DNA of 63,745 nt, the filler included, from Octopus bimaculoides (Eukaryota): the NCBI RefSeq assembly GCF_001194135.2. It is 7 parts of 6 records of this genome, joined end to end, with 100 filler letters (N's around TTAATTAATTAA, not from the genome) between each part and the next. Parts side by side here need not be neighbours in the genome. Positions count along the whole stretch, not along the records: positions 1 to 26,482 come from NC_068997.1; positions 26,583 to 32,742 come from NC_068991.1; positions 32,843 to 52,825 come from NC_068981.1; positions 52,926 to 57,223 come from NW_026395732.1; positions 57,324 to 61,092 come from NC_068990.1; positions 61,193 to 62,564 come from NC_068984.1; positions 62,665 to 63,745 come from NC_068981.1. One strand, written 5' to 3'. Under the pieces are notes generated by a model. The model had not been told where the DNA came from, searched no databases, and worked only from the letters and a program-made list of their open reading frames with translations. Below, in pieces: positions 1 to 63,745 of this stretch (its first letter is position 1; each line of letters starts with the position of its first letter). The position numbers were made by a program, and so were the translations under genes.

Positions 1-1
1 T

Positions 2-463
2 TTCGTCACCAGTCACAAGTCTATCCAAAAAGAATGAAATGAGTTCGCGAGAATGGAGAGAAAAGCAGATGTCAACTTGGGATTTGCGGTTGCTTTCGGA
101 CAGTTCATGAGGCACCCATTTTCCAAGTTTAGGAACCTTTCCAAGTTGTTGAAGATGACGATGAACAGTTGTATGGTTTGAACTAAGCTTTATTGCCAAT
201 TCTTCAACTGATAATGCAGGATTTCCTTCAAGTGATGCCTCAAGGAGCTTATCATCAAACTCAACTGGCCGTCCTATTTGATCTTCATCTTCAAGGCTGA
301 AATCTCCACTTCTGAATTTTGAAAACCATCTTCTGCAAGTTCTTTCATTCAAGCATTCTTTCCCATAAACTGAGTGTATGTTTCGAGTCGCTTCAGCTGC
401 AAAGTTTCCTTTTTTGTACTCATAAAGCATTACGTGCCTCAAATGCTCTTTGGATACTTCCAT
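2..463 (-). CDS. mariner (DD34D-type) transposase, N-terminal 154 codons, open to the window edge
   Basis: Manual translation from ATG at 463 gives MEVSKEHLRHVMLYEYKKGN...RTCRRWFSKFRSGDFSLEDEDQIGRP...GKWVPHELSE...FLDRLVTGDE with no stop. This contains the WVPHEL linker and the first catalytic Asp motif (VTGDE) of mariner transposases. It is missing from the ORF track because it has no stop inside the window. Confidence 0.92.
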   Translation of the reverse strand, partial: MEVSKEHLRHVMLYEYKKGNFAAEATRNIHSVYGKECLNERTCRRWFSKFRSGDFSLEDEDQIGRPVEFDDKLLEASLEGNPALSVEELAIKLSSNHTTVHRHLQQLGKVPKLGKWVPHELSESNRKSQVDICFSLHSRELISFFLDRLVTGDE

Positions 464-612
464 GTTAGAAAGGGTTTTAATCAAAGTAATTTTAATTCTA
501 TTATTCTTTAAAATAATATTTAATTAGTTTAAATGTACACAAATACATAAAAATAATTTTTAATTCCATTAGACATTCTAAAATACTATTAAATTTCATT
601 CAATTTTAAAAC

Positions 613-790
613 CAGTGTTGGTGTGTTCACATCTCCGTAACCTAGCGATTCCACAAAAAAGACCGATAGGAAAAGTACTAGGCTTAAAAAATAAATCCTG
701 GGGTTAATTTGTTCGGCTAAAACCCATCGAGGTAGTACCCCAGTATGGTTGCATCTCAAATGACTGAAACAAGTAAAAAGAATAAAAGAA
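613..790 (+). mobile_element. SINE family B, 3' half
   Basis: ggtgtgttcacatctccgtaacctagcg...gaccgataggaaaagtactaggctt...tgactgaaacaagtaaaa matches the 3' half of the near-complete copy at 45920-46238 and the tail at 14000-14135. Confidence 0.8.
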
Positions 791-811
791 ATGCTGGAAT
801 CTTATGAGATT

Positions 812-1120
812 CCATCATTTGCAGCAGACTCGAAGACGACGTATGGGCGTTCAGCGTTTTTGCCGAACGACCTGCACAAATAACTCGTTTGTAGTGATCA
901 AAGGAATGTGCTGTACCTTAGCTCACTCACTACATCAAATTGTCATTACCTGTGCAAGTGAACGGTGTACCACACGTCAGATGTCGAAGTGATTGGATCG
1001 GAGTGCTGCGTGAGATAGAATGATTTGCTCAAGAACATAACGCGTCGCCTGGCCTTGGAATGGAACCCCTAATCTAGCGATCATGAGTGCAACAGCCTAA
1101 CCACTAGGCCACGCGTCTTC
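812..1120 (-). mobile_element. SINE family A (tRNA-like head)
   Basis: Reverse complement begins gaagacgcgtggcctagtggttagg (A-box-like) and has a degenerate B box. The body aligns by eye with the + copy at 50388-50695. Confidence 0.75.
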
Positions 1121-2273
1121 ACACACATGCAATACGTAAGAATGTGTGATGTGTGCGTGTGTGTGTGTGTGTTAGAGAGAGAGTGTGTGTGTTTGTATCT
1201 ATATAGAGGGAAAGAGAGAGAGAACGCGGGAGAGAGAGAGAACGCGGGAGAGAGAGAGAACGCGGGAGAGAGAGAGAGATACACTAACAAAGAACTTTAT
1301 CTCAATGAGAATACAGCAGGTTCTCATACATCTAATATACTGAACTGCAAAACTTCAGTCATCCNNNNNNNNNNNNNNNNNNNNNNNNNNNNNNNNNNNN
1401 NNNNNNNNNNNNNNNNNNNNNNNNNNNNNNNNNNNNNNNNNNNNNNNNNNNNNNNNNNNNNNNNNNNNNNNNNNNNNNNNNNNNNNNNNNNNNNNNNNNN
1501 NNNNNNNNNNNNNNNNNNNNNNNNNNNNNNNNNNNNNNNNNNNNNNNNNNNNNNNNNNNNNNNNNNNNNNNNNNNNNNNNNNNNNNNNNNNNNNNNNNNN
1601 NNNNNNNNNNNNNNNNNNNNNNNNNNNNNNNNNNNNNNNNNNNNNNNNNNNNNNNNNNNNNNNNNNNNNNNNNNNNNNNNNNNNNNNNNNNNNNNNNNNN
1701 NNNNNNNNNNNNNNNNNNNNNNNNNNNNNNNNNNNNNNNNNNNNNNNNNNNNNNNNNNNNNNNNNNNNNNNNNNNNNNNNNNNNNNNNNNNNNNNNNNNN
1801 NNNNNNNNNNNNNNNNNNNNNNNNNNNNNNNNNNNNNNNNNNNNNNNNNNNNNNNNNNNNNNNNNNNNNNNNNNNNNNNNNNNNNNNNNNNNNNNNNNNN
1901 NNNNNNNNNNNNNNNNNNNNNNNNNNNNNNNNNNNNNNNNNNNNNNNNNNNNNNNNNNNNNNNNNNNNNNNNNNNNNNNNNNNNNNNNNNNNNNNNNNNN
2001 NNNNNNNNATATATATATATATAATTTATATATATACATATATATGCAATGATATAGACAGCTATTGATAACACATTGTAATTTGCGGTTTCAAACTCAG
2101 CTTCTGCGCAACAGTCGTTAGACGGCCAACTCCACCTTTTCTTAAAATGCCCGAAACATGTGTGTCGAAGAATAATCGTTGCACATGAGCTGGTTATGTT
2201 ACTGTTGTCGAGTTGCTATATAGGCTCAATGTTGCGTATTATTATCTCATGGACAAACGCCCATATAGTATAA

Positions 2274-2308
<35 letters not shown>

Positions 2309-2363
2309 AAAGAGAGAGAGAGAGATATGTGTCTTTGGGTGTGGTGTATACATACGCATACAT

Positions 2364-2414
<51 letters not shown>

Positions 2415-4238
2415 NNNNNNNNNNNNNNNNNNNNNNNNNNNNNNNNNNNNNNNNNNNNNNNNNNNNNNNNNNNNNNNNNNNNNNNNNNNNNNNNNNNNNN
2501 NNNNNNNNNNNNNNNNNNNNNNNNNNNNNNNNNNNNNNNNNNNNNNNNNNNNNNNNNNNNNNNNNNNNNNNNNNNNNNNNNNNNNNNNNNNNNNNNNNNN
2601 NNNNNNNNNNNNNNNNNNNNNNNNNNNNNNNNNNNNNNNNNNNNNNNNNNNNNNNNNNNNNNNNNNNNNNNNNNNNNNNNNNNNNNNNNNNNNNNNNNNN
2701 NNNNNNNNNNNNNNNATATATATAAAACATGCGTATGCATGCAACACATACATACATAAGTGTATGTATATAAATGTGTGTATACACATACACACATATA
2801 TATTCAGGCATATATATATATATATATATATATATAAACACAAATATGAGTGTGTATGTGTGTGTGTATTTATTTATATAAATGTAAATGTATAGGTTGT
2901 CCATAAATTACGTTTGCAATTTGAAAAATTCTGGAAAAAATATTTCGCATGATATTGATACTAAATATTAACTCGAAGTTGCACATATGTATGCATGTAT
3001 AAATACGTACATTCATATACATACATATATATATATATATACACACACACAAGCACATTTACTTACATACACACACACGCACGCATTCACGCACGCACGC
3101 ACACACACACACATTCACACACATATAAAGGCATTTTTATCCTTGTGTATACACTTATGCATTATAGGAATCATTCCAAGTGCAGCAAGCAAAGCAGGTT
3201 GCACCTTAAGGCTACAACTGCAATGCACTCATAGTGTCATCGTGTGAACAATGTAGCAGCTGCAGTAAAAGATGCATCATCTGTGTTCCAATAAATCTTT
3301 TATTGATTATCGAATCAATAACTCCATCATCACGAACTGCAGCATTGGTGCTTCGATCATCGTCGTCGTCATCATCATCACCATCATCACAAAGTGCAAC
3401 AGTATTATTACTTCCCTCACTCTCAAAGCCATCACTAGCAATTGCATACCCCACTACTATTACATCATTTACCCCTACTTTTTCAGCTGTCACGTTACCA
3501 CCACCCCACCATCATGTACTCTACACCTCCACGACCATCACTACTGATATTACCATTCCTTCCAATCGCAAATGATCATCGTATGAAATTAAAAGCCCAA
3601 TGGACTACATATGCAATAAGGTGGAATGGCCACGGCTTAAACCGTTATGGCTGATTTAGAGCAGCTGACCTGGGGTTAAACAACAACAATTGTATTATAA
3701 CTACCACCTAAACTACAATCATATTGGAACAAGGACCGAAACGCCATCGCAAAAATACTACCACCTCTTGAACGGACAATTGTAATTCTACGACTGCAGC
3801 CCATACTATCAATGTTTCACCATTACCTTCACTAACAACAACACTTCGCCAACTTAAAAATGAGAAGCAAGGACCACATTGGCTAATGTGGTTCTAGGTA
3901 TACAACGTCTGAAAATGCGACAGGGTTGTCATGGCTAGAATGCCTTTCATCATTGGTCTGTTTGATCAGGCCTGGTTGGGTCTATACAACAACATTTCTG
4001 AATGTAGCATTATTTAGACTAACATCTCTATCAGCACTACACTATCACCACCACAACCACCACCACCACAATCGCTACCATCATCACTACTACTACTACT
4101 ACTACTACTGCAGCCTGTACCATCATTATACTTTCCATCCAATCTGCAGCATTAAGATGAAAGCAATTAGATAATTATTGCCGAAATTACTATGGAAACA
4201 GCGATCCCTTATTTTTTCTTGAACTCCTTTCACATCAA

Positions 4239-4333
4239 TGACGTCATTATCACTGACGTCACTACCAACATCAACTAGGGGCAACATACTACTGACGTCA
4301 CCAACATCTCTAGGCAAGCCATCTTTGATGTCA
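4239..4333. promoter_or_regulatory. cluster of CRE octamers (TGACGTCA x3 plus TGATGTCA) within a short degenerate minisatellite
   Basis: Perfect TGACGTCA at 4239-4246, 4254-4261 and 4293-4300; CpG-decayed TGATGTCA at 4326-4333. Function is unproven. Confidence 0.35.
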
Positions 4334-5764
4334 CTACCAGTGACTCGGGGCAACATACCAATCTTTTTATCTGCACCACCACCACCACCACCACCTGCAT
4401 CAGGAAGAAGAAGAACAACAACAACTAATCGATGATGAAGACTCCGTAATCTCTCGAATTGCTGAAAATGGCAGTCATATTTCAATCGAATTATACAATA
4501 CGGTCTTTGAGAAAGGACACATTGGATAAGGTGGCCTTAAATGTGTTATGACTGGCAAAAGAGAGGAAACGATTATGGATAAAACACCTTTGGTCATATA
4601 TCGATTCCCTCTGGGTTGATTTGGGGCTGCACAACAATAACAACTACTACTACTACCACTACTACCACTACAATTAGCGCTGCTGCTACTGCTGGTGGTG
4701 GTGGTGGTGCTACTACTACTACTACTACTACTACAAGAACAATGCCATTAACGTTTATTGATTAAGTTCAGTGTGAATTTTGAGTGTGAAGGAAGGGGAT
4801 GATTGAATGAAGAAGACATCCATGGTGGCTTCTTGTTTTGGCTGGTTCCAAGAGGAAGGGAGGGGGTGAATGACAAGATCGCTCAAGCAAAAGAATTTTG
4901 ATTCAGCGCTACATGAACCTATTCGCACTAACCAGACACAGGAGGGTTTATGTAAAGGAACTAGGAATAGAGGTAAATTCATTAACCGCAATATATTACT
5001 GGTACTGATATCAGCTCTGAATAGATGAAAATTAAAGTTCACCATGGTGTTATAACTAGTAAGGTTTCTAGTTTCTGTTGAAATTTCTTCTCGTGTTCGT
5101 CACCATCACTCTTATCATCATCACCATCACCACCACCACCACCACCACTAATTACCATCATCATCATCATCTGCACGTTAACCGATCTTCTCCACGCCAC
5201 ATGAAGACGCAGACAGCTAGTTCGGATGAGCAGAAATCATTGTGGTAACAAAAGAAGCAGTGACATAAAGAGAGAGACAGAGAGACGGAGAGACAGAGAC
5301 AGNNNNNNNNNNNNNNNNNNNNNNNNNNNNNNNNNNNNNNNNNNNNNNNNNNNNNNNNNNNNNNNNNNNNNNNNNNNNNNNNNNNNNNNNNNNNNNNNNN
5401 NNNNNNNNNNNNNNNNNNNNNNNNNNNNNNNNNNNNNNNNNNNNNNNNNNNNNNNNNNNNNNNNNNNNNNNNNNNNNNNNNNNNNNNNNNNNNNNNNNNN
5501 NNNNNNNNNNNNNNNNNNNNNNNNNNNNNNNNNNNNNNNNNNNNNNNNNNNNNNNNNNNNNNNNNNNNNNNNNNNNNNNNNNNNNNNNNNNNNNNNNNNN
5601 NNNNNNNNNNNNNNNNNNNNNNNNNNNNNNNNNNNNNNNNNNNNNNNNNNNNNNNNNNNNNNNNNNNNNNNNNNNNNNNNNNNNNNNNNNNNNNNNNNNN
5701 NNNNNNNNNNNNNNNNNNNNNNNNNNNNNNNNNNNNNNNNNNNNNNNNNNNNNNNNNNNNNNNN

Positions 5765-5821
5765 CAGCATTTTTGCCGAAGCGTTAAATTACGGGGACGT
5801 AAGCAAACCAACACCGGTTGT

Positions 5822-5873
<52 letters not shown>

Positions 5874-6030
5874 GTATATATACAACGGGCTTCCTTCAGT
5901 TTCCGTCGACTAAACCACTCACAAGGCTTAGGTCGGCCCGATACTGCTGAAGGCACTTGCCCAAGGTACCACGCAGTGGGACTGAATCCGGAATCATGTG
6001 GTTGGGAAGCAAGCATCTTACCACACAGCC
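5765..6030 (-). mobile_element. SINE family B with internal (TA)n(TG)n tract
   Basis: Reverse complement of ggctgtgtggtaag...ggttcagtcccactgcgtgg...gtagacggaaactgaaagaagcccg, followed by the microsatellite and the 3' half; truncated by an N gap. Confidence 0.88.
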
Positions 6031-6092
6031 ATGTCTGCGCCCATGTGTGCATGGGTTTTTGCTACTTTATCATTGTTGTTGTTGTCGTTGCT

Positions 6093-6415
6093 GTGAAGGC
6101 GCGTGGCTTAGTGGTTAAGGTACTCGGCTCACGCTCGTAAGGTCATAAGGACGATTCCTAGCAGCGCGTTGTGTCTTTCGATTAAACACGTTGTTCGAGT
6201 CAACTCAGCTAACAACTGAACATTAATTTCATGAGCTGGCTCTTCCGTTGATGACCATGAAAGGATTTTTCTGCACTTTTTGGAGTACATAAACTTAAAA
6301 AGGTGCACGAGAGTAAAGAAGCCGATGGATTCCGATGCTACTGGCGTACTGTGGCAACAAAACATTTCGATCTGTAACGGAACACTCGTCGTCGTAACCG
6401 ACGGAGTATCAGTTA
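6093..6415 (+). mobile_element. SINE family A, internally rearranged
   Basis: Head gtgaaggcgcgtggcttagtggttaagg; tail ctcgtcgtcgtaaccgacggag matches the tail of the - copy at 49325-49640. Confidence 0.75.
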
Positions 6416-7164
6416 GTTATGTTGTTGTTATTAGTTTGTTTGTTTTTTTTTTGTTTCCTGAGCGACAATACCATTGCTGAAGCTGAAAACTTTGATACTT
6501 CCGACTTTCTGTGTGATGTTTTGTGATGATTCGGTGGATGTTTCAGATGATCTTTTGGTGTTACGTGTTGTCTGGTTGTGTGTGGGATTAGTGCTGAAAT
6601 ACTCACAAGATTTTTTTAAACTTCTGTTTTGTCACTTTTATACAGAGGCGTCATATATTTTTAAACTTGGTGTTCTAATTCGTATTTTTTTCCTGTCGAT
6701 ATTTTCATCATTCAACTTACCAGTTCTGATCACTGCATTCTTTTCTTTGTATACTACTCTTATGATTGAAGACCTAACAAGGTTTGTACCCTTTTATAAG
6801 CAGGTAAGGAGTAGTTTCAGAAATACGTGCCTGTTAATTCTAGCAGGTCGAACAATTGTGAAGAGGTTCCGTCACTGACTATAATTATTGTTTCTAGGTA
6901 TAATTATTGTTATTGCTGTTGTTGTTATCTAAACTAGACTGGAAACTATTGGTGAGAAAGCAAGTGTTGGCTATTAAGTGCTAACGATTGCCCGCAGCAC
7001 TTAATGGTGTTAGCAGATGTCAGAGATTCGAAGTAAAGCAAAATTATGGGATAATGACGAGTAAATTATCACTTACGTCACTGGAAGCAGCAGTGACGTA
7101 GAAGAAGTTATCAACATAATGGTATTAATTGACCTGAGATGAGGGGTGTTACGATACAACTAGC

Positions 7165-7298
<134 letters not shown>

Positions 7299-7314
7299 TA
7301 TTATTATTGAGTTT

Positions 7315-7493
7315 AGGGTTAGCAGCATTGTTAGAGTGTCAGACAAAATGCCTTGCTGTATTCCTTCCAACTCTCTGCGTTGTGAGTTCAAATCCTGCAA
7401 TGACCAACTTCATTTTTATTCTTCTGAGATAGATAAAATAAAGTCCCAGTCAAGTTAATTGACTAATACCCAGCCCCCTAAAATTGCTGGCCT
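7315..7493 (+). mobile_element. SINE family C, degenerate
   Basis: gttctgagttcaaat-like B box at about 7380 and aaattgctggcct tail, as in the copies at 48470-49310. Confidence 0.65.
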
Positions 7494-7989
7494 AGATGCC
7501 GACGGTAATACAGTGTTCCAAGATATTAACAACAGGGAGAACAACTTTGATGCCTTCAAACTATCAACTGTGTACGATTCCACACGAGTTAGATGGAAAG
7601 GTTTCTTCAAACGTCTTAAGGCATTCTTAAAAACATATTGTCCGTTAGTTTCAGTGGACGATTGGATTGGTGTGTTGAAGAAACGCAGAGACTGTGAGAG
7701 TGTAGTCATAGGCAAGTAAGAGTAAAAACCTCACAAACCTATTCAGGCTGTTCCAACTGTTTGACAGCTATGATCTGGATTTTCTTCATACACCGTTGTA
7801 AAGACGGATAAACCACATGTTTCGTTCAGGCATGTTGCCCTAATGCACGTTGTCTGCGACTTTGGGTATTTGGGTACACAGATCACAAATTCCCGAGATC
7901 TACAGTCATGGAAACTGACCACATCTTCAACTAGAGTGGTCTCAGGAACTGGTTTAGCGAACCAGTTTAGTAGGAAGTGACGGCGGCCA

Positions 7990-8640
7990 TCATCAACAAC
8001 GAGTGCTGAGTTGTGCGAGAAAGAAAAATTTGAAAACGAAAATCTTTTGCAAAGAAGTAACAATAGAAGAGTAGAGGAGCTAGTAAATTGATTAGAAGAG
8101 GTGCATACAAGAGGTACTACAAATGATGATAATGAAAGGGTACTTTGCACTTCTGAGGTGCATACGCCCCAAAACATGAGAGTACAAAGCCGATGGAGGC
8201 GAGTAATGCTGGCACACTGTAGCAGCAAAACAATTCGATCTGCGACGTACCAAACACAGGGTACGTATTGTCAGATTTCAAGAAGATGCGTTTGCAAATC
8301 AAACAGTTCGTCAGCCATTCTTTCGTCAGTGTCATCAGTATAGTTTAAACTTTTGATGCTCTCTCTCCGATACCAATTGTACCCATACGGTCTTGAAAGG
8401 CATCGTTTATAGCTCCTTCCCAGGAAGCTATTGAAGGGAATGTGCGAGAGTCGAGATCCCTATCAAACTTCTATTGTGATATGGAACCACTCCAAGATGG
8501 TGTCTTTTTACAAATTCTGATTTATTACTTTGACATAAAGCTTTTGGATGGTGAAAGTTAGCTTCTATCCAAGCTGAATTTCTTCATTGTGGCAAATAAA
8601 GAGAGTATAATGCCAAATTTTACTAAAGGCAAATGAGGGT
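7990..8640 (-). pseudogene. possible class A GPCR pseudogene fragment (TM6-TM7-helix 8-like)
   Basis: One minus frame reads FCCYSVPALLASIGFVLSCFG...HL*YLLYAPLLINLLAPLLFYCYFFAKDFRFQIF, resembling the CWxP helix and the NPxxY...FR end of rhodopsin-type receptors. There is one internal stop, and a frameshift would be needed upstream. Confidence 0.3.
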
Positions 8641-8654
8641 TATTAATCACGTGA

Positions 8655-8890
8655 TTTAATACAATGAGGTCAAGAATGGAGGTGATCGTATTCCACTTAT
8701 TCCTTCATTACGATCGTTTCGAAACTACATGGTTCAGACTCATCATGAAAATAATGATTATGTAATATTACAAAATGGAGGACATAATCATAATTTATTT
8801 TCATGATGTGTCTGAAATGTGTATTGTTGAAACGATCGCAATGCAGGATTAAATGTAATACCATAACTTCTATTCTTGAACTTACTACAT
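8655..8890. repeat. long inverted repeat (about 105-bp arms, 20-nt spacer); each arm carries a hammerhead-like GAAA-CGATCG motif
   Basis: atgattatg (8754-8762) pairs with cataatcat (8783-8791). Arms read ttattttcatgatgagtctgaa...ttcgaaacgatcgtaatgaagg (minus) and ttattttcatgatgtgtctgaa...ttgaaacgatcgcaatgcagg (plus). Confidence 0.8.
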
Positions 8891-10158
8891 ATATGCGCGT
8901 GTGTATGCATATGTTTATAGCTAAGAGAGACAGAGAGGGATACAGTTGCAGCGGACATAAACAAAGCATTTTGCATGTCACTTGCTCATATGGTGACCCA
9001 CTACACCAACACCACCTTGCAAGTCATGTATATAGCTTCCGCTTCTTACACACATCTCACACAGAACATGCATTACGCACACACCACTCGCACACACACA
9101 ACACAGTTTCACTCATTGCTTCACTACTGTCAATATGTTTTAGCGTCACACTCTGACCAAGTTATGTTTTTATTTTATTTTTAGGCTCCACTCGTTGGAT
9201 AACATTGTATAACAACAAAACCGCTGTGAACAACAAAAAACTATTACTACGACTACTACTACTACTACTACTACTACTACGACTACTACTACTACTACTA
9301 ACACTCAGTGACTACAACTATAGTTAACTCAGAGAAAGAAGTATTACTGTTACAACGACTACAATAATTACAACAACGATAGTAACTACGACAACAACAA
9401 CTGTAGGAAAGAATAGTAAAACAAAAACAAACCTACAACAAATATCTACAAATATCTACAAAACAAATATCTACAGAAACAAAAAATCAACGACATCAAA
9501 ATTAGAACAATGATAACCAGCATGCAATGCGAAAACAATAAGAATGATTTTTTAAAACACAGATTTGTATTTAGTGGAAGTCGCTTAATATAATCACGGA
9601 TAGTGTCTACCAAAAAGTAGTTTTTATTAGAATTAGCGGGTCTCAAAGTCTTTATTTGTTCAAAACTTTCAGCTGGTTATTATTATCACCCAGTTATTGT
9701 GATACCAAAGTGATCATAATGAGCGGCTTCTAATGTATTTATTCTAATATCTATACATGTATGCATATGTATATAAATATATGTGTGTATATATATAGGC
9801 ACAATTTTGAATATATAGCTATATATATATATATATATATNNNNNNNNNNNNNNNNNNNNNNNNNNNNNNNNNNNNNNNNNNNNNNNNNNNNNNNNNNNN
9901 NNNNNNNNNNNNNNNNNNNNNNNNNNNNNNNNNNNNNNNNNNNNNNNNNNNNNNNNNNNNNNNNNNNNNNNNNNNNNNNNNNNNNNNNNNNNNNNNNNNN
10001 NNNNNNNNNNNNNNNNNNNNNNNNNNNNNNNNNNNNNNNNNNNNNNNNNNNNNNNNNNNNNNNNNNNNNNNNNNNNNNNNNNNNNNNNNNNNNNNNNNNN
10101 NNNNNNNNNNNNNNNNNNNNNNNNNNNNNNNNNNNNNNNNNNNNNNNNNNATATATGA

Positions 10159-10209
<51 letters not shown>

Positions 10210-11291
10210 CATATATATATACATACATATGCATATACATACACACACACACAAGGTTATATAACCATATATTTACACGCATACATTATTCATGAAAAGT
10301 CTCTGTTGTTTTTGTTTTTGTTCTTTTAATGTGTGCATATGTCTTTGACGTGTATGCACATTTGTGTGAGAAAATGTGTACCCTCGGTGTATGTGCGTAC
10401 AAGTGTATATAAAATTATCTTTGATGTGTGTTTATGCACAATGAGTTTGCGTATATGTTCATGGGCATGTGAGATGTCAAGTTGTCACAAACGATAAACG
10501 AGAAAATTCAGAAGTATCTGTCAGAAATGGCTGCTGTTTGTTGTGTATTTATTGTTCTTCCGTTAAAGGGAGTTGTAGTGAGGGAAGGTGGAAAGGGAGA
10601 TAACTATATATCCGTTGGCTAAGCTTTACAAAGAAAGATGGCATAAAATGTAAACAATATACTCCGGGTGGAATCAAAGAAGATCGGGTGGTTTACGAAT
10701 GGTAGGTGGGATATGGGATTCGTTGGAAATACGATACTTCTAGAATGTTAGGTTGCAATGAGTGTTGACTTGAAATATATGGAAATGTAGAGTTACTGCA
10801 GCATATTGTGTAACTCGAATATGGAAGGTGAGGGTTGTAGTAGCGGCATCGTTGGTTGTGGAGTAAAGATTTATGGGGTAGAAAGGGTACATATTTGTTA
10901 ATAGGTTGAAACAGCGCTTAGAAATATGGACTTGTAAAATAAAACGAAATTGCTCGAATCAATTTAGGGATGCACACATGAATAAATACACATACACAGA
11001 TGAACACACATACACACATATAGAGATGCGCATTCACATATGATGTGTACATGTGTGTGCGTGTGTGTATGTGTATGCGTGTGTATTTTTATCACACCTG
11101 CACATACCACCACACAAACTCACATACATTCAGGACCTAATGAACGAACCACAACAAGCACCACACTCAAAGAGGTATAGAGAAAACTTTGTATCAAATT
11201 GGTTTTGGCGTCAAACCACTACGTCCGTTCTTATGTAGAATATATACACGTTCCAGGTGTTTCCTCTCCATAACTCCGAGTAGTTCTAATC

Positions 11292-11476
11292 CAGTATTCC
11301 ACAACCTTTTTTCACTTGCGGTATACTTATATTCTTTTCAAAATTCAGCAGCACACCTGAACTAAAAATATTACTAAAAGTATAGGGAAAAAATTATATT
11401 CAGGTTACACTGCGGCACACCTAGCATTGTCCTATGACACACCAGTGTGCCGTGGAATACCAGTTGCGGAGCACTG
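11292..11476. mobile_element. hAT-type MITE, 185 bp
   Basis: TIRs cagtattccacaac / gttgcggagcactg (11/14 match). 8-bp TSD ttctaatc (11284-11291) / tcctaatc (11477-11484). The subterminal cacaccagtgtgccg is typical of Charlie/hAT ends. Confidence 0.8.
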
Positions 11477-11684
11477 TCCTAATCATACCTTTGCGCAAGT
11501 TAGAATAAATAGCAGTTTCAGAAATATGAATGGAAAAAAGAATTGTTTAGGTAGGTGTCGACAAGGGCATAGCAGAAACTCTTTCCTTCATGGCATTGAC
11601 TTCTTTTGGATGGCTGTGTTATCACACACACGTGCGCACGCACGCATGCGAACACAAACACACAGATAGATGGAAAGATAGAAT

Positions 11685-11727
<43 letters not shown>

Positions 11728-11773
11728 CATACATACATACATACATACATACATACTTACAGACACATATATT

Positions 11774-11810
<37 letters not shown>

Positions 11811-11830
11811 ATACATATACATATATACAT
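11685..11830. repeat. compound (GATA)n-(CATA)n-(CA)n microsatellite
   Basis: Directly visible. Confidence 0.95.
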
Positions 11831-12519
11831 ATACACATGCACACGTTCGCAACGTACGTTTGTGAATAAAGGGAAGGTGAAATTAAATGAAACACATTTA
11901 ATAAAGACATCTATTTTCCGATTGATAATATTTATAAATCTACTACATCATCTTTTTAGAAAACATCAATAATTATAAAACAATTCCAGAATTATAGTCA
12001 GCATCATTTCAGTTTTCAATTCTCGGGTATTTTTTCAAGTAGAATCATCAAGGCATGGTTATCACGTTCATTTATCTCTTGTAAATAAGATTTACTGGTT
12101 CACAACGTGTCCTTATATTTACTCTGGCTTGTAGGCAGTTTCTACTGAATGACGCTTGCTTTTACCTATTGCTGTGTAGTGTAGGCCAAATGAATACGAT
12201 GCTCTCATGTCCATGTAAGCATATTTCAACATCATTTGATATTGTACATTGGGAGGGGACAAAATCTTGCTTGAAACTCGTTTTAAGATGTTGTTAGTTA
12301 CCCTCATCCCCTTTGTATCTTTTATCAACCATTATAGCGTAATATTGCTCGTTTAGACTTCCTAGAATCTATGACTAAAAGCTTTAAACAGAAAATAACA
12401 GAAGTAATCTGAATATATGACATTATTGAACTATATCTTCTTAACACTTCAAAATCAGCTACTTTTGTTAATTAAGAGGCTACTAAATATGTGAGCAAAA
12501 GGTTTAGATTCTGAATCAA

Positions 12520-13055
12520 CCTCAGTACTTATTTCCGTTAATCCTGGTACTTATGCTATCGGTTGCTTTTGCTGAACCACTAAGTTGTGGGAACGTAAAC
12601 ACATCGACACCGCTTGTCAAGCGATAGTGGGTTTTATTCAAATTTACGAATCTATTGAATATAGATTTATTCAAATTTACGAATCAATTGCATATTTCGG
12701 GCATTTCGTCCGTCTTTATGTTCTGAGTTCAAATTCCACCGTGGTCAACTTCGCCTTTCATCTTTTGGGGTTGATAAATTAAGTACCATTTGAATACTGG
12801 AGTCAATATAATCGACAAGTCCCCTCACCCAATATTTCAGGCCTTGTGCTTGTACTAGAAAGGATTATTAGTATTGTTTTGGGACAGTTGGTTGGCAGAA
12901 TCATTAGAGCGTCGAACAAATTCCTTGCGACATTTCCTGCAGCTCTTTTAATTCTGAGTTCAAATCTCGCCGAGATACCAGTCAGGTACAGGGGTTGAGG
13001 ACATCAACTAAACCTTACTCTCAATACTGCTGGCCTTGAGCCCAGGTTAGAAATG
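12520..13055. mobile_element. SINE cluster: family B fragment (-) and two family C copies (+)
   Basis: B-tail reverse complement at 12520-12625. gttctgagttcaaattcc...ttcgcctttcatc...aagtacc at 12700-12870 and again at 12885-13055. Confidence 0.75.
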
Positions 13056-13269
13056 CTATTTTATGTTTTGTTTTATGAGTGTTTTTATATTATATCATCA
13101 GTGACTAGTTTCCTACTTATGGATCAACCAGAAGGTCATACTTCACTGGTTTCCTGTTGATAAGAAAACATTAGCTAACAACATAAGTATCTAATACAGA
13201 ATGCCTCACAACACTGGAATACTACCAATGAAATCTCTAATGATATTAATGATAATCTATATAATAAAC

Positions 13270-13297
13270 AACAACAATAATAATAATAATAATAATA

Positions 13298-13350
<53 letters not shown>
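13270..13350. repeat. (AAT)n microsatellite
   Basis: Directly visible. Confidence 0.97.
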
Positions 13351-13471
13351 CACATATATAAGGTATACTAGTAACAAAACCACTTCCTGATTGCTGAAAG
13401 GAAGTGTCAAGAATTTAAATATGGAGGCAATGACAGACTTACACACACTCAGACACGTGCGCGCGCGTACA

Positions 13472-13531
<60 letters not shown>

Positions 13532-13760
13532 ACACATACCTCTGCACTCATACAATCTAATGTCATCAACAGAAAGGACATTTTAGAAACTAAACGTGCT
13601 ATAACTCTAGCATCGTCATAAAATGAAACGATTGTAGATATGTAACAATAAGCATAACAAGGATGAGCCCCGGGGCGGCACAATGTCATTAAATCTAATT
13701 ATATAGCTAAGTTATATATAAGTGTCTAGTTTCACATACTCGTGCGCCCACATATCGGCT

Positions 13761-14135
13761 CAGGCGTGGCTGAGTGGTAAAAACTTTGTTTTTCAACTTC
13801 ATGGTTTCGGGTTCAGTCACACTGCGTGACATCCTGAGCAAGTGTTTTACTGTAGCATCGGGCCGACCTGTGAATGGATTTGGTTGACATAAACCGAAAA
13901 AAGTTCGTCGTGTGTGAGTGTGTGTGAGTGTGCGTGTGTGCGCGCGCAAGCGAGTGGGGTGTCTGTCTTTGTCCCCACCACTGCTTGACAAACGGTTCGG
14001 CAAAGGTGACCGCTAGAATAAGTACCAGGCTTAAAATGAAAATGAATACTGGGATCGATTCGTTCAACTAAAATTCTTCAGGGCGGTGCTCCAGCAAGGC
14101 CGCAGTCCAAGGACTAAAACAAGGAGAAAATAAGA
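13761..14135 (+). mobile_element. SINE family B, full length and degenerate
   Basis: Head caggcgtggctgagtggtaa...ggttcagtcacactgcg, central (GT)n, tail gcggtgctccagcaaggccgcagtc. Confidence 0.85.
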
Positions 14136-14778
14136 GATACGCATGTGTGTGTGTATATTTTCTTTAAGCAGCCGAAACCCAGATGCGTTTTATTGCGCCG
14201 CCATCCTCTATGTCCCCTGTCAGCTTTGGTGGACTCTCAGTTTTGTGTTGTGTGTCTCTTTGTTAATAGCATCAATGTAGCTGAGTAGTCTCTGTCCTCA
14301 ATTAGAAAGAAGTTTCGAAAATATAACATCTGTCAAGGCTTCTTGCTCAACACAAAGGCAGTGACCTGCAAACCCTATCATGAGCGGAGTAACAGTAATA
14401 GTTATAAGTGCAATGTATTCATAAATCTCTTTTGTTTCAAGCCGTAAAATATTTTGATCCTCAACGACAAGCCTGCTGTATGTAATATCAAGGTGATTTT
14501 GAAGCTACTTCTTCATATTCAGGTTCCAGTTCCATTCGGAAGTATGCTCTCTAAACTGGCCCTCTTGCCGTCGGCTTTGAGATACTTGATTTCCAGATGT
14601 TTTGGAGTTTCTTACATGTATTCCAGGTTGGTGTCTTACGTGTAAGGAAGTCTTTTTTGAGTTCAGCAATAAAGGACTTCAAGCACTTTAAGTTACATAC
14701 TCCTTGAATTGTGTGGAACAAGTTGACAGCTCGATTTCCCCTTCATTAATGCTCCTGTATTCAGTCTTCTTTTATATT

Positions 14779-14978
14779 AGTTTTAAGTTTTGGCACAAGG
14801 CCAGCAATTTCGGGGGTAGGGGGTAAGTCGGTTACATCAACTCAAGTATTCAACTGGTACTTATTTTATCGACCTCAAAGGATGAAAGGTAAAGTCAACC
14901 TTTACTCAGAACGTAAAGACGGAAGAAATGTTGCTAAGCATTTCGTCCGGCGTGCAAACGTTTCTGCCAGTTCGCTGC
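14779..14978 (-). mobile_element. SINE family C with about 20-bp target-site duplication
   Basis: Flanked by attcagtcttcttttatatt (14759-14778) and attcagtcttctttatatt (14979-14997). Confidence 0.9.
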
Positions 14979-15057
14979 ATTCAGTCTTCTTTATATTGAG
15001 AAATAGACTGACTTAGGCTGCAACATTCTGAAGGGATATTAATAAGTCTTGTACATA

Positions 15058-15262
15058 AGACAGCGAGCTGACAGAATCGTTAGCCGAGCAAAATGCTTTG
15101 CGGCATTTCGTCCGTCTTTAAACTCTGAGTCCAAATACGGCCGAGGTTGACTTTGCTTTCATCCTTTCGGGTTCGATAAAATAAGTATCAGTTGAGCACT
15201 GGGGTGGATGTAATCGACTTGCCCAATCACCCGAAATTACTGGCCTTGTACCAAAATTTTAA
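15058..15262 (+). mobile_element. SINE family C
   Basis: agcgagctgacagaatcgttag...ctgagtccaaat...ccttgtaccaaaattt, with a decayed TSD taagtcttgtacat / taagtctggtgcat. Confidence 0.88.
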
Positions 15263-16431
15263 TCATTAAGTCTGGTGCATCACACAGTTGATGGGCAATG
15301 AAAGGAAGATCCTCGGCATAGTCAAGGTCGGAGAGATAAACGCTCTTCTGTCATCTTGATAACTTCTGCTTGGTGATGAAGTCTTTATCTTGGACGGAAT
15401 CGAGATTTTACCAAAAATATAGACCAGTGTGATCACAAGAAGGAAAGATTCTTGAAGGATTCCACTGTGTTGGAAACTCATTAGCTTTCAAACATGATGG
15501 TGAAGGTTTTGACAATTTCATTCCTAATGCCATAATTCAACAGGATATGTAACTTTGCCTTTCTGATGATTCTATCAAATTGCCTTGGAGAAATCTTTAA
15601 CTATGAATGATACTTCTGTGTTGAGATTCTGAATTTTCTATAATCCTTCTAAGAGCAAGGATCTGTAATAGTGTTGATCTTCCTGTGGAAGCTATTTTGG
15701 TTCTTTCTAACAATAGGATCAATGTGAAAGGAAAATCTATGAAGGAGTATAGGATTTCCTAGGTTTTTAAGAGAGTGTGATTCCAGTGTAACGCTGAGGC
15801 AGGTGACGATCATCTTTCTGTACAAGTATATCGAAGACTTTCTGTAGAATAATTGAAGACTTCAGAGAGTTTTTGTTTTGTTCCCTAAGTAACGTTACAG
15901 AAGTCTAACAAATGTACGTGGAAGAGAGAACTCCTATGCTTGACAACTGGAATGCTATCTGGGCATAATGTCTTGTTTCTTAACTTTTTTTAATGCGATT
16001 TTTAAATACTTCTATGATGAATGAGCCAATCCGGATCAGCAGGCGATCTTCTATTTCGTTGTTGAAGAAAGGTTCACCGTCAAGTTTAGTGTTGCATAGC
16101 TTTGTGCTATCAAGTAGGAACCTAAAGTGCTGAAACTAGATATCTAGATGTTGTTCAGTAGTTTCCTCCACAGTGTGGATCACTGGAGAAGCTTTCTCTC
16201 TAAGTTCCCTCAGATATACATATAATACCACCAATAGATACTGTGTAGCCTGAGAACCCCGTTGTCAGACCACTGGTACGCTTAATCTTTAATTTAAACG
16301 ATCAAACTTACGATGATGCTGTTGTGTATTATTTATCAGTTGTGCAGTTTACAGCAGACGCAGGGTTCAAATTCCACCGGAATGTTACAACTGTTTTTCC
16401 CATTTTCATGTATCAGCATGCATCCACGCGT

Positions 16432-16668
16432 GTGGAAGCGCGTGGATTAGTGGTTAGAGTGTTGCACGCATCACCATGGAGATGCTGTTTCAACCGGGCG
16501 ATGAGTTTTGTTCGTGAGTAAAACCCTTTATTTTACGTTACTTTAATCCACTCAGCTCATAAAAATGAATAATCTTGCGACGGACCGGCGTCCCGTCCAG
16601 AAGAATATACATGCCATAGAATCCAGGAAATCGGCATTCTGAGCCTATAGCTCGGGAAGGAGCTTTCA
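16432..16668 (+). mobile_element. SINE, family A-type tRNA head with a different 3' body
   Basis: gtggaagcgcgtggattagtggttagagtgttgcac head. Confidence 0.7.
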
Positions 16669-17552
16669 TCGTTTTTGATATATATGTCTGTGTATGTATG
16701 TACATATATATACATTTATATATGTATATATNNNNNNNNNNNNNNNNNNNNNNNNNNNNNNNNNNNNNNNNNNNNNNNNNNNNNNNNNNNNNNNNNNNNN
16801 NNNNNNNNNNNNNNNNNNNNNNNNNNNNNNNNNNNNNNNNNNNNNNNNNNNNNNNNNNNNNNNNNNNNNNNNNNNNNNNNNNNNNNNNNNNNNNNNNNNN
16901 NNNNNNNNNNNNNNNNNNNNNNATATATATATATATATATACACACATATATAATGAATGCACTTATCCCAAATGTATTATTATGTTTGTACATAAGTTT
17001 ATGCAGTTTCCTAAAATGCACATATGCATATAATCAATGAGCAATGAATATGCATATGTTTAATATATGAGCATTATGCATCCATCACGTTTGTCAATGA
17101 ATATGTAAGACATGCATAGGGACATACGGGATCCCTATTAACACGCTACTGATTAGCAAGTCAAATTTCGTGTCTTCAAATAAAGTGTTAGTCAAAAGTC
17201 GACCATCCCTACAGCACAAAGTGAAATCTTTTAGTATTATTGCTATAGTCGTAGTGGTTCTATTATGTGATTTTATTATTGTTAGTCATATTGTTCCTCC
17301 TACTTTATACATCAGCTTCTAATCGATTGCCTTTTTTTCTAAACTTCTATTTATTTTTCTGATCAGGGTAAGAAGTTGATGCAGTTGTGTGATCTGAGTT
17401 AAGCGATGACTAAAACTCTGTGCTTGGCGTCTGGAATATTGTTTGGTAGTCACAACCAACCCTTCCGCGTTACAAGTGAGGAACTATGGCTAATTGCTAG
17501 AAATCCCTAGTCTGACAGTGAATTTGGTGCCAGTTCGAGACACTCTACAGAC

Positions 17553-17984
17553 ATGGAAATACCGTCAGTAGAGCTTGTCGGATATGCGCACAGAGTGATG
17601 AAGTCGTTCTATACTGACTCGTTCGTTGTTCAAGCGTTGCTGGGACTTTTGGATTTCTCTCAAATAGCTATTATTAAGTTCAAGACGGATTCGGCTACCG
17701 ACCGATTTCATCGTGGTGATCTTCCCATCACTTTCTTTTATCCGAAACGTGTAGGCTGTTTCCCTCTGTCTAGTAGCTATAACGAAGAAATGGCACAGTG
17801 GATGCGAATGAAAGGACGAAAGGATGAATATCTCCCTCTTCTGCCAAACATTAATCGACTTTTTCACGTTCCACTTGTAGAGAAAGAATGGCTAGGGAGG
17901 TGGTACCTCTCGAAAATTTGTCAAAGGTGGGCTAAAAGTGGTGAATGGCTCCCCTCTCAGTATGTACTTTATGCTGAGAAATGA
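17553..17984 (+). CDS. unassigned 143-aa ORF in non-repetitive sequence
   Basis: Longest gap-free, non-microsatellite ORF with ordinary amino-acid composition that I could not assign; no recognisable motif. Confidence 0.2.
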   Translation: MEIPSVELVGYAHRVMKSFYTDSFVVQALLGLLDFSQIAIIKFKTDSATDRFHRGDLPITFFYPKRVGCFPLSSSYNEEMAQWMRMKGRKDEYLPLLPNINRLFHVPLVEKEWLGRWYLSKICQRWAKSGEWLPSQYVLYAEK

Positions 17985-18199
17985 CACTTGCCTTTAGTGG
18001 TTAAAGTACTTTTAGTTCCATGAGGTTCTTTGATTGGCCTTAGGCTCTGTTCCCCCCATTGGGGATTTCTTCCTTGTTAGTTTAACGTTATTTGTTGTTG
18101 TTTATTTTCCTTTTCCACCCGATGTAAACTTCACTGTTTCGTATCAGGTGCTTAGTGCTGTCCCGACGTCTTGAGCCCTCACTCGGTCGATGCCCTCTA

Positions 18200-19920
18200 G
18201 TCGTCATCCAATTAGAGCAGTAGAGAAAATGTTGAGAAAACACGAAAGCGATGGAACATTTTCTAAGAATCAATCCAAAGAAGCGAAGAATAGAATGCTG
18301 AACATTTGGAATGAATGGCTCCCGAAAAAAAGAACAGGGCATCGAAAGACCAATTAATGATCGACAAGATGGTTGTCAGGAATTGCAGAAAGAGACTGAC
18401 AAATTTAGGCATCGCAAGAATGGATGAAACGGGGCCAAGAACTGAAAAAGATCCCGAAAAGACGAAAGCAGAGTCGATCCTGGTGGTATTTGAACTTAGA
18501 ACATAAAATGTGACGTAACATTGGAGAGGAGAGTCAACATTTGGAGAGGAAAATTAGCAAGAATCTTTCAAGGGGCCAACCTCTCCTATCTTGTTTGCAA
18601 TCAAGCTAAATCCCTTTGTTGGTTATTTTAAAGAATATTCACTGGTAAAGGAAAGGGGAAAAGCGAGTCATCTTCTAATTATGGATGATTTAAAGTTTTA
18701 CAGCTTAAGACAAAAATCAATTGCATTCCTTTGTGCAAACCTTAAGAATATTTACTAGCGACATTGGAAAGACATTCGGAATCGAGAAATGTGCTATGAT
18801 AGGGATGAAGCGGGGGAAAATCCATAAAAAGTATTGGAATAAAGCTACCTAATGATGATAATAGGAAGAAACTCCCAATGAAGAGAAACATACATCCCCA
18901 ATCAGATGTGGACTGGTTATACTAAAAGAGAGCAGAAGGAGGAAGACGGTGAGTAAGTGTGGATGAGAGAGTAGAACTAGGGAAGACGAGTTTAAGTTTC
19001 TATTTGGAAGGAAATGGAAAACATTCTCGTTTATGAGTTGATAAATGAAGGACGACTTACAGAATTCGTAAAACCCGAAAAGAAAAAATAGAAAATGTGG
19101 AATGGAGGAAATCAGTCTTTGAATGAGAGAAGACTCAATCGGTGTTTCCGAGAAGAAATAAGAGATGAGGGAAGAGAAGAACAGCTGATTCTTGTTTTAA
19201 AAGAACTGTTGAAGAAAGGTACTGAGGAAAGGGTTTTTGGCAGCACAAAACAGGCCCTAAGGGTAAATTGAACCGAAACGATGATAAATCGATAGGACTG
19301 TTCACCTTCATATAGAATGTGCAGTTATTCAGATGAGACTGCAGCTCACATTGTGTGGGAAATCTTCTGTTACCTCAGAACTTATGCAAAAAGTGTAGGT
19401 ATGATAAGATGGTTGTAATATTTCATTATAATTTTTGTAAGAAATTTGGTTTTTCACGCACAGAAAAAAGTCATGACCGTTTTGTGGAAATAGAAATGAG
19501 AGAAAATTGTTAAATGAGGTCGTTGTGGGACTTTACTAAGCAAACCGAAAGAAGAACTGAACAAAAAAGACTGGTTATTGTAGCCGTTGATAAGAAAAGA
19601 AACTATGTATTGTAATCAATGTGGAATGCTTATTTGATACCAGATTTATAAAATAGAAGGAAAAGTAAAAGTAAAGTATTATAACAACTTGAACAGTTAA
19701 GAGCAAAGCTTGGAAAACTTGGTCTTAATCTTGAACTGGGTGCAGTATAGAGAACCACTAGGTTCGGTAAGAATTATACTTTATGTTTATAACTCAATTC
19801 CCAGTAGAAGTAGATATGGAGAGAAGAAAATATCTGGAAGGTACAAAATGCTCTTTATTCTAGACCATGAGCTGTGGTTCGATAGAAAGCATTATTAAAA
19901 CGGGTACGCCAATATCGCAA
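18200..19920 (+). mobile_element. Dong/R4-clade (restriction-like endonuclease) LINE, 5'-truncated and heavily degraded
   Basis: Fragments in order: KDQLMIDKMVVRNCRKRLTNLGIA, QG..LSP.LF, MDDLK, FGIEKCA, HPQSDVD..Y..R.EGGR, CRMC..ET, WDF...T.R..E, followed by a (GAT)n tail. Confidence 0.85.
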
Positions 19921-19930
19921 GATCATGATG

Positions 19931-19962
<32 letters not shown>

Positions 19963-20869
19963 CATCATCATCATCATCATCATGAAGAACAATAGATTCA
20001 GTTATTGTTGTCGTTATTAATATTTTTTATTTCAAACAATGTCAGATTTTGCCTAATCTTCACTGTTCACAAAGCTGGAGCATCATCCCCTAATGTGGCG
20101 AGCTTGTCACCATAAATGTACTCGGGTCTAAACCCTTTTTCTGCATGTGCTTAATAACTACACAATGCCAAATTTGGTCCATTTTCAAGAGAAGTCGCTT
20201 TTAGTTACTTTTTTGAACAGTAAGGTGTCAGTTTACCTGGAAAGAAACAATGCAGTTTTTAATAATTAATGTTGAAATAATTGCATGCAAGATTTCACAG
20301 CTCAAGAATCCCTCCGTCACAGTGAGCCTATGATCTTTTCAGTCCACCCTCGTATACGAAATCCAATGTACTCATTATGACTACCTGTCTGATAAGGTAT
20401 ACTAGGCACATGCATCACAGCCATATACGCGTGATATAGTGACCTCATATCAAGATAAACATCGCTTGACCTTTCAGTTGGGGGCCGAGTTAGAATTTTC
20501 TTCGAATCCAGTAGCCCATCCCACTCAAAAGGTTCCTGAATAAGGTTTGTTTAAGAACGATGAACGAAACACTCGTTTTCAGACGTGAGTAATTCAAACC
20601 CCAAAGTATTCCTCTCAGCACATGGCTATGATGCTCCCCAACTACTTCTACTCGTGATCAGAGATGCACATATCGTCAGCCACCAAGGGACATGCTCAAC
20701 TGGTGAAGATCAAGCAACTGACAAGCAAATCTGTGGTATTAAGCAGAATATTTGCTGTAGCCTATATTTTATACCAAGACAAAACATGTACATGAAGACA
20801 CTTCCAATCAGTTAAGAACTGAAGCCATGAGAACCACTGTTTGGTACTGCATCAGGGCATCAGCGCTAT

Positions 20870-20915
20870 CATCCTCATCATCATCATCATCATCATTATC
20901 ATTATTATCATCATC

Positions 20916-20983
<68 letters not shown>

Positions 20984-20988
20984 CATTA

Positions 20989-21061
<73 letters not shown>
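20870..21061. repeat. (ATC)n-(ATT)n microsatellite; tail and target of the adjacent Dong element
   Basis: Directly visible and abuts the element 3' UTR. Confidence 0.95.
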
Positions 21062-21063
<2 letters not shown>

Positions 21064-21973
21064 CTTTGTAACACAGTGTAGGTAAAAGTGCACCGGAGTC
21101 TTTAGTCATCTGTCAAGTCACAACAAGAACTTCAGATAGATAATACTTTCCTTAAGATGTCCACTGTGCCCAATAAGGCTGCTCTTTGCAAGACATCAAT
21201 CTTGCATGGGATTTCTAGTTGCCTTAAGAAATCTTGAAGTTTCAATGGGATTGAGTCCAACGCTCCGATCACCACTCGTATCACTTTTACATTACCCTCT
21301 CACATCTTATACATTCTTGCCATTTCCACTTTCAATTCGGAGTACTTGGTGAATTTTTCACCTCTTTACTCACAACATTCATGTCATTTGGTATGGCTAC
21401 ATCTATGATCTGACAGTATTTGTCTCTTTTATTCACTATGACAATATCCGACCGACGGTGTTCGATTAAACGATCCGTCTGAAAATCATAGTCCCAGAGT
21501 ATCGTTACTTTTCCATCCTCCTGCATAACTTTACTTGGTACACGCTCATACCAGTTCTCTGTGACTTCATATTGGTATTTACGGCATAAAAACCTATTAA
21601 GATACACACACACTATCGTGGCGGCGCTTGCAATCTTTTTGTGCAAGGCTCTCACATCCATTCACCAAGTGGGTCACATTTTCCACACTCTTTCCTCAGA
21701 GTCTGCATTTCTGGGTGTCAGAAATTTTATAGATGTTATACTTCACTGACTTGGTAGTGAGAGCTTGGTCTTGTGCAGCAATGATCAGGCTTTCGGTGGT
21801 ACGCTTCAAATCACCTCGCTCAAGCCATGCGCACGATGCTGTATTATCCTTAACGTCCTGTGTATTCCTTTCAAACTGTCCATACATTCTCATTTCAGGA
21901 AAGTCTTCTTTTCTCTTCTTCTCAGATCTTTGGTTAAACTCTTCCTTGCCCATCATTTCATCTGCATTTACAC
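21062..21973 (-). mobile_element. Dong/R4 LINE 3' segment (CCHC finger, RLE endonuclease, 3' UTR)
   Basis: MYGQF...ESLIIAAQDQAL...KCRL; WDYDFQTDRLIEHRRSDIVIV...IIDVAIP (PD..D endonuclease); VVIGAL...LQRAALLGTVDILRKVL*; then (TAA)n. Confidence 0.93.
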
Positions 21974-23129
21974 GGGAATATTGTGGGGAAACTACCGTCC
22001 CATAGCATGCCTAAATATAATCTTGAAGATACTCAATGGAATATGTGCGGCAAAGACATATATTTTCCTGGCACAGGAAGGAATATTACTGAGGGAACAA
22101 AAAGGATGTAAGAAGAGTTCTCAGGTTACCAAGGATCACTTGGTCTTGGATAAAACAATTTTGAGGCATAGTAAAAAAAAAACATCACACAAACATTTAT
22201 ATGGCTTGGATTGACTTTAAGAATGATGCCTCATTCTTGGATTGTTGAATGTCTGCAGATGTTTGATGTTGCTGACAACATCACAAATTTTCTGATGCAT
22301 AGCATAAAAGAGTGGGAAAGTAAATTGTACTCAAGTAATGTATTCCTAGGAGAAGTTAATATTAAAAGGGGCATCTCCCAAGGTGACTCGTTTTCTCTGT
22401 ACTATTTGTAATTGCACTAATACCAATAACAATGACACTTAGGAACGTTAAGGTGGGTTACCGATGTGGAAAGAAAAAATGAAGTTTTTTGCTACTTGTT
22501 GACCTGAAATTGTTTGAGAAATCTGAAAAACAAATAGATTCCTTAACCAAAACAGTCCAAAAGTGTGGTAGGGACATCGGTATGGAACTTGGGGTTACCA
22601 AATGCTCAGTATTTAATATGAGAAGAGGGAAGAAAGCAGCCTGCAGACGATTGCGGCTACCATTAGGAGAGACCATGGGGAACCCGACGGTAGTGGGTAT
22701 AGATATTTAGGGATTGTGGAGCTGGATGACATTCTACACAGAGAAATGAAAGTCAAGATCAGCGAGGCATATCAAAAAAGGATGAAGATGGTGTTGAAAT
22801 CCAGCCTGAATGCCAAAATTTGATTGCCGCAATGAATATCTGGGCAGTTGTGGTGGTCAGATATAGTGCGTCCATCCTCAAATATATTAAGGAGGAAATA
22901 TCAACACTGGATAGAAGGACGCGAAAGTTGATGACGCTGCATTGGGCCCTATACCCTAAAACAAACGTAAACAGACTGTATATGAAAAGAAAGAATGGTG
23001 GTAGAGGACTAATTAGTATAGACCATTGTATAAAGGAGCGAAAGGAGAACGCTTGCCAAGTATTTGATAAATAGTGATGAAGACCTGCTGCAATATGCCG
23101 TGAAAGATATGGGTGTTAATGCAGATGAA

Positions 23130-23131
<2 letters not shown>
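21974..23131 (+). mobile_element. Dong/R4 LINE RT segment, inverted relative to its own 3' segment
   Basis: GNYRPIACL...EQKGCKK...KDHLVLDK; MPHSWIVECL; KRGISQGDS; DLKLF; LDRRTRKLMTLHWALYPKTNVNRLYMKRKNGGRGLIS; ends LLQYAVKDMGVNADE. Confidence 0.93.

Positions 23132-23200
<69 letters not shown>
23131..23200. repeat. (TTA)n microsatellite flanking the inverted Dong segment
   Basis: Directly visible. Confidence 0.97.
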
Positions 23201-23869
23201 GTAATATAATAGAAGTGATAACCTTCTAATGAAGTTCTTTGCTACTTGTTGTTGTCGCTGTTGGTTTGTTGGTGGTGATGTTGATGACAATATTGAAAGA
23301 AATAAAAATTTCTATAAATTCGCAGTTCCAATATTGGAATTTTTCAAGCATAAAATATCATACTTCACTTAATGCTAGTTACACACGCACGAAGCATATA
23401 CACGCGCACACATAAACATATATAATTATATATTTGTGTGGGTGTGTGTGTGTATGTGTGTGTGTGTGTGTGTTAGTACATAGGTTATATATGCTCCCAA
23501 TGCTATACTATTTCTATATGTATATTAAAAATATTACTTGTGTGTGTGTGGGTGAGTGGGTGGAGTGTGTGCATAAATCGATAACATATATTCTATAGAT
23601 TATTTGTATTACATATGAAGAAAATATATTACAATACAACACCCTCCTTATAAATGATTAACACTCGACTAAATATCACATTCTCATAAATGTTAGGCCT
23701 CACAACTTTGGCTGACTTTTCTTGGCTAGCATATATGAGGGGTTTTTTTTTTTTTGTTTTTGGGAATAGCGAACAATTCATCTCTAAACTATTGCTGTTC
23801 ATTCTGTACAAAGCACAAATGCTGCTCACAACTGAGTGACTAGTTATATAGTGAAAATTTACTATTTAG

Positions 23870-24350
23870 TGTATGCGCGTGTGCGTGTGTCTGTATATAT
23901 GTGTGTCTTTGTGTGTCTTGTGTGTATATATATATATATGTGTGTGTCTTTGTTTCTGTGTGTGTGTGTGTGTTTTGAGTGTGTGTATGTTTGTGTTTGT
24001 GTGTGCATGTGTACGTGTGTATCTGTATGTGTCTGTGCCTGTGTGTGTACCTATGTGTTGTGCGTGTGTTTGTGTGTATGTCATTGTGTGTGTATGTGTC
24101 TTTGTGTGTGTATGTGTCTTTGTGTGTGTGTCTTTGTGTCTGTGTCTGTGTGTATGTGTGTGTTGTGTCTTTGCGTCTGCGTGGGTGTGCTTACGTCCCT
24201 TTAACTTAGCACTTCGGTAAAAATGACCGATAGAATAAGTACCGAGCTTTTAAAAAAATAAATATTGGAGTTGATTTGTTCTACTACAATCCTTCAAGGC
24301 AGTGCCCCAGCATGACCGCAATCTAATGACTAAAACAAGTAAAGGCTAAG
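23870..24350 (+). repeat. long degenerate (TG)n tract followed by a SINE family B 3' half
   Basis: TG-rich 23870-24190, then ttacgtccctttaacttagc...accgatagaataagtacc...gcagtgccccagcatg. Confidence 0.85.
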
Positions 24351-25160
24351 AGATAAGCGATAGACCTGTGCGCCAACAAAGGCCAAGGTAAAGAACTTGA
24401 ATATTTACCTATATGTACGGTCTTTGTACATAAGTGTACCGATCAATAACAAACCTTAATTTCTACAAAACTGAGAGAAATCTATTCTAAAATGTCCAAT
24501 ATAATATTTAATGATTTCAGATCTATGACGATTGTGTATGAGATAGATAGTTTCAACAAGTTGTTTTTCTTGATTCATGAGCCTGACTACTAAAACTAGG
24601 ATAGATATGTCATGTTGCTTTATGTAATAGGTTCTAGGTGCCAGCTTTCGTGTAACTTTGACTGAATGAAAAGAGGAGACAACTTAGTTGTCAAATGGTG
24701 TTTATTTGAAAGGATCTTCCATTAAGAAGTTAATGTAAGCCCTTTAAAGTGCTTTGATAAATTTACAAAGAACTGAGTATGCTTTAAATAACACTTTGTA
24801 TACAAGTGTTATTTACAGCGTTTATTTAACATGCATGAGTCAAGGACACATGTTAATTCTGAGGCTAATCTATTACAAATTGTTTGATGAAATATTTAAC
24901 GAATTCAAAGGCATGGTTATTGTCTACGAGATAGAAAGGAAACAGAATTGACAAAGATTTGAAAAACATCTTGGTGAATATCTTATTAATTCCGAAACTT
25001 TAATACACGCGCTCACACACACACACAGGCGCGCTCACATACGCTCAACATGCACGCATGTATACTTGCACATAGATATACAAACATATATGTATGTGTG
25101 TGTGTGTGTAAGAGAGAGAGTGAGAGAGAGAGAGAGAGAAAATGGAATTCACGAGACTAT

Positions 25161-25264
25161 TCACTACGATCGTTTCGTCCCATCATGCACCGGAACATCG
25201 AAGGTGAGATACTGAACAAACAGTTGCGGTGCATCAAAGGTGCTGATGTGTCTCCTGAGGTGAC
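25161..25264 (-). ncRNA. hammerhead ribozyme motif, type I, degenerate core
   Basis: Minus strand: tcac CTCAGGA gacacatcagcacc...ggtgcatgatgggac GAAA CGATCG TA gtga. Stems I and II pair; the core has G5 changed to C. Confidence 0.65.
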
Positions 25265-26099
25265 TTGTTAAAAGGCACCTCGTTTTTTATTCACCGTTTC
25301 GCTAATTTGTATAACAATCCATTTTAGTAATGGTGTACTGTGCGTCTTTACAAGGAAATAAAATCCAACGTGCGTTAAACGGCATACTACAAAATCTATG
25401 CCCGTATATATAATTACTATATATATATATACATAAATACATACGTACACACATACACACACACACAAACATACACACACACACACACAGTGCAGGAAAT
25501 GGGATTCAGGAATCCTGGTGGCTACCCTACTCAGTGTCCATATGAATACAGGCTGACAGGATGTGCGAAAGGAAACAATGCTTCAATAGAAGACACAACC
25601 AGAAAATTCCAGAAAATTTTCGTCACTCTTCTCAAAGAATAGAAGTATCGGTATTACATTTATTCTTAGATGGTGTCCGCTTCGATAACAGATGGCTAGC
25701 AGAATCGTTTGACATGCTGGAAAACGTGCAACCATTAATATAACAATGATAGTGTAATCTTAAGCCATATTGCACGCGACCCAGCTGTCATCTCATCAAG
25801 ACCGAATAACGAAAGTAATAGACATGAATTTAGATGAATACATCTATATATATTCACAATCAGAGGGGGTGGAGCTTATAGTAACAAAGCAATCGCTTTG
25901 ACAGGCAAACGGAAGGATAAAGAGTTACAGTGGACACAGGTGTTTGATAAAATTGATCGTGACTCCGGATATATTCACTAGACTGGACAGTCGGGCAGTT
26001 GGCTGTCCGAGTAGATAAAGCGGGATTTAAATAATTTGGGTATCAGTTAACAGAATCGCAAATAAACTGGGATTGGGGTCTAGAACAACTTCAAACGAA

Positions 26100-26225
26100 C
26101 AAAAATGATAGGAGAGTGGGTAAGAAGTTTGCTTCCCAAACACGTGGTTCCAGGTTCAGTCTTCAGTGTTTTCTATTATAGCCTCAGGCGTGGATTTAGT
26201 AGACGGAAACTGAAAGAAGCTCGTC

Positions 26226-26259
<34 letters not shown>

Positions 26260-26260
26260 G
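26100..26260 (+). mobile_element. SINE family B 5' half with (TA)n
   Basis: ggagagtgggtaag...ggttccaggttcagt...ggatttagtagacggaaactgaaagaagc. Confidence 0.8.
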
Positions 26261-26482
26261 ATATGCCGTACGGTTGTATTACATCTCATGTCTTTTCAAC
26301 TTTTTTATTTACATGTAATCATAGGTCAACTATGAATGTTGTCTATGAATATTATCTATTTTTACTGTCTGTCTTGTATTAATACGACCCTGAGGAGATA
26401 CAATATACCATATTTTATAATATGCATGAATCGATCTGGATATTGCATCGAAATGATCATAGGTCATAATAAAATCTTTACA

Positions 26483-26582
26483 NNNNNNNNNNNNNNNNNN
26501 NNNNNNNNNNNNNNNNNNNNNNNNNNTTAATTAATTAANNNNNNNNNNNNNNNNNNNNNNNNNNNNNNNNNNNNNNNNNNNN
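26483..26582. other. assembly spacer N44-TTAATTAATTAA-N44 (same at 32743, 52826, 57224, 61093, 62565)
   Basis: Six identical 100-bp constructs; the 12-mer places stop codons in all six frames. Confidence 0.97.
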
Positions 26583-26880
26583 CTGGTGGTCAATCATCGG
26601 TCTTGCTTTATGACTACAAAGATGCCTCATGAGTCCAGCTTTACTGAGGCACGGTCTTGCACAGACACTGCATGTCAGTGTCATAGGAAGACCCTTGCCA
26701 TCTGGAAGTGCAACAACAATGCCCTTCCTGACATCCCTCCTTAATTTCTCATGTGCAATTCGTGATTTCTCAAAAGTAGTTGTTCCCTCATGCACAATCC
26801 TTCTCCACCTGCCACGGTCAATAGCTATGCCTTCCCATATGTTAGGAGAGATGTTGGCATCTCTCAAGGAAACCTTCAGC
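26583..26880 (-). mobile_element. RTE (BovB-like) LINE ORF C-terminus with C2H2-like finger
   Basis: LKVSLRDANISPNIWEGIAIDRGRWRRIVHEG..FEK.R...LTCSVCARPCLSKAGLMRHLCSH. Confidence 0.82.
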
Positions 26881-27109
26881 AATACATACATACATACATA
26901 CATACATACATACAGACAGACAGACAGATATACATACATATATATATGTGTGTGTTTCATGTATTAATTTAATTAATAACTAATTAATTAGTGCTTACTT
27001 TTGTTCACAGTAGAGTTTCATATCTTGTAATATGGTGATTTGGAAAATATTACGTTAAAATATGGAATCAAATAGTAGGACAAAATCTGCCTCACGAGGA
27101 GAGCTGGGA

Positions 27110-27240
27110 TCTAAAAAAATAAAACAGTAACTAAACCCCGAAAAGATGAAGCTGACTTTGGCGAGTATTGAACTCAGAACGCAAGAGCCGCGAGAAATGC
27201 CGCTTAGCATAACTATTCGACGTGCTAATGATTCTTACTA
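27110..27240 (-). mobile_element. SINE family C fragment
   Basis: ccccgaaaagatgaagctgactttggcgagtattgaactcagaacg...gctaatgattct is the reverse complement of the family C head. Confidence 0.7.
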
Positions 27241-27378
27241 GTTCATTTTTATTAAAATACATAGATTATGTAATTAATTGTGACTGAAGAAAAAAACACG
27301 TATTACAAAACACGTAAAGAAAATCTGTCTGTGAGGTAAGTAATTTGTTTAGCTTTTTTTTTTTTTGGTCGGGGAAGC

Positions 27379-27425
<47 letters not shown>

Positions 27426-27523
27426 AGTGAATAAAGAACTAATGGTGAGTACGTGCACATATACATGTATGGACACATAAAATTATGATTAATGTATGCG
27501 TGTATAAACACACCTAGAAACAG

Positions 27524-27570
<47 letters not shown>

Positions 27571-27797
27571 CATACACATACATATAGGGAGAGAAACAGA
27601 TATACATGCTTACACACACACATACGTACCCACACACACATGCACACACGTATGTATTTATGTATATGCGTGAGTATTGTCTAACAGGATATTAAGACAT
27701 AAGTGGTGAATTTAAAATAGTAGATTTAATATTAAGTTTTCTTCCTGTTCATTCCCCCGATCAGACCTTTTTGCCTACGAAGGGAACTTATATTCTA

Positions 27798-27888
27798 CTA
27801 GCAGAAATACCCGGCGTTGCCCGGGTTAAAGAGAATAATGAAATCTAAAAACGCCGTCTAGACTACGCATCATCTTTATATATAGAGA
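27798..27888 (-). mobile_element. non-autonomous Helitron, 91 bp, canonical termini
   Basis: Minus strand A|TCtctatatataaag...cccgg-gcaacg-ccggg hairpin, 8 nt, CTAG|T: A/T insertion site, 5' TC, and 3' hairpin plus CTAG. Confidence 0.85.
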
Positions 27889-28007
27889 TGTATATGCACA
27901 CACGCACCCAAACACACGTATATATATGTATATCAATATAAATATATGAAAGTCAATGAAGTTTCGTAAAAGAAGGTGATCATGTACATACTTTCTTGCT
28001 GTTGTGA

Positions 28008-28143
28008 TTATAACACCTCGTTGTAAACAATGTTCCTTGTTTTCCCTTGTGGAGCATATACAAATAGTTTGTTTTTGCTGCCCACTCTTGAGCAGCCAAC
28101 ATACAGTTGTCCATGTGAGAACCAGGGCTCTTCCAAGAGAAGA
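28008..28143 (-). mobile_element. Helitron Pif1-like helicase C-terminus
   Basis: LLEEPWFSHGQLYVGCSRVGSKNKLFVYAPQGKTRNIVYNEVL* matches the FSHGQLYVA.SRV...T.NIVY.EVL end of Helitron RepHel proteins; truncated by a gap. Confidence 0.9.
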
Positions 28144-28979
28144 NNNNNNNNNNNNNNNNNNNNNNNNNNNNNNNNNNNNNNNNNNNNNNNNNNNNNNNNN
28201 NNNNNNNNNNNNNNNNNNNNNNNNNNNNNNNNNNNNNNNNNNNNNNNNNNNNNNNNNNNNNNNNNNNNNNNNNNNNNNNNNNNNNNNNNNNNNNNNNNNN
28301 NNNNNNNNNNNNNNNNNNNNNNNNNNNNNNNNNNNNNNNNNNNNNNNNNNNNNNNNNNNNNNNNNNNNNNNNNNNNNNNNNNNNNNNNNNNNNNNNNNNN
28401 NNNNNNNNNNNNNNNNNNNNNNNNNNNNNNNNNNNNNNNNNNNNNNNNNNNNNNNNNNNNNNNNNNNNNNNNNNNNNNNNNNNNNNNNNNNNNNNNNNNN
28501 NNNNNNNNNNNNNNNNNNNNNNNNNNNNNNNNNNNNNNNNNNNNNNNNNNNNNNNNNNNNNNNNNNNNNNNNNNNNNNNNNNNNNNNNNNNNNNNNNNNN
28601 NNNNNNNNNNNNNNNNNNNNNNNNNNNNNNNNNNNNNNNNNNNNNNNNNNNNNNNNNNNNNNNNNNNNNNNNNNNNNNNNNNNNNNNNNNNNNNNNNNNN
28701 NNNNNNNNNNNNNNNNNNNNNNNNNNNNNNNNNNNNNNNNNNNNNNNNNNNNNNNNNNNNNNNNNNNNNNNNNNNNNNNNNNNNNNNNNNATATATATAT
28801 ATATACGTGTACATATACATCTATATGTATACATATACATATCTTTCTCTGAAAGTATCTGTCATTACAGTATCGAAATGTGATTGTTTCAGTTAGTGGA
28901 ATAGTTTCATTTTTAAAGTGAAAGTATTTGACATGAGTGTTTTTGTTTCACTTTTGACACGTAATACTTAAATAGTGGA

Positions 28980-29182
28980 GGAGATATTATGTTGCCGTGG
29001 GCTCGAACTCTGCAAGAAGTTAAAAGATTTTTTTGACTAAAACACAACTGGAACCCTAAGTAAGGCATGTGTAAAATTTGAATGAAATTGGTTGCGTAGT
29101 TCACGAGTTTTAGGGATTCACACACACACAAACACAGACAGACAGACAGACAGACACACATTCTCATTTTTATATATATAGA
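28980..29182 (-). mobile_element. non-autonomous Helitron fragment (5' end with (GTCT)n)
   Basis: Minus strand A|TCtatatatataaaaatgagaatgtgtgtctgtctgtc..., typical of short microsatellite-bearing Helitrons. Confidence 0.65.
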
Positions 29183-31139
29183 TATACACTCTACCTTACA
29201 TTTCATCATTCTCTTCGCACACAAGAAAATAAGGAGATTGCCCCGACATGTTTCCCGATTGCTTGATCAATCGTCAGAGAGTGCGCCAACCTTCTCTCAC
29301 CTACTGTCTACAAAGAGGACTTTATCCAATTGTTATTTAAACCAGTCACAAGCTAGCACTTAACAAAGATAAACTTAAGGCAGTTAGGACGTAGTTTGTA
29401 AAACATATGTTAAAGAAAGATAAATATGAATATATTTTATCCGCTAAGCATACAGATTTTTCGGCTTAGTATTGGTTACAAATTTATTCATACAATGATT
29501 GTAATAAAGTTCTCTTCCAACGATTGTTCTAAAGTTATTTTCTGTGAGATGTTTCATGGCTGGTTTGTCTTCAGTGTCTCCATTACAGACGCGAGGTTAC
29601 CAGAGCTTGCTACCATGAACAGATCGGGAAAATTTCCAGGTAGAACAGTAGAACACAGCGTCAACAAGTGGTTTTAGTTTCAATATATTTGTCAACACGT
29701 GCTTTCTCGCAGACAAAATAATTCTCATGTTCCGCTTGTTACTATGGAAACAGGCATGAATGTCTCTGTTGCTTACGATTGGCTAAAATTACCCCAAATT
29801 TTCAAGCCTTAATTGCTAATAAACTCTTTATTTATTGACTTATAGCAAAAGTTGTTTTCATGGCATTTATTAGCCTATAAAACTGTATCATCACAATGAA
29901 TATGAAATTAATTCGAACAGAAATTGATGCTGATCGACGCTGGCAGCCAAACAGAAAAGATCCCAGCTGAGTACTGGGGTCGATGTAATCGACTTAGCCT
30001 TCCCCAGAAATTGCTGGCCATGTGCCAAAATTTGAAACCAATACCTATAGGCTGTTACCTATCGTGTTGTTGTTTGAACCTCAGGTTAGCCTTTACTGAA
30101 CAGACTTATGATCAAAGGTCATGATCAATTACACTCCAACAATGACCATCATGTCTATTTTCAGACAGCGCATCAAGGACCTCATTATGTTATGAAACCC
30201 CGTCCATTTTTTTTTTTGACGATGTGATTCGCGGGAGATTTAGTTGTTATATCTGGCAGCTTGTTTTATCGTGGTGGCCCTCTGGTTATTCATGTTCTTT
30301 GTGGTGGGTGGTATTTACTGTTAAATTATTCTTAACTTTTCATCGTCTTAATACTGCTTCTTTTTTTATCCAGCACGTTAACAAATTTGCCGTCTGCTTT
30401 CATTTTCTATTCGACGGTGTTGGGTCATCTGTCGATACAATTGTTCTCCCAGTAACAAATATCTCATTGTTTTTAACTCTTTTAAGCAACCTTACTCTCA
30501 TGAGTCACACTTTTTGTCTGTCAACATATTTATTTTCCATATCTCTTTCGTCTATTGTTCAAACAATTTCCGGAAAATATTTGGTATATCCGTGTTAACC
30601 TTTGGCAAATTCTGACGTACTTATATATATATATATATGTATGTGAGACAATATATGTGTTTGTATATGTATGCTGAGGAGAGTGTGAACGTGTACGTAC
30701 GCACATATCTTTGTTTGTATATACGTGTGTGTATATATGTTTGTATGTATTTTTTGTGCATTCTCTCTTTCTTTATACATATGTTTTAGTATGTGTGCTT
30801 GTATGTATGTATGTAATGTACACATGAGTAAGCGAAAATATAAGTTGAAATGATAAACTTTAGCTCTTTCTAAATAAAGGTGACAGTTCGTTGACATTGC
30901 AACAAGATGAAAGAAGTTTAAGAATAAACGTTACATCAGTGAAAACATTCTTTAATGAATATGCTTAATTGTTTTGTTTTAGTTTTCCATGTTGTTTCTG
31001 ATATTATAAAAAAATGTTTTGACGTGTATTAGTTTCTCAAAAAAAAAAAAAATGAAGAAAATGGCCGCGATTTCTACAATTGGCATGAAGAACTACAACT
31101 GTGTAGTAATTCTAAATAAAACTGGAAACTGGATAACGG

Positions 31140-31345
31140 ATGATGACGATGATGATGATGATGACGACGAGGACGATGGCAAGGACGACGACGACGACGA
31201 TGACGATGGATGATGATGACGATGACGATCACAATCACATGATGATGATGATGACGACGACGACAAAAACGATGATGATGATGATAACAACGATGACAAT
31301 GATGGTTACGACGACGACGATGATGATGATGATAATGATGATGAT
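31140..31345. repeat. degenerate (GAT/GAC)n trinucleotide tract
   Basis: Directly visible. Confidence 0.95.
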
Positions 31346-31859
31346 TAGCCCAACAACCCCGATTGAACAAACCTCTGATTAAAACCATTCCAGTCGTGAC
31401 CACATGGTATTTTTCTCTTTTCGGTGCCAGTTATTTATATATGACTCAACTTTTCAAGGTGTCCTTCCTTCTAAAAAGAACTGGGATTTGATTTGAGGGT
31501 GATTTGGTTGCTATTTCTAACATACCAAGCGACCACATAGAAACTCTCGTATTGGTTAGTGGCCATCGTTGTTCTTGTTGTTGGTGTAGTGGTGGTGGTG
31601 GTGGTGGTGGTGGTAGTGGTGATAGTGGTGCTGTTGCTAATGTTGTTTTGGCCTCACTCATCTTTAATGACATTAGAGTTGGTCGCTATTCCGTTGCTAA
31701 TCTCTTTCATTTACGTAATATGCCGGATGGTATTTCACTAACATTTCAACTCGGCACCTCACGCTTTCTCTCTCTCTCTCATAAACACACACACACACAC
31801 ACAAACACATACGCGCGCGCACACATTCATTCTCTATTCCTCTCTGAAACTATCCGCTC

Positions 31860-31928
<69 letters not shown>

Positions 31929-33435
31929 CATGCGAGTGTGTGTATAGGTGTGTGTAGGTATGTTTGTATGCATGCATGTATGTATACATACATACATACA
32001 TTCATACATGTGTGTGTAGGTACGTTTGTATGTATGTATGTATACATACATGCATACATACATAAAAAAAATATATATACATACATACATACATACATAC
32101 ATATATCTATGTGTGGGTGTATGTTAAAAGATAAAGTGTGGAGTTACTTAAGTTTGTATACCGTTGGGAGAGGGATTTCCGACGTTTCGAACAAAATTGT
32201 TTACCAACGAAAACTTTCCTGCCTACTCAGACCACACACACACACGTGTGTGCATGTGCGCATACCATTGCACATGCACTCACAAACGGAAACCACATGC
32301 AGTACATCAGTTTTGTTTATGAAATCTAGTTATTCATACAACACACACATATGTAGGGTACGACCGTGCGAACTCAAAAAGGAGAAATGGTGACGAATGG
32401 AAGAACAGGTCTCCTTTTATTTAAACGTGTCACACGGTCGAACACACAATAATATATCAAATATGATATACATGATATGTTATGCTACGATAACATAGAT
32501 GACCAGTAATGAAAGACCACAACCGTATTAGATGAATAACAGAGATATTTATTATAGCGTTAAAGATGTATGTCTGTGTGTGAGTGTGAATGCGACATAT
32601 AAGAACATAATCAAAGACAGGCCGTCATACAAAGAAAAGTGTGTATGTGAGTGATACATGTGTGTGTATGTGAATTATTACAGCAAATAGAAAGAGAGTC
32701 AGTAAATAATACGTGAGCAATTATACCAGTTCTTTAGTACACNNNNNNNNNNNNNNNNNNNNNNNNNNNNNNNNNNNNNNNNNNNNTTAATTAATTAANN
32801 NNNNNNNNNNNNNNNNNNNNNNNNNNNNNNNNNNNNNNNNNNCACATATATATATACAAACAATATATGAGTATATGCATATATATGTACATGTATGTAC
32901 ATACCTTCATCCACATGTACATATAGATACATAACTAGGTACATGCCGTGGCAAAAGGACATGGACAAAATGATAAACAAAGTACAGCAAACAAGCAGGC
33001 CACATAGAGACATCTCCTTCATCAGCTGCCACCATTAAAACACCGGCGTTTCGAAGAATTAAGGCAGTACGCATCGTTAAAATGGTTCTTCCCACGAACA
33101 CAAATAAAATTTTTTTCGTGGAGGGTAGTGGCGGACGGAAAACAAGAAAGGAAAACGAAACGGTGAAATAAACAAACAAAAAGGTTGTACAGCCAGACGT
33201 GAAGTGTGTATGTATTGAACGCTGTGAAGCACGAACAAGAGGGGCAAAGAAGTACGTGCGAGCTTGGGGAGTCCAAGAACGAAAAGTAATAGCAGCCGGA
33301 CACACGTGACCAGCACTGTGTAGAGAGAAAGAGTAGCAGAGGGAGAAGAAGGGGAGGAAGTAGAATAAAAGTAAGCAACGAGAGGTAGAGAGGGAGAGAG
33401 ATAGTAGTAGTAACGGTGAGAGGCGAAGGACGAGC

Positions 33436-33466
<31 letters not shown>

Positions 33467-33914
33467 TAGTAGTAACGGGGAGAGGCGAAGAACAGTAGAG
33501 GGAAGAATGAGAGGGGGAGATAGATATAGAGATAGAGAGAGTCGCGTTAGAAAAATAGTTAAAACTTACTGTATAAAGGTTATGTATATATATATATATA
33601 TNNNNNNNNNNNNNNNNNNNNNNNNNNNNNNNNNNNNNNNNNNNNNNNNNNNNNNNNNNNNNNNNNNNNNNNNNNNNNNNNNNNNNNNNNNNNNNNNNNN
33701 NNNNNNNNNNNNNNNNNNNNNNNNNNNNNNNNNNNNNNNNNNNNNNNNNNNNNNNNNNNNNNNNNNNNNNNNNNNNNNNNNNNNNNNNNNNNNNNNNNNN
33801 NNNNNNNNNNNNNNNNNNNNNNNNNNNNNNNNNNNNNNNNNNNNNNNNNNNNNNNNNNNNNNNNNNNNNNNNNNGCATATATATATATATATATCTATAT
33901 CTATATCTATATCT

Positions 33915-33968
<54 letters not shown>

Positions 33969-34019
33969 GGTGATAAATTGAATATTAATTATATATATAT
34001 ATACACATACACACACATA

Positions 34020-34150
34020 TAACTAGTTAAAAAACACGTAAAGTAAATAAACATACGAACATATACTAAGTGCACAGACGAACGGAAAACACAGAAGGTC
34101 ACCAACACCTCTTCAGTTCGAGAGTCGAACGCGCAATTTCGGCCATTATC
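34020..34150 (+). repeat. dispersed repeat, second copy at about 37415-37550
   Basis: agtaaataaacatacgaacatatactaa...gacgaacggaaa.cacagaaggtca.caac.cctcttcagtt...caatttcggccatta occurs twice, about 3.4 kb apart. Confidence 0.85.
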
Positions 34151-35548
34151 GATAATATTGCTTCCACTCTGGAGGCACCGACAAGAAACTTGCCGGAAAT
34201 GGAACCAAAACATAACAAAATGAGACGGGCTCCAGACGAGACCGTTAGTGGACGGACGAGAGACAAGACAATGAAAACAGAATAAAGGCTTAGGGCCACA
34301 CGAAGACAACGATTAAAGTGATAATAATACATATACGGCAAAAAAAAAAAGCCTTAGAGCTGCAACACAAGATAAAAATGGGTAACGCGAAGGAGAAATG
34401 AAAAACGGTCCTAAAGGACTATAGAGACGGGGTGGGGTAGAGCGAGCAGCTCAGAAAATCGTGACAAGTCCAGTCGAAGGCAATGCGAAAAATAATGACA
34501 CCGCTTTAGGCCGTCACGGACCACGTGATAGTGGGATGAGGGTAACAGAGAAAGACAGACGGTGAGAGAGAGAGAGAGAGAGAGGAAATAAAGAGGGAGA
34601 GAGAAGAGAGAGAGAGAGGGAGGGAGAAGAGAGAGAGAGAGGGAGAGAGAAGAGAGAGAGAGAGGAANNNNNNNNNNNNNNNNNNNNNNNNNNNNNNNNN
34701 NNNNNNNNNNNNNNNNNNNNNNNNNNNNNNNNNNNNNNNNNNNNNNNNNNNNNNNNNNNNNNNNNNNNNNNNNNNNNNNNNNNNNNNNNNNNNNNNNNNN
34801 NNNNNNNNNNNNNNNNNNNNNNNNNNNNNNNNNNNNNNNNNNNNNNNNNNNNNNNNNNNNNNNNNNNNNNNNNNNNNNNNNNNNNNNNNNNNNNNNNNNN
34901 NNNNNNNNNNNNNNNNNNNNNNNNNNNNNNNNNNNNNNNNNNNNNNNNNNNNNNNNNNNNNNNNNNNNNNNNNNNNNNNNNNNNNNNNNNNNNNNNNNNN
35001 NNNNNNNNNNNNNNNNNNNNNNNNNNNNNNNNNNNNNNNNNNNNNNNNNNNNNNNNNNNNNNNNNNNNNNNNNNNNNNNNNNNNNNNNNNNNNNNNNNNN
35101 NNNNNNNNNNNNNNNNNNNNNNNNNNNNNNNNNNNNNNNNNNNNNNNNNNNNNNNNNNNNNNNNNNNNNNNNNNNNNNNNNNNNNNNNNNNNNNNNNNNN
35201 NNNNNNNNNNNNNNNNNNNNNNNNNNNNNNNNNNNNNNNNNNNNNNNNNNNNNNNNNNNNNNNNNNNNNNNNNNNNNNNNNNNNNNNNNNNNNNNNNNNN
35301 NNNNNNNNNNNNNNNNNNNNNNNNNNNNNNNNNNNNNNNNNNNNNNNNNNNNNNNNNNNNNNNNNNNNNNNNNNNNNNNNNNNNNNNNNNNNNNNNNNNN
35401 NNNNNNNNNNNNNNNNNNNNNNNNNNNNNNNNNNNNNNNNNNNNNNNNNNNNNNNNNNNNNNNNNNNNNNNNNNNNNNNNNNNNNNNNNNNNNNNNNNNN
35501 NNNNNNNNNNNNNNNNNNNNNNNNNNNNNNNNNNNNNNNNNNNNNNNN

Positions 35549-35582
<34 letters not shown>

Positions 35583-35584
35583 TG

Positions 35585-35619
<35 letters not shown>

Positions 35620-35764
35620 GTTTATATATTCGTTTTGCAAGATTCTTGATGTGAAATCGTGTGTTGAAACAGATATTGTTGTATTTGGGGATGGTGATGT
35701 TGCCAGTTTAGCCAATAAAAGCACTCGCACTATATGACTGGTGTTAATTTGAAAAGGCACTAAA

Positions 35765-36990
35765 ACCTATCTGACAGAAAATTTCCCACCTGGCCAGAGG
35801 GAGAAATTTCGGAATGGTGGAGGTGCGGTTCCGCGATTAAGCCTCAGCCAGGCAACACTCAGTGACCATACAACCACTGAAAATGGATGAGGTAATTCTT
35901 CTACCCATACACCTTGGAAGACGTGCTTCCAGAGTGAGGATAAAAGATATACCCACGGAGATAAATGTGGCCTGGCTGGAGGAAGCGACATTGCTGGGTA
36001 TGGAGGATAAGATAGCAGTCCTCCAAGCCACTAGCACTGCTCATAAGAATTGGCAGGAGCAGACCCAGAATATGGTGATTCAGGCAGCTCCGGAGGACCT
36101 TGAAGAGATGGCGGAAACCATAACGGTCGACGATATAACGTTTTGGGCTAGAGTGGAGGGCAGGACCCCTCGTTGTTACAAATGTGGCCAAAAGGCCACA
36201 TTAAGGTAGAATACCCTCCATCGCCAGTAAAGCCTCAAGAAGTGCCAGTGTCCGTAAAAGAAACCGCACCTCCACCAACGGTGAAGGTCAACGGAAGTAC
36301 AGAGGAAGAAGAAAGAAGAAGGAAACATAACCAAGGACGGATGGGAAATTATTAGAAGGAAGAGCAGAAAGAGGAGGAAAAAGATACAAACTGTGAAGGA
36401 GGACCCCATCCCACACCCATCCAACTCCCACCCGAATCCACTTCGTCCCACCCTTCCCTTGCAGGCACCAAACCTCACTCTGCCTCACCTGACATTAACA
36501 AAATGAACACAAGCATACAGGAGCCCCAGATTCCCCAGCCCCCCAACCTGGGAAGAAAAAAAGAGCATAGCGTCGAACAAAGTACAAAATAGCTAATTGT
36601 TAAAGAAGAGGTTAACAATTGGACGAAACGAATAGAAGTTGTCACTACAGGCTGTAAAGAGGTGCCCCCACATTATAAGTGTGTAATAGTGGACACAATA
36701 TATATACAGTGGGACTGAAAGAATATTGAAGCAATGTGTTGCACTGGCAGAAAAGAATTGACATCAGGTGTCTGCCAACGGTGGCGAGTCATAAAGATCT
36801 TATTAATGATTATAATATAAACATTTTTAAAAGACAAGATAAATGAAGTCGCCCGGATGTGGAGACGAGCGACTTCATTTCATTTTATCATTCCATTAAT
36901 TAATTAATTCATTTTCATCCGTTTGTGTCCCCACTTTGTATGATTTTGTATTGTCCCTCTATATCCACTCCTTGTGGATAATAAAAAACC
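35765..36990 (+). mobile_element. Tx1/L1-like element: degenerate gag-like ORF1 (RRM-like plus CCHC knuckle) joined to a 3' end with poly(A) signal
   Basis: KFGMVEVRFRD*...LLPIHLGRRASRVRIKDIP...RVEGRTPRCYKCGQK/GHIKVEYP (one-base frameshift at about 36195; last Cys changed to Tyr). 3' tail ccttgtggataataaaaaa. No recognisable RT in between. Confidence 0.7.
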
Positions 36991-37043
36991 TTCATTCCTT
37001 TCTCTTATCCGATATAGCATCCGTCTTTTTTTATTTTTACAAA

Positions 37044-37355
37044 TATTAGGTTGTTTCATATGAAATGTCGTATTTGAAAAGTAACAATAAAATGTTTCAG
37101 AAGTGTTAGAGAACTGCTTTATTTATTTGCATCAAAGTATAATGCATGTTCATTTATGACATTTATCCAACGTTTCTCTCTCATATATTACATCTTTAAA
37201 AAAAAAAATTAATCTTTTGCTGTGGTAAACTGTCCGAATGTTTCAGTTACCCAATCTCTATTTAAGGATGTTTTATTGCTTAAGGAGAGCTCAAAAGGCT
37301 TAAATAAGTGATGATCAGTTGGAGAGATATCAGGGGAATAGAGAGGATGTTGCAA
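37044..37355 (-). mobile_element. mariner 3' end with terminal inverted repeat
   Basis: HPLYSPDISPTDHHLF (YSPDL motif). TA at 37044-37045, then TTAGGTTGTTTCATATGAAATGTCG resembling mariner TIRs. Confidence 0.85.
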
Positions 37356-37585
37356 TATATATATATATATATATAAATAAATAGATAGATAGATAGACAG
37401 ATAGATAGATATATAATTTAAAAAATACATGTAGTAAATAAACATACGAACATATACTAAATACATAGACGAACGGAAATCACAGAAGGTCAACAACTCC
37501 TCTTCAGTTATCGGCCAGAGGGTCAAAGCACAATTTCGGCCATTACCGATCGAGATAGATAGATAGATAGATTATGGAATGAACA

Positions 37586-37709
37586 TTATTTAAAATCATT
37601 ACAATTGTTTCGACACATTTTTGCAGCCGTAGTAAATTGGTGAAATGTGTAATCATTATCATGCGTGCAAGGTTTAAAATGCACCTCCTCAGGTGATTGT
37701 TTAAATAAG
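37586..37709 (-). ncRNA. hammerhead ribozyme, type I, Penelope-like, long stem II; core intact
   Basis: Minus strand: ttatttaaacaatcac CTGAGGA ggtgcattt...aaatgtgtc GAAA CAATTG TA atgattttaaataa. All conserved core bases are present, the triplet is GUA, and there is one mismatch at the base of stem I. Confidence 0.82.
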
Positions 37710-38599
37710 TCCTTCATTAAATCCTATAGTCATTTCATTCAGCTTCAGAACGCACACCCAAAGCGATGTGTCATTCTCAGAAGTTTACAGACCAAATTAA
37801 ACCCATAGATATAGTGACAGACAAAATGCAATTATTATCAAAATAAAAATACAGAAATAAAGAAATGAACAAAAATGGAGAAAAATGGTCTGGTCTACTA
37901 TAAATTAACTTTGTTATTGATCGGCAGAAGTTCAATATATGATAAAGAAAAAAGAAAGAAATGATGATGAAAAACAAAAAGGCAGACATGTGTGTGTGTT
38001 TGTGTGTGCGTGTGTGCGTACATATATACACACGCACAAATGTCTGTCTAGTTGAAATTGTCAAATTTCTAACGAAATATCTAGTTTCTGCGTTGGAGTC
38101 AGCCTTGTCTCTACTGCAGTGAAATTCGGAAAACAAAACAGTATCGAGAATTTGGTTAGAAGAGAATCATCTCACTCATATCTGAAGTTTAGTTAGAACC
38201 ATTGCATAATTATATTTCCATAAAAAAATCATGACCAGCTTTTGCAACCTAATTATATCGTCATAAAAGCCACGAACGTCTACATAAATGCTTCTCGAAC
38301 CGTTCATTATCGGCAATTAAAGACAGTAGACTTTAAAGAAAACATGTATAAATTCTCGCCCAAATGTTCTTCCGCGGGTTCGAGAAGCTTTGCTGGGAGT
38401 TATAAAAAGTTGGATTATTGAACTCTTTAGAAGAGTCGCATTAAAGCATACATGGAGGCCTGTTGCTGTGTTCCACGAAGTGTGGTCTCACTTTCTTTTA
38501 CTTGTTTTTGTATTAAATACTTTGTATACCATGTTTGGTGAGGTGTGGTCAGTATTGTACTTTAATTCTGACATATGCTAAAAAATGCTAAGAATGCTA

Positions 38600-39560
38600 A
38601 GAAAATAGCTGGAATTAACGACATTTTCAGCTGACATAAGAATAGAATTTGGTCAAAAGAAACATATTTGATTGCTGAACGGACTCAAAACCTGAGCATC
38701 AATGATCTCACTGTGTCTCCTGTCCCACATAAAGAATGCTACAAGTTCTTAAGCGTTGATGAAAATATATCATACCAAGGTACTGTGAATAAAGATAGTG
38801 AACCAAGAATAATACACCAGACTAAGAAAAATATGGCTGACTAAATCCTTCTCTTGCAAGACAATATCCCACAATGCATTTGCAGAACCAGTGCTGATTC
38901 CAGCATCTGGGATACTTAACTAGTCTGTAGAAGAAATAGACTCCATAGACGTTAAAACACGCAAAATTCTAACATCAACTGGAAATCTCCACAGAAATAA
39001 TGATATCGACAGACTCTACCTTAAAAGAGATAAAGGAAGAAGAGGCTTGAGATCAATGCAGACAGCCTTCGAATGTCAAATAATCTCTCCCTCCTCTCCC
39101 TCTTCTCCCCCCCCTCTCTCTCTCTTACTCTCAGACAGCACTTGTTAAACAACAACAGCAAAAATAAATACATTAATGCTTAAAAGTGAAGAAAATAATA
39201 TCCTACATGTCGGAAGCTAGCTCCTCGGTAAGCATTCTTTTCCTTATGGCTGCCCATACAACCTCAAATCAGCCAGACTAGCATACCTAAAAAAAGACCT
39301 ACAGGTGAAACAGTCAACATACTAAAAAAAGACGATGCATGGCTGTGTTTCACGAAGACTTGAAAGAGACGGTAATATCAACATGAAAGGAAGCCTCTCT
39401 TGACCGCTACATCACCCTTCGAAGGCTATACGTTTGCAATCCTAAAACAAATTACTACGAAAACTTAATAAAAAAAAGAGACAGTGAAGTCCGTGGAACA
39501 CCAAGATGCAAACGAAAATGTAGATTATGTCAATTTCTGTGGAAGACATCACATATGTGA
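38600..39560 (+). mobile_element. Dong/R4 LINE remnant
   Basis: FSADIRIEFG.K; KTRKILTSTGNLHRNNDIDRLYLKRDKGRRGLRS; MHG; EGYTFAI; KCRLCQ...EDIT. Confidence 0.82.
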
Positions 39561-39654
39561 TTACGAATGAAAGTGCAAACGAATGAAAGTGTATGATTTT
39601 AATTTGCTTCGTATTTGACAGTTGCTTTGTTCTTCAGCACCACCATTTGCTAAT

Positions 39655-39727
<73 letters not shown>

Positions 39728-40407
39728 TAGTGAGAGAAAGGCTGAGAGAAAGGGAGAGAAATGATATAAGTGGTAAGACCTCGAAAGTGAGAGAAGTTAA
39801 ACGTTTCGTATTTTTAAGGATCTATTTTGATGAGTTGTATTGATTGTAGTAATATTGTTGCTATTTGCTCTGCCCTTCAATGTTCATGAAGCAGGAATAA
39901 GGTGGGGGTCTATAACATAATTGCAGCTATTCAAATTCAAACAAAACCATCATAGGTGAACAGGATTCTGATTGCACTGCAATTAGACGAAGATGCGGGA
40001 TTGCAATATAGCTGAACGAAATACGATACTTTTATAGATTTAACACAGAAATATTCTCTAAGTAAACACAAGAAGCTGTTGCTTGGCTTCTGTAATAAAC
40101 AATCGGAGAGTTTAGCCAATAAAAAGAGATCCAGGAAGGAATATAATACATGAATACATATATATCGATGCACACATATATGCACATACCCACTGGCATA
40201 CACTCACAAGCGTATACTCACTCCTCTGTTTCGCACATATACACATGAGTATAAACGCAAATGTTCATGACAAAATACATTGTCTTCATAGCCAGTTTTA
40301 GAGGGATTAATTTACACATTCAGCATCATCATACACCTACATACATCCATAAATTATGTCTGTGTGTGTATCCATGTGTGCGTGAGTGTGTATGTATGTA
40401 TGTGTGT

Positions 40408-40473
<66 letters not shown>

Positions 40474-41437
40474 NNNNNNNNNNNNNNNNNNNNNNNNNNN
40501 NNNNNNNNNNNNNNNNNNNNNNNNNNNNNNNNNNNNNNNNNNNNNNNNNNNNNNNNNNNNNNNNNNNNNNNNNNNNNNNNNNNNNNNNNNNNNNNNNNNN
40601 NNNNNNNNNNNNNNNNNNNNNNNNNNNNNNNNNNNNNNNNNNNNNNNNNNNNNNNNNNNNNNNNNNNNNNNNNNNNNNNNNNNNNNNNNNNNNNNNNNNN
40701 NNNNNNNNNNNNNNNNNNNNNNNNNNNNNNNNNNNNNNNNNNNNNNNNNNNNNNNNNNNNNNNNNNNNNNNNNNNNNNNNNNNNNNNNNNNNNNNNNNNN
40801 NNNNNNNNNNNNNNNNNNNNNNNNNNNNNNNNNNNNNNNNNNNNNNNNNNNNNNNNNNNNNNNNNNNNNNNNNNNNNNNNNNNNNNNNNNNNNNNNNNNN
40901 NNNNNNNNNNNNNNNNNNNNNNNNNNNNNNNNNNNNNNNNNNNNNNNNNNNNNNNNNNNNNNNNNNNNNNNNNNNNNNNNNNNNNNNNNNNNNNNNNNNN
41001 NNNNNNNNNNNNNNNNNNNNNNNNNNNNNNNNNNNNNNNNNNNNNNNNNNNNNNNNNNNNNNNNNNNNNNNNNNNNNNNNNNNNNNNNNNNNNNNNNNNN
41101 NNNNNNNNNNNNNNNNNNNNNNNNNNNNNNNNNNNNNNNNNNNNNNNNNNNNNNNNNNNNNNNNNNNNNNNNNNNNNNNNNNNNNNNNNNNNNNNNNNNN
41201 NNNNNNNNNNNNNNNNNNNNNNNNNNNNNNNNNNNNNNNNNNNNNNNNNNNNNNNNNNNNNNNNNNNNNNNNNNNNNNNNNNNNNNNNNNNNNNNNNNNN
41301 NNNNNNCGTTTTACCGATTTTGTCACATTATATAAGTCTTGCCGACGCAGACCAACATCAGTCTCTTGGAATCTGATTGCACATACATGCATACATACAT
41401 ACATACATACACGCACAAATACACACACACACACACA

Positions 41438-41475
<38 letters not shown>

Positions 41476-41656
41476 TACAAACACAAACACATACATACAT
41501 ACATACATACATACATACATACATACATACATACATGCATATATTTGTAATGTCGATATATGTTCGTTCAGATAACGGTATATAAAAGCACTTGTAATGT
41601 TTCGAAGTTAACTGAAGTCACACTGTGGAACAGTCATTTTAACGAGTTGTTTCTAT

Positions 41657-41772
41657 TTATTTATCACCCAACGAGATACATCTGCACCACTGAATGCTCC
41701 TGAACCAGTTGTTGAGTGTCCCACAAGGGGAATCGATGCTAGATGTGTCGAAACAATTGTCGTGATTAATAA
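41657..41772 (+). ncRNA. hammerhead ribozyme motif, same family as 37586-37709, variant core
   Basis: atcac CCAACGA gatacatct...agatgtgtc GAAA CAATTG TC gtgat. Stems I and II pair fully and the triplet is GUC, but the core reads CCAACGA. Confidence 0.72.
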
Positions 41773-42639
41773 TAATTTTTCGTATATTCCATCTTCTGTC
41801 TTTCCTTTGTTATATACCTAACGATCACTCTAAAAGTGACCGTGCTTTACCAGTAAGCTACCAGGTGCAAACTCATGCACACACCCATAGACGTACTTAA
41901 TCGCACATACATGCACAAACACGCATATACCTGGTCACTGTCATCCTCCTTGCCACCTACCCCTCAAGCCAACTTTTCAGCATATCACGACCGTTTAATC
42001 AGAGACGTTTGCTTTTCCCCTCCATCTATCCTTTTTATAGAATAGTGTAGTCTTTAAACGTTAATGACTTCTATTTTTCTCGAGCGTGAACCTGATACAC
42101 TCTTACTGTTGCTTTTTACCTCGTCATTATGTTTTTTTTTTTTTTTACTTTGAACCATATATTGTGTGTGTGCGTGCACGTGTGCGTGTGTGTGTGTGTG
42201 TGGGTGGCTGTTCGGGCTTAATCTGACAGTTTGCATAAAAGGGGAAAAAACCCCATGTCCCATCCCAAAACAAAAGTATTTAAGAAAATCAAAAAAATAT
42301 CAGCCAGATTATAGCTGATAGATAACGGTTCACTCAAAGCAGCCGCCCTCAGTTTCCGCCATGGCTTCAAGGATCTGATGATCTTGGTCACCAGCTCGGT
42401 TGACATCTTTCTCAATCATGGAATAACAATCAGGGAAATTTGGAGCTGACGGGTTTGTAGGAATTTTCCGATAAACACTCTTTCCTGGGATGTGGCCAAG
42501 AACCGAATGCCGCAGCCACACCTAAAACCGTTCTAGCAGCAACCCGCATCAGCAGGTTTTATCTACAGTTTTCAGCAGCTTCGCATAGCCCTCTGAATGA
42601 AACCTTGTCCTGTCCTGCAGGTGTTAGATGAATTCCAGC

Positions 42640-42778
42640 GTGAGGGTTACCAACCACATGGTTCCGGGTTCAGTCCCACTGAGTGGCACCTTTGGCAAGT
42701 GTCTCCTACTATAGCCTTGGGCCGACCAAATCCTTGTGAGTGGATTTGGTAGACGGAAACTGAAAGAAGCCTGTCGTA

Positions 42779-42819
<41 letters not shown>

Positions 42820-42820
42820 N
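42640..42820 (+). mobile_element. SINE family B 5' half running into (TA)n and a gap
   Basis: ttaccaaccacatggttccgggttcagtcccactgagtggcacc...gtagacggaaactgaaagaagcctgtcg. Confidence 0.92.
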
Positions 42821-43805
42821 NNNNNNNNNNNNNNNNNNNNNNNNNNNNNNNNNNNNNNNNNNNNNNNNNNNNNNNNNNNNNNNNNNNNNNNNNNNNNNNN
42901 NNNNNNNNNNNNNNNNNNNNNNNNNNNNNNNNNNNNNNNNNNNNNNNNNNNNNNNNNNNNNNNNNNNNNNNNNNNNNNNNNNNNNNNNNNNNNNNNNNNN
43001 NNNNNNNNNNNNNNNNNNNNNNNNNNNNNNNNNNNNNNNNNNNNNNNNNNNNNNNNNNNNNNNNNNNNNNNNNNNNNNNNNNNNNNNNNNNNNNNNNNNN
43101 NNNNNNNNNNNNNNNNNNNNNNNNNNNNNNNNNNNNNNNNNNNNNNNNNNNNNNNNNNNNNNNNNNNNNNNNNNNNNNNNNNNNNNNNNNNNNNNNNNNN
43201 NNNNNNNNNNNNNNNNNNNNNNNNNNNNNNNNNNNNNNNNNNNNNNNNNNNNNNNNNNNNNNNNNNNNNNNNNNNNNNNNNNNNNNNNNNNNNNNNNNNN
43301 NNNNNNNNNNNNNNNNNNNNNNNNNNNNNNNNNNNNNNNNNNNNNNNNNNNNNNNNNNNNNNNNNNNNNNNNNNNNNNNNNNNNNNNNNNNNNNNNNNNN
43401 NNNNNNNNNNNNNNNNNNNNNNNNNNNNNNNNNNNNNNNNNNNNNNNNNNNNNNNNNNNNNNNNNNNNNNNNNNNNNNNNNNNNNNNNNNNNNNNNNNNN
43501 NNNNNNNNNNNNNNNNNNNNNNNNNNNNNNNNNNNNNNNNNNNNNNNNNNNNNNNNNNNNNNNNNNNNNNNNNNNNNNNNNNNNNNNNNNNNNNNNNNNN
43601 NNNNNNNNNNNNNNNNNNNNNNNNNNNNNNNNNNNNNNNNNNNNNNNNNNNNNNNNNNNNNNNNNNNNNNNNNNNNNNNNNNNNNNNNNNNNNNNNNNNN
43701 NNNNNNNNNNNNNNNNNNNNNNNNNNNNNNNNNNNNNNNNNNNNNNNNNNNNNNNNNNNNNNNNNNNNNNNNNNNNNNNNNNNNNNNNNNNNNNNNNNNN
43801 NNNNN

Positions 43806-43857
<52 letters not shown>

Positions 43858-43954
43858 TTTTATTAACATTTGTTTTATGCCAAATTATAGCTAAAATTTG
43901 ACATTAAATTGAAGGATTACTCATTACTTCTTAGTGGAGGGCATATCAAGTTTA

Positions 43955-44355
43955 ACAAACAAAAGGTTAACAGTGACTTCGAAGTATCGGTATGCTCACT
44001 TTCATCAGATACTGGGGAGCCACCAATATCAATGGTTGTCCTCTCGTGGTTGGCTTTGATATTGCTGTCGTTTGAGTTTCTGGCAGTGATTTAGGTACAT
44101 TTGAGGTCTTGGACAACAGAAGGTCAAGGTGCTTTTGGGAAACATTTAGTGGCCCCTCCCCGCCACCACACCATGTAGGTCTCCCTAAGTTTTTGACACG
44201 ATATGAAGTAGCTAAGGTCTTTTAAGTCTCAATCTACTGCAGTACCTGATCTTTACCCTGATGATTGTTGGAAACTTAGGTACAGTGCAGTGGAATCTTC
44301 TTCTTGGGCCTGTGTAACTCTTGACGTCAAAGTTTAATGCCAGCTCTTCTAGGAT
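43955..44355 (-). mobile_element. CR1-clade LINE ORF2 C-terminal remnant
   Basis: VKILEELALNFDVKSYTGPRRRFHCTVPKFPT...GDLHG...VPKSLPETQ resembles the WKILE.L.PN...PR.GR.C.VP...LRDLHG...VPDEP end of invertebrate CR1 elements. Confidence 0.65.
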
Positions 44356-44994
44356 CTTCACACTTCTTCGACGTATGTATATATAGAAAGGGGTTATTGG
44401 TATATNNNNNNNNNNNNNNNNNNNNNNNNNNNNNNNNNNNNNNNNNNNNNNNNNNNNNNNNNNNNNNNNNNNNNNNNNNNNNNNNNNNNNNNNNNNNNNN
44501 NNNNNNNNNNNNNNNNNNNNNNNNNNNNNNNNNNNNNNNNNNNNNNNNNNNNNNNNATGCATATACGGGTACTGGACGTCACCAACGGCGTAAAAAACGA
44601 GGAAAATGGAAAACAGGACAAGTAAACACAGAGAAAGATCCCTTCATCAGTATTTTCCTCGCGTTCTGGTCTAACGACCCTCCATGTTTGTTTTCGTTCG
44701 GTCTCCTTGTATGTCTCCACTGTCATTTTTTTCTTCCCAACTTCGACCTTCCATAAATCCTAAATTTTATTTTGGTATTTATGGGAGCAACTGTCTTTGA
44801 AGACTCATATTGTCGTTGAACGCTTGAAATGAGGAGTAGATAGACAGCCGACAACTGGTGAAGGGTCCTTTTTCTGTGTTTACTTGTCATGTTTTCCATT
44901 TCTTTCTCGTTTACGTTTTTCACTTGTTTCCCCCTCGTTTGTTTACGCATTTCATGTTATTTGCACCGTTGGTGACGTCCTGTACCCACATATG

Positions 44995-45061
<67 letters not shown>

Positions 45062-45715
45062 TATGTGTGTATTCACATATGCATACATACATATACACAC
45101 ATGTTTATTAAAACTTAACATATAATGAGTTATAATGTAGTTTCTAGAGTTACAGTGTTTCAAAGCTAATATTTATAGAGCTGAATAAACAATATTTTAG
45201 AGAAAATATGAAAGTAAGATGAGGAAGATATAAAAACTGGAAGGAAAAATTAAACGAAGACAAAAGAAAAAAAAAAGAAAAGATGCAAGATTTTGAAAAG
45301 AAGACGAGCAGAAAGTAATAAATACATTGTAGCTGAGTTCATAGTCAAAGTCAAGGTGGTTGTTTGTGTGCTTGGGCTTTGGAACATAGAGGGGAATTTC
45401 GGCGTTGATCTTTTAACCTGACAACCTTTCTGTAATACCCTTTTCGTAGACTAAACCAAGCCTTAAATTACACCCACATTAATACCAAATACGTCTTAAA
45501 CAATAACACCAACTCGTTTAACAACATCTGAGGCGGTTACATCTAGCAGCCAATAAATAAATGTATACTAACGCCATTTTGTTTTTCAAAACCACATTCA
45601 TTTAGGACACCATGTTTGCGCGCGCTCGTGTGCCTGCCTACGTGCCTGCCTTCACTATATATATAGTGAGTGTGTGTGTGTACCTACCTACCTGCCTTCA
45701 CTATATATATATATA

Positions 45716-45900
45716 GTGAAAGCGCATACCTAGTGATTAGGGTGCTGTACTCACGGTCGGAAATCGTAGGTTCGAGTCTAGGACTGCGTCCTTGAGCAAA
45801 ACATTTAATTTTACTATGATCTTGTCCGTTCAGAGGTAGATCAATGCGAAGCGCATTGTGACCAGTGATGTACAACAACATCCGATAGCTTGGCTGATTA
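45716..45900 (+). mobile_element. SINE with family A-type head
   Basis: gaaagcgcatacctagtgattaggg...gtaggttcgagtct (B box)...gtccttgagcaa. Confidence 0.65.
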
Positions 45901-45919
45901 TGCGATATATATATATATA

Positions 45920-46084
45920 GGAGTGGCTATGTGGTAAGTAGCTTGTTTACCAACCACATGGTTCCGGGTTCAGTCCCACTGCGTGGCACCTTGGGCAAGT
46001 GTCTACTACTATAGCTTCGGGCCGACCAAAGCCTTGTGAGTGGATTTGGTAGACGGAAACTGAAAGAAGCCCGTCGTATATATG

Positions 46085-46117
<33 letters not shown>

Positions 46118-46238
46118 CTGTGTTTGTCCCCCCATCAACGCTTGACAATCGATGGTGGTGTGTTTACGTCCCCGTAACTTAGCGGTCCGGCAAAAAGAGA
46201 CCGATAGAATAAGTACTAGGCTTCCAAAAAATAAGTCC
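45920..46238 (+). mobile_element. SINE family B, best-preserved copy
   Basis: ggagtggctatgtggtaagtagc...ggttccgggttcagtccc (B box)...(TA)n(TG)n...gaccgatagaataagtactaggc; truncated by a gap. Confidence 0.95.
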
Positions 46239-46477
46239 NNNNNNNNNNNNNNNNNNNNNNNNNNNNNNNNNNNNNNNNNNNNNNNNNNNNNNNNNNNNNN
46301 NNNNNNNNNNNNNNNNNNNNNNNNNNNNNNNNNNNNNNNNNNNNNNNNNNNNNNNNNNNNNNNNNNNNNNNNNNNNNNNNNNNNNNNNNNNNNNNNNNNN
46401 NNNNNNNNNNNNNNNNNNNNNNNNNNNNNNNNNNNNNNNNNNNNNNNNNNNNNNNNNNNNNNNNNNNNNNNNNNNNN

Positions 46478-46508
<31 letters not shown>

Positions 46509-46634
46509 CAGGGTTTCCACAGAGTCTGGGTACATGGAGATTAACACATACTGTAAGAAATTATTATTTCTTATATTTAATTGTTTATGTTATGATTTTA
46601 TTTACTCCATGTACTCAGACCTTTTGGACACCCT

Positions 46635-46635
46635 G

Positions 46636-46667
<32 letters not shown>

Positions 46668-46790
46668 TGCATGCATGTATGTATGTATGTATATATGTAT
46701 GTATGTATTATGTATGTATGTATGTATGTATGTATGTATGTATGTATGTGTGTATGTATGTGTGTATGTATGTATGTATGTATGTATGCT
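46635..46790. repeat. (TATG)n microsatellite
   Basis: Directly visible. Confidence 0.95.
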
Positions 46791-47399
46791 TCATTATTTA
46801 TATCGATGTTTAAAGCCATCGTTATTATCAGATGAGTACTGATCCGCTTAATATCGCAGGTGCTTGGAACTCATGTTGTGTTCATGAACGATGCAAAGAA
46901 GTAAGAATAGTTTTTCAAACATCAAAAATTAATTCCATGTTTTAAACTTCAGGATTCTCTCCCTTACTTTCCGTGGAGAAAAAAAAGAAAACCTTAATAT
47001 TGATGGTTTCTTTTCATTTGAATTGATTTAAATTCTATGCGGTTCACAACAAATTGTAAACAACAGTTTAGTGAACGTTAGACACTAATTACTTTAACCC
47101 AACAGCCAATCAGAATCAATGTAATGATGTATATGACAAAGCAGGCCAAATGAATCCGGGACCACCATACAGTTTCCATTTAATTTCTTTTATAATGTTT
47201 GGGTCGACCAGAGGAAGGCTCTTGCAAATCGTGACGTCCATCGGGATCGAATTTGAATGTCTGTGATTGAGAAGCAAACTATCTTAATCCTCCCCCACCC
47301 CATACACATTTGCATTGATAGAAGCATGTATTGATACGCGTAAGTTCATGCGTACTTGGAAACATACTGTTTATGTTTCCGTTAAAAGACTTTGTAACA

Positions 47400-47575
47400 A
47401 AAGGAATAATACTGGTATCAAATTTTTGCACAAAGCCCGCAAATTTGTGGTTTAGGGACCGCAAGAGACCGTAAGTCGATTACATCGAGCCCATTGCTCA
47501 ACTGGTACTCATTTTATCGAGCTCGAAAGGATGAAGGGCAAAGTCGGCTTCGGCGGAATTTGAACCAAGATCCGC
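47400..47575 (-). mobile_element. SINE family C
   Basis: aactggtactcattttatcgagctcgaaaggatgaagggcaaagtcggcttcggcggaatttgaac is the reverse complement of the family C core. Confidence 0.82.
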
Positions 47576-48469
47576 GAATTAGAAACTGTACTGTATATTT
47601 TTTATTATTATTTTTATAATTTGTATTTATTTATTTATTTATTTATTTATAAATGCAAAACAACACCACAGAGGAATCGACGTAAGCTTAAATAACAAAC
47701 TGCAACAGGTGAACCTCGATATGGTGAGGGATTACTGTATATATTAGGTTCTGCAATTAGTTGATAAAATCGGCACAGTCCAGTGTAAGCATTCAGATGT
47801 TTAGCGACCAATGAACTACTGGAGAAGAATAGAGAATAACGGTAAGCTCTCTGGAAAGCGGTTTTTAATTTCCATTTATAGGCACTTTGACTTACATCGA
47901 TAATACCTATGAGAGAAGCAAGAACATCAAACAGTCTCCAGACTTCTTGCCGATGTACGAAATTGAACAATAATACCTAGCAGCAGCCATGGAAATTCTA
48001 TGGTTATTTCGAAAACTAAAAGATTGTTAAAATAGGGAGCCGTGAAATATGTTTCTTCTGAAAATGTCTTTTATTTTACTGAGGCGTCTGATTATAGAAA
48101 TGGTGTGAAGTTCACATAGGTAGTATTGTAGCTGCAGTCATAGAAGAGAACATTTTTGGAGGCTACACTCCTTGTTATACACTTCTCACCTCTCCGACAT
48201 TGAAACGTGTTGCTTACTATTTTATTTTCATTTACGAGAAATGAATGCGCTTCGGAAACAGCTATGCACAACTTGCCGTAATTAAAATATTAAAATTATT
48301 GAAAGTGCCTCGAAAGAATAATGTACATAGCTAGTTCTATTAATTATCTTAACTATGGAATAAAATCGTAGATATGGTCCTATTCTGCTACAGTGAAACG
48401 GCACTAGCAAGGCTTAAGCATCTCTTTAATCGTTGTAAAACATACTTATTTTAATATGAGAATATACAC

Positions 48470-49310
48470 AAAGCGGCGAGCAGGCAGAAACGTTAGCACG
48501 CCGGGCGAAATGCTTAGCGGTATTTCGTCTGCCGCTACGTTCTGAGTTCAAATTTCGCCGAGGTCGACTTAACCATTCATCTTTTCGGGGCCGATTAAAT
48601 AAGTACCAGTTATGCACTGGGGTAGTTATAATCGACTTAATCCGTTTGTCTGTCCTTGTTTGTCCCCTCTATGTTTAGCCCCTTGTGGGCAATAAAGAAA
48701 TAAGAAACGTTAGCACGCCGGGCGAAATGCTTAGCGCTATTTCGTCTGTCTTTATGTTCTGCGTTCAAATTCCGCCGAGGTCGACTTTGCCTTTCATCCT
48801 TTCGGGGTCGATAAATTAAGTACCAGTTGCATACTGAGGTCGATCTAATCGACTGGCCCCCTCTCCCAAAATTTCGGACCTTGTGCCTAGAGTAGAAAAG
48901 AATATCAGAATACACATACAGGCAGATAGATAGACACATATATATATATGTATGTATTTATGTTTTACACACATATATACGGATATATACACATACATAC
49001 GTCATACGTGCTAATGATTCTCTCAGCTCGTTGCTTTGGACTCGAGGATATATAATACAAATATATTTTATTTTAACATTATCGCTTCAATAAAGCGGTG
49101 AGCTGGCAGAATTGTTAGCACGCCGGGCAAAATGCTTCGCAGCATTTAATTTGTCTCTATGTTCTGAGTTCAAATTCCGCCGAGGTTGGCTTTGCCTTTC
49201 ATCTTTTTGTGGTCGATAAAATAAGTACCATTGAACACTGAAGTCGATGTAGTCAACTTACTCCCTCCTTCAAAATTGCTGGCTTTGTGCCAACATCTGA
49301 AACCATTATT
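48470..49310 (+). mobile_element. three co-oriented SINE family C units (48470-48700, 48705-48905, 49092-49310)
   Basis: Repeated gcagaaacgttagcacgccgggcgaaatgc...gttctgagttcaaatt.cgccgaggtcgact...aagtaccagtt. The first two units are directly joined. Confidence 0.93.
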
Positions 49311-49324
49311 TATCGCGCCAATAA

Positions 49325-49640
49325 GCTGGTACTCTGTCAGTTACGAGGATGAAGGTTCCAGCTGATCCGATCAACGGATTAGCCTGCTCGTCAAATTAGC
49401 GTGCAAGTGACTGAATCAGCCACAAACATGCGCATCCTTAACGTAGTTCTCAGGGAGTTTCAGCGTGACACTGAAGGTTTGCCCTTTGAAATACAGATAC
49501 TTCTAATTTTTTAACAACCGAGTTAACTGCAGCAACATGAAATAAAGTGTCTTGCACAAGGATACAACACATCGTCAGGAATCGAACTCCCGACCTTACA
49601 ATCGTGAGTAGAATATCTCAAGCTAATAAAGCATACACAT
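49325..49640 (-). mobile_element. SINE family A
   Basis: ggaatcgaactcccgaccttacaatcgtgag is the reverse of a B-box head; the tail matches 6380-6415. Confidence 0.8.
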
Positions 49641-49764
49641 TCACTTATCGTATCAATAAACTTTATATGTCAAACATTTAAGAGAAAGTTTCAATAACAA
49701 CAGTTGGAAATTAGAAAATTACTATTTCTAAATCTCACAACGTGAGATATTCAGCAACAATACT

Positions 49765-50039
49765 TTGTAGTAAAGATTGTTTGTTAACATAACATGGCAG
49801 TCCTTGCTTAGGACTAATGTTGCTGTAATTTAGCCCCAGGAGACATGGTCTCTAGTTGTCTATATGACACAATATTGTTTTGAGCTGAGTGGGGGTGCTA
49901 GATTCCCATGTTCGAAAATATAAGGACACAGATCGTGTCGTATAGCCAGCTGGAGACGATTCTCCTGGGGCTAAATTACAGCAACATTCGTCCTAAACCA
50001 GGACTGCCATGTTATGTTGGCAAACAATCTTTACTACAA
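49765..50039. mobile_element. MITE-like foldback element, about 106-bp arms and about 64-bp spacer
   Basis: ttgtagtaaagattgtttg..aacataacatggcagtcct...gttgctgtaatttagccccaggaga...gacac (49765-49870) is mirrored at 49935-50039. Confidence 0.9.
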
Positions 50040-50094
50040 CAGTTTGAAATATCCTTAAAGAGAGTGCAGTAACAATCGATTATATCAATACTAG

Positions 50095-50695
50095 ATACTT
50101 TACAGCTAATTCGGTTATTCGACCCCAGAAGAATGACAGCTAAAACTGACTTCAGCGGGATTTGAACTCGGAACCTAAAGAGAAGCAGCAAATTACCGCA
50201 AGTCATATTGTACGATGCTATGTAGTTTCTATCAGTTCATCGTCCTTAAAACTCCCAGTAAAAAATCAACGACAAAAACCATAACACTGATAATAACAAA
50301 AAGCTAAGTGTGATCCCGAAAACTATAAAACAGCATCGATAGGCAGTTATGGTGATGTTGCTTTATAGCTTTCAGTATTTAGTTGAGTGTGGAGACGCGT
50401 GGCCTCGTGGTTAGAGTGTTGCATTCACGTCATAAGGTCATGGTGTCGATTCCTATATTGGCTGGTGCGTTGTGTTCTTCATAAAACACTTCATTTCACG
50501 TTGCTCTACGATCACTTTGGCATCTGACGCGTGGCACAACAGACACCTGTATAGGCAGTTTGATGGAGGGAGTGAGTTAATATACGACACAGCCATTTGA
50601 TCCCTATAAACAAACTGTCTGTGCAGGGTGTTCAGTAAGGAATTGAAGAACCCTAATATTTCGTTTACGACAGGAGAGTCCCCCAGCACCACCAC
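50095..50695. mobile_element. SINE family C fragment (-, 50095-50235) and SINE family A (+, 50388-50695)
   Basis: ttcagcgggatttgaactcggaac (reverse B box); gtggagacgcgtggcctcgtggttagagtg head. Confidence 0.75.
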
Positions 50696-52486
50696 CGCCA
50701 TATACATTTAGTTGTGTTCACTTTGCATTTGGAGTCTGGATTTAATAAAGTGCCTGCTTTGTAATGATGTGGATGGCTGGATTTCCGTTGTCAATGATGA
50801 GGATTCTTTGTTTGATTAACTGAATTAAGGTGTAACTGGCTGAGTATCCACACAACAAACGTGACAATGCTGTACCTTTGAATTACGAGCACAATTTATC
50901 CGAGTGGGTACTATACAACTTCTGTCTACTCGGTTTCACTCACGAGGTATTGTTTGACACAAGGCTTTAGAAAAGACACTGGTCCAAAATGTCATGCAGT
51001 GGAACTAAGCCCGAGATATCGTGACTGCGAAGTGAATTTCTTTATCATTCGGTTATATTGCTATTAACTACAGTAGTTATCGAATATCAAACTGTTACCA
51101 ATAAAAGTAATCATAGGAACATTTAAGAAATCACAGATACTAAAACACGAATCTACACATGCAACAGTAAATACTTATATAAATATACAGATGCATACAA
51201 GCCACTGAGGTGGCGCCCGTGCAGTTATTCCACCAATTGCAAAAAGCAATCAAATCTCCATTAAGTAACATCCTACTGTTTCAAAATATAAAATTCACAC
51301 TGAATAATGTTGTTTTAGAAACAATACGTCTGAAAACAAAAAAACAACAAAAGACGAAATGGTTACGGCTGGAACGCTTCTAATAATCAGTCTATACGAT
51401 CAGGGCTAACAGACGGGTACACAACGATAAGAAAAACGAGTCAACGAAATAACGAACGTTGAAGTTGCTTCTATGTAGTTACGTAAACTACGAGAAATAA
51501 CAAACAAATCTCTATTAAATCACAACCTACTAACCCTAAGAGAAGGCATAGAGTAGTGTAAATTTGAGATAATTTATCGAAAAACAGAATGGCCATAGTT
51601 ACAATATCACTGAATATAAATCTATTCGATCGGGCTTATCTGTGCCTAATCAACCATTACAAGAACAACTTCACAGAAGTCTATATTATACACTATCTAG
51701 ATCTCTATTTCATTCATTTACCTATTTTGTTCCTTTAACAAATATTGACTTACTAACGAAAGTTCGATTTGGCGTTTGCATAGGCGTGTGGATTCCAAAA
51801 TGTCTGCTACTGCATTATTTTTGTGTGATTTGGTCGTACAAGACTTTACCACTACATATTTCCTTCTAAGCTTTCACCCGAAGATCCGGTTATATCCATT
51901 AATCAATAATTTTGTATTCTACTGTACAACATTCAACTCTACTTCAAACAGATAGAAAACATGTCCAAGTACAGCAAATAAATGTGTTGCTCAGATGAAA
52001 GAATGTCGACTGCTCCTATCAAATATATCTAATGATCTAGATAATATATGCAAAGATATAAATATGTAGACACAAAAATATATATATGTATAGGCATATA
52101 TATTCACATTAATATTTTTATATACAAGTTATGATATGTTTGTTATATTTCATATATATATGTTATATATTTGCATATCTATGTATCACATATACATTAT
52201 ATCATATTATATACTATAAAATAATACACATAAATAGAATATGTGATATTGATATCGAGTTATATTACTGGAAAAGAATTTACACGAATAAAAGAAAACC
52301 ATATGCAACGCAGATTTAGAGTCAATTATATGTATCGATATAATCTTGATACAACATAGAATATAGTTACTCGGAGATTTTTTTATCTGCTTTATTTCAT
52401 ATAATCATCTGCTGATCGTCTGGAATAATCTACATTTATGAAACTGTGTAACATTGTTCCAGGTTGTGCCACCAGAATTACGTTAA

Positions 52487-52549
<63 letters not shown>

Positions 52550-52982
52550 ATCATGGACGGACGGTAGACACATCGGCTCCCATGTAAGTTGCATTTTTCA
52601 CCTCTTAAAAGACCTATTTTGTTTTAAAATTTTGTATAAGTTGTGTATAACACAAAATACTTCGTGAACATATATTTTTCAAATCGGAAATAGCTCTATT
52701 TAGAGCCTTATTTCCAAAAATTCAAACATATCTTCCTCGTTCCTAGCCATATTCTTTAAAACGAATATGGCTAAGGTTTTCAACGAGGCCGACTTCCCGC
52801 TCCTAATGCCAGAGGCGAAAACACTNNNNNNNNNNNNNNNNNNNNNNNNNNNNNNNNNNNNNNNNNNNNTTAATTAATTAANNNNNNNNNNNNNNNNNNN
52901 NNNNNNNNNNNNNNNNNNNNNNNNNGTTTTTTTTTTTTTTTTTGTTATGGGGTCTGGTTGCAGTCTTTTGTTGTATTAGTGT

Positions 52983-54690
52983 TTGGCTTTCATTGACATG
53001 GAGAAAGTATTTGACAGTGTCCCCCGATCCCTTATCTGGTGGTCAGTATGGAAACTAGGGATAGACGAGTGGTTAGTGAGAACTGTACAATCTATATACA
53101 GGGATGCTACCAGTAAGGTGAGAGTTGGCAATGAGTATAGCAAAAAATTCAGAGTACAAGTAGGGGTTCACCAAGGATTGGTGCTCAGCCCCCTCTTGTT
53201 CATCATAATCCTTAGAGCTATACAAACCATGTACAGGGATGCTGTCAGTAAGTTGACGGTTGGCAATGAGTATAGTGAAGAATTCCGGGTAGGAGTAGGG
53301 GTCCACAAAGAATCAGTTCTCAGCTCCCTCTTCAGAGGAATTCAGGACAGGTTGACCCTAGGAGCTCCTCTATTTTGATGACCTTGCTCTGATAGCTGAA
53401 TCACTACCAGAACTAGAGGAAAAGTTTCAGGTGTGGAAGCAAGGTCTAAAAATCGAAGGGCCTTAGAGTCAATCTAGCTAAAACCGAAGTCTTAGTAAGT
53501 AAGAAGGCAGATAACCCACAAATCCCTTCAGATAGATGGCCCTGCTCAATTTGTAGGAAATGTGTAGGTAGAAACTTCATAAGATGTATCTGGTGTAAGC
53601 TATTGACACATAAAAGGTGCAGCAATATCGAAGGAAGGCTAACTGGGAAGATAGTGTTTGTGTGTGGCAGATGCACTGGGGCAATAAACACTGTAAATTT
53701 TCAGAGAACAGCTTCCATCACATGTCCAGGGGAAAAATTGCAAGTAGTTGATAGCTTCTGTTACCTAGGTGACCAATTCAGCAGTGGTGGTGGATGCTCT
53801 GAGAGTGTAGCTGCTAGAATAAGAATAGTCAGGGCAAAGTTCAGAGAGCTCCTAAATCTGCTGATGACAAAGGGCCTCTGACTCTAAGTGAAAGGCAGAC
53901 TGTATGATGCTTGTGTGCGAACAGCCATACTACACGACAATGAAAAATGGGCTGTGACTGCTCAGGATATGCATAAGCTTGCAAGGAATAAAGCCAGTAT
54001 GCTCCGCTNNNNNNNNNNATGCATAAGCTTGCAAGGAATAAAGCCAGTATGCTCCGCTGGATGTGTAATGTCAGTGTGCATACTAGACAGAGTGTAAGTA
54101 CCTTGAGAGAAATGTTGGACATAAGAAGTATCAGATGTGGTGTACAAGAGAGGCAACTGTGCTGGTATGGTCATGTGTTGCATAAGGATGAGGACAGCTG
54201 TGTGAAAAAGTGTCACACCCTAACTGTGGAGAGAACCTGTGGAAGAAGTAGACCCAGGAAGACCTGGGTTGAGGTGGTGAAGCATGACCTTTGAACGAAT
54301 TTGGTTCAACTTCAATTTCACTTGTTGGGGCAAGTGAAATCGAAATTGAACCAAATTCGATGACTGGCTCCTGTGCCAGTGGAGTGCTAACAGCACCATC
54401 TGAGCGTGATCATTGCCAGAGCAGCTGTCTGGCTTCTGTGCCTGTGGTACATGAAAAAACATTTGAGCGAGGTCATTACCAATACCGCTGAACTTGCTCC
54501 TGTGCAGGTGGCACGTAATAGCATCCACTACACTCTTGGAGTGGTTGGCGTTAGGAAGGGCATCCAGCTGTAGAAATTCTGCCAAATCAGATTGGAGCCT
54601 GGTGTAGCCATCTGGTTCACCAGTCCTCAGTCAAACCGTCCAACCCATGCTAGCATGGAAAGCGGACATTAAACGATGATGATGATGATA
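52983..54690 (+). mobile_element. RTE-clade LINE, 5'-truncated: RT with PHD-like insert, C-terminus, tandem-repeat 3' UTR and (GAT)n tail
   Basis: MAFIDMEKVFDSVPR; VGVHQGLVLSPLLF; DDLALIAE; FCYLGDQ; LCWYGHV; GRSRPRKTW; 3' end ggagtggttggcgttaggaagggcatccagc...catgctagcatggaaagcggacattaaacgatgatgat. Confidence 0.95.
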
Positions 54691-55279
54691 TATATATNNN
54701 NNNNNNNNNNNNNNNNNNNNNNNNNNNNNNNNNNNNNNNNNNNNNNNNNNNNNNNNNNNNNNNNNNNNNNNNNNNNNNNNNNNNNNNNNNNNNNNNNNNN
54801 NNNNNNNNNNNNNNNNNNNNNNNNNNNNNNNNNNNNNNNNNNNNNNNNNNNNNNNNNNNNNNNNNNNNNNNNNNNNNNNNNNNNNNNNNNNNNNNNNNNN
54901 NNNNNNNNNNNNNNNNNNNNNNNNNNNNNNNNNNNNNNNNNNNNNNNNNNNNNNNNNNNNNNNNNNNNNNNNNNNNNNNNNNNNNNNNNNNNNNNNNNNN
55001 NNNNNNNNNNNNNNNNNNNNNNNNNNNNNNNNNNNNNNNNNNNNNNNNNNNNNNNNNNNNNNNNNNNNNNNNNNNNNNNNNNNNNNNNNNNNNNNNNNNN
55101 NNNNNNNNNNNNNNNNNNNNNNNNNNNNNNNNNNNNNNNNNNNNNNNNNNNNNNNNNNNNNNNNNNNNNNNNNNNNNNNNNNNNNNNNNNNNNNNNNNNN
55201 NNNNNTATTCTCTCACATTCTTTGTCTACCATTCCTGTTCCAAACAGACAGGCATCATCAATTAAGCGACACACTTGTT

Positions 55280-56000
55280 CCTCCTTATTGAGTGCAATAA
55301 TAATGGAATCATTATTAAACCTGGGGGTTTCCAGAATGTTTCATATCCCACAGTACCTTCAGATGGTCATCTTCAAGGACGTGTTCCGTTTTATGGTCAT
55401 ACTATTTTCCCACATGTTCAAATCCAGAATTCTTTTACAGATTTGCCAATGTGTGGTTGTAACAGTCTTGTCATGTCTCCAGATATTAGAAACCCCCTGA
55501 GTAAGCATTTTACATCCAGAAGCTACGTCTGCAGCCATCACTTTCACCACACATTCTACATTTAGTTGAGATATCTTCCTGATGTATCTTGTTCTGGTTG
55601 TTGATCTTGCACAAATAGGATGAAAAAAAAGAACAAACCCTGTCTCTTTCTTCAAAATTCCCTTCTTTATTCTCTGAAATGACTTCTCATCTCAATATCC
55701 TTCATATTTTTAATAAACATTTCTTGTTCCAAAATCTTCACCTCTTTTTCCAGTCACACCTTTTCCACTCTTACTGCCTTCAAAAGCACCTCAACACTCT
55801 CAACAACATACTCCCTTATAAATCTCTTTCTCCACTTCCATACAATCTTCTCCCTCCATTCTTTCTCTTGAAATACAAATCTGTGGATGCAGTGCATTGT
55901 AGAATGTCAGCAGTTTCTTTGTTTTCCCATCTCCGTTCTGAAGGTCTTCCATTTCCCATTTAATAATTCCATCACAGTTTGTGATGATGGTTACTTCTCT
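55280..56000 (-). mobile_element. Dong/R4 LINE C-terminal remnant
   Basis: GIIKWEMEDLQ.GDGKTKKLLTFYNALHP; ETGFVL; KCRMCGESD...VASGCKML..WRHDK; HVLEDDHLKVLWD. Confidence 0.82.
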
Positions 56001-56017
56001 TGTGTTTATGACAGTAA

Positions 56018-56064
<47 letters not shown>

Positions 56065-56279
56065 ACTGAGTTTGAATTTCAATATCCTCTTTATCCTTTG
56101 GAAATATTCTCTCCTGAATAAAAAAAGAAAAAAATCCCGAAAAATTTGATAAAATGCAAGAAATAAAGACATACGGAGCAAACAAGAAGGTATTTCACTG
56201 AAAGTTCTTTCTGAAATAAGACTAAACTTTGTTTCTTGTACAGAAGATTGCTTGCTTCCAGTTTTGCACTCCCAAGCAA

Positions 56280-56900
56280 TGGTAAATATCAGTTTGGAGT
56301 GGGGTAAGTGAGAGTTAGATGAGGTTTGGGTAGGAGGGAGTGACGAGTAGCAGCGTAGGAGTAGCAGTGGAGAGCAGCAGAAGCATAAATTCATAAATAG
56401 ATAAGAGAGTACAGAGATGATGCACAGGATGTGACAGTGGAGGAGTTGGGTCGATAATGATGATCAACTGGGACAGAGATGGGAGTTAGAGATACATGAG
56501 GGGGGCTATAGTAAGTGGGGCCACAAAATTGGAGGTTGTATTAACAATGGATGTGAGAGGGTGTTGAGAATGATTGCAGATAGGAGAAGTGTTAAACATG
56601 AAGCCTGGCAGAGTAAGAGGGAGGGGGGGGAGATTAGTGAAGGGACAGAAAGGGATGATTGATGGAAGGTTGTATGGATAGAGATGATGATGAAAGAGAG
56701 GCAACTGGTATTATTGAAATGGTGGGGGTGGGTGAGAAGTATGTGCAGATTCTGCTCTCAAATGGTTACAGCTGTAAAGTAGGACCATAGTTAGAAGAGT
56801 AATGGCGGGATGGGTGTTAGGAAGATGAGATGTGGTGAAGGGGATGATTCACAGGGGCAGATGTGGATGTAGGGCCCAGCATGGACAGGAATAAGCACAA
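56280..56900 (-). mobile_element. possible old LINE remnant (C-rich sense strand)
   Basis: Strong G/A strand bias typical of Jockey/L2/I-type bodies; no clean motif recovered. Confidence 0.25.
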
Positions 56901-57433
56901 TGCATTCAGGACCTCACTTTTGCTATGACAGATATGTGTCTTTATGTGTCATTTTGTTCAACTTGCGCCAGGAGGTGTGTTGCCAGGCAGAAGACTGCAC
57001 CAGACTTCTCTGCATGCCAAAACAGACACAGAAGTCTGGTGCCATCTTCTGCCTGGCCAGTTCCTGTCAAACCATCCAACCTATGCCAGCATGGAAGGTA
57101 GATGTTAACGATGATGATGACACATTGATATTTGTTTATTTTCAGAAACTAAATTATCAAGTCCATTCTTTCCTGGTCCACCACAGAAAACATCCCCAAT
57201 GACATCCACGATTAATGTGATATNNNNNNNNNNNNNNNNNNNNNNNNNNNNNNNNNNNNNNNNNNNNTTAATTAATTAANNNNNNNNNNNNNNNNNNNNN
57301 NNNNNNNNNNNNNNNNNNNNNNNTATATATATATATATATATATGTATGTACGAAAAATAACAACAACAGACGAGGACAGGTGGTGTAAACAACAAAAGG
57401 ATGTATTAGTTTGACGCTCGGGAATACAGAAAG

Positions 57434-57470
57434 TCTTTAACGTTTCGAGCTACGCTCTTCAACAGAAAGA
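57434..57470 (-). ncRNA. minimal Penelope-type hammerhead motif
   Basis: Minus strand: tcttt CTGTTGA A gagc-gta-gctc GAAAC GTT aaaga. Stem I has 5 bp, stem II has 4 bp and stem III has zero loop; A6 is changed to U. Confidence 0.62.
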
Positions 57471-57791
57471 ATACGGAGAAAACAAGGAGAAAAACACAGA
57501 GAAAAAAAATTGAATGGTGTTTGGTCAACGATCTATCATGGCTTCTGTCATGGCTTCAGGAGACCACTAGGTGGACTGTTAATGTGCTAGAAGAAGATCA
57601 CAGGTAATGTGTCTACTAAGACCAAATTGTTCTCAAAGGAAATTTAGCAAAGAAACAAAACGTATACGGGCAAGACAAGTGAAAATTACATAAATATATA
57701 CAAAGTTCTTTGCAAACTAGTTTTGAAATTAACATTTTCTCACCGAAAATATCTTTATTCAAAATTTGGACAGAACTTATGNNNNNNNNNN

Positions 57792-58235
57792 CAATCTGAT
57801 TTGGCTGAGTTTCTACAGCTAGATGCCCTTCCTAACACCAACCACTCCGAGAGTGTAATGGGTGCTTTTACGTGCACCGGCACGAAGGCCAGTCAGGCGG
57901 TACTGGCAATGGCCACGCTCAAAATGGTGTATTTTACGTGCCACCTGCACAGGAGCTAGTCTAGCGGCACTGGCAAGAACCTCTCTCCAATGTCTTTTCA
58001 CGAGCCACCGGCACAAGTGCCAGGAAGGCGATGCTGGTAACGATCATGCTCAAATGGTGTTATTTACGTGCCACTGGCATGGAAGCCAGACAGCTGCTCT
58101 GGCAACGATCACGCTCGGACGGTGCTCTTAGCGCTCCACTGGTACAGGTGCCATCACAATTTTGGTGCCATCACGATTTTGCTTTCACTTGCCCAAACAG
58201 GTCTTCGCAAGCCAAGTTTAGTGTCCAATGACAGT
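57792..58235 (-). mobile_element. RTE 3' UTR copy with five tandem about 65-bp units
   Basis: Reverse complement of the 54300-54600 3' end. Shorter 3' tips of the same family lie at about 57050-57120 (+) and 60330-60395 (-). Confidence 0.88.
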
Positions 58236-58449
58236 GGTAATCAGTCCTCTATGCCAGACGTCTGGTATAGAAATAGTTAGTGAAACCTTTCACTGTCAGT
58301 TGTAACTGCAGCCATTCCCTTATTTTTATTATCATGGAGGCTTGTATTTAGGTCTTAAAACATGTAACTTCTGTAGGGAGAGTGTAGAAAAATATTAAGC
58401 TGTTACATTGAATAGGTTGTGAATTATAGACAATCCCTTTTTACTCAAA

Positions 58450-58668
58450 CTAACCCTTTTGATACAAATCTATCTGAGATTGCCTTTGGTTCCATTATAT
58501 GGATTTACTGTTTTAAGTGATCCAAATTCAAACTTTCCATTTAAATTTATGCTTCAAACACATTATAAAAACGACAAAATTATTTTATTAAGTTCTTTGT
58601 TATTTTCAAAATTAATTGGAACAAAGGCAATATATTTTAACAGAAATATGGTAACAAAAGGATTTTAA
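58450..58668. mobile_element. piggyBac-like MITE
   Basis: ctaa|ccctttt gatac ... gtaac aaaagga|ttttaa: decayed CCCTT...AAGGG termini with TTAA-like flanks. Confidence 0.55.
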
Positions 58669-59233
58669 AAATTATATCATATGACTAATTGAAGTGTTCT
58701 AAATGTGCTGAAGTGTTCTAAACAGAGGGAGAAAGCTTGTGTGAAGAGCAACAATAGAATTAGAACGTGTAACAGATTAAAGCTTGTGTTCAAGGACTAT
58801 ATTGACTAATGCTACACATACTTCACTACTACACTGAAGTTACTTACCCCTGTTTGAATTTCAGAAAATTTAGGATCAAAATTTGATTCCTGAAAGCAAA
58901 AAAAGCATGATACAAGACTGTTTAGGATTTCATGCCAAAATTACCATATTGTATTGACCAACTTTACGAAGTATTTTGAATGTAAGGTTTCAAGTAATTA
59001 TCACATTGATTCTTTCAAGTTGATATAAAAAAATTCAGCAATATAAAGTTTGTCCTGATCAAATTCTACTAGAAATGGTTAAAGCCAAGTGTTATTTGTA
59101 ATATCATACTATTCTGTTCTTTATTAAATATATTCAAGCCAATCATTTGAAATTGACACTAAGATTACTGGATGCTACTTTAGTATACAGTAAACTGCAG
59201 TATCCATAGTCCACACAGACACGCAAACACACA

Positions 59234-59274
<41 letters not shown>

Positions 59275-59667
59275 ATGCATACATTTGTATGTAGACCACA
59301 CACATACACAAGTACAACCATAATCACATTCATATAAAACAATACATACATGTAACAACCACAGGCAAAGATTACAGTTGTCATGTTTGAATAAGAATAA
59401 ATTTTTAACAGCTTAATTCTATAAGCTGATCCGATTTATGGATAAACACTCTGAAAATATTCTAAATTATTTAAGTTAGAATTGGACCAAAAAAGGAGAG
59501 TTTATAAAGTTGTTATGAATTTTATTATTAGCCATAGCATGGCACCTTGGGCAAGAGTCTTCTACTATAGCCTCACACCAACCAAAGCCTTTTTATTGGA
59601 TTTGGCAGATGGAATCTGAAAGAAGCTCATCATAGGTTCTCAGAGGGAAACCAAGTAGACAAAAATT

Positions 59668-59730
59668 GCACAGAAGCCCATCAGATGGATTGTATCAGTA
59701 GGTACAATCCATCTGATTGGCCTTCTCTGT
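59668..59730. other. strong hairpin (15-bp perfect core, 8-nt loop, imperfect lower stem)
   Basis: atcagatggattgta (59680-59694) / tacaatccatctgat (59703-59717), extended by cagaagcc / ggccttctctg. It lies between SINE fragments. Confidence 0.7.
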
Positions 59731-60559
59731 ATCACCTTAATTGTGTTTGAGGGTACATGTGACTGTGGAATACTCAGCCATTTACATGCTAATTCAATAA
59801 GTAAGAGGTTTAGTTGATTAAACAACTGAATACTTATTGAAACTAATGGAAACTCATTTAAATATTGGCTAATAAAAGTGGCTCTCTATTTGGAGCTATG
59901 TACTTTCATTCAGGAAAACCACAGGTATTTATTAATCAGGAATAACAAACTAAGTTGTATGCATTAGCAATTTAGAACATACTATGCATGGTTTAACAAA
60001 GAGCCAATGTTTGCCTTCATAAGGGTGTAGAGCAATATCAAGTCCTCACCAAACAGGTTTTTCAGGTAAAAGTTATGAAATAATTTCAGTATGATTAGTC
60101 TACCATAACTTGGTTCAGTGCAGTGATAAATGAACGCAACATGCAAAGGCATTCACTTTGTGGCAGTAGAGAAGGAAACTGCTATTTGGGTTAAGCTGGA
60201 GTTGTTCTGTTAAAAGCTTTCATATTAAACTGCAAAGCATTTGACGGTATTACTGTATATCATTAACTGAAAACCAATGGTGTGCTCTACACATAATTAG
60301 ACTATATATACATACAGACACACACACTATATCATCATCATTTAATGTCCATTACCCATGCTGGCATGGGTTGGACAGTTTGACCAGAGCTGGCAAAATT
60401 AGACCCCGGTGTCCTTACAGGGAATTGATATTCTGCCAGATAAAGAATGACTGTAAGAAGGATCAAGTTGAGCAGATACAAAGGCAATTATGTGGATAAA
60501 CAAATTAGATACATTAACTATATTAAATATATGTTTCTATATTATAAATAGAGGCTGTG

Positions 60560-61092
60560 GTATTATGAGCCAGGCTGTGTTGTAGGGAAGGACCGGAAGT
60601 GAGGGAGTACGCACGTCCTGTCTGAAGTAGGGCCTGTGGGGCCCACCAGAAGTGCTGCGGTGGGCATGTGGGGTCGGCGAGGTGGAATGGTCAGTTGGCA
60701 GTGGACAGCATATGAAAGCAAACCTGTTAGATGGTATGGTGGCAGACAGAGCACGTGGATGTTGTGAGTGACCCCTTCCAGATAGATAGGCAGTACGGCA
60801 ACAGACAGAGCATGTAGACTTTGTGGGTGACCCTTCCAGATAGATAGGTAAGTGTTATGTTTCCCTCGGGTGACTCGTAGAGATAACACAACGAGTTATA
60901 CAATTTAATTATTACATTTATTGTTCAATTACATACAAAGAACGCACTCACCCAATGTTCGTTATGAATAAACAAAAGTCATGTCCGCCATATATATGTC
61001 AATGACATTTTACTACGACAGTCCCACAAGACAACAACAATGAAACAATGAACTCAGACGAACCACGTGACACACGGAACGTCAGACGAATT
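60560..61092 (+). mobile_element. possible LTR-retrotransposon 3' end (PPT-like purine tract then TG)
   Basis: GC-rich block with an about 58-bp tandem duplication, then agatagataggtaag|TGTTATG at about 60854; cut by a gap. Confidence 0.25.
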
Positions 61093-61304
61093 NNNNNNNN
61101 NNNNNNNNNNNNNNNNNNNNNNNNNNNNNNNNNNNNTTAATTAATTAANNNNNNNNNNNNNNNNNNNNNNNNNNNNNNNNNNNNNNNNNNNNTCCTATTA
61201 ATTTATGCTCTATTTTATGTTCCTACACCCCACACAGCCTTTGAATTCTTCTGTTCCAGTAAATTGTTAGCCAAAAAGTACAATTACCTCCAAGTTTAGA
61301 AGAA

Positions 61305-61312
61305 ACATAATG

Positions 61313-61400
<88 letters not shown>

Positions 61401-61667
61401 TAATAATAATAATGATAATAATAATAATGATAATAATAATAATATGAACTACAAAAAAAAAGCGGCTGTTCAAAATAACAATCGTCCTGTAATTTTCTTT
61501 TGATCATATTACCGTGAATGCAATTTTTTTTTATTTTTTCTCCTTTAGGATCATTCCTGATGAGTTATCGATTATTATTATTATCATCATTTTATTATTA
61601 TTATTATTATTATCATTATTATTATTAGTATTAGTATTATTATTATTGTTGTTGTTGTTGTTGTTGC

Positions 61668-61730
<63 letters not shown>
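61305..61730. repeat. (AAT)n tract and oppositely oriented (ATT)n tract
   Basis: Directly visible at 61305-61445 and 61570-61730. Confidence 0.95.
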
Positions 61731-61733
<3 letters not shown>

Positions 61734-62256
61734 ATTTTTCATATCATAAAAGTTGTATCTCTTTTATATTTATTATTTTAGTGTTAGTTTTCAATTTGAC
61801 AAAAAAAAAAAAGAAGTTCTAATTAATCAATAAATGTAAAAAAGTTCTTTAAAAAATACCAAATTCCATTGGTGTTCCTTTATATGAAACCTGTTTGAAT
61901 CTTTATTACAAAACAAAAAGACAAAACAAAAAACAAACAAACAAGGAATTGTTTGTTAATTTTTATTGTTTATTATAGTTGTTGTTTTAAAGAGAAAACT
62001 GTTGCCAATTTTAGCGAAAGAAAGAAAGGAAGCGTCCGATTGAAGAAGTATTTTCATACACTTCACTGTTTGTTGTTTATAAGATTGTATGAAATATTCT
62101 GGAGGTGATTCCGCCTTCCCTATGAACACGTTCGAAGAAAGTTCCCCCTCATTTCTACATAGAAAATATATAAATACATCGGGACGTATTTCTTTTGGAA
62201 TACATACATACATACATACATACATACATACATTCATACATACATACATACATACA

Positions 62257-62490
62257 TTGATGTGGAAATTCTAATGAAGGAGCCTTGGATCTAGGTTAGA
62301 AACCGGTTCTTTCTCTATTGGAATGAAATCTTGAAATAAATTGAATAATGACATACATACATAAATACATACATACAAACAAAAATACCCTGTTGTTGAT
62401 GTTGAAATTCCAATGAAGGAGCCTTGGATCTAGGCTAGAAACCGGTTCTTTCTCTATTCGTAAGAAAACTTGAAATAAAACTGAATCACA
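62257..62490 (+). repeat. direct repeat pair (period 139 bp), each with a hammerhead-like motif
   Basis: gaaatt CTAATGA aggagccttggatctaggtta GAAA CCGG TT ctttc at 62265-62315 and gaaatt CCAATGA aggagccttggatctaggcta GAAA CCGG TT ctttc at 62404-62454, separated by (TACA)n. Confidence 0.8.
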
Positions 62491-62527
62491 TACATGCGTA
62501 CAAATATGTATATATATATATACATAT

Positions 62528-62564
<37 letters not shown>

Positions 62565-62939
62565 NNNNNNNNNNNNNNNNNNNNNNNNNNNNNNNNNNNN
62601 NNNNNNNNTTAATTAATTAANNNNNNNNNNNNNNNNNNNNNNNNNNNNNNNNNNNNNNNNNNNNATATATATATATATATATATATAATTATGATAAGAA
62701 TATTAGGGATAAAAATCCAAATTTACAGGGATTCAATTTAATTTAATTTATCAAAATTAAAATTAAATAAAATTTCACAATATATAATATATAAATATAT
62801 AATTTAGAGAAAAAACCATAAGTACTGAATTCATCCATGAAAATCCACAATCACATATAGAAAATTTAATAAGTAAATACACTAAAAAGACCTATAATAA
62901 AAATAAAAAAAGTACAAAGTAATAAATATTAAAATAATA

Positions 62940-63070
62940 AAAATTATTACACGTGTTTCATAACCACATTTCCAAATAGGAAATAAAATAAAAATCAAAT
63001 CGATTCAAAATAAATCGATTGAAAATCAATTCTATTCAATAATATAGCTAATCTTCAGGTCAAAATACAA
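62940..63070 (-). ncRNA. hammerhead motif with about 90-nt stem II region, downstream of a Penelope ORF remnant
   Basis: Minus strand: CTGAAGA ttagctatatt...aatgtggttat GAAA CACGTG TA. Core intact; stem I poorly paired. Confidence 0.55.
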
Positions 63071-63479
63071 TAATAATAATAAAATGAATGTATATATATA
63101 TCGACTAATAATAAATATCAAATGAATTTATATAAAAATACTTATTTTACCAATAAATAAAAGAAAAATATTAAACAATATTACTGAAAAATAAATGCAA
63201 TACTTATCTTATCGAAGCTTTAGTTTGAGAACACTCAAACATATTCTTCAGGCACAAACCACATATCATAACGAACTAAAGAAATTGAATAATAGACGAA
63301 ACGCGAAAAAAACTGAGAAGACAGCATATAGAAAATGCAGGCAGTAAACAACGGAAAACGAAAAACAGTAACTAAAATGGAAAAATTAAAAAGTAAAAAG
63401 GTAAAAGAGCTATCCTCCTTAGACCTTAAATGGTAAGACTGGAAAGATATCAAGTTAGTCAGAAATAGGCGGAATTTTC

Positions 63480-63640
63480 AATTCTTCAAAATATATTTAT
63501 ACATATCCATGCAACTACTGAAAATTTCTGACCTGGAGTTCAATAGAGAGTAAGATCCTAGATCTGAACAGGATCTGCGCTCTTTCAGCCAAACAAAATC
63601 TACATGATCTCCCGATCATGAAGTTGAACTGTGAACTTTT
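63480..63640 (-). mobile_element. Penelope-like element, GIY-YIG endonuclease C-terminal remnant
   Basis: RSCRFCLAERAQILF / LLNSRSEIFSSCM (one frameshift) matches the CxxCxxE...LLNxRSEIxxxC end of Penelope ORFs. Confidence 0.72.
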
Positions 63641-63745
63641 ATGCTTCTTTTCTCTTCTCTTTCTTCATCTCCTTATTCCTTTTCTCCTGTATATGTGACT
63701 TCATTTCATTAATCTATACCCTTATATATATATATACGTGTGTGT

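What the first reader, a model, noticed from the sequence alone, without database searches (positions are those of the whole stretch)
8704..63070. Stem III palindrome covaries across dispersed hammerhead copies
Seen: after GAAA the copies read CAATTG-TA (37602), CAATTG-TC (41754), CGATCG-TA (25167, 8711), CGATCG-CA (8833), CACGTG-TA (62950), CCGG-TT (62301, 62442) and CG-TT (57441). The sequence changes but self-complementarity is always kept, which is what selection for intermolecular stem III pairing would leave. Copies 25161, 37586 and 41657 also share stem II (ATGTGTC-like before GAAA) and a downstream ATTCCAT. About nine motifs in roughly 57 kb of called sequence suggests a very high genomic copy number. 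Inference: an abundant, possibly undescribed cephalopod system of dimer-cleaving ribozyme retroelements with several subfamilies.
Basis: partly seen in the sequence, partly recalled or inferred. Interest (0 to 1): 0.82.

Follow-up and report, generated by a model that had tools for sequence, protein, structure and literature searches.

The report
Dimer-type hammerhead relics in animal retroelements
Seven scattered, mostly worn copies of the hammerhead self-cutting RNA motif keep a self-complementary third stem, which likely lets two copies pair up to cut; this is a known trait of Penelope-type jumping genes, which these likely come from, and only the unusually long second stem looks new.

Summary
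Real but largely known. 62301/62442 are one tandem duplication with an altered core. 8711/8833 are two arms of one foldback. A full-motif rule gives 6 hits against 0.2 in shuffles. Five motifs have a long helix II and a six-base palindrome (CAATTG twice, CGATCG, TGATCA, CACGTG). Within one homologous family, the palindrome differs by one compensatory pair, and CpG decay could give that change. The 41750 family is high-copy (3171 and 2621 contigs in two organisms). RNA reads look like passenger transcription: no end piles and no circle joints. No Penelope ORF lies in the window, so the parent element is inferred. Palindromic helix III, dimer cleavage and family-specific palindromes are published for Penelope-type hammerheads (Cervera and de la Pena 2014; Perreault 2011), where the dimer is read as two copies on one transcript. 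This scan found the same kind of motif before in three windows of other genomes. New here: a 53-93 nt helix II domain that published descriptors and Rfam miss, and possibly a U4C core.

The parts
41606..41880 (+). Family A repeat copy (about 270 bp) with a long-helix-II type I hammerhead at 41663-41767: helix I 41663-41667/41762-41766, core 41668-41674 (CCAACGA), helix II 41675-41684/41740-41749, GAAA 41750-41753, palindrome CAATTG 41754-41759, UC 41760-41761
   Evidence: extent from contig depth; G5 restored in 88% of summed depth in X1
37594..37697 (-). Family A copy: perfect core CTGAGGA, 10-bp helix II around 54 nt, palindrome CAATTG (37602-37607), first helix I pair broken; homology runs on to ATTCCAT, then a TATC microsatellite
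25159..25264 (-). Family A copy: core CTCAGGA, 7 of 9 helix II pairs, palindrome CGATCG (25167-25172); followed by ATTCCAT and a TC microsatellite
26386..26465 (+).
   Evidence: found by the covariance model trained on the three family A copies, E 2.6e-5
62942..63064 (-). Probable decayed long-helix hammerhead: perfect core CTGAAGA, GU-rich 10-bp helix II around 70 nt, palindrome CACGTG (62950-62955); helix I mostly lost; not found by the family A model
57434..57470 (-). Classic minimal hammerhead (5-bp helix I, core with A6 changed, inserted A, 4-bp helix II, GAAA-CG-UU) in a repeat of about 150 bp
42001..42150 (+). Decayed sister copy of the 57446 family; hammerhead core lost
29240..29281 (-).
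8666..8884 (.). Possibly a head-to-head pair of element ends; not counted as a hammerhead
   Evidence: (E 0.044)
62214..62479 (+).

Best explanation
These are worn genomic copies of type I hammerhead ribozyme motifs that likely come from the 3' terminal repeats of Penelope-like retroelements or their non-autonomous derivatives, and their self-complementary helix III would let two copies pair and cut.

Shown: conserved core and GAAA-NUH, helices I and II with compensatory changes, a palindromic helix III, and a high-copy family shared by two organisms.

Predicted: as a monomer, helix III (2 bp plus tetraloop) is unstable (+2.4 kcal/mol); two like copies form an 8-bp duplex (-6.4 to -10.3).

Inferred from published systems: in an active parent, two terminal-repeat copies on one transcript swap strands at helix III, cleave after the UH, and release the element RNA, which is reverse-transcribed and inserted mostly as short 3' pieces. 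Selection on the parent keeps each family's palindrome. Inserted single copies decay and are transcribed only as passengers. Five copies carry a variant with a 53-93 nt helix II domain.
For: Full-motif rule 6 against 0.2 shuffled, 0 of 150. Scaffolds found without looking at helix III: 3 of 13 are followed by a 6-nt palindrome + TH, against 7 of 848 GAAA overall (p about 1.5e-4; post hoc thresholds). A model trained on three copies found a fourth with a new palindrome. On the four-copy model-fitted alignment, 91.7% of cells pair and 8 of 18 pairs change on both sides; slid controls give at most 1. On the three-copy MAFFT alignment, 3 of 18 pairs. Reads laid on 41550-41960: 3171 and 2621 contigs; 41670 is G in 88% of summed depth in X1, restoring G5; N7 varies (22%); no variant row for 41746-41761 among the 40 of 120 rows shown; depth falls towards the 5' side. 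Duplex energies. Same architecture published for Penelope elements; Penelope families are abundant in Octopus annotations.
Against: No Penelope RT or GIY-YIG match in 138 frames on the upstream side of the copies or in 107 other long frames; the only RT hit (52980-53375) is not beside a motif. No Rfam hammerhead among 136 matches at E up to 1. Unconstrained folds give the hammerhead helices for 41750, 57446 and 26450 but not for 37611, 25176 or 62959, and most z-scores are weak. Family A lacks the inserted base after A9 that is typical of Penelope minimal hammerheads. With 3-4 related sequences the covariation controls are not probabilities, 13-16 of 500 shuffles reached the observed values. 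No cleavage was tested, and no read-end pile marks the predicted site.
Confidence: 0.7

Rival explanations
1. Family A is a non-LTR retrozyme or Sm-alpha-like short element: a 270-bp non-coding unit that amplifies through tandem arrays and circular RNA, with these copies as stray monomers.
For: Length about 270 bp is in the 170-400 nt range of animal retrozymes; helix III of 2 bp plus a palindromic 4-nt loop is the canonical metazoan type I form; no ORF is attached. A 2026 preprint derives retrozymes from Penelope terminal repeats, so this rival overlaps the best explanation.
Against: All three window copies are solitary. None of the 15 of 23 joints shown links the 3' end to the 5' start, and all listed joints are single contigs. 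In RNA, 598 and 658 reads of 12-13 million were laid, 92-93% run on into unlike sequence, both directions are equal, and no joints or end piles appear (only about 6% of each run was read, and such libraries may lose small circles).
Confidence: 0.15
2. The hammerheads are real, but the palindrome 'covariation' among six-base palindromes is mostly neutral: CGATCG decays at its two CpGs to CAATTG or TGATCA, and half of all double decays stay palindromic.
For: Sequence arithmetic: of the four double CpG-decay products of CGATCG, two (CAATTG, TGATCA) are palindromes, and both occur here. Only one within-family compensatory pair is seen.
Against: CAATTG looks like the majority state of a high-copy family (no variant row shown at 41754-41759), so it was amplified, not made copy by copy. 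26450 is a different family. CACGTG and CATG are not such products. No single-decay copy appears among the 4 model hits at E below 0.001, three of which trained the model.
Confidence: 0.1
3. The motifs are not ribozymes; they are DNA-level hairpins or palindromic sites in repeat ends that resemble hammerheads by chance.
For: True for some sites: 62299/62438 fold as a plain hairpin and 8720/8829 as a foldback; 4-nt palindromes after GAAA are not enriched.
Against: Core, GAAA-NUH and three helices co-occur far above shuffles; helices use G-U pairs; the family majority restores G5 while N7 varies.
Confidence: 0.05

Closest known systems
Minimal and palindromic-helix-III hammerheads in pseudo-LTRs of metazoan Penelope-like elements (Cervera and de la Pena 2014, PMC4209133; read: main text parts 1-2 of 4 and the supplement PDF)
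   Same: Type I order, CUGANGA/GAAA-NUH core, short helix I, palindromic helix III predicted to need a dimer, many dispersed single truncated copies, several families per genome with different palindromes, pairs on opposite strands. 57446 matches the published layout.
   Different: Five motifs have a 53-93 nt helix II domain (published descriptor: loop 2 of 3-10 nt); family A has no inserted base after A9; no Penelope ORF was found beside any copy.
Repeat-type dimer hammerheads of Aedes and others (Perreault et al. 2011, PMC3088659; read: passages and the Fig. S8 legend; the supplement search found none of my terms)
   Same: Palindromic stem III/loop III giving a long stem only in a dimer (10 bp in Aedes, 8 bp here); a U4C natural core variant is noted.
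   Different: No cephalopod or long-helix-II case in the passages seen.
Non-LTR retrozymes of animals (Cervera and de la Pena 2020, PMC7229834, passages; Li et al. 2026, 10.64898/2026.07.22.740005, parts 1-3 of 5)
   Same: Short non-coding unit with a type I hammerhead; some need dimers; molluscs (mussel) have them.
   Different: Defined by tandem arrays and abundant circular RNA; neither was seen here.
Naiad Penelope-like elements of cephalopods (Craig et al. 2021, PMC8557442; passages and a search of the supplement, which is cut)
   Same: (TA)n association; some have the two core halves far apart ('HHR_half_core', including Naiad_Ovul).
   Different: Naiads lack canonical hammerheads; the family A, 57446 and 62959 motif strings were not in the held supplement.

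Membership tests
Type I hammerhead ribozyme | Core C3-U4-G5-A6-N7-G8-A9 and G12-A13-A14-A15.1 | tested here: met
   Perfect in 26450, 29254, 37611, 62959; 1 change in 25176 and 57446; 2 in 41750, where 88% of depth restores G5. Not met by 62299/62438 or 8720/8829.
Type I hammerhead ribozyme | A15.1-U16.1 pair and H17 cleavage site | tested here: met
   All seven accepted motifs; fails at 8829
Type I hammerhead ribozyme | Helices I and II with compensatory changes; G10.1-C11.1 | tested here: met
   G-C present in 25176, 26450, 37611, 41750, 57446; absent in 29254, 62959
Type I hammerhead ribozyme | Match to an Rfam hammerhead model | tested here: not met
   0 of 136 matches at E up to 1
Type I hammerhead ribozyme | Self-cleavage at the UH | not testable with these tools
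   No read-end piles in two RNA runs, which is not a cleavage assay
Penelope pseudo-LTR hammerhead | Palindromic helix III too short for a monomer | tested here: met
   Monomer +2.4, homoduplex -6.4 to -10.3 kcal/mol
Penelope pseudo-LTR hammerhead | Short loop 2 (3-10 nt) of the published descriptor | tested here: not met
   Met by 57446 and 29254 only; five motifs have 53-93 nt helix II domains
Penelope pseudo-LTR hammerhead | Penelope RT plus GIY-YIG ORF upstream in at least some copies | tested here: inconclusive
   None in the window; truncated copies are expected to lack it; no genome was held
Penelope pseudo-LTR hammerhead | Motif duplicated in two terminal repeats of a full element | not testable with these tools
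   Needs the assembly
Non-LTR retrozyme | Tandem arrays of 170-400 nt units each with a hammerhead | tested here: inconclusive
   Unit size fits; copies solitary; no end-to-start joint among 15 of 23 shown
Non-LTR retrozyme | Abundant linear and circular monomer RNA | tested here: inconclusive
   About 50 reads per million, 92-93% running on into other sequence, no back joints; library may not keep small circles
Naiad Penelope-like element | Sequence match to cephalopod Naiad 3' ends | tested here: inconclusive
   Exact short strings absent from a cut supplement; no alignment was possible

The most novel reading that the evidence does not exclude
The host carries an undescribed class of long-helix-II hammerhead retroelements, thousands of copies strong and invisible to published descriptors, in which each family's 8-nt helix III palindrome is a self-recognition code: like copies form active dimers and unlike ones mostly do not (homoduplex -6.4 to -10.3; five of six mixed pairs -1.9 or weaker). 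Element RNA could then cut host transcripts that carry a sister copy in trans, and one subfamily may have amplified with a weakened U4C core.
Probability: 0.12. Interest if true: 0.7.

Novelty: new variant of a known kind. Interest (0 to 1): 0.27.

Why it matters
The principle (dimer hammerheads with palindromic helix III in Penelope-type repeats) is in print, so it would not surprise a specialist. What could matter: ribozyme counts in animal genomes rest on descriptors with a short loop 2, so long-helix variants such as these are likely missed; and several natural 8-nt palindromes in one genome give a ready test of whether dimers are family-specific and whether they can form in trans. The near-intact 26386-26465 motif makes that test cheap.

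Tried and rejected
- Whole genome: none held, so no genome-wide count, clustering or R-scape.
- Rfam: only microsatellite-driven and hairpin matches.
- Generic repeat finder: swamped by N runs and microsatellites; replaced by self-BLAST.
- Pattern scans for relatives: viral contigs 0 and 0; metagenomes 29 hits, none with the family A core, 2 of 29 with a palindromic centre; prokaryotic genomes 0.
- Sequencing runs: no RNA holder listed; that blank is no evidence.
- Aligning 62959 with family A failed; it is not clearly homologous (z 0.2, 3.6 and -0.6 against the three copies) and the model did not find it.
- Unconstrained cofolding of two copies did not give the helix III dimer; these programs cannot model it, so it was not used.
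- 32188(-) (core CTGAGTA, CG) and 23620(+) (ATATAT, low complexity) were considered and not accepted.
- (TA)n loose ends behind 41816 (40 and 52 contigs) may be a target site or an internal repeat; some contigs bridge on to 41870, so this was not used as proof of Penelope targeting.
[quoted passage not shown] It may already cover long variants or heterodimers. Repbase and Dfam were not searchable. One search opened an unrelated paper.
- Not-in-print claim for cephalopods and long helix II rests on searches; two octopus repeat papers have no 'hammerhead' in their main text (supplements not read); the giant squid paper counts 235 Rfam hammerhead-1 loci.
Full report
Setting. The window is AT-rich, microsatellite-rich animal DNA with 6974 N. 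It holds a mariner fragment at 2-523 and an RT fragment at 52980-53375.

Observation. The nine strings exist; five are on the minus strand. I tested each for the parts of a type I hammerhead: core CUGANGA, helix II, GAAA, helix III, UH and helix I (definitions from Cervera and de la Pena 2014). 37611(-), 41750(+), 25176(-) and 57446(-) pass, and 62959(-) probably does. 8720(-) and 8829(+) are the two arms of one foldback at about 8666-8884 (z about -10). The right arm has C where U16.1 is required, and neither arm has a full core. The left arm keeps a 5-bp helix I and scores E 0.044 with the family model, so a decayed head-to-head pair of element ends is possible but unproven. 62299 and 62438 are one tandem duplication with A at G5 in both copies and no G10.1-C11.1 pair; they fold as a plain hairpin.

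Chance. GAAA + six-base palindrome + TH occurs 7 times against 2.7 in local dinucleotide shuffles (3 of 100 reach it); four-base palindromes are not enriched (8 against 9.6). Five of those seven sites have a core and a long helix II. Scaffolds found without looking at helix III were followed by a six-base palindrome in 3 of 13 cases, against 7 of 848 GAAA overall. A full-motif rule gave 6 hits against 0.2 (0 of 150 shuffles). These thresholds were set after I had seen the copies. The cleaner test is out of sample: a covariance model built from three copies found 26385-26467 at E 2.6e-5 as its only other hit below 0.001 among 25 listed, and that copy has a new palindrome, TGATCA.

Families. 25176, 37611 and 41750 are homologous from the core to ATTCCAT (58-66% identical; z 6-15). 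26450, 62959, 29254 and 57446 are not clearly homologous to them; 57446 has a decayed sister at 42001-42150. In the three-copy alignment 92.6% of cells pair and 3 of 18 pairs change on both sides, two in helix II and one in helix III (13-16 of 500 shuffles reach these values). Adding 26450 in a model-fitted alignment gives 8 of 18 (this leans towards the model). So the structure covaries, but within a family the palindrome evidence is one pair in one copy. CAATTG and TGATCA are also exactly the two palindromic products among the four double CpG decays of CGATCG.

Copy number and expression. Laying four runs on 41550-41960 at 80% likeness gave 3171 contigs in organism A (X1) and 2621 in organism B (X14). 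Summed depth peaks at 303,185 in X1 against 34-67 for single listed contigs; the tool warns that this is no copy number, but it points to thousands of copies. Depth spans about 41606-41880, peaks at the GAAA-palindrome and falls towards the 5' side. 41670 is G in 88% of X1 depth, restoring G5; N7 varies in 22%; 41666 A>G and 41677 T>C keep their pairs. Only 40 of 120 difference rows were shown; none falls in 41746-41761. None falls at 41669 either, and two contig snippets in table 5c also have C there, so this subfamily may have a U4C core, a variant said to lower activity in vitro (Perreault 2011). This is indirect, and the other two family A copies have U4. Two RNA runs (about 6% of each read) gave 598 and 658 reads of 12-13 million. 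Both directions are equal, 92-93% run on into unlike sequence, many carry A6>G (about 70% in X22), and there are no end piles or joints. That fits passenger transcription of dispersed, decayed copies; it does not exclude small circles that such libraries lose.

Mechanism. Predicted monomer helix III is +2.4 kcal/mol; homoduplexes are -6.4 (CAATTG), -7.2 (TGATCA), -10.0 (CGATCG) and -10.3 (CACGTG); five of six mixed pairs are -1.9 or weaker, and CGATCG with TGATCA is -5.6. I infer that the active parent carried two motif copies on one transcript that swap strands at helix III and cleave, as proposed for Penelope elements and shown for newt and viroid RNAs (review passages). Selection for a palindrome follows from this cis arrangement and does not require pairing between separate molecules. 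The Penelope origin is inferred: Pfam found no RT or GIY-YIG in 138 frames upstream of the copies, nor a Penelope-type hit in 107 of 116 other long frames submitted (9 microsatellite-dominated frames left out). A retrozyme-like short element is the main rival; no tandem array or circle joint was seen.

Known or new. Cervera and de la Pena 2014 name the palindromic 15.2-16.2/loop 3, dimer architecture, thousands of dispersed single copies, opposite-strand pairs and several families per genome; their Fig. S3 has Aedes families with CGCG and GGCC centres and molluscan examples from Lottia and Crassostrea. Perreault 2011 Fig. S8 describes the palindromic stem III and a 10-bp dimer stem. A 2016 paper reporting dimer cleavage was seen only by title. 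Penelope families are abundant in Octopus annotations. Three earlier windows of this scan reached the same verdict in other genomes (unchecked AI notes). What I did not find in print is a helix II domain of 53-93 nt in such motifs; the published descriptors allow a 3-10 nt loop or a 7-17 nt spacer, and Rfam missed all copies. Repeat libraries and the 2016 paper could not be checked and may already hold these families.

Verdict. Observation partly confirmed; interpretation partly supported. A new variant of a known kind, interest 0.27.

Noticed in passing
   Followed up: yes
window 41669 (family A): Possible U4C core majority in the high-copy subfamily; indirect evidence only.
   Followed up: partly
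window 8666-8884: Strong foldback (about -60 kcal/mol, z about -10) with arms of about 110 nt; weak similarity to 25635-25706 (E 0.084).
   Followed up: partly
window 62214-62479: Tandem 139-bp unit with a hairpin, beside an ATAC microsatellite; looks like a retroelement 3' end of another kind.
   Followed up: partly
window 14782-15262, 49765-50039, 53349-53475, 56982-57057: Other self-inverted stretches; the first is built from a dispersed SINE-like family also at 12695, 48438 and 49090.
   Followed up: no
window 5885-6031, 13749-13909, 42647-42776, 45919-46076, 59532-59631: A second dispersed SINE-like family ending in (TA)n.
   Followed up: no
window 2-523 (-) and 52980-54291 (+): Mariner transposase fragment (HTH_48, E 4.5e-23) and a broken LINE-type RT (RVT_1, E 1.2e-9) with an internal 135-bp duplication.
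   Followed up: no
L002, L020, L021, L025 around position 1500: AT-rich metagenome contigs with compact hammerhead-like motifs (core-like heptamer, short helix II, GAAA-CG-UC in three of them), unrelated to family A; possibly animal host repeats.
   Followed up: no
window 32170-32235 (-): Weak hammerhead-like motif (core CTGAGTA, GAAA-CG-UC) next to a GT microsatellite; not accepted.
   Followed up: partly

What the first reader, a model, noticed from the sequence alone, without database searches (positions are those of the whole stretch)
21062..23131. Dong/R4 LINE with twin-priming-type 5' inversion inside a (TTA)n target
Seen: the 3' part (21973 to 21062) is on the minus strand and ends in (TAA)n. 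The RT part (21974 to 23131) is on the plus strand. The outer end of the inverted part, gtgttaatgcagatgaaat (23113-23131), reappears 18/19 identical at the start of the 3' part (reverse complement of 21955-21973). Flipping the RT part restores one continuous protein, ...LLQYAVKDMGVNADE-MMGKEEFNQ... Both flanks are (TTA)n in the same orientation. The element sequence at the breakpoint (gaaATGATG) resembles the target repeat (gaaATTATT). Established: this geometry is the signature of twin priming, documented mainly for mammalian L1, and Dong elements target TAA repeats. Inference: a restriction-like-endonuclease LINE used the second nicked (TAA)n strand to prime internally.
Basis: partly seen in the sequence, partly recalled or inferred. 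Interest (0 to 1): 0.78.

Follow-up and report, generated by a model that had tools for sequence, protein, structure and literature searches.

The report
Half-inverted Dong-like LINE in TAA repeat
A decayed, 5'-truncated copy of a TAA-repeat-specific retrotransposon sits in a (TTA)n microsatellite with its upstream half flipped, the layout left by "twin priming" in human L1; here it occurs in a LINE that uses a restriction-like endonuclease, but this is one old copy, not a new kind of element.

Summary
Window 21063-21973 (minus strand) is the 3' end of a LINE: CCHC knuckle, restriction-like endonuclease (RLE), stop codon, a ~70-nt UTR, then (TAA)n. Window 21974-23131 (plus strand) is the RT region that lies directly upstream in the element. 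Its outer 19 nt repeat the first 19 nt of the 3' part (18/19), and it abuts (ATT)n with no tail. Flipping it restores a 662-aa read-through that aligns over 99-100% of its length with ~1,140-aa relatives.

Those relatives have RT, CCHC and RLE but no APE domain. Their closest solved structures are R2 proteins. They end in (TAA)n and sit inside (TAA)n arrays, which is Dong-like behaviour. Placement in the R4/Dong clade was not tested by phylogeny.

Three raw Illumina reads from an independent run cross the inner junction, so a pure assembly artefact is unlikely. Assembled contigs of five runs never carry that junction, so it is not a multi-copy rearranged master.

Twin (or dual) priming at a cut (TAA)n site is the best explanation, at about 0.68. 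The ATGATG/ATTATT resemblance is no better than chance (7-15% of sites). The inner junction has no microhomology. Post-insertion inversion is not excluded. Interest is moderate to low.

The parts
20895..21062 (-). (TAA)n on the element's sense strand, read as (ATT)56 on +. It combines the target microsatellite with the element's 3' tail. The + strand 3'-OH here is the inferred primer for first-strand cDNA. An (ATC)n array (20868-20926) lies just to its left.
   Evidence: Other genomic copies also run from this 3' end into TTATTATT (loose ends at 21068).
21063..21134 (-). 3' UTR of the element, ~70 nt between the stop codon and the (TAA)n tail.
   Evidence: Relatives have 57-127 nt between the end of the ORF and the (TAA)n tail.
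21135..21973 (-). Non-inverted 3' part of the ORF, roughly residues 877-1152 of relative P0002. It holds the linker, the CCHC knuckle (CRL*...H...C, second Cys now a stop) and the restriction-like endonuclease motif (RRSDIVIV...IIDVAIP...K). It is decayed by frameshifts.
   Evidence: CCHC and PD...D...K are invariant in relatives. CCHC aligns with R2 protein 9nl2.
21955..21973 (-). Inner copy of the 19-nt segment that occurs twice. It is the 5' end of the non-inverted part.
   Evidence: 18/19 to 23113-23131.
21973..21974 (.). Inner inversion junction. It is a blunt join with 0 nt of microhomology and no filler.
   Evidence: The canonical continuations differ on both sides (loose ends: CCATATCTTTCGCGG... 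behind 21973...AAAGATAGAAGAAAG before 21974). 3 raw reads of X23 span 21948-21999 unclipped.
21974..23131 (+). Inverted 5' part covering the RT domain and thumb/linker, roughly residues 492-883 of P0002. Its inner end is the 5' truncation point and its outer end is the inferred internal priming site. It is decayed by frameshifts and stops.
   Evidence: (RVT_1 E 2.9e-11).
22477..22499 (+). A 23-nt patch that is not part of the element. It replaces 32 nt of canonical sequence at the YxDD box. 22478-22501 is 23/24 identical to flank DNA 23228-23251.
   Evidence: The canonical sequence comes from loose ends at 22476 and 22500. A 190-nt contig at single-copy depth in X1 carries the patch.
23113..23131 (+). 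Outer copy of the 19-nt duplicated segment, at the end of the inverted part next to the target repeat.
23132..23200 (-). (TAA)n on the element's sense strand, read as (ATT)n on +. This is the upstream half of the target microsatellite. The minus-strand 3'-OH here is the inferred second primer.

Best explanation
This is one retrotransposition event of a Dong-like LINE that ended as a 5' inversion by twin priming or its two-RNA variant, dual priming. The element is (TAA)n-specific and carries a restriction-like endonuclease (RLE).

Shown:
- The insert is two adjoining pieces of one element in opposite orientation, inside one (TAA)n.(TTA)n array.
- Only the minus-strand piece carries the 3' UTR and tail.
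- The other piece ends on target DNA at an internal element position. That position overlaps the start of the first piece by 19 nt.

Inferred steps:
1. The endonuclease nicks the (TTA)n strand. Its 3'-OH pairs with the RNA's (UAA)n tail and primes first-strand cDNA, which becomes + strand 21063->21973.
2. The (TAA)n strand is cut before that cDNA is finished.
3. Its 3'-OH (minus strand, at 23132) is used as a second primer about 0.9 kb from the RNA's 3' end. At most 2 nt are paired (AU), or 4 of 6 with mismatches. It is extended toward the RNA's 5' end for 1.16 kb, giving minus strand 23131->21974, and stops about halfway along the element.
4. The first cDNA runs 19 nt past the second priming site, either by strand displacement or because a second RNA molecule was the template.
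5. The two cDNA 3' ends are joined without microhomology and the gaps are filled. The join could be end joining, or an end-to-end template jump of the kind described for R2 reverse transcriptase.

The copy was dead on arrival and has since decayed.
For: - **Geometry and overlap:**
- **Collinear restoration:** 99-100% coverage against ~1,140-aa relatives. Canonical copies in the same genome cross 23116<->21969 directly.
- **Orientation rule:** regular copies and relatives have (TAA)n on the sense strand at the 3' end and, where seen, at the 5' flank too (L005, L018, L082). Two elements in one array (L005) point the same way. The plus-strand RT piece lies in the forbidden orientation and lacks any 3' end, so it cannot be an ordinary independent insertion.
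- **Junction is real and rare:** the inner junction is real DNA (3 raw reads). It is absent from assembled contigs of five runs in the four junction stretches laid, although those runs hold the multi-copy family sequences. It is therefore low or single copy.
- **No repeat at the inner junction:** a post-insertion inversion with a break inside the flanking array would have left (TAA)n there.
- **Similar age:** private substitutions are about equally dense in the two halves among listed sites, 19 in 908 nt versus 21 in 1,155 nt.
- **Precedent:** twin and dual priming are described for L1, and lack of inner-junction microhomology is reported there too (PMC2837659, PMC4245944). R2 protein in human cells gives antisense-oriented junctions to upstream target DNA (PMC11371274).
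Against: - This is one old copy, and no target-site duplication can be read in a microsatellite.
- Complementarity at the proposed second priming site is no better than chance.
- The classic twin-priming model predicts a small internal deletion. Here there is a 19-nt duplication, which needs strand displacement or a second RNA.
- A staggered-break inversion after insertion would also give an inverted 19-nt duplication.
- The same copy carries a templated repair-like patch (22477-22499), so the locus has seen at least one other DNA-repair event.
- The outer junction and the whole 2-kb structure were not confirmed by reads. No long-read runs were available.
- 5' inversions were nearly absent for non-L1 LINEs in cell assays (PMC4245944).
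Confidence: 0.68

Rival explanations
1. Post-insertion inversion. An ordinary collinear, 5'-truncated Dong-like copy was inserted. Later its upstream 1.16 kb was inverted by breakage and rejoining. One break was a 19-nt staggered cut inside the element, which after fill-in gives the inverted 19-nt duplication. The other break was at the element/(TAA)n boundary.
For: The staggered-break model reproduces the inverted 19-nt duplication. The blunt inner junction fits end joining. The same copy carries a 23-nt templated patch, which shows repair activity at this locus.
Against: The second break must fall exactly at the 5' end of the insert. No (TAA)n was carried to the inner junction and no element sequence was left at the outer one. 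Twin priming predicts this without coincidence.
Confidence: 0.15
2. Two separate insertions or fragments of the family that happen to lie head to head in one microsatellite, followed by deletions.
For: The family is very abundant in this genome, with word depth up to ~1e5 against ~40-60 for single-copy DNA. It targets TAA arrays, so double hits occur (L005).
Against: The plus-strand piece has no 3' UTR or tail. It lies in the orientation that regular copies never take relative to the repeat. The two pieces meet within 19 nt in a ~3.8-kb element, roughly a 1% coincidence. Private substitutions are similarly dense in both.
Confidence: 0.05
3. Assembly artefact: a chimeric join in a repeat-rich region.
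For: Logan contigs never span the inner junction. The outer junction is unconfirmed. The family is highly repeated. The 3 junction-spanning reads all come from one run, are all second mates and lie the same way, so they may be PCR duplicates.
Against: Three unclipped raw reads from an independent 2026 run cover 21948-21999 at >=99% identity. Contigs drop rare paths next to high-copy nodes, so their silence is expected. The precise 19-nt overlap and tail-less end are not what a mis-join produces.
Confidence: 0.04
4. cDNA snap-back or another template-switch product of a single priming event. The first cDNA folds back or switches template and is copied before joining to the upstream target, as seen for R2 protein in human cells.
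For: R2-mediated insertions show upstream-target junctions to antisense insert sequence (PMC11371274). RTs of this superfamily are known for template jumping (my own knowledge of the R2 literature).
Against: Snap-back copies the cDNA itself, so it would duplicate sequence already present in the 3' part. Here the inverted part is 1.14 kb of new upstream sequence, and only 19 nt are shared. An RNA template is required.
Confidence: 0.03

Closest known systems
Dong (Bombyx mori, GenBank L08889) and Dong-like elements (DongAg, DongBg) of the R4 lineage of RLE-bearing non-LTR retrotransposons
   Same: A single ORF of ~1,100-1,150 aa in relatives, with RT, a C-terminal CCHC knuckle and a PD-(D/E)XK-type endonuclease, and no APE domain. 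The 3' end is (TAA)n and insertions lie inside (TAA)n microsatellites. A mollusc member (DongBg) and a full-length octopus Dong consensus are on record (PMC3812793, PMC9115989).
   Different: No phylogeny against reference Dong or R4 sequences was possible. No HDV-like 5' ribozyme was detected by Rfam in four relatives. The window copy is 5'-truncated, decayed and half-inverted.
L1 5' inversions by twin priming (Ostertag & Kazazian 2001) and the dual-priming variant (PMC2837659)
   Same: The sense 3' part carries the tail. The adjoining upstream part is inverted. The outer end of the inverted part is joined to target DNA at an internal element position. There is a small overlap at the breakpoint, and an inner junction that can lack microhomology.
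   Different: The endonuclease is restriction-like, not APE. The primers are the two strands of a trinucleotide repeat rather than a T-rich site. No TSD can be read. There is a 19-nt duplication instead of the internal deletion drawn in the standard model. There is no significant complementarity at the second priming site.
R2 retrotransposon (R2Bm and vertebrate R2; structures 9nl2, 9dou, 8gh6)
   Same: These are the closest solved structures (E 5.6e-30, against 1e-15 for L1 ORF2p). The CCHC motif aligns. The order of domains is the same, with RT followed by a C-terminal RLE.
   Different: R2 targets one 28S rDNA site, not a microsatellite. Regular second-strand cleavage in R2 is thought to follow first-strand synthesis. 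Identity to R2 is low and confined to the RT and CCHC regions.

Membership tests
Dong / R4-lineage (TAA)n-specific RLE LINE | Single ORF with a LINE-type reverse transcriptase | tested here: met
   RVT_1 in the window copy (E 2.9e-11) and in full-length relatives (E 1e-23 to 1e-28). One ~1,140-aa ORF per element in loci L002-L006.
Dong / R4-lineage (TAA)n-specific RLE LINE | C-terminal CCHC knuckle plus restriction-like (PD-(D/E)XK) endonuclease; no N-terminal APE endonuclease | tested here: met
   C965, C968, H977, C982, P1050, D1051, D1066, K1078, E1081 and K1082 are invariant in 20 relatives. CCHC aligns to R2 protein 9nl2. No Exo_endo_phos hit at E<=0.1 in P0002, P0015 or P0012. The motifs are recognisable but mutated in the window copy.
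Dong / R4-lineage (TAA)n-specific RLE LINE | 3' end in (TAA)n and insertion within (TAA)n microsatellites, sense strand = TAA strand | tested here: met
   Window. Other copies in the same genome: loose ends TTATTATT at 21068. 32 of 47 relatives' loci with a downstream simple repeat have (TAA)n 57-127 nt after the ORF. L005, L018 and L082 also have (TAA)n upstream. Four relatives have (TTA)n and five have poly(A), so the trait is not universal in the wider group.
Dong / R4-lineage (TAA)n-specific RLE LINE | RT phylogeny groups with Dong (L08889) and R4 (U29445) rather than R2, NeSL, HERO, CRE or Utopia | not testable with these tools
Only R2 has solved structures.
Dong / R4-lineage (TAA)n-specific RLE LINE | HDV-like self-cleaving ribozyme at the 5' end (shown for Dong and R4, PMC3774820) | tested here: inconclusive
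   The window copy lacks its 5' end. Rfam at E<=0.1 found no ribozyme in L002-L005. Rfam models cover few HDV-like variants. L003-L005 share a conserved GC-rich 5' UTR block that was not analysed further.
Twin-priming 5' inversion | 3' part in sense orientation with the tail at the target; adjoining upstream part inverted; breakpoints adjacent in element coordinates (small deletion or duplication) | tested here: met
   19-nt duplication, 18/19. Collinear restoration at 99-100% coverage. Canonical joint 23116<->21969 in other copies.
Twin-priming 5' inversion | Outer end of the inverted part joined directly to upstream target DNA, without tail or 3' UTR | tested here: met
   23131|(ATT)n in the assembly. 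Read support for this junction was not obtained.
Twin-priming 5' inversion | Target-site duplication flanking the whole two-part insert | not testable with these tools
   Both flanks are the same trinucleotide repeat, so any duplication is invisible.
Twin-priming 5' inversion | Complementarity between the top-strand 3' end and the internal priming site on the RNA | tested here: inconclusive
   2 nt are contiguous (AU), or 4/6 for ATGATG versus ATTATT. 14.5% of element positions reach 4/6, and 6.6% do so with the first two matched.
Twin-priming 5' inversion | Single event: the junction exists as DNA, is locus-specific, and both halves have the same age | tested here: met
   3 raw reads span the inner junction. 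It is absent from contigs of five runs, so it is not multi-copy. The density of private substitutions is similar in both halves among listed sites, a rough comparison.

The most novel reading that the evidence does not exclude
A restriction-like-endonuclease LINE can undergo true twin or dual priming in vivo. That would mean the second strand of the (TAA)n target is cut before first-strand synthesis is complete. Its 3' end would then be used by the RT as a primer on an internal RNA site with essentially no base pairing. The two cDNAs would be joined bluntly, possibly by the end-to-end template jumping known for R2-type RTs. This would extend 5' inversion beyond L1 in mammalian cells. It would also give a genomic read-out of the timing of second-strand cleavage in RLE LINEs.
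Probability: 0.55. Interest if true: 0.5.

Novelty: new member of a known kind. Interest (0 to 1): 0.4.

Why it matters
5' inversions are a hallmark of human L1. In cell assays they were almost absent for other LINEs (PMC4245944). The order and timing of second-strand cleavage in RLE LINEs is still debated (PMC6895275). A clean twin-priming-type copy of a Dong-like element suggests that the top-strand 3' end can be captured by the RT before first-strand synthesis ends in this group too. Because the family has thousands of copies in this genome, a census of inverted copies could turn this single case into a quantitative test. On its own, the locus is a dead transposon fragment with no expected effect on the host.

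Tried and rejected
**Read evidence**
- Logan contigs of X1, X3, X5, X8 and X12 were laid on the inner junction. None spans it. This is uninformative because such contigs drop rare paths beside high-copy nodes, but it does argue against a multi-copy junction.
- A 60-nt junction query to the run index was too short.
- The outer junction was tested with raw reads. No read entered the (ATT)n. Coverage was only ~0.7x per run, and repeat-rich reads may be filtered.
- No PacBio or Nanopore runs were listed.
- In sister organisms B and C the family is present. No contig carries this copy's private patch or junction. Depth is low, so this is inconclusive.

**Relatives and annotation**
- Rfam found no HDV-like ribozyme in four relatives.
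- Source names and accessions for the relatives were sought to classify the family. None were given.
- In 86 fetched loci of relatives, none has family hits on both strands. Most are element-sized assembled contigs, so this says nothing about how often inversions occur.

**Explanations rejected or downgraded**
- cDNA snap-back is rejected, because the inverted part is new upstream sequence and not a copy of the 3' part.
- Two independent insertions are rejected on orientation, the missing 3' end and the breakpoint coincidence.

Full report
**1. What is in the sequence**

On the plus strand, (ATT)56 (20895-21062) is followed by 911 nt (21063-21973). Read on the minus strand, these 911 nt encode the C-terminal part of a LINE protein. 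The protein ends ...LRKVLSI*, and is followed by ~70 nt of UTR and the repeat, which is (TAA)n in that orientation.

From 21974 to 23131 the plus strand encodes the reverse-transcriptase region (RVT_1, E 2.9e-11). At 23130 the sequence runs into (ATT)23.7 with no UTR or tail.

The last 19 nt of this part (23113-23131) equal the reverse complement of 21955-21973 at 18 of 19 positions.

After flipping the RT part and removing one copy of the 19-mer, frame 1 reads ...LLQYAVKDMGVNADEMMGKEEFNQ.... A read-through of the decayed frames (662 aa) aligns over 99-100% of its length with proteins of 1,100-1,150 aa. The best is P0001, at 54% identity and E 9e-231.

On relative P0002, the inverted part corresponds to residues ~492-883 and the direct part to ~877-1152. 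The copy therefore holds about the 3' half of an element of ~3.8 kb (L005). It has several frameshifts and stops, including a stop at the second Cys of the CCHC motif.

**2. Is the flipped order the normal one, and is the junction real?**

The family is highly repeated in the source organism (coded "organism A"). Word depth reaches ~1e5 over the 3' 900 nt and 1e2-3e4 over the RT region. Single-copy contigs have a depth of about 40-60.

Contigs and reads from other copies join 23116 to 21969, and 23099 to 21963, on opposite strands. The first is the collinear canonical order. The second skips 23 nt and comes from a single-copy-depth copy that appears to carry a small deletion.

Where the window departs from that order, the other copies continue with CCATATCTTTCGCGG... 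after 21973 and ...AAAGATAGAAGAAAG before 21974.

Assembled contigs of five runs never cross 21973|21974 in the junction stretches laid. Three raw Illumina reads of an independent 2026 run (X23) cover 21948-21999 completely, unclipped, at >=99% identity. All three are second mates lying the same way, so PCR duplicates are not excluded.

The junction therefore exists as DNA and is rare, probably unique. That argues against a mis-assembly and against a rearranged master copy.

The outer junction could not be confirmed, and no long-read runs were served.

**3. What family is it?**

Full-length relatives have one ORF with RVT_1 and a weak zf-RVT hit, and no APE domain. In an alignment of 20 relatives, the CCHC residues and a PD...D...K/E-K endonuclease motif are invariant.

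The nearest solved structures are R2 retrotransposon proteins (9nl2, E 5.6e-30), well ahead of L1 ORF2p (1e-15). The CCHC region aligns with R2.

All six contigs fetched for close relatives end 70-130 nt after the stop codon in a TAA-type repeat: (TAA)4-8 in five and a shorter AATAATAATA in L004. Of 47 fetched loci with a simple repeat after the ORF, 32 have (TAA)n.

L005 and L018 (full length) and L082 (5'-truncated, collinear) also have (TAA)n upstream. L005 carries two related elements in the same orientation in one array. Other copies in organism A also run from the same 3' end into the repeat.

Dong elements are the known TAA-targeting members of the R4 lineage. They include a mollusc member, and a full-length Dong consensus without signs of recent activity was reported for an octopus (PMC3812793, PMC3774820, PMC9115989).

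The functional definition of a Dong-like element is therefore met. An HDV-like 5' ribozyme was not found by Rfam in relatives.

**4. Mechanism**

The layout is the one expected from twin priming. The sense part carries the tail. The adjoining upstream part is inverted. Its outer end sits on upstream target DNA at an internal element position.

An extra argument comes from this family's orientation rule. Regular insertions have the TAA strand as sense strand, whereas the plus-strand RT piece lies the other way and has no 3' end. It therefore cannot be an ordinary insertion.

The inferred course is as follows:
1. The (TTA)n-strand nick primes on the (UAA)n tail and is extended to the position equivalent to 23113.
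2. The (TAA)n strand is cut early.
3. Its 3'-OH primes ~0.9 kb from the RNA 3' end and is extended 1.16 kb.
4. The two cDNA ends are joined.

Three details deserve comment:
- **Priming-site resemblance.** 14.5% of positions in this A-rich element reach 4/6, and 6.6% do so with the first two matched.
- **Inner junction.** It has no microhomology. This has precedent in L1 variants (PMC2837659). It would also fit an end-to-end template jump, a property of R2-type RTs; this last point rests on my own knowledge.
- **The 19-nt overlap.** It needs either strand displacement past the second priming site or two RNA templates, as in dual priming (PMC2837659).

**5. Rivals**

- **Post-insertion inversion.** A 19-nt staggered break would give the same duplication. 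It requires the other break to fall exactly at the insert's 5' boundary, because no repeat was carried to the inner junction. I give it 0.15.
- **Two independent fragments (0.05).** Disfavoured by orientation, the missing 3' end and the breakpoint coincidence.
- **Assembly artefact (0.04).** Disfavoured by the reads.
- **cDNA snap-back, as seen with R2 protein in human cells (PMC11371274).** It cannot supply 1.14 kb of new upstream sequence (0.03).

**6. Novelty and interest**

Dong-like elements and twin priming are both known. My literature searches found twin priming discussed for L1 only, and as a possible relative of R2 second-strand synthesis (PMC6895275). 5' inversions were almost absent for other LINEs in cell assays (PMC4245944).

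This is therefore a new instance in another LINE group. It is not a new kind of system, and it rests on one decayed copy. I rate interest at 0.4.

**7. Side observations**

A 23-nt patch inside the inverted part (22477-22499) replaces 32 nt at the YxDD box. The stretch 22478-22501 is 23/24 identical to flank DNA 750 nt away. An older RLE-LINE remnant lies at 18327-19612 next to a (GAT)n array. Some relatives carry (TTA)n or poly(A) tails.

Noticed in passing
window 22477-22499 and 23228-23251: A 23-nt patch inside the inverted RT part replaces 32 nt of canonical sequence (GGCCCATCATTGAACCATCTTCTGTTTATGGA) at the YxDD box. 22478-22501 is 23/24 identical, on the same strand, to unique flank DNA 750 nt downstream, with TG microhomology at its right edge. 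A single-copy-depth contig of run X1 carries it. It looks like a templated repair patch, or a transient template switch during cDNA synthesis.
   Followed up: partly
window 18327-19612 (+), with 19921-19990: A second, older and much more decayed RLE-LINE remnant (about 30% aa identity to P0002, covering RT through the endonuclease region) lies on the plus strand. About 300 nt downstream there is a (GAT)n/(ATC)n array. It may be another microsatellite-associated LINE family.
   Followed up: partly
loci L010, L026, L030, L032; L022, L039, L045, L057, L073: Among relatives of the family, four end in (TTA)n instead of (TAA)n, and five are followed within 400 nt by an A run (poly(A)-like; in L073 it lies ~270 nt beyond the ORF). 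Tail and target-strand preference therefore vary within the wider group.
   Followed up: partly
locus L005 2646-9435: Two related full-length elements (46% and 35% aa identity to P0002) lie head to tail in the same orientation. They are separated by (TAA)6 and ~440 nt, and (TAA)21 lies upstream of the first. This looks like repeated hits on one TAA array.
   Followed up: partly
window 21066-23128 (read depth): There is a steep copy-number gradient in organism A. The 3' ~900 nt have word depth up to ~1e5 and the RT region 1e2-3e4, against ~40-60 for single-copy DNA. That corresponds to thousands of mostly heavily 5'-truncated copies. The family is also present in two other coded organisms (B, C).
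   Followed up: partly
loci L003 (~420-600), L004 (~40-190), L005 (~2800-3000): The 5' UTRs of three relatives share a conserved GC-rich block (...CCGGGTTGGCGTCCGGCGGG...CTCATGG...GGTGTCTCGATAAAAA...). It could be a structured RNA such as an HDV-like ribozyme. Rfam gave no hit.
   Followed up: no
window 20868-20926: The left (ATT)n array is preceded by an (ATC)n array that grades into it. The left array (56 units) is more than twice as long as the right one (24 units), as expected if the element's own tail added repeats on that side.
   Followed up: no
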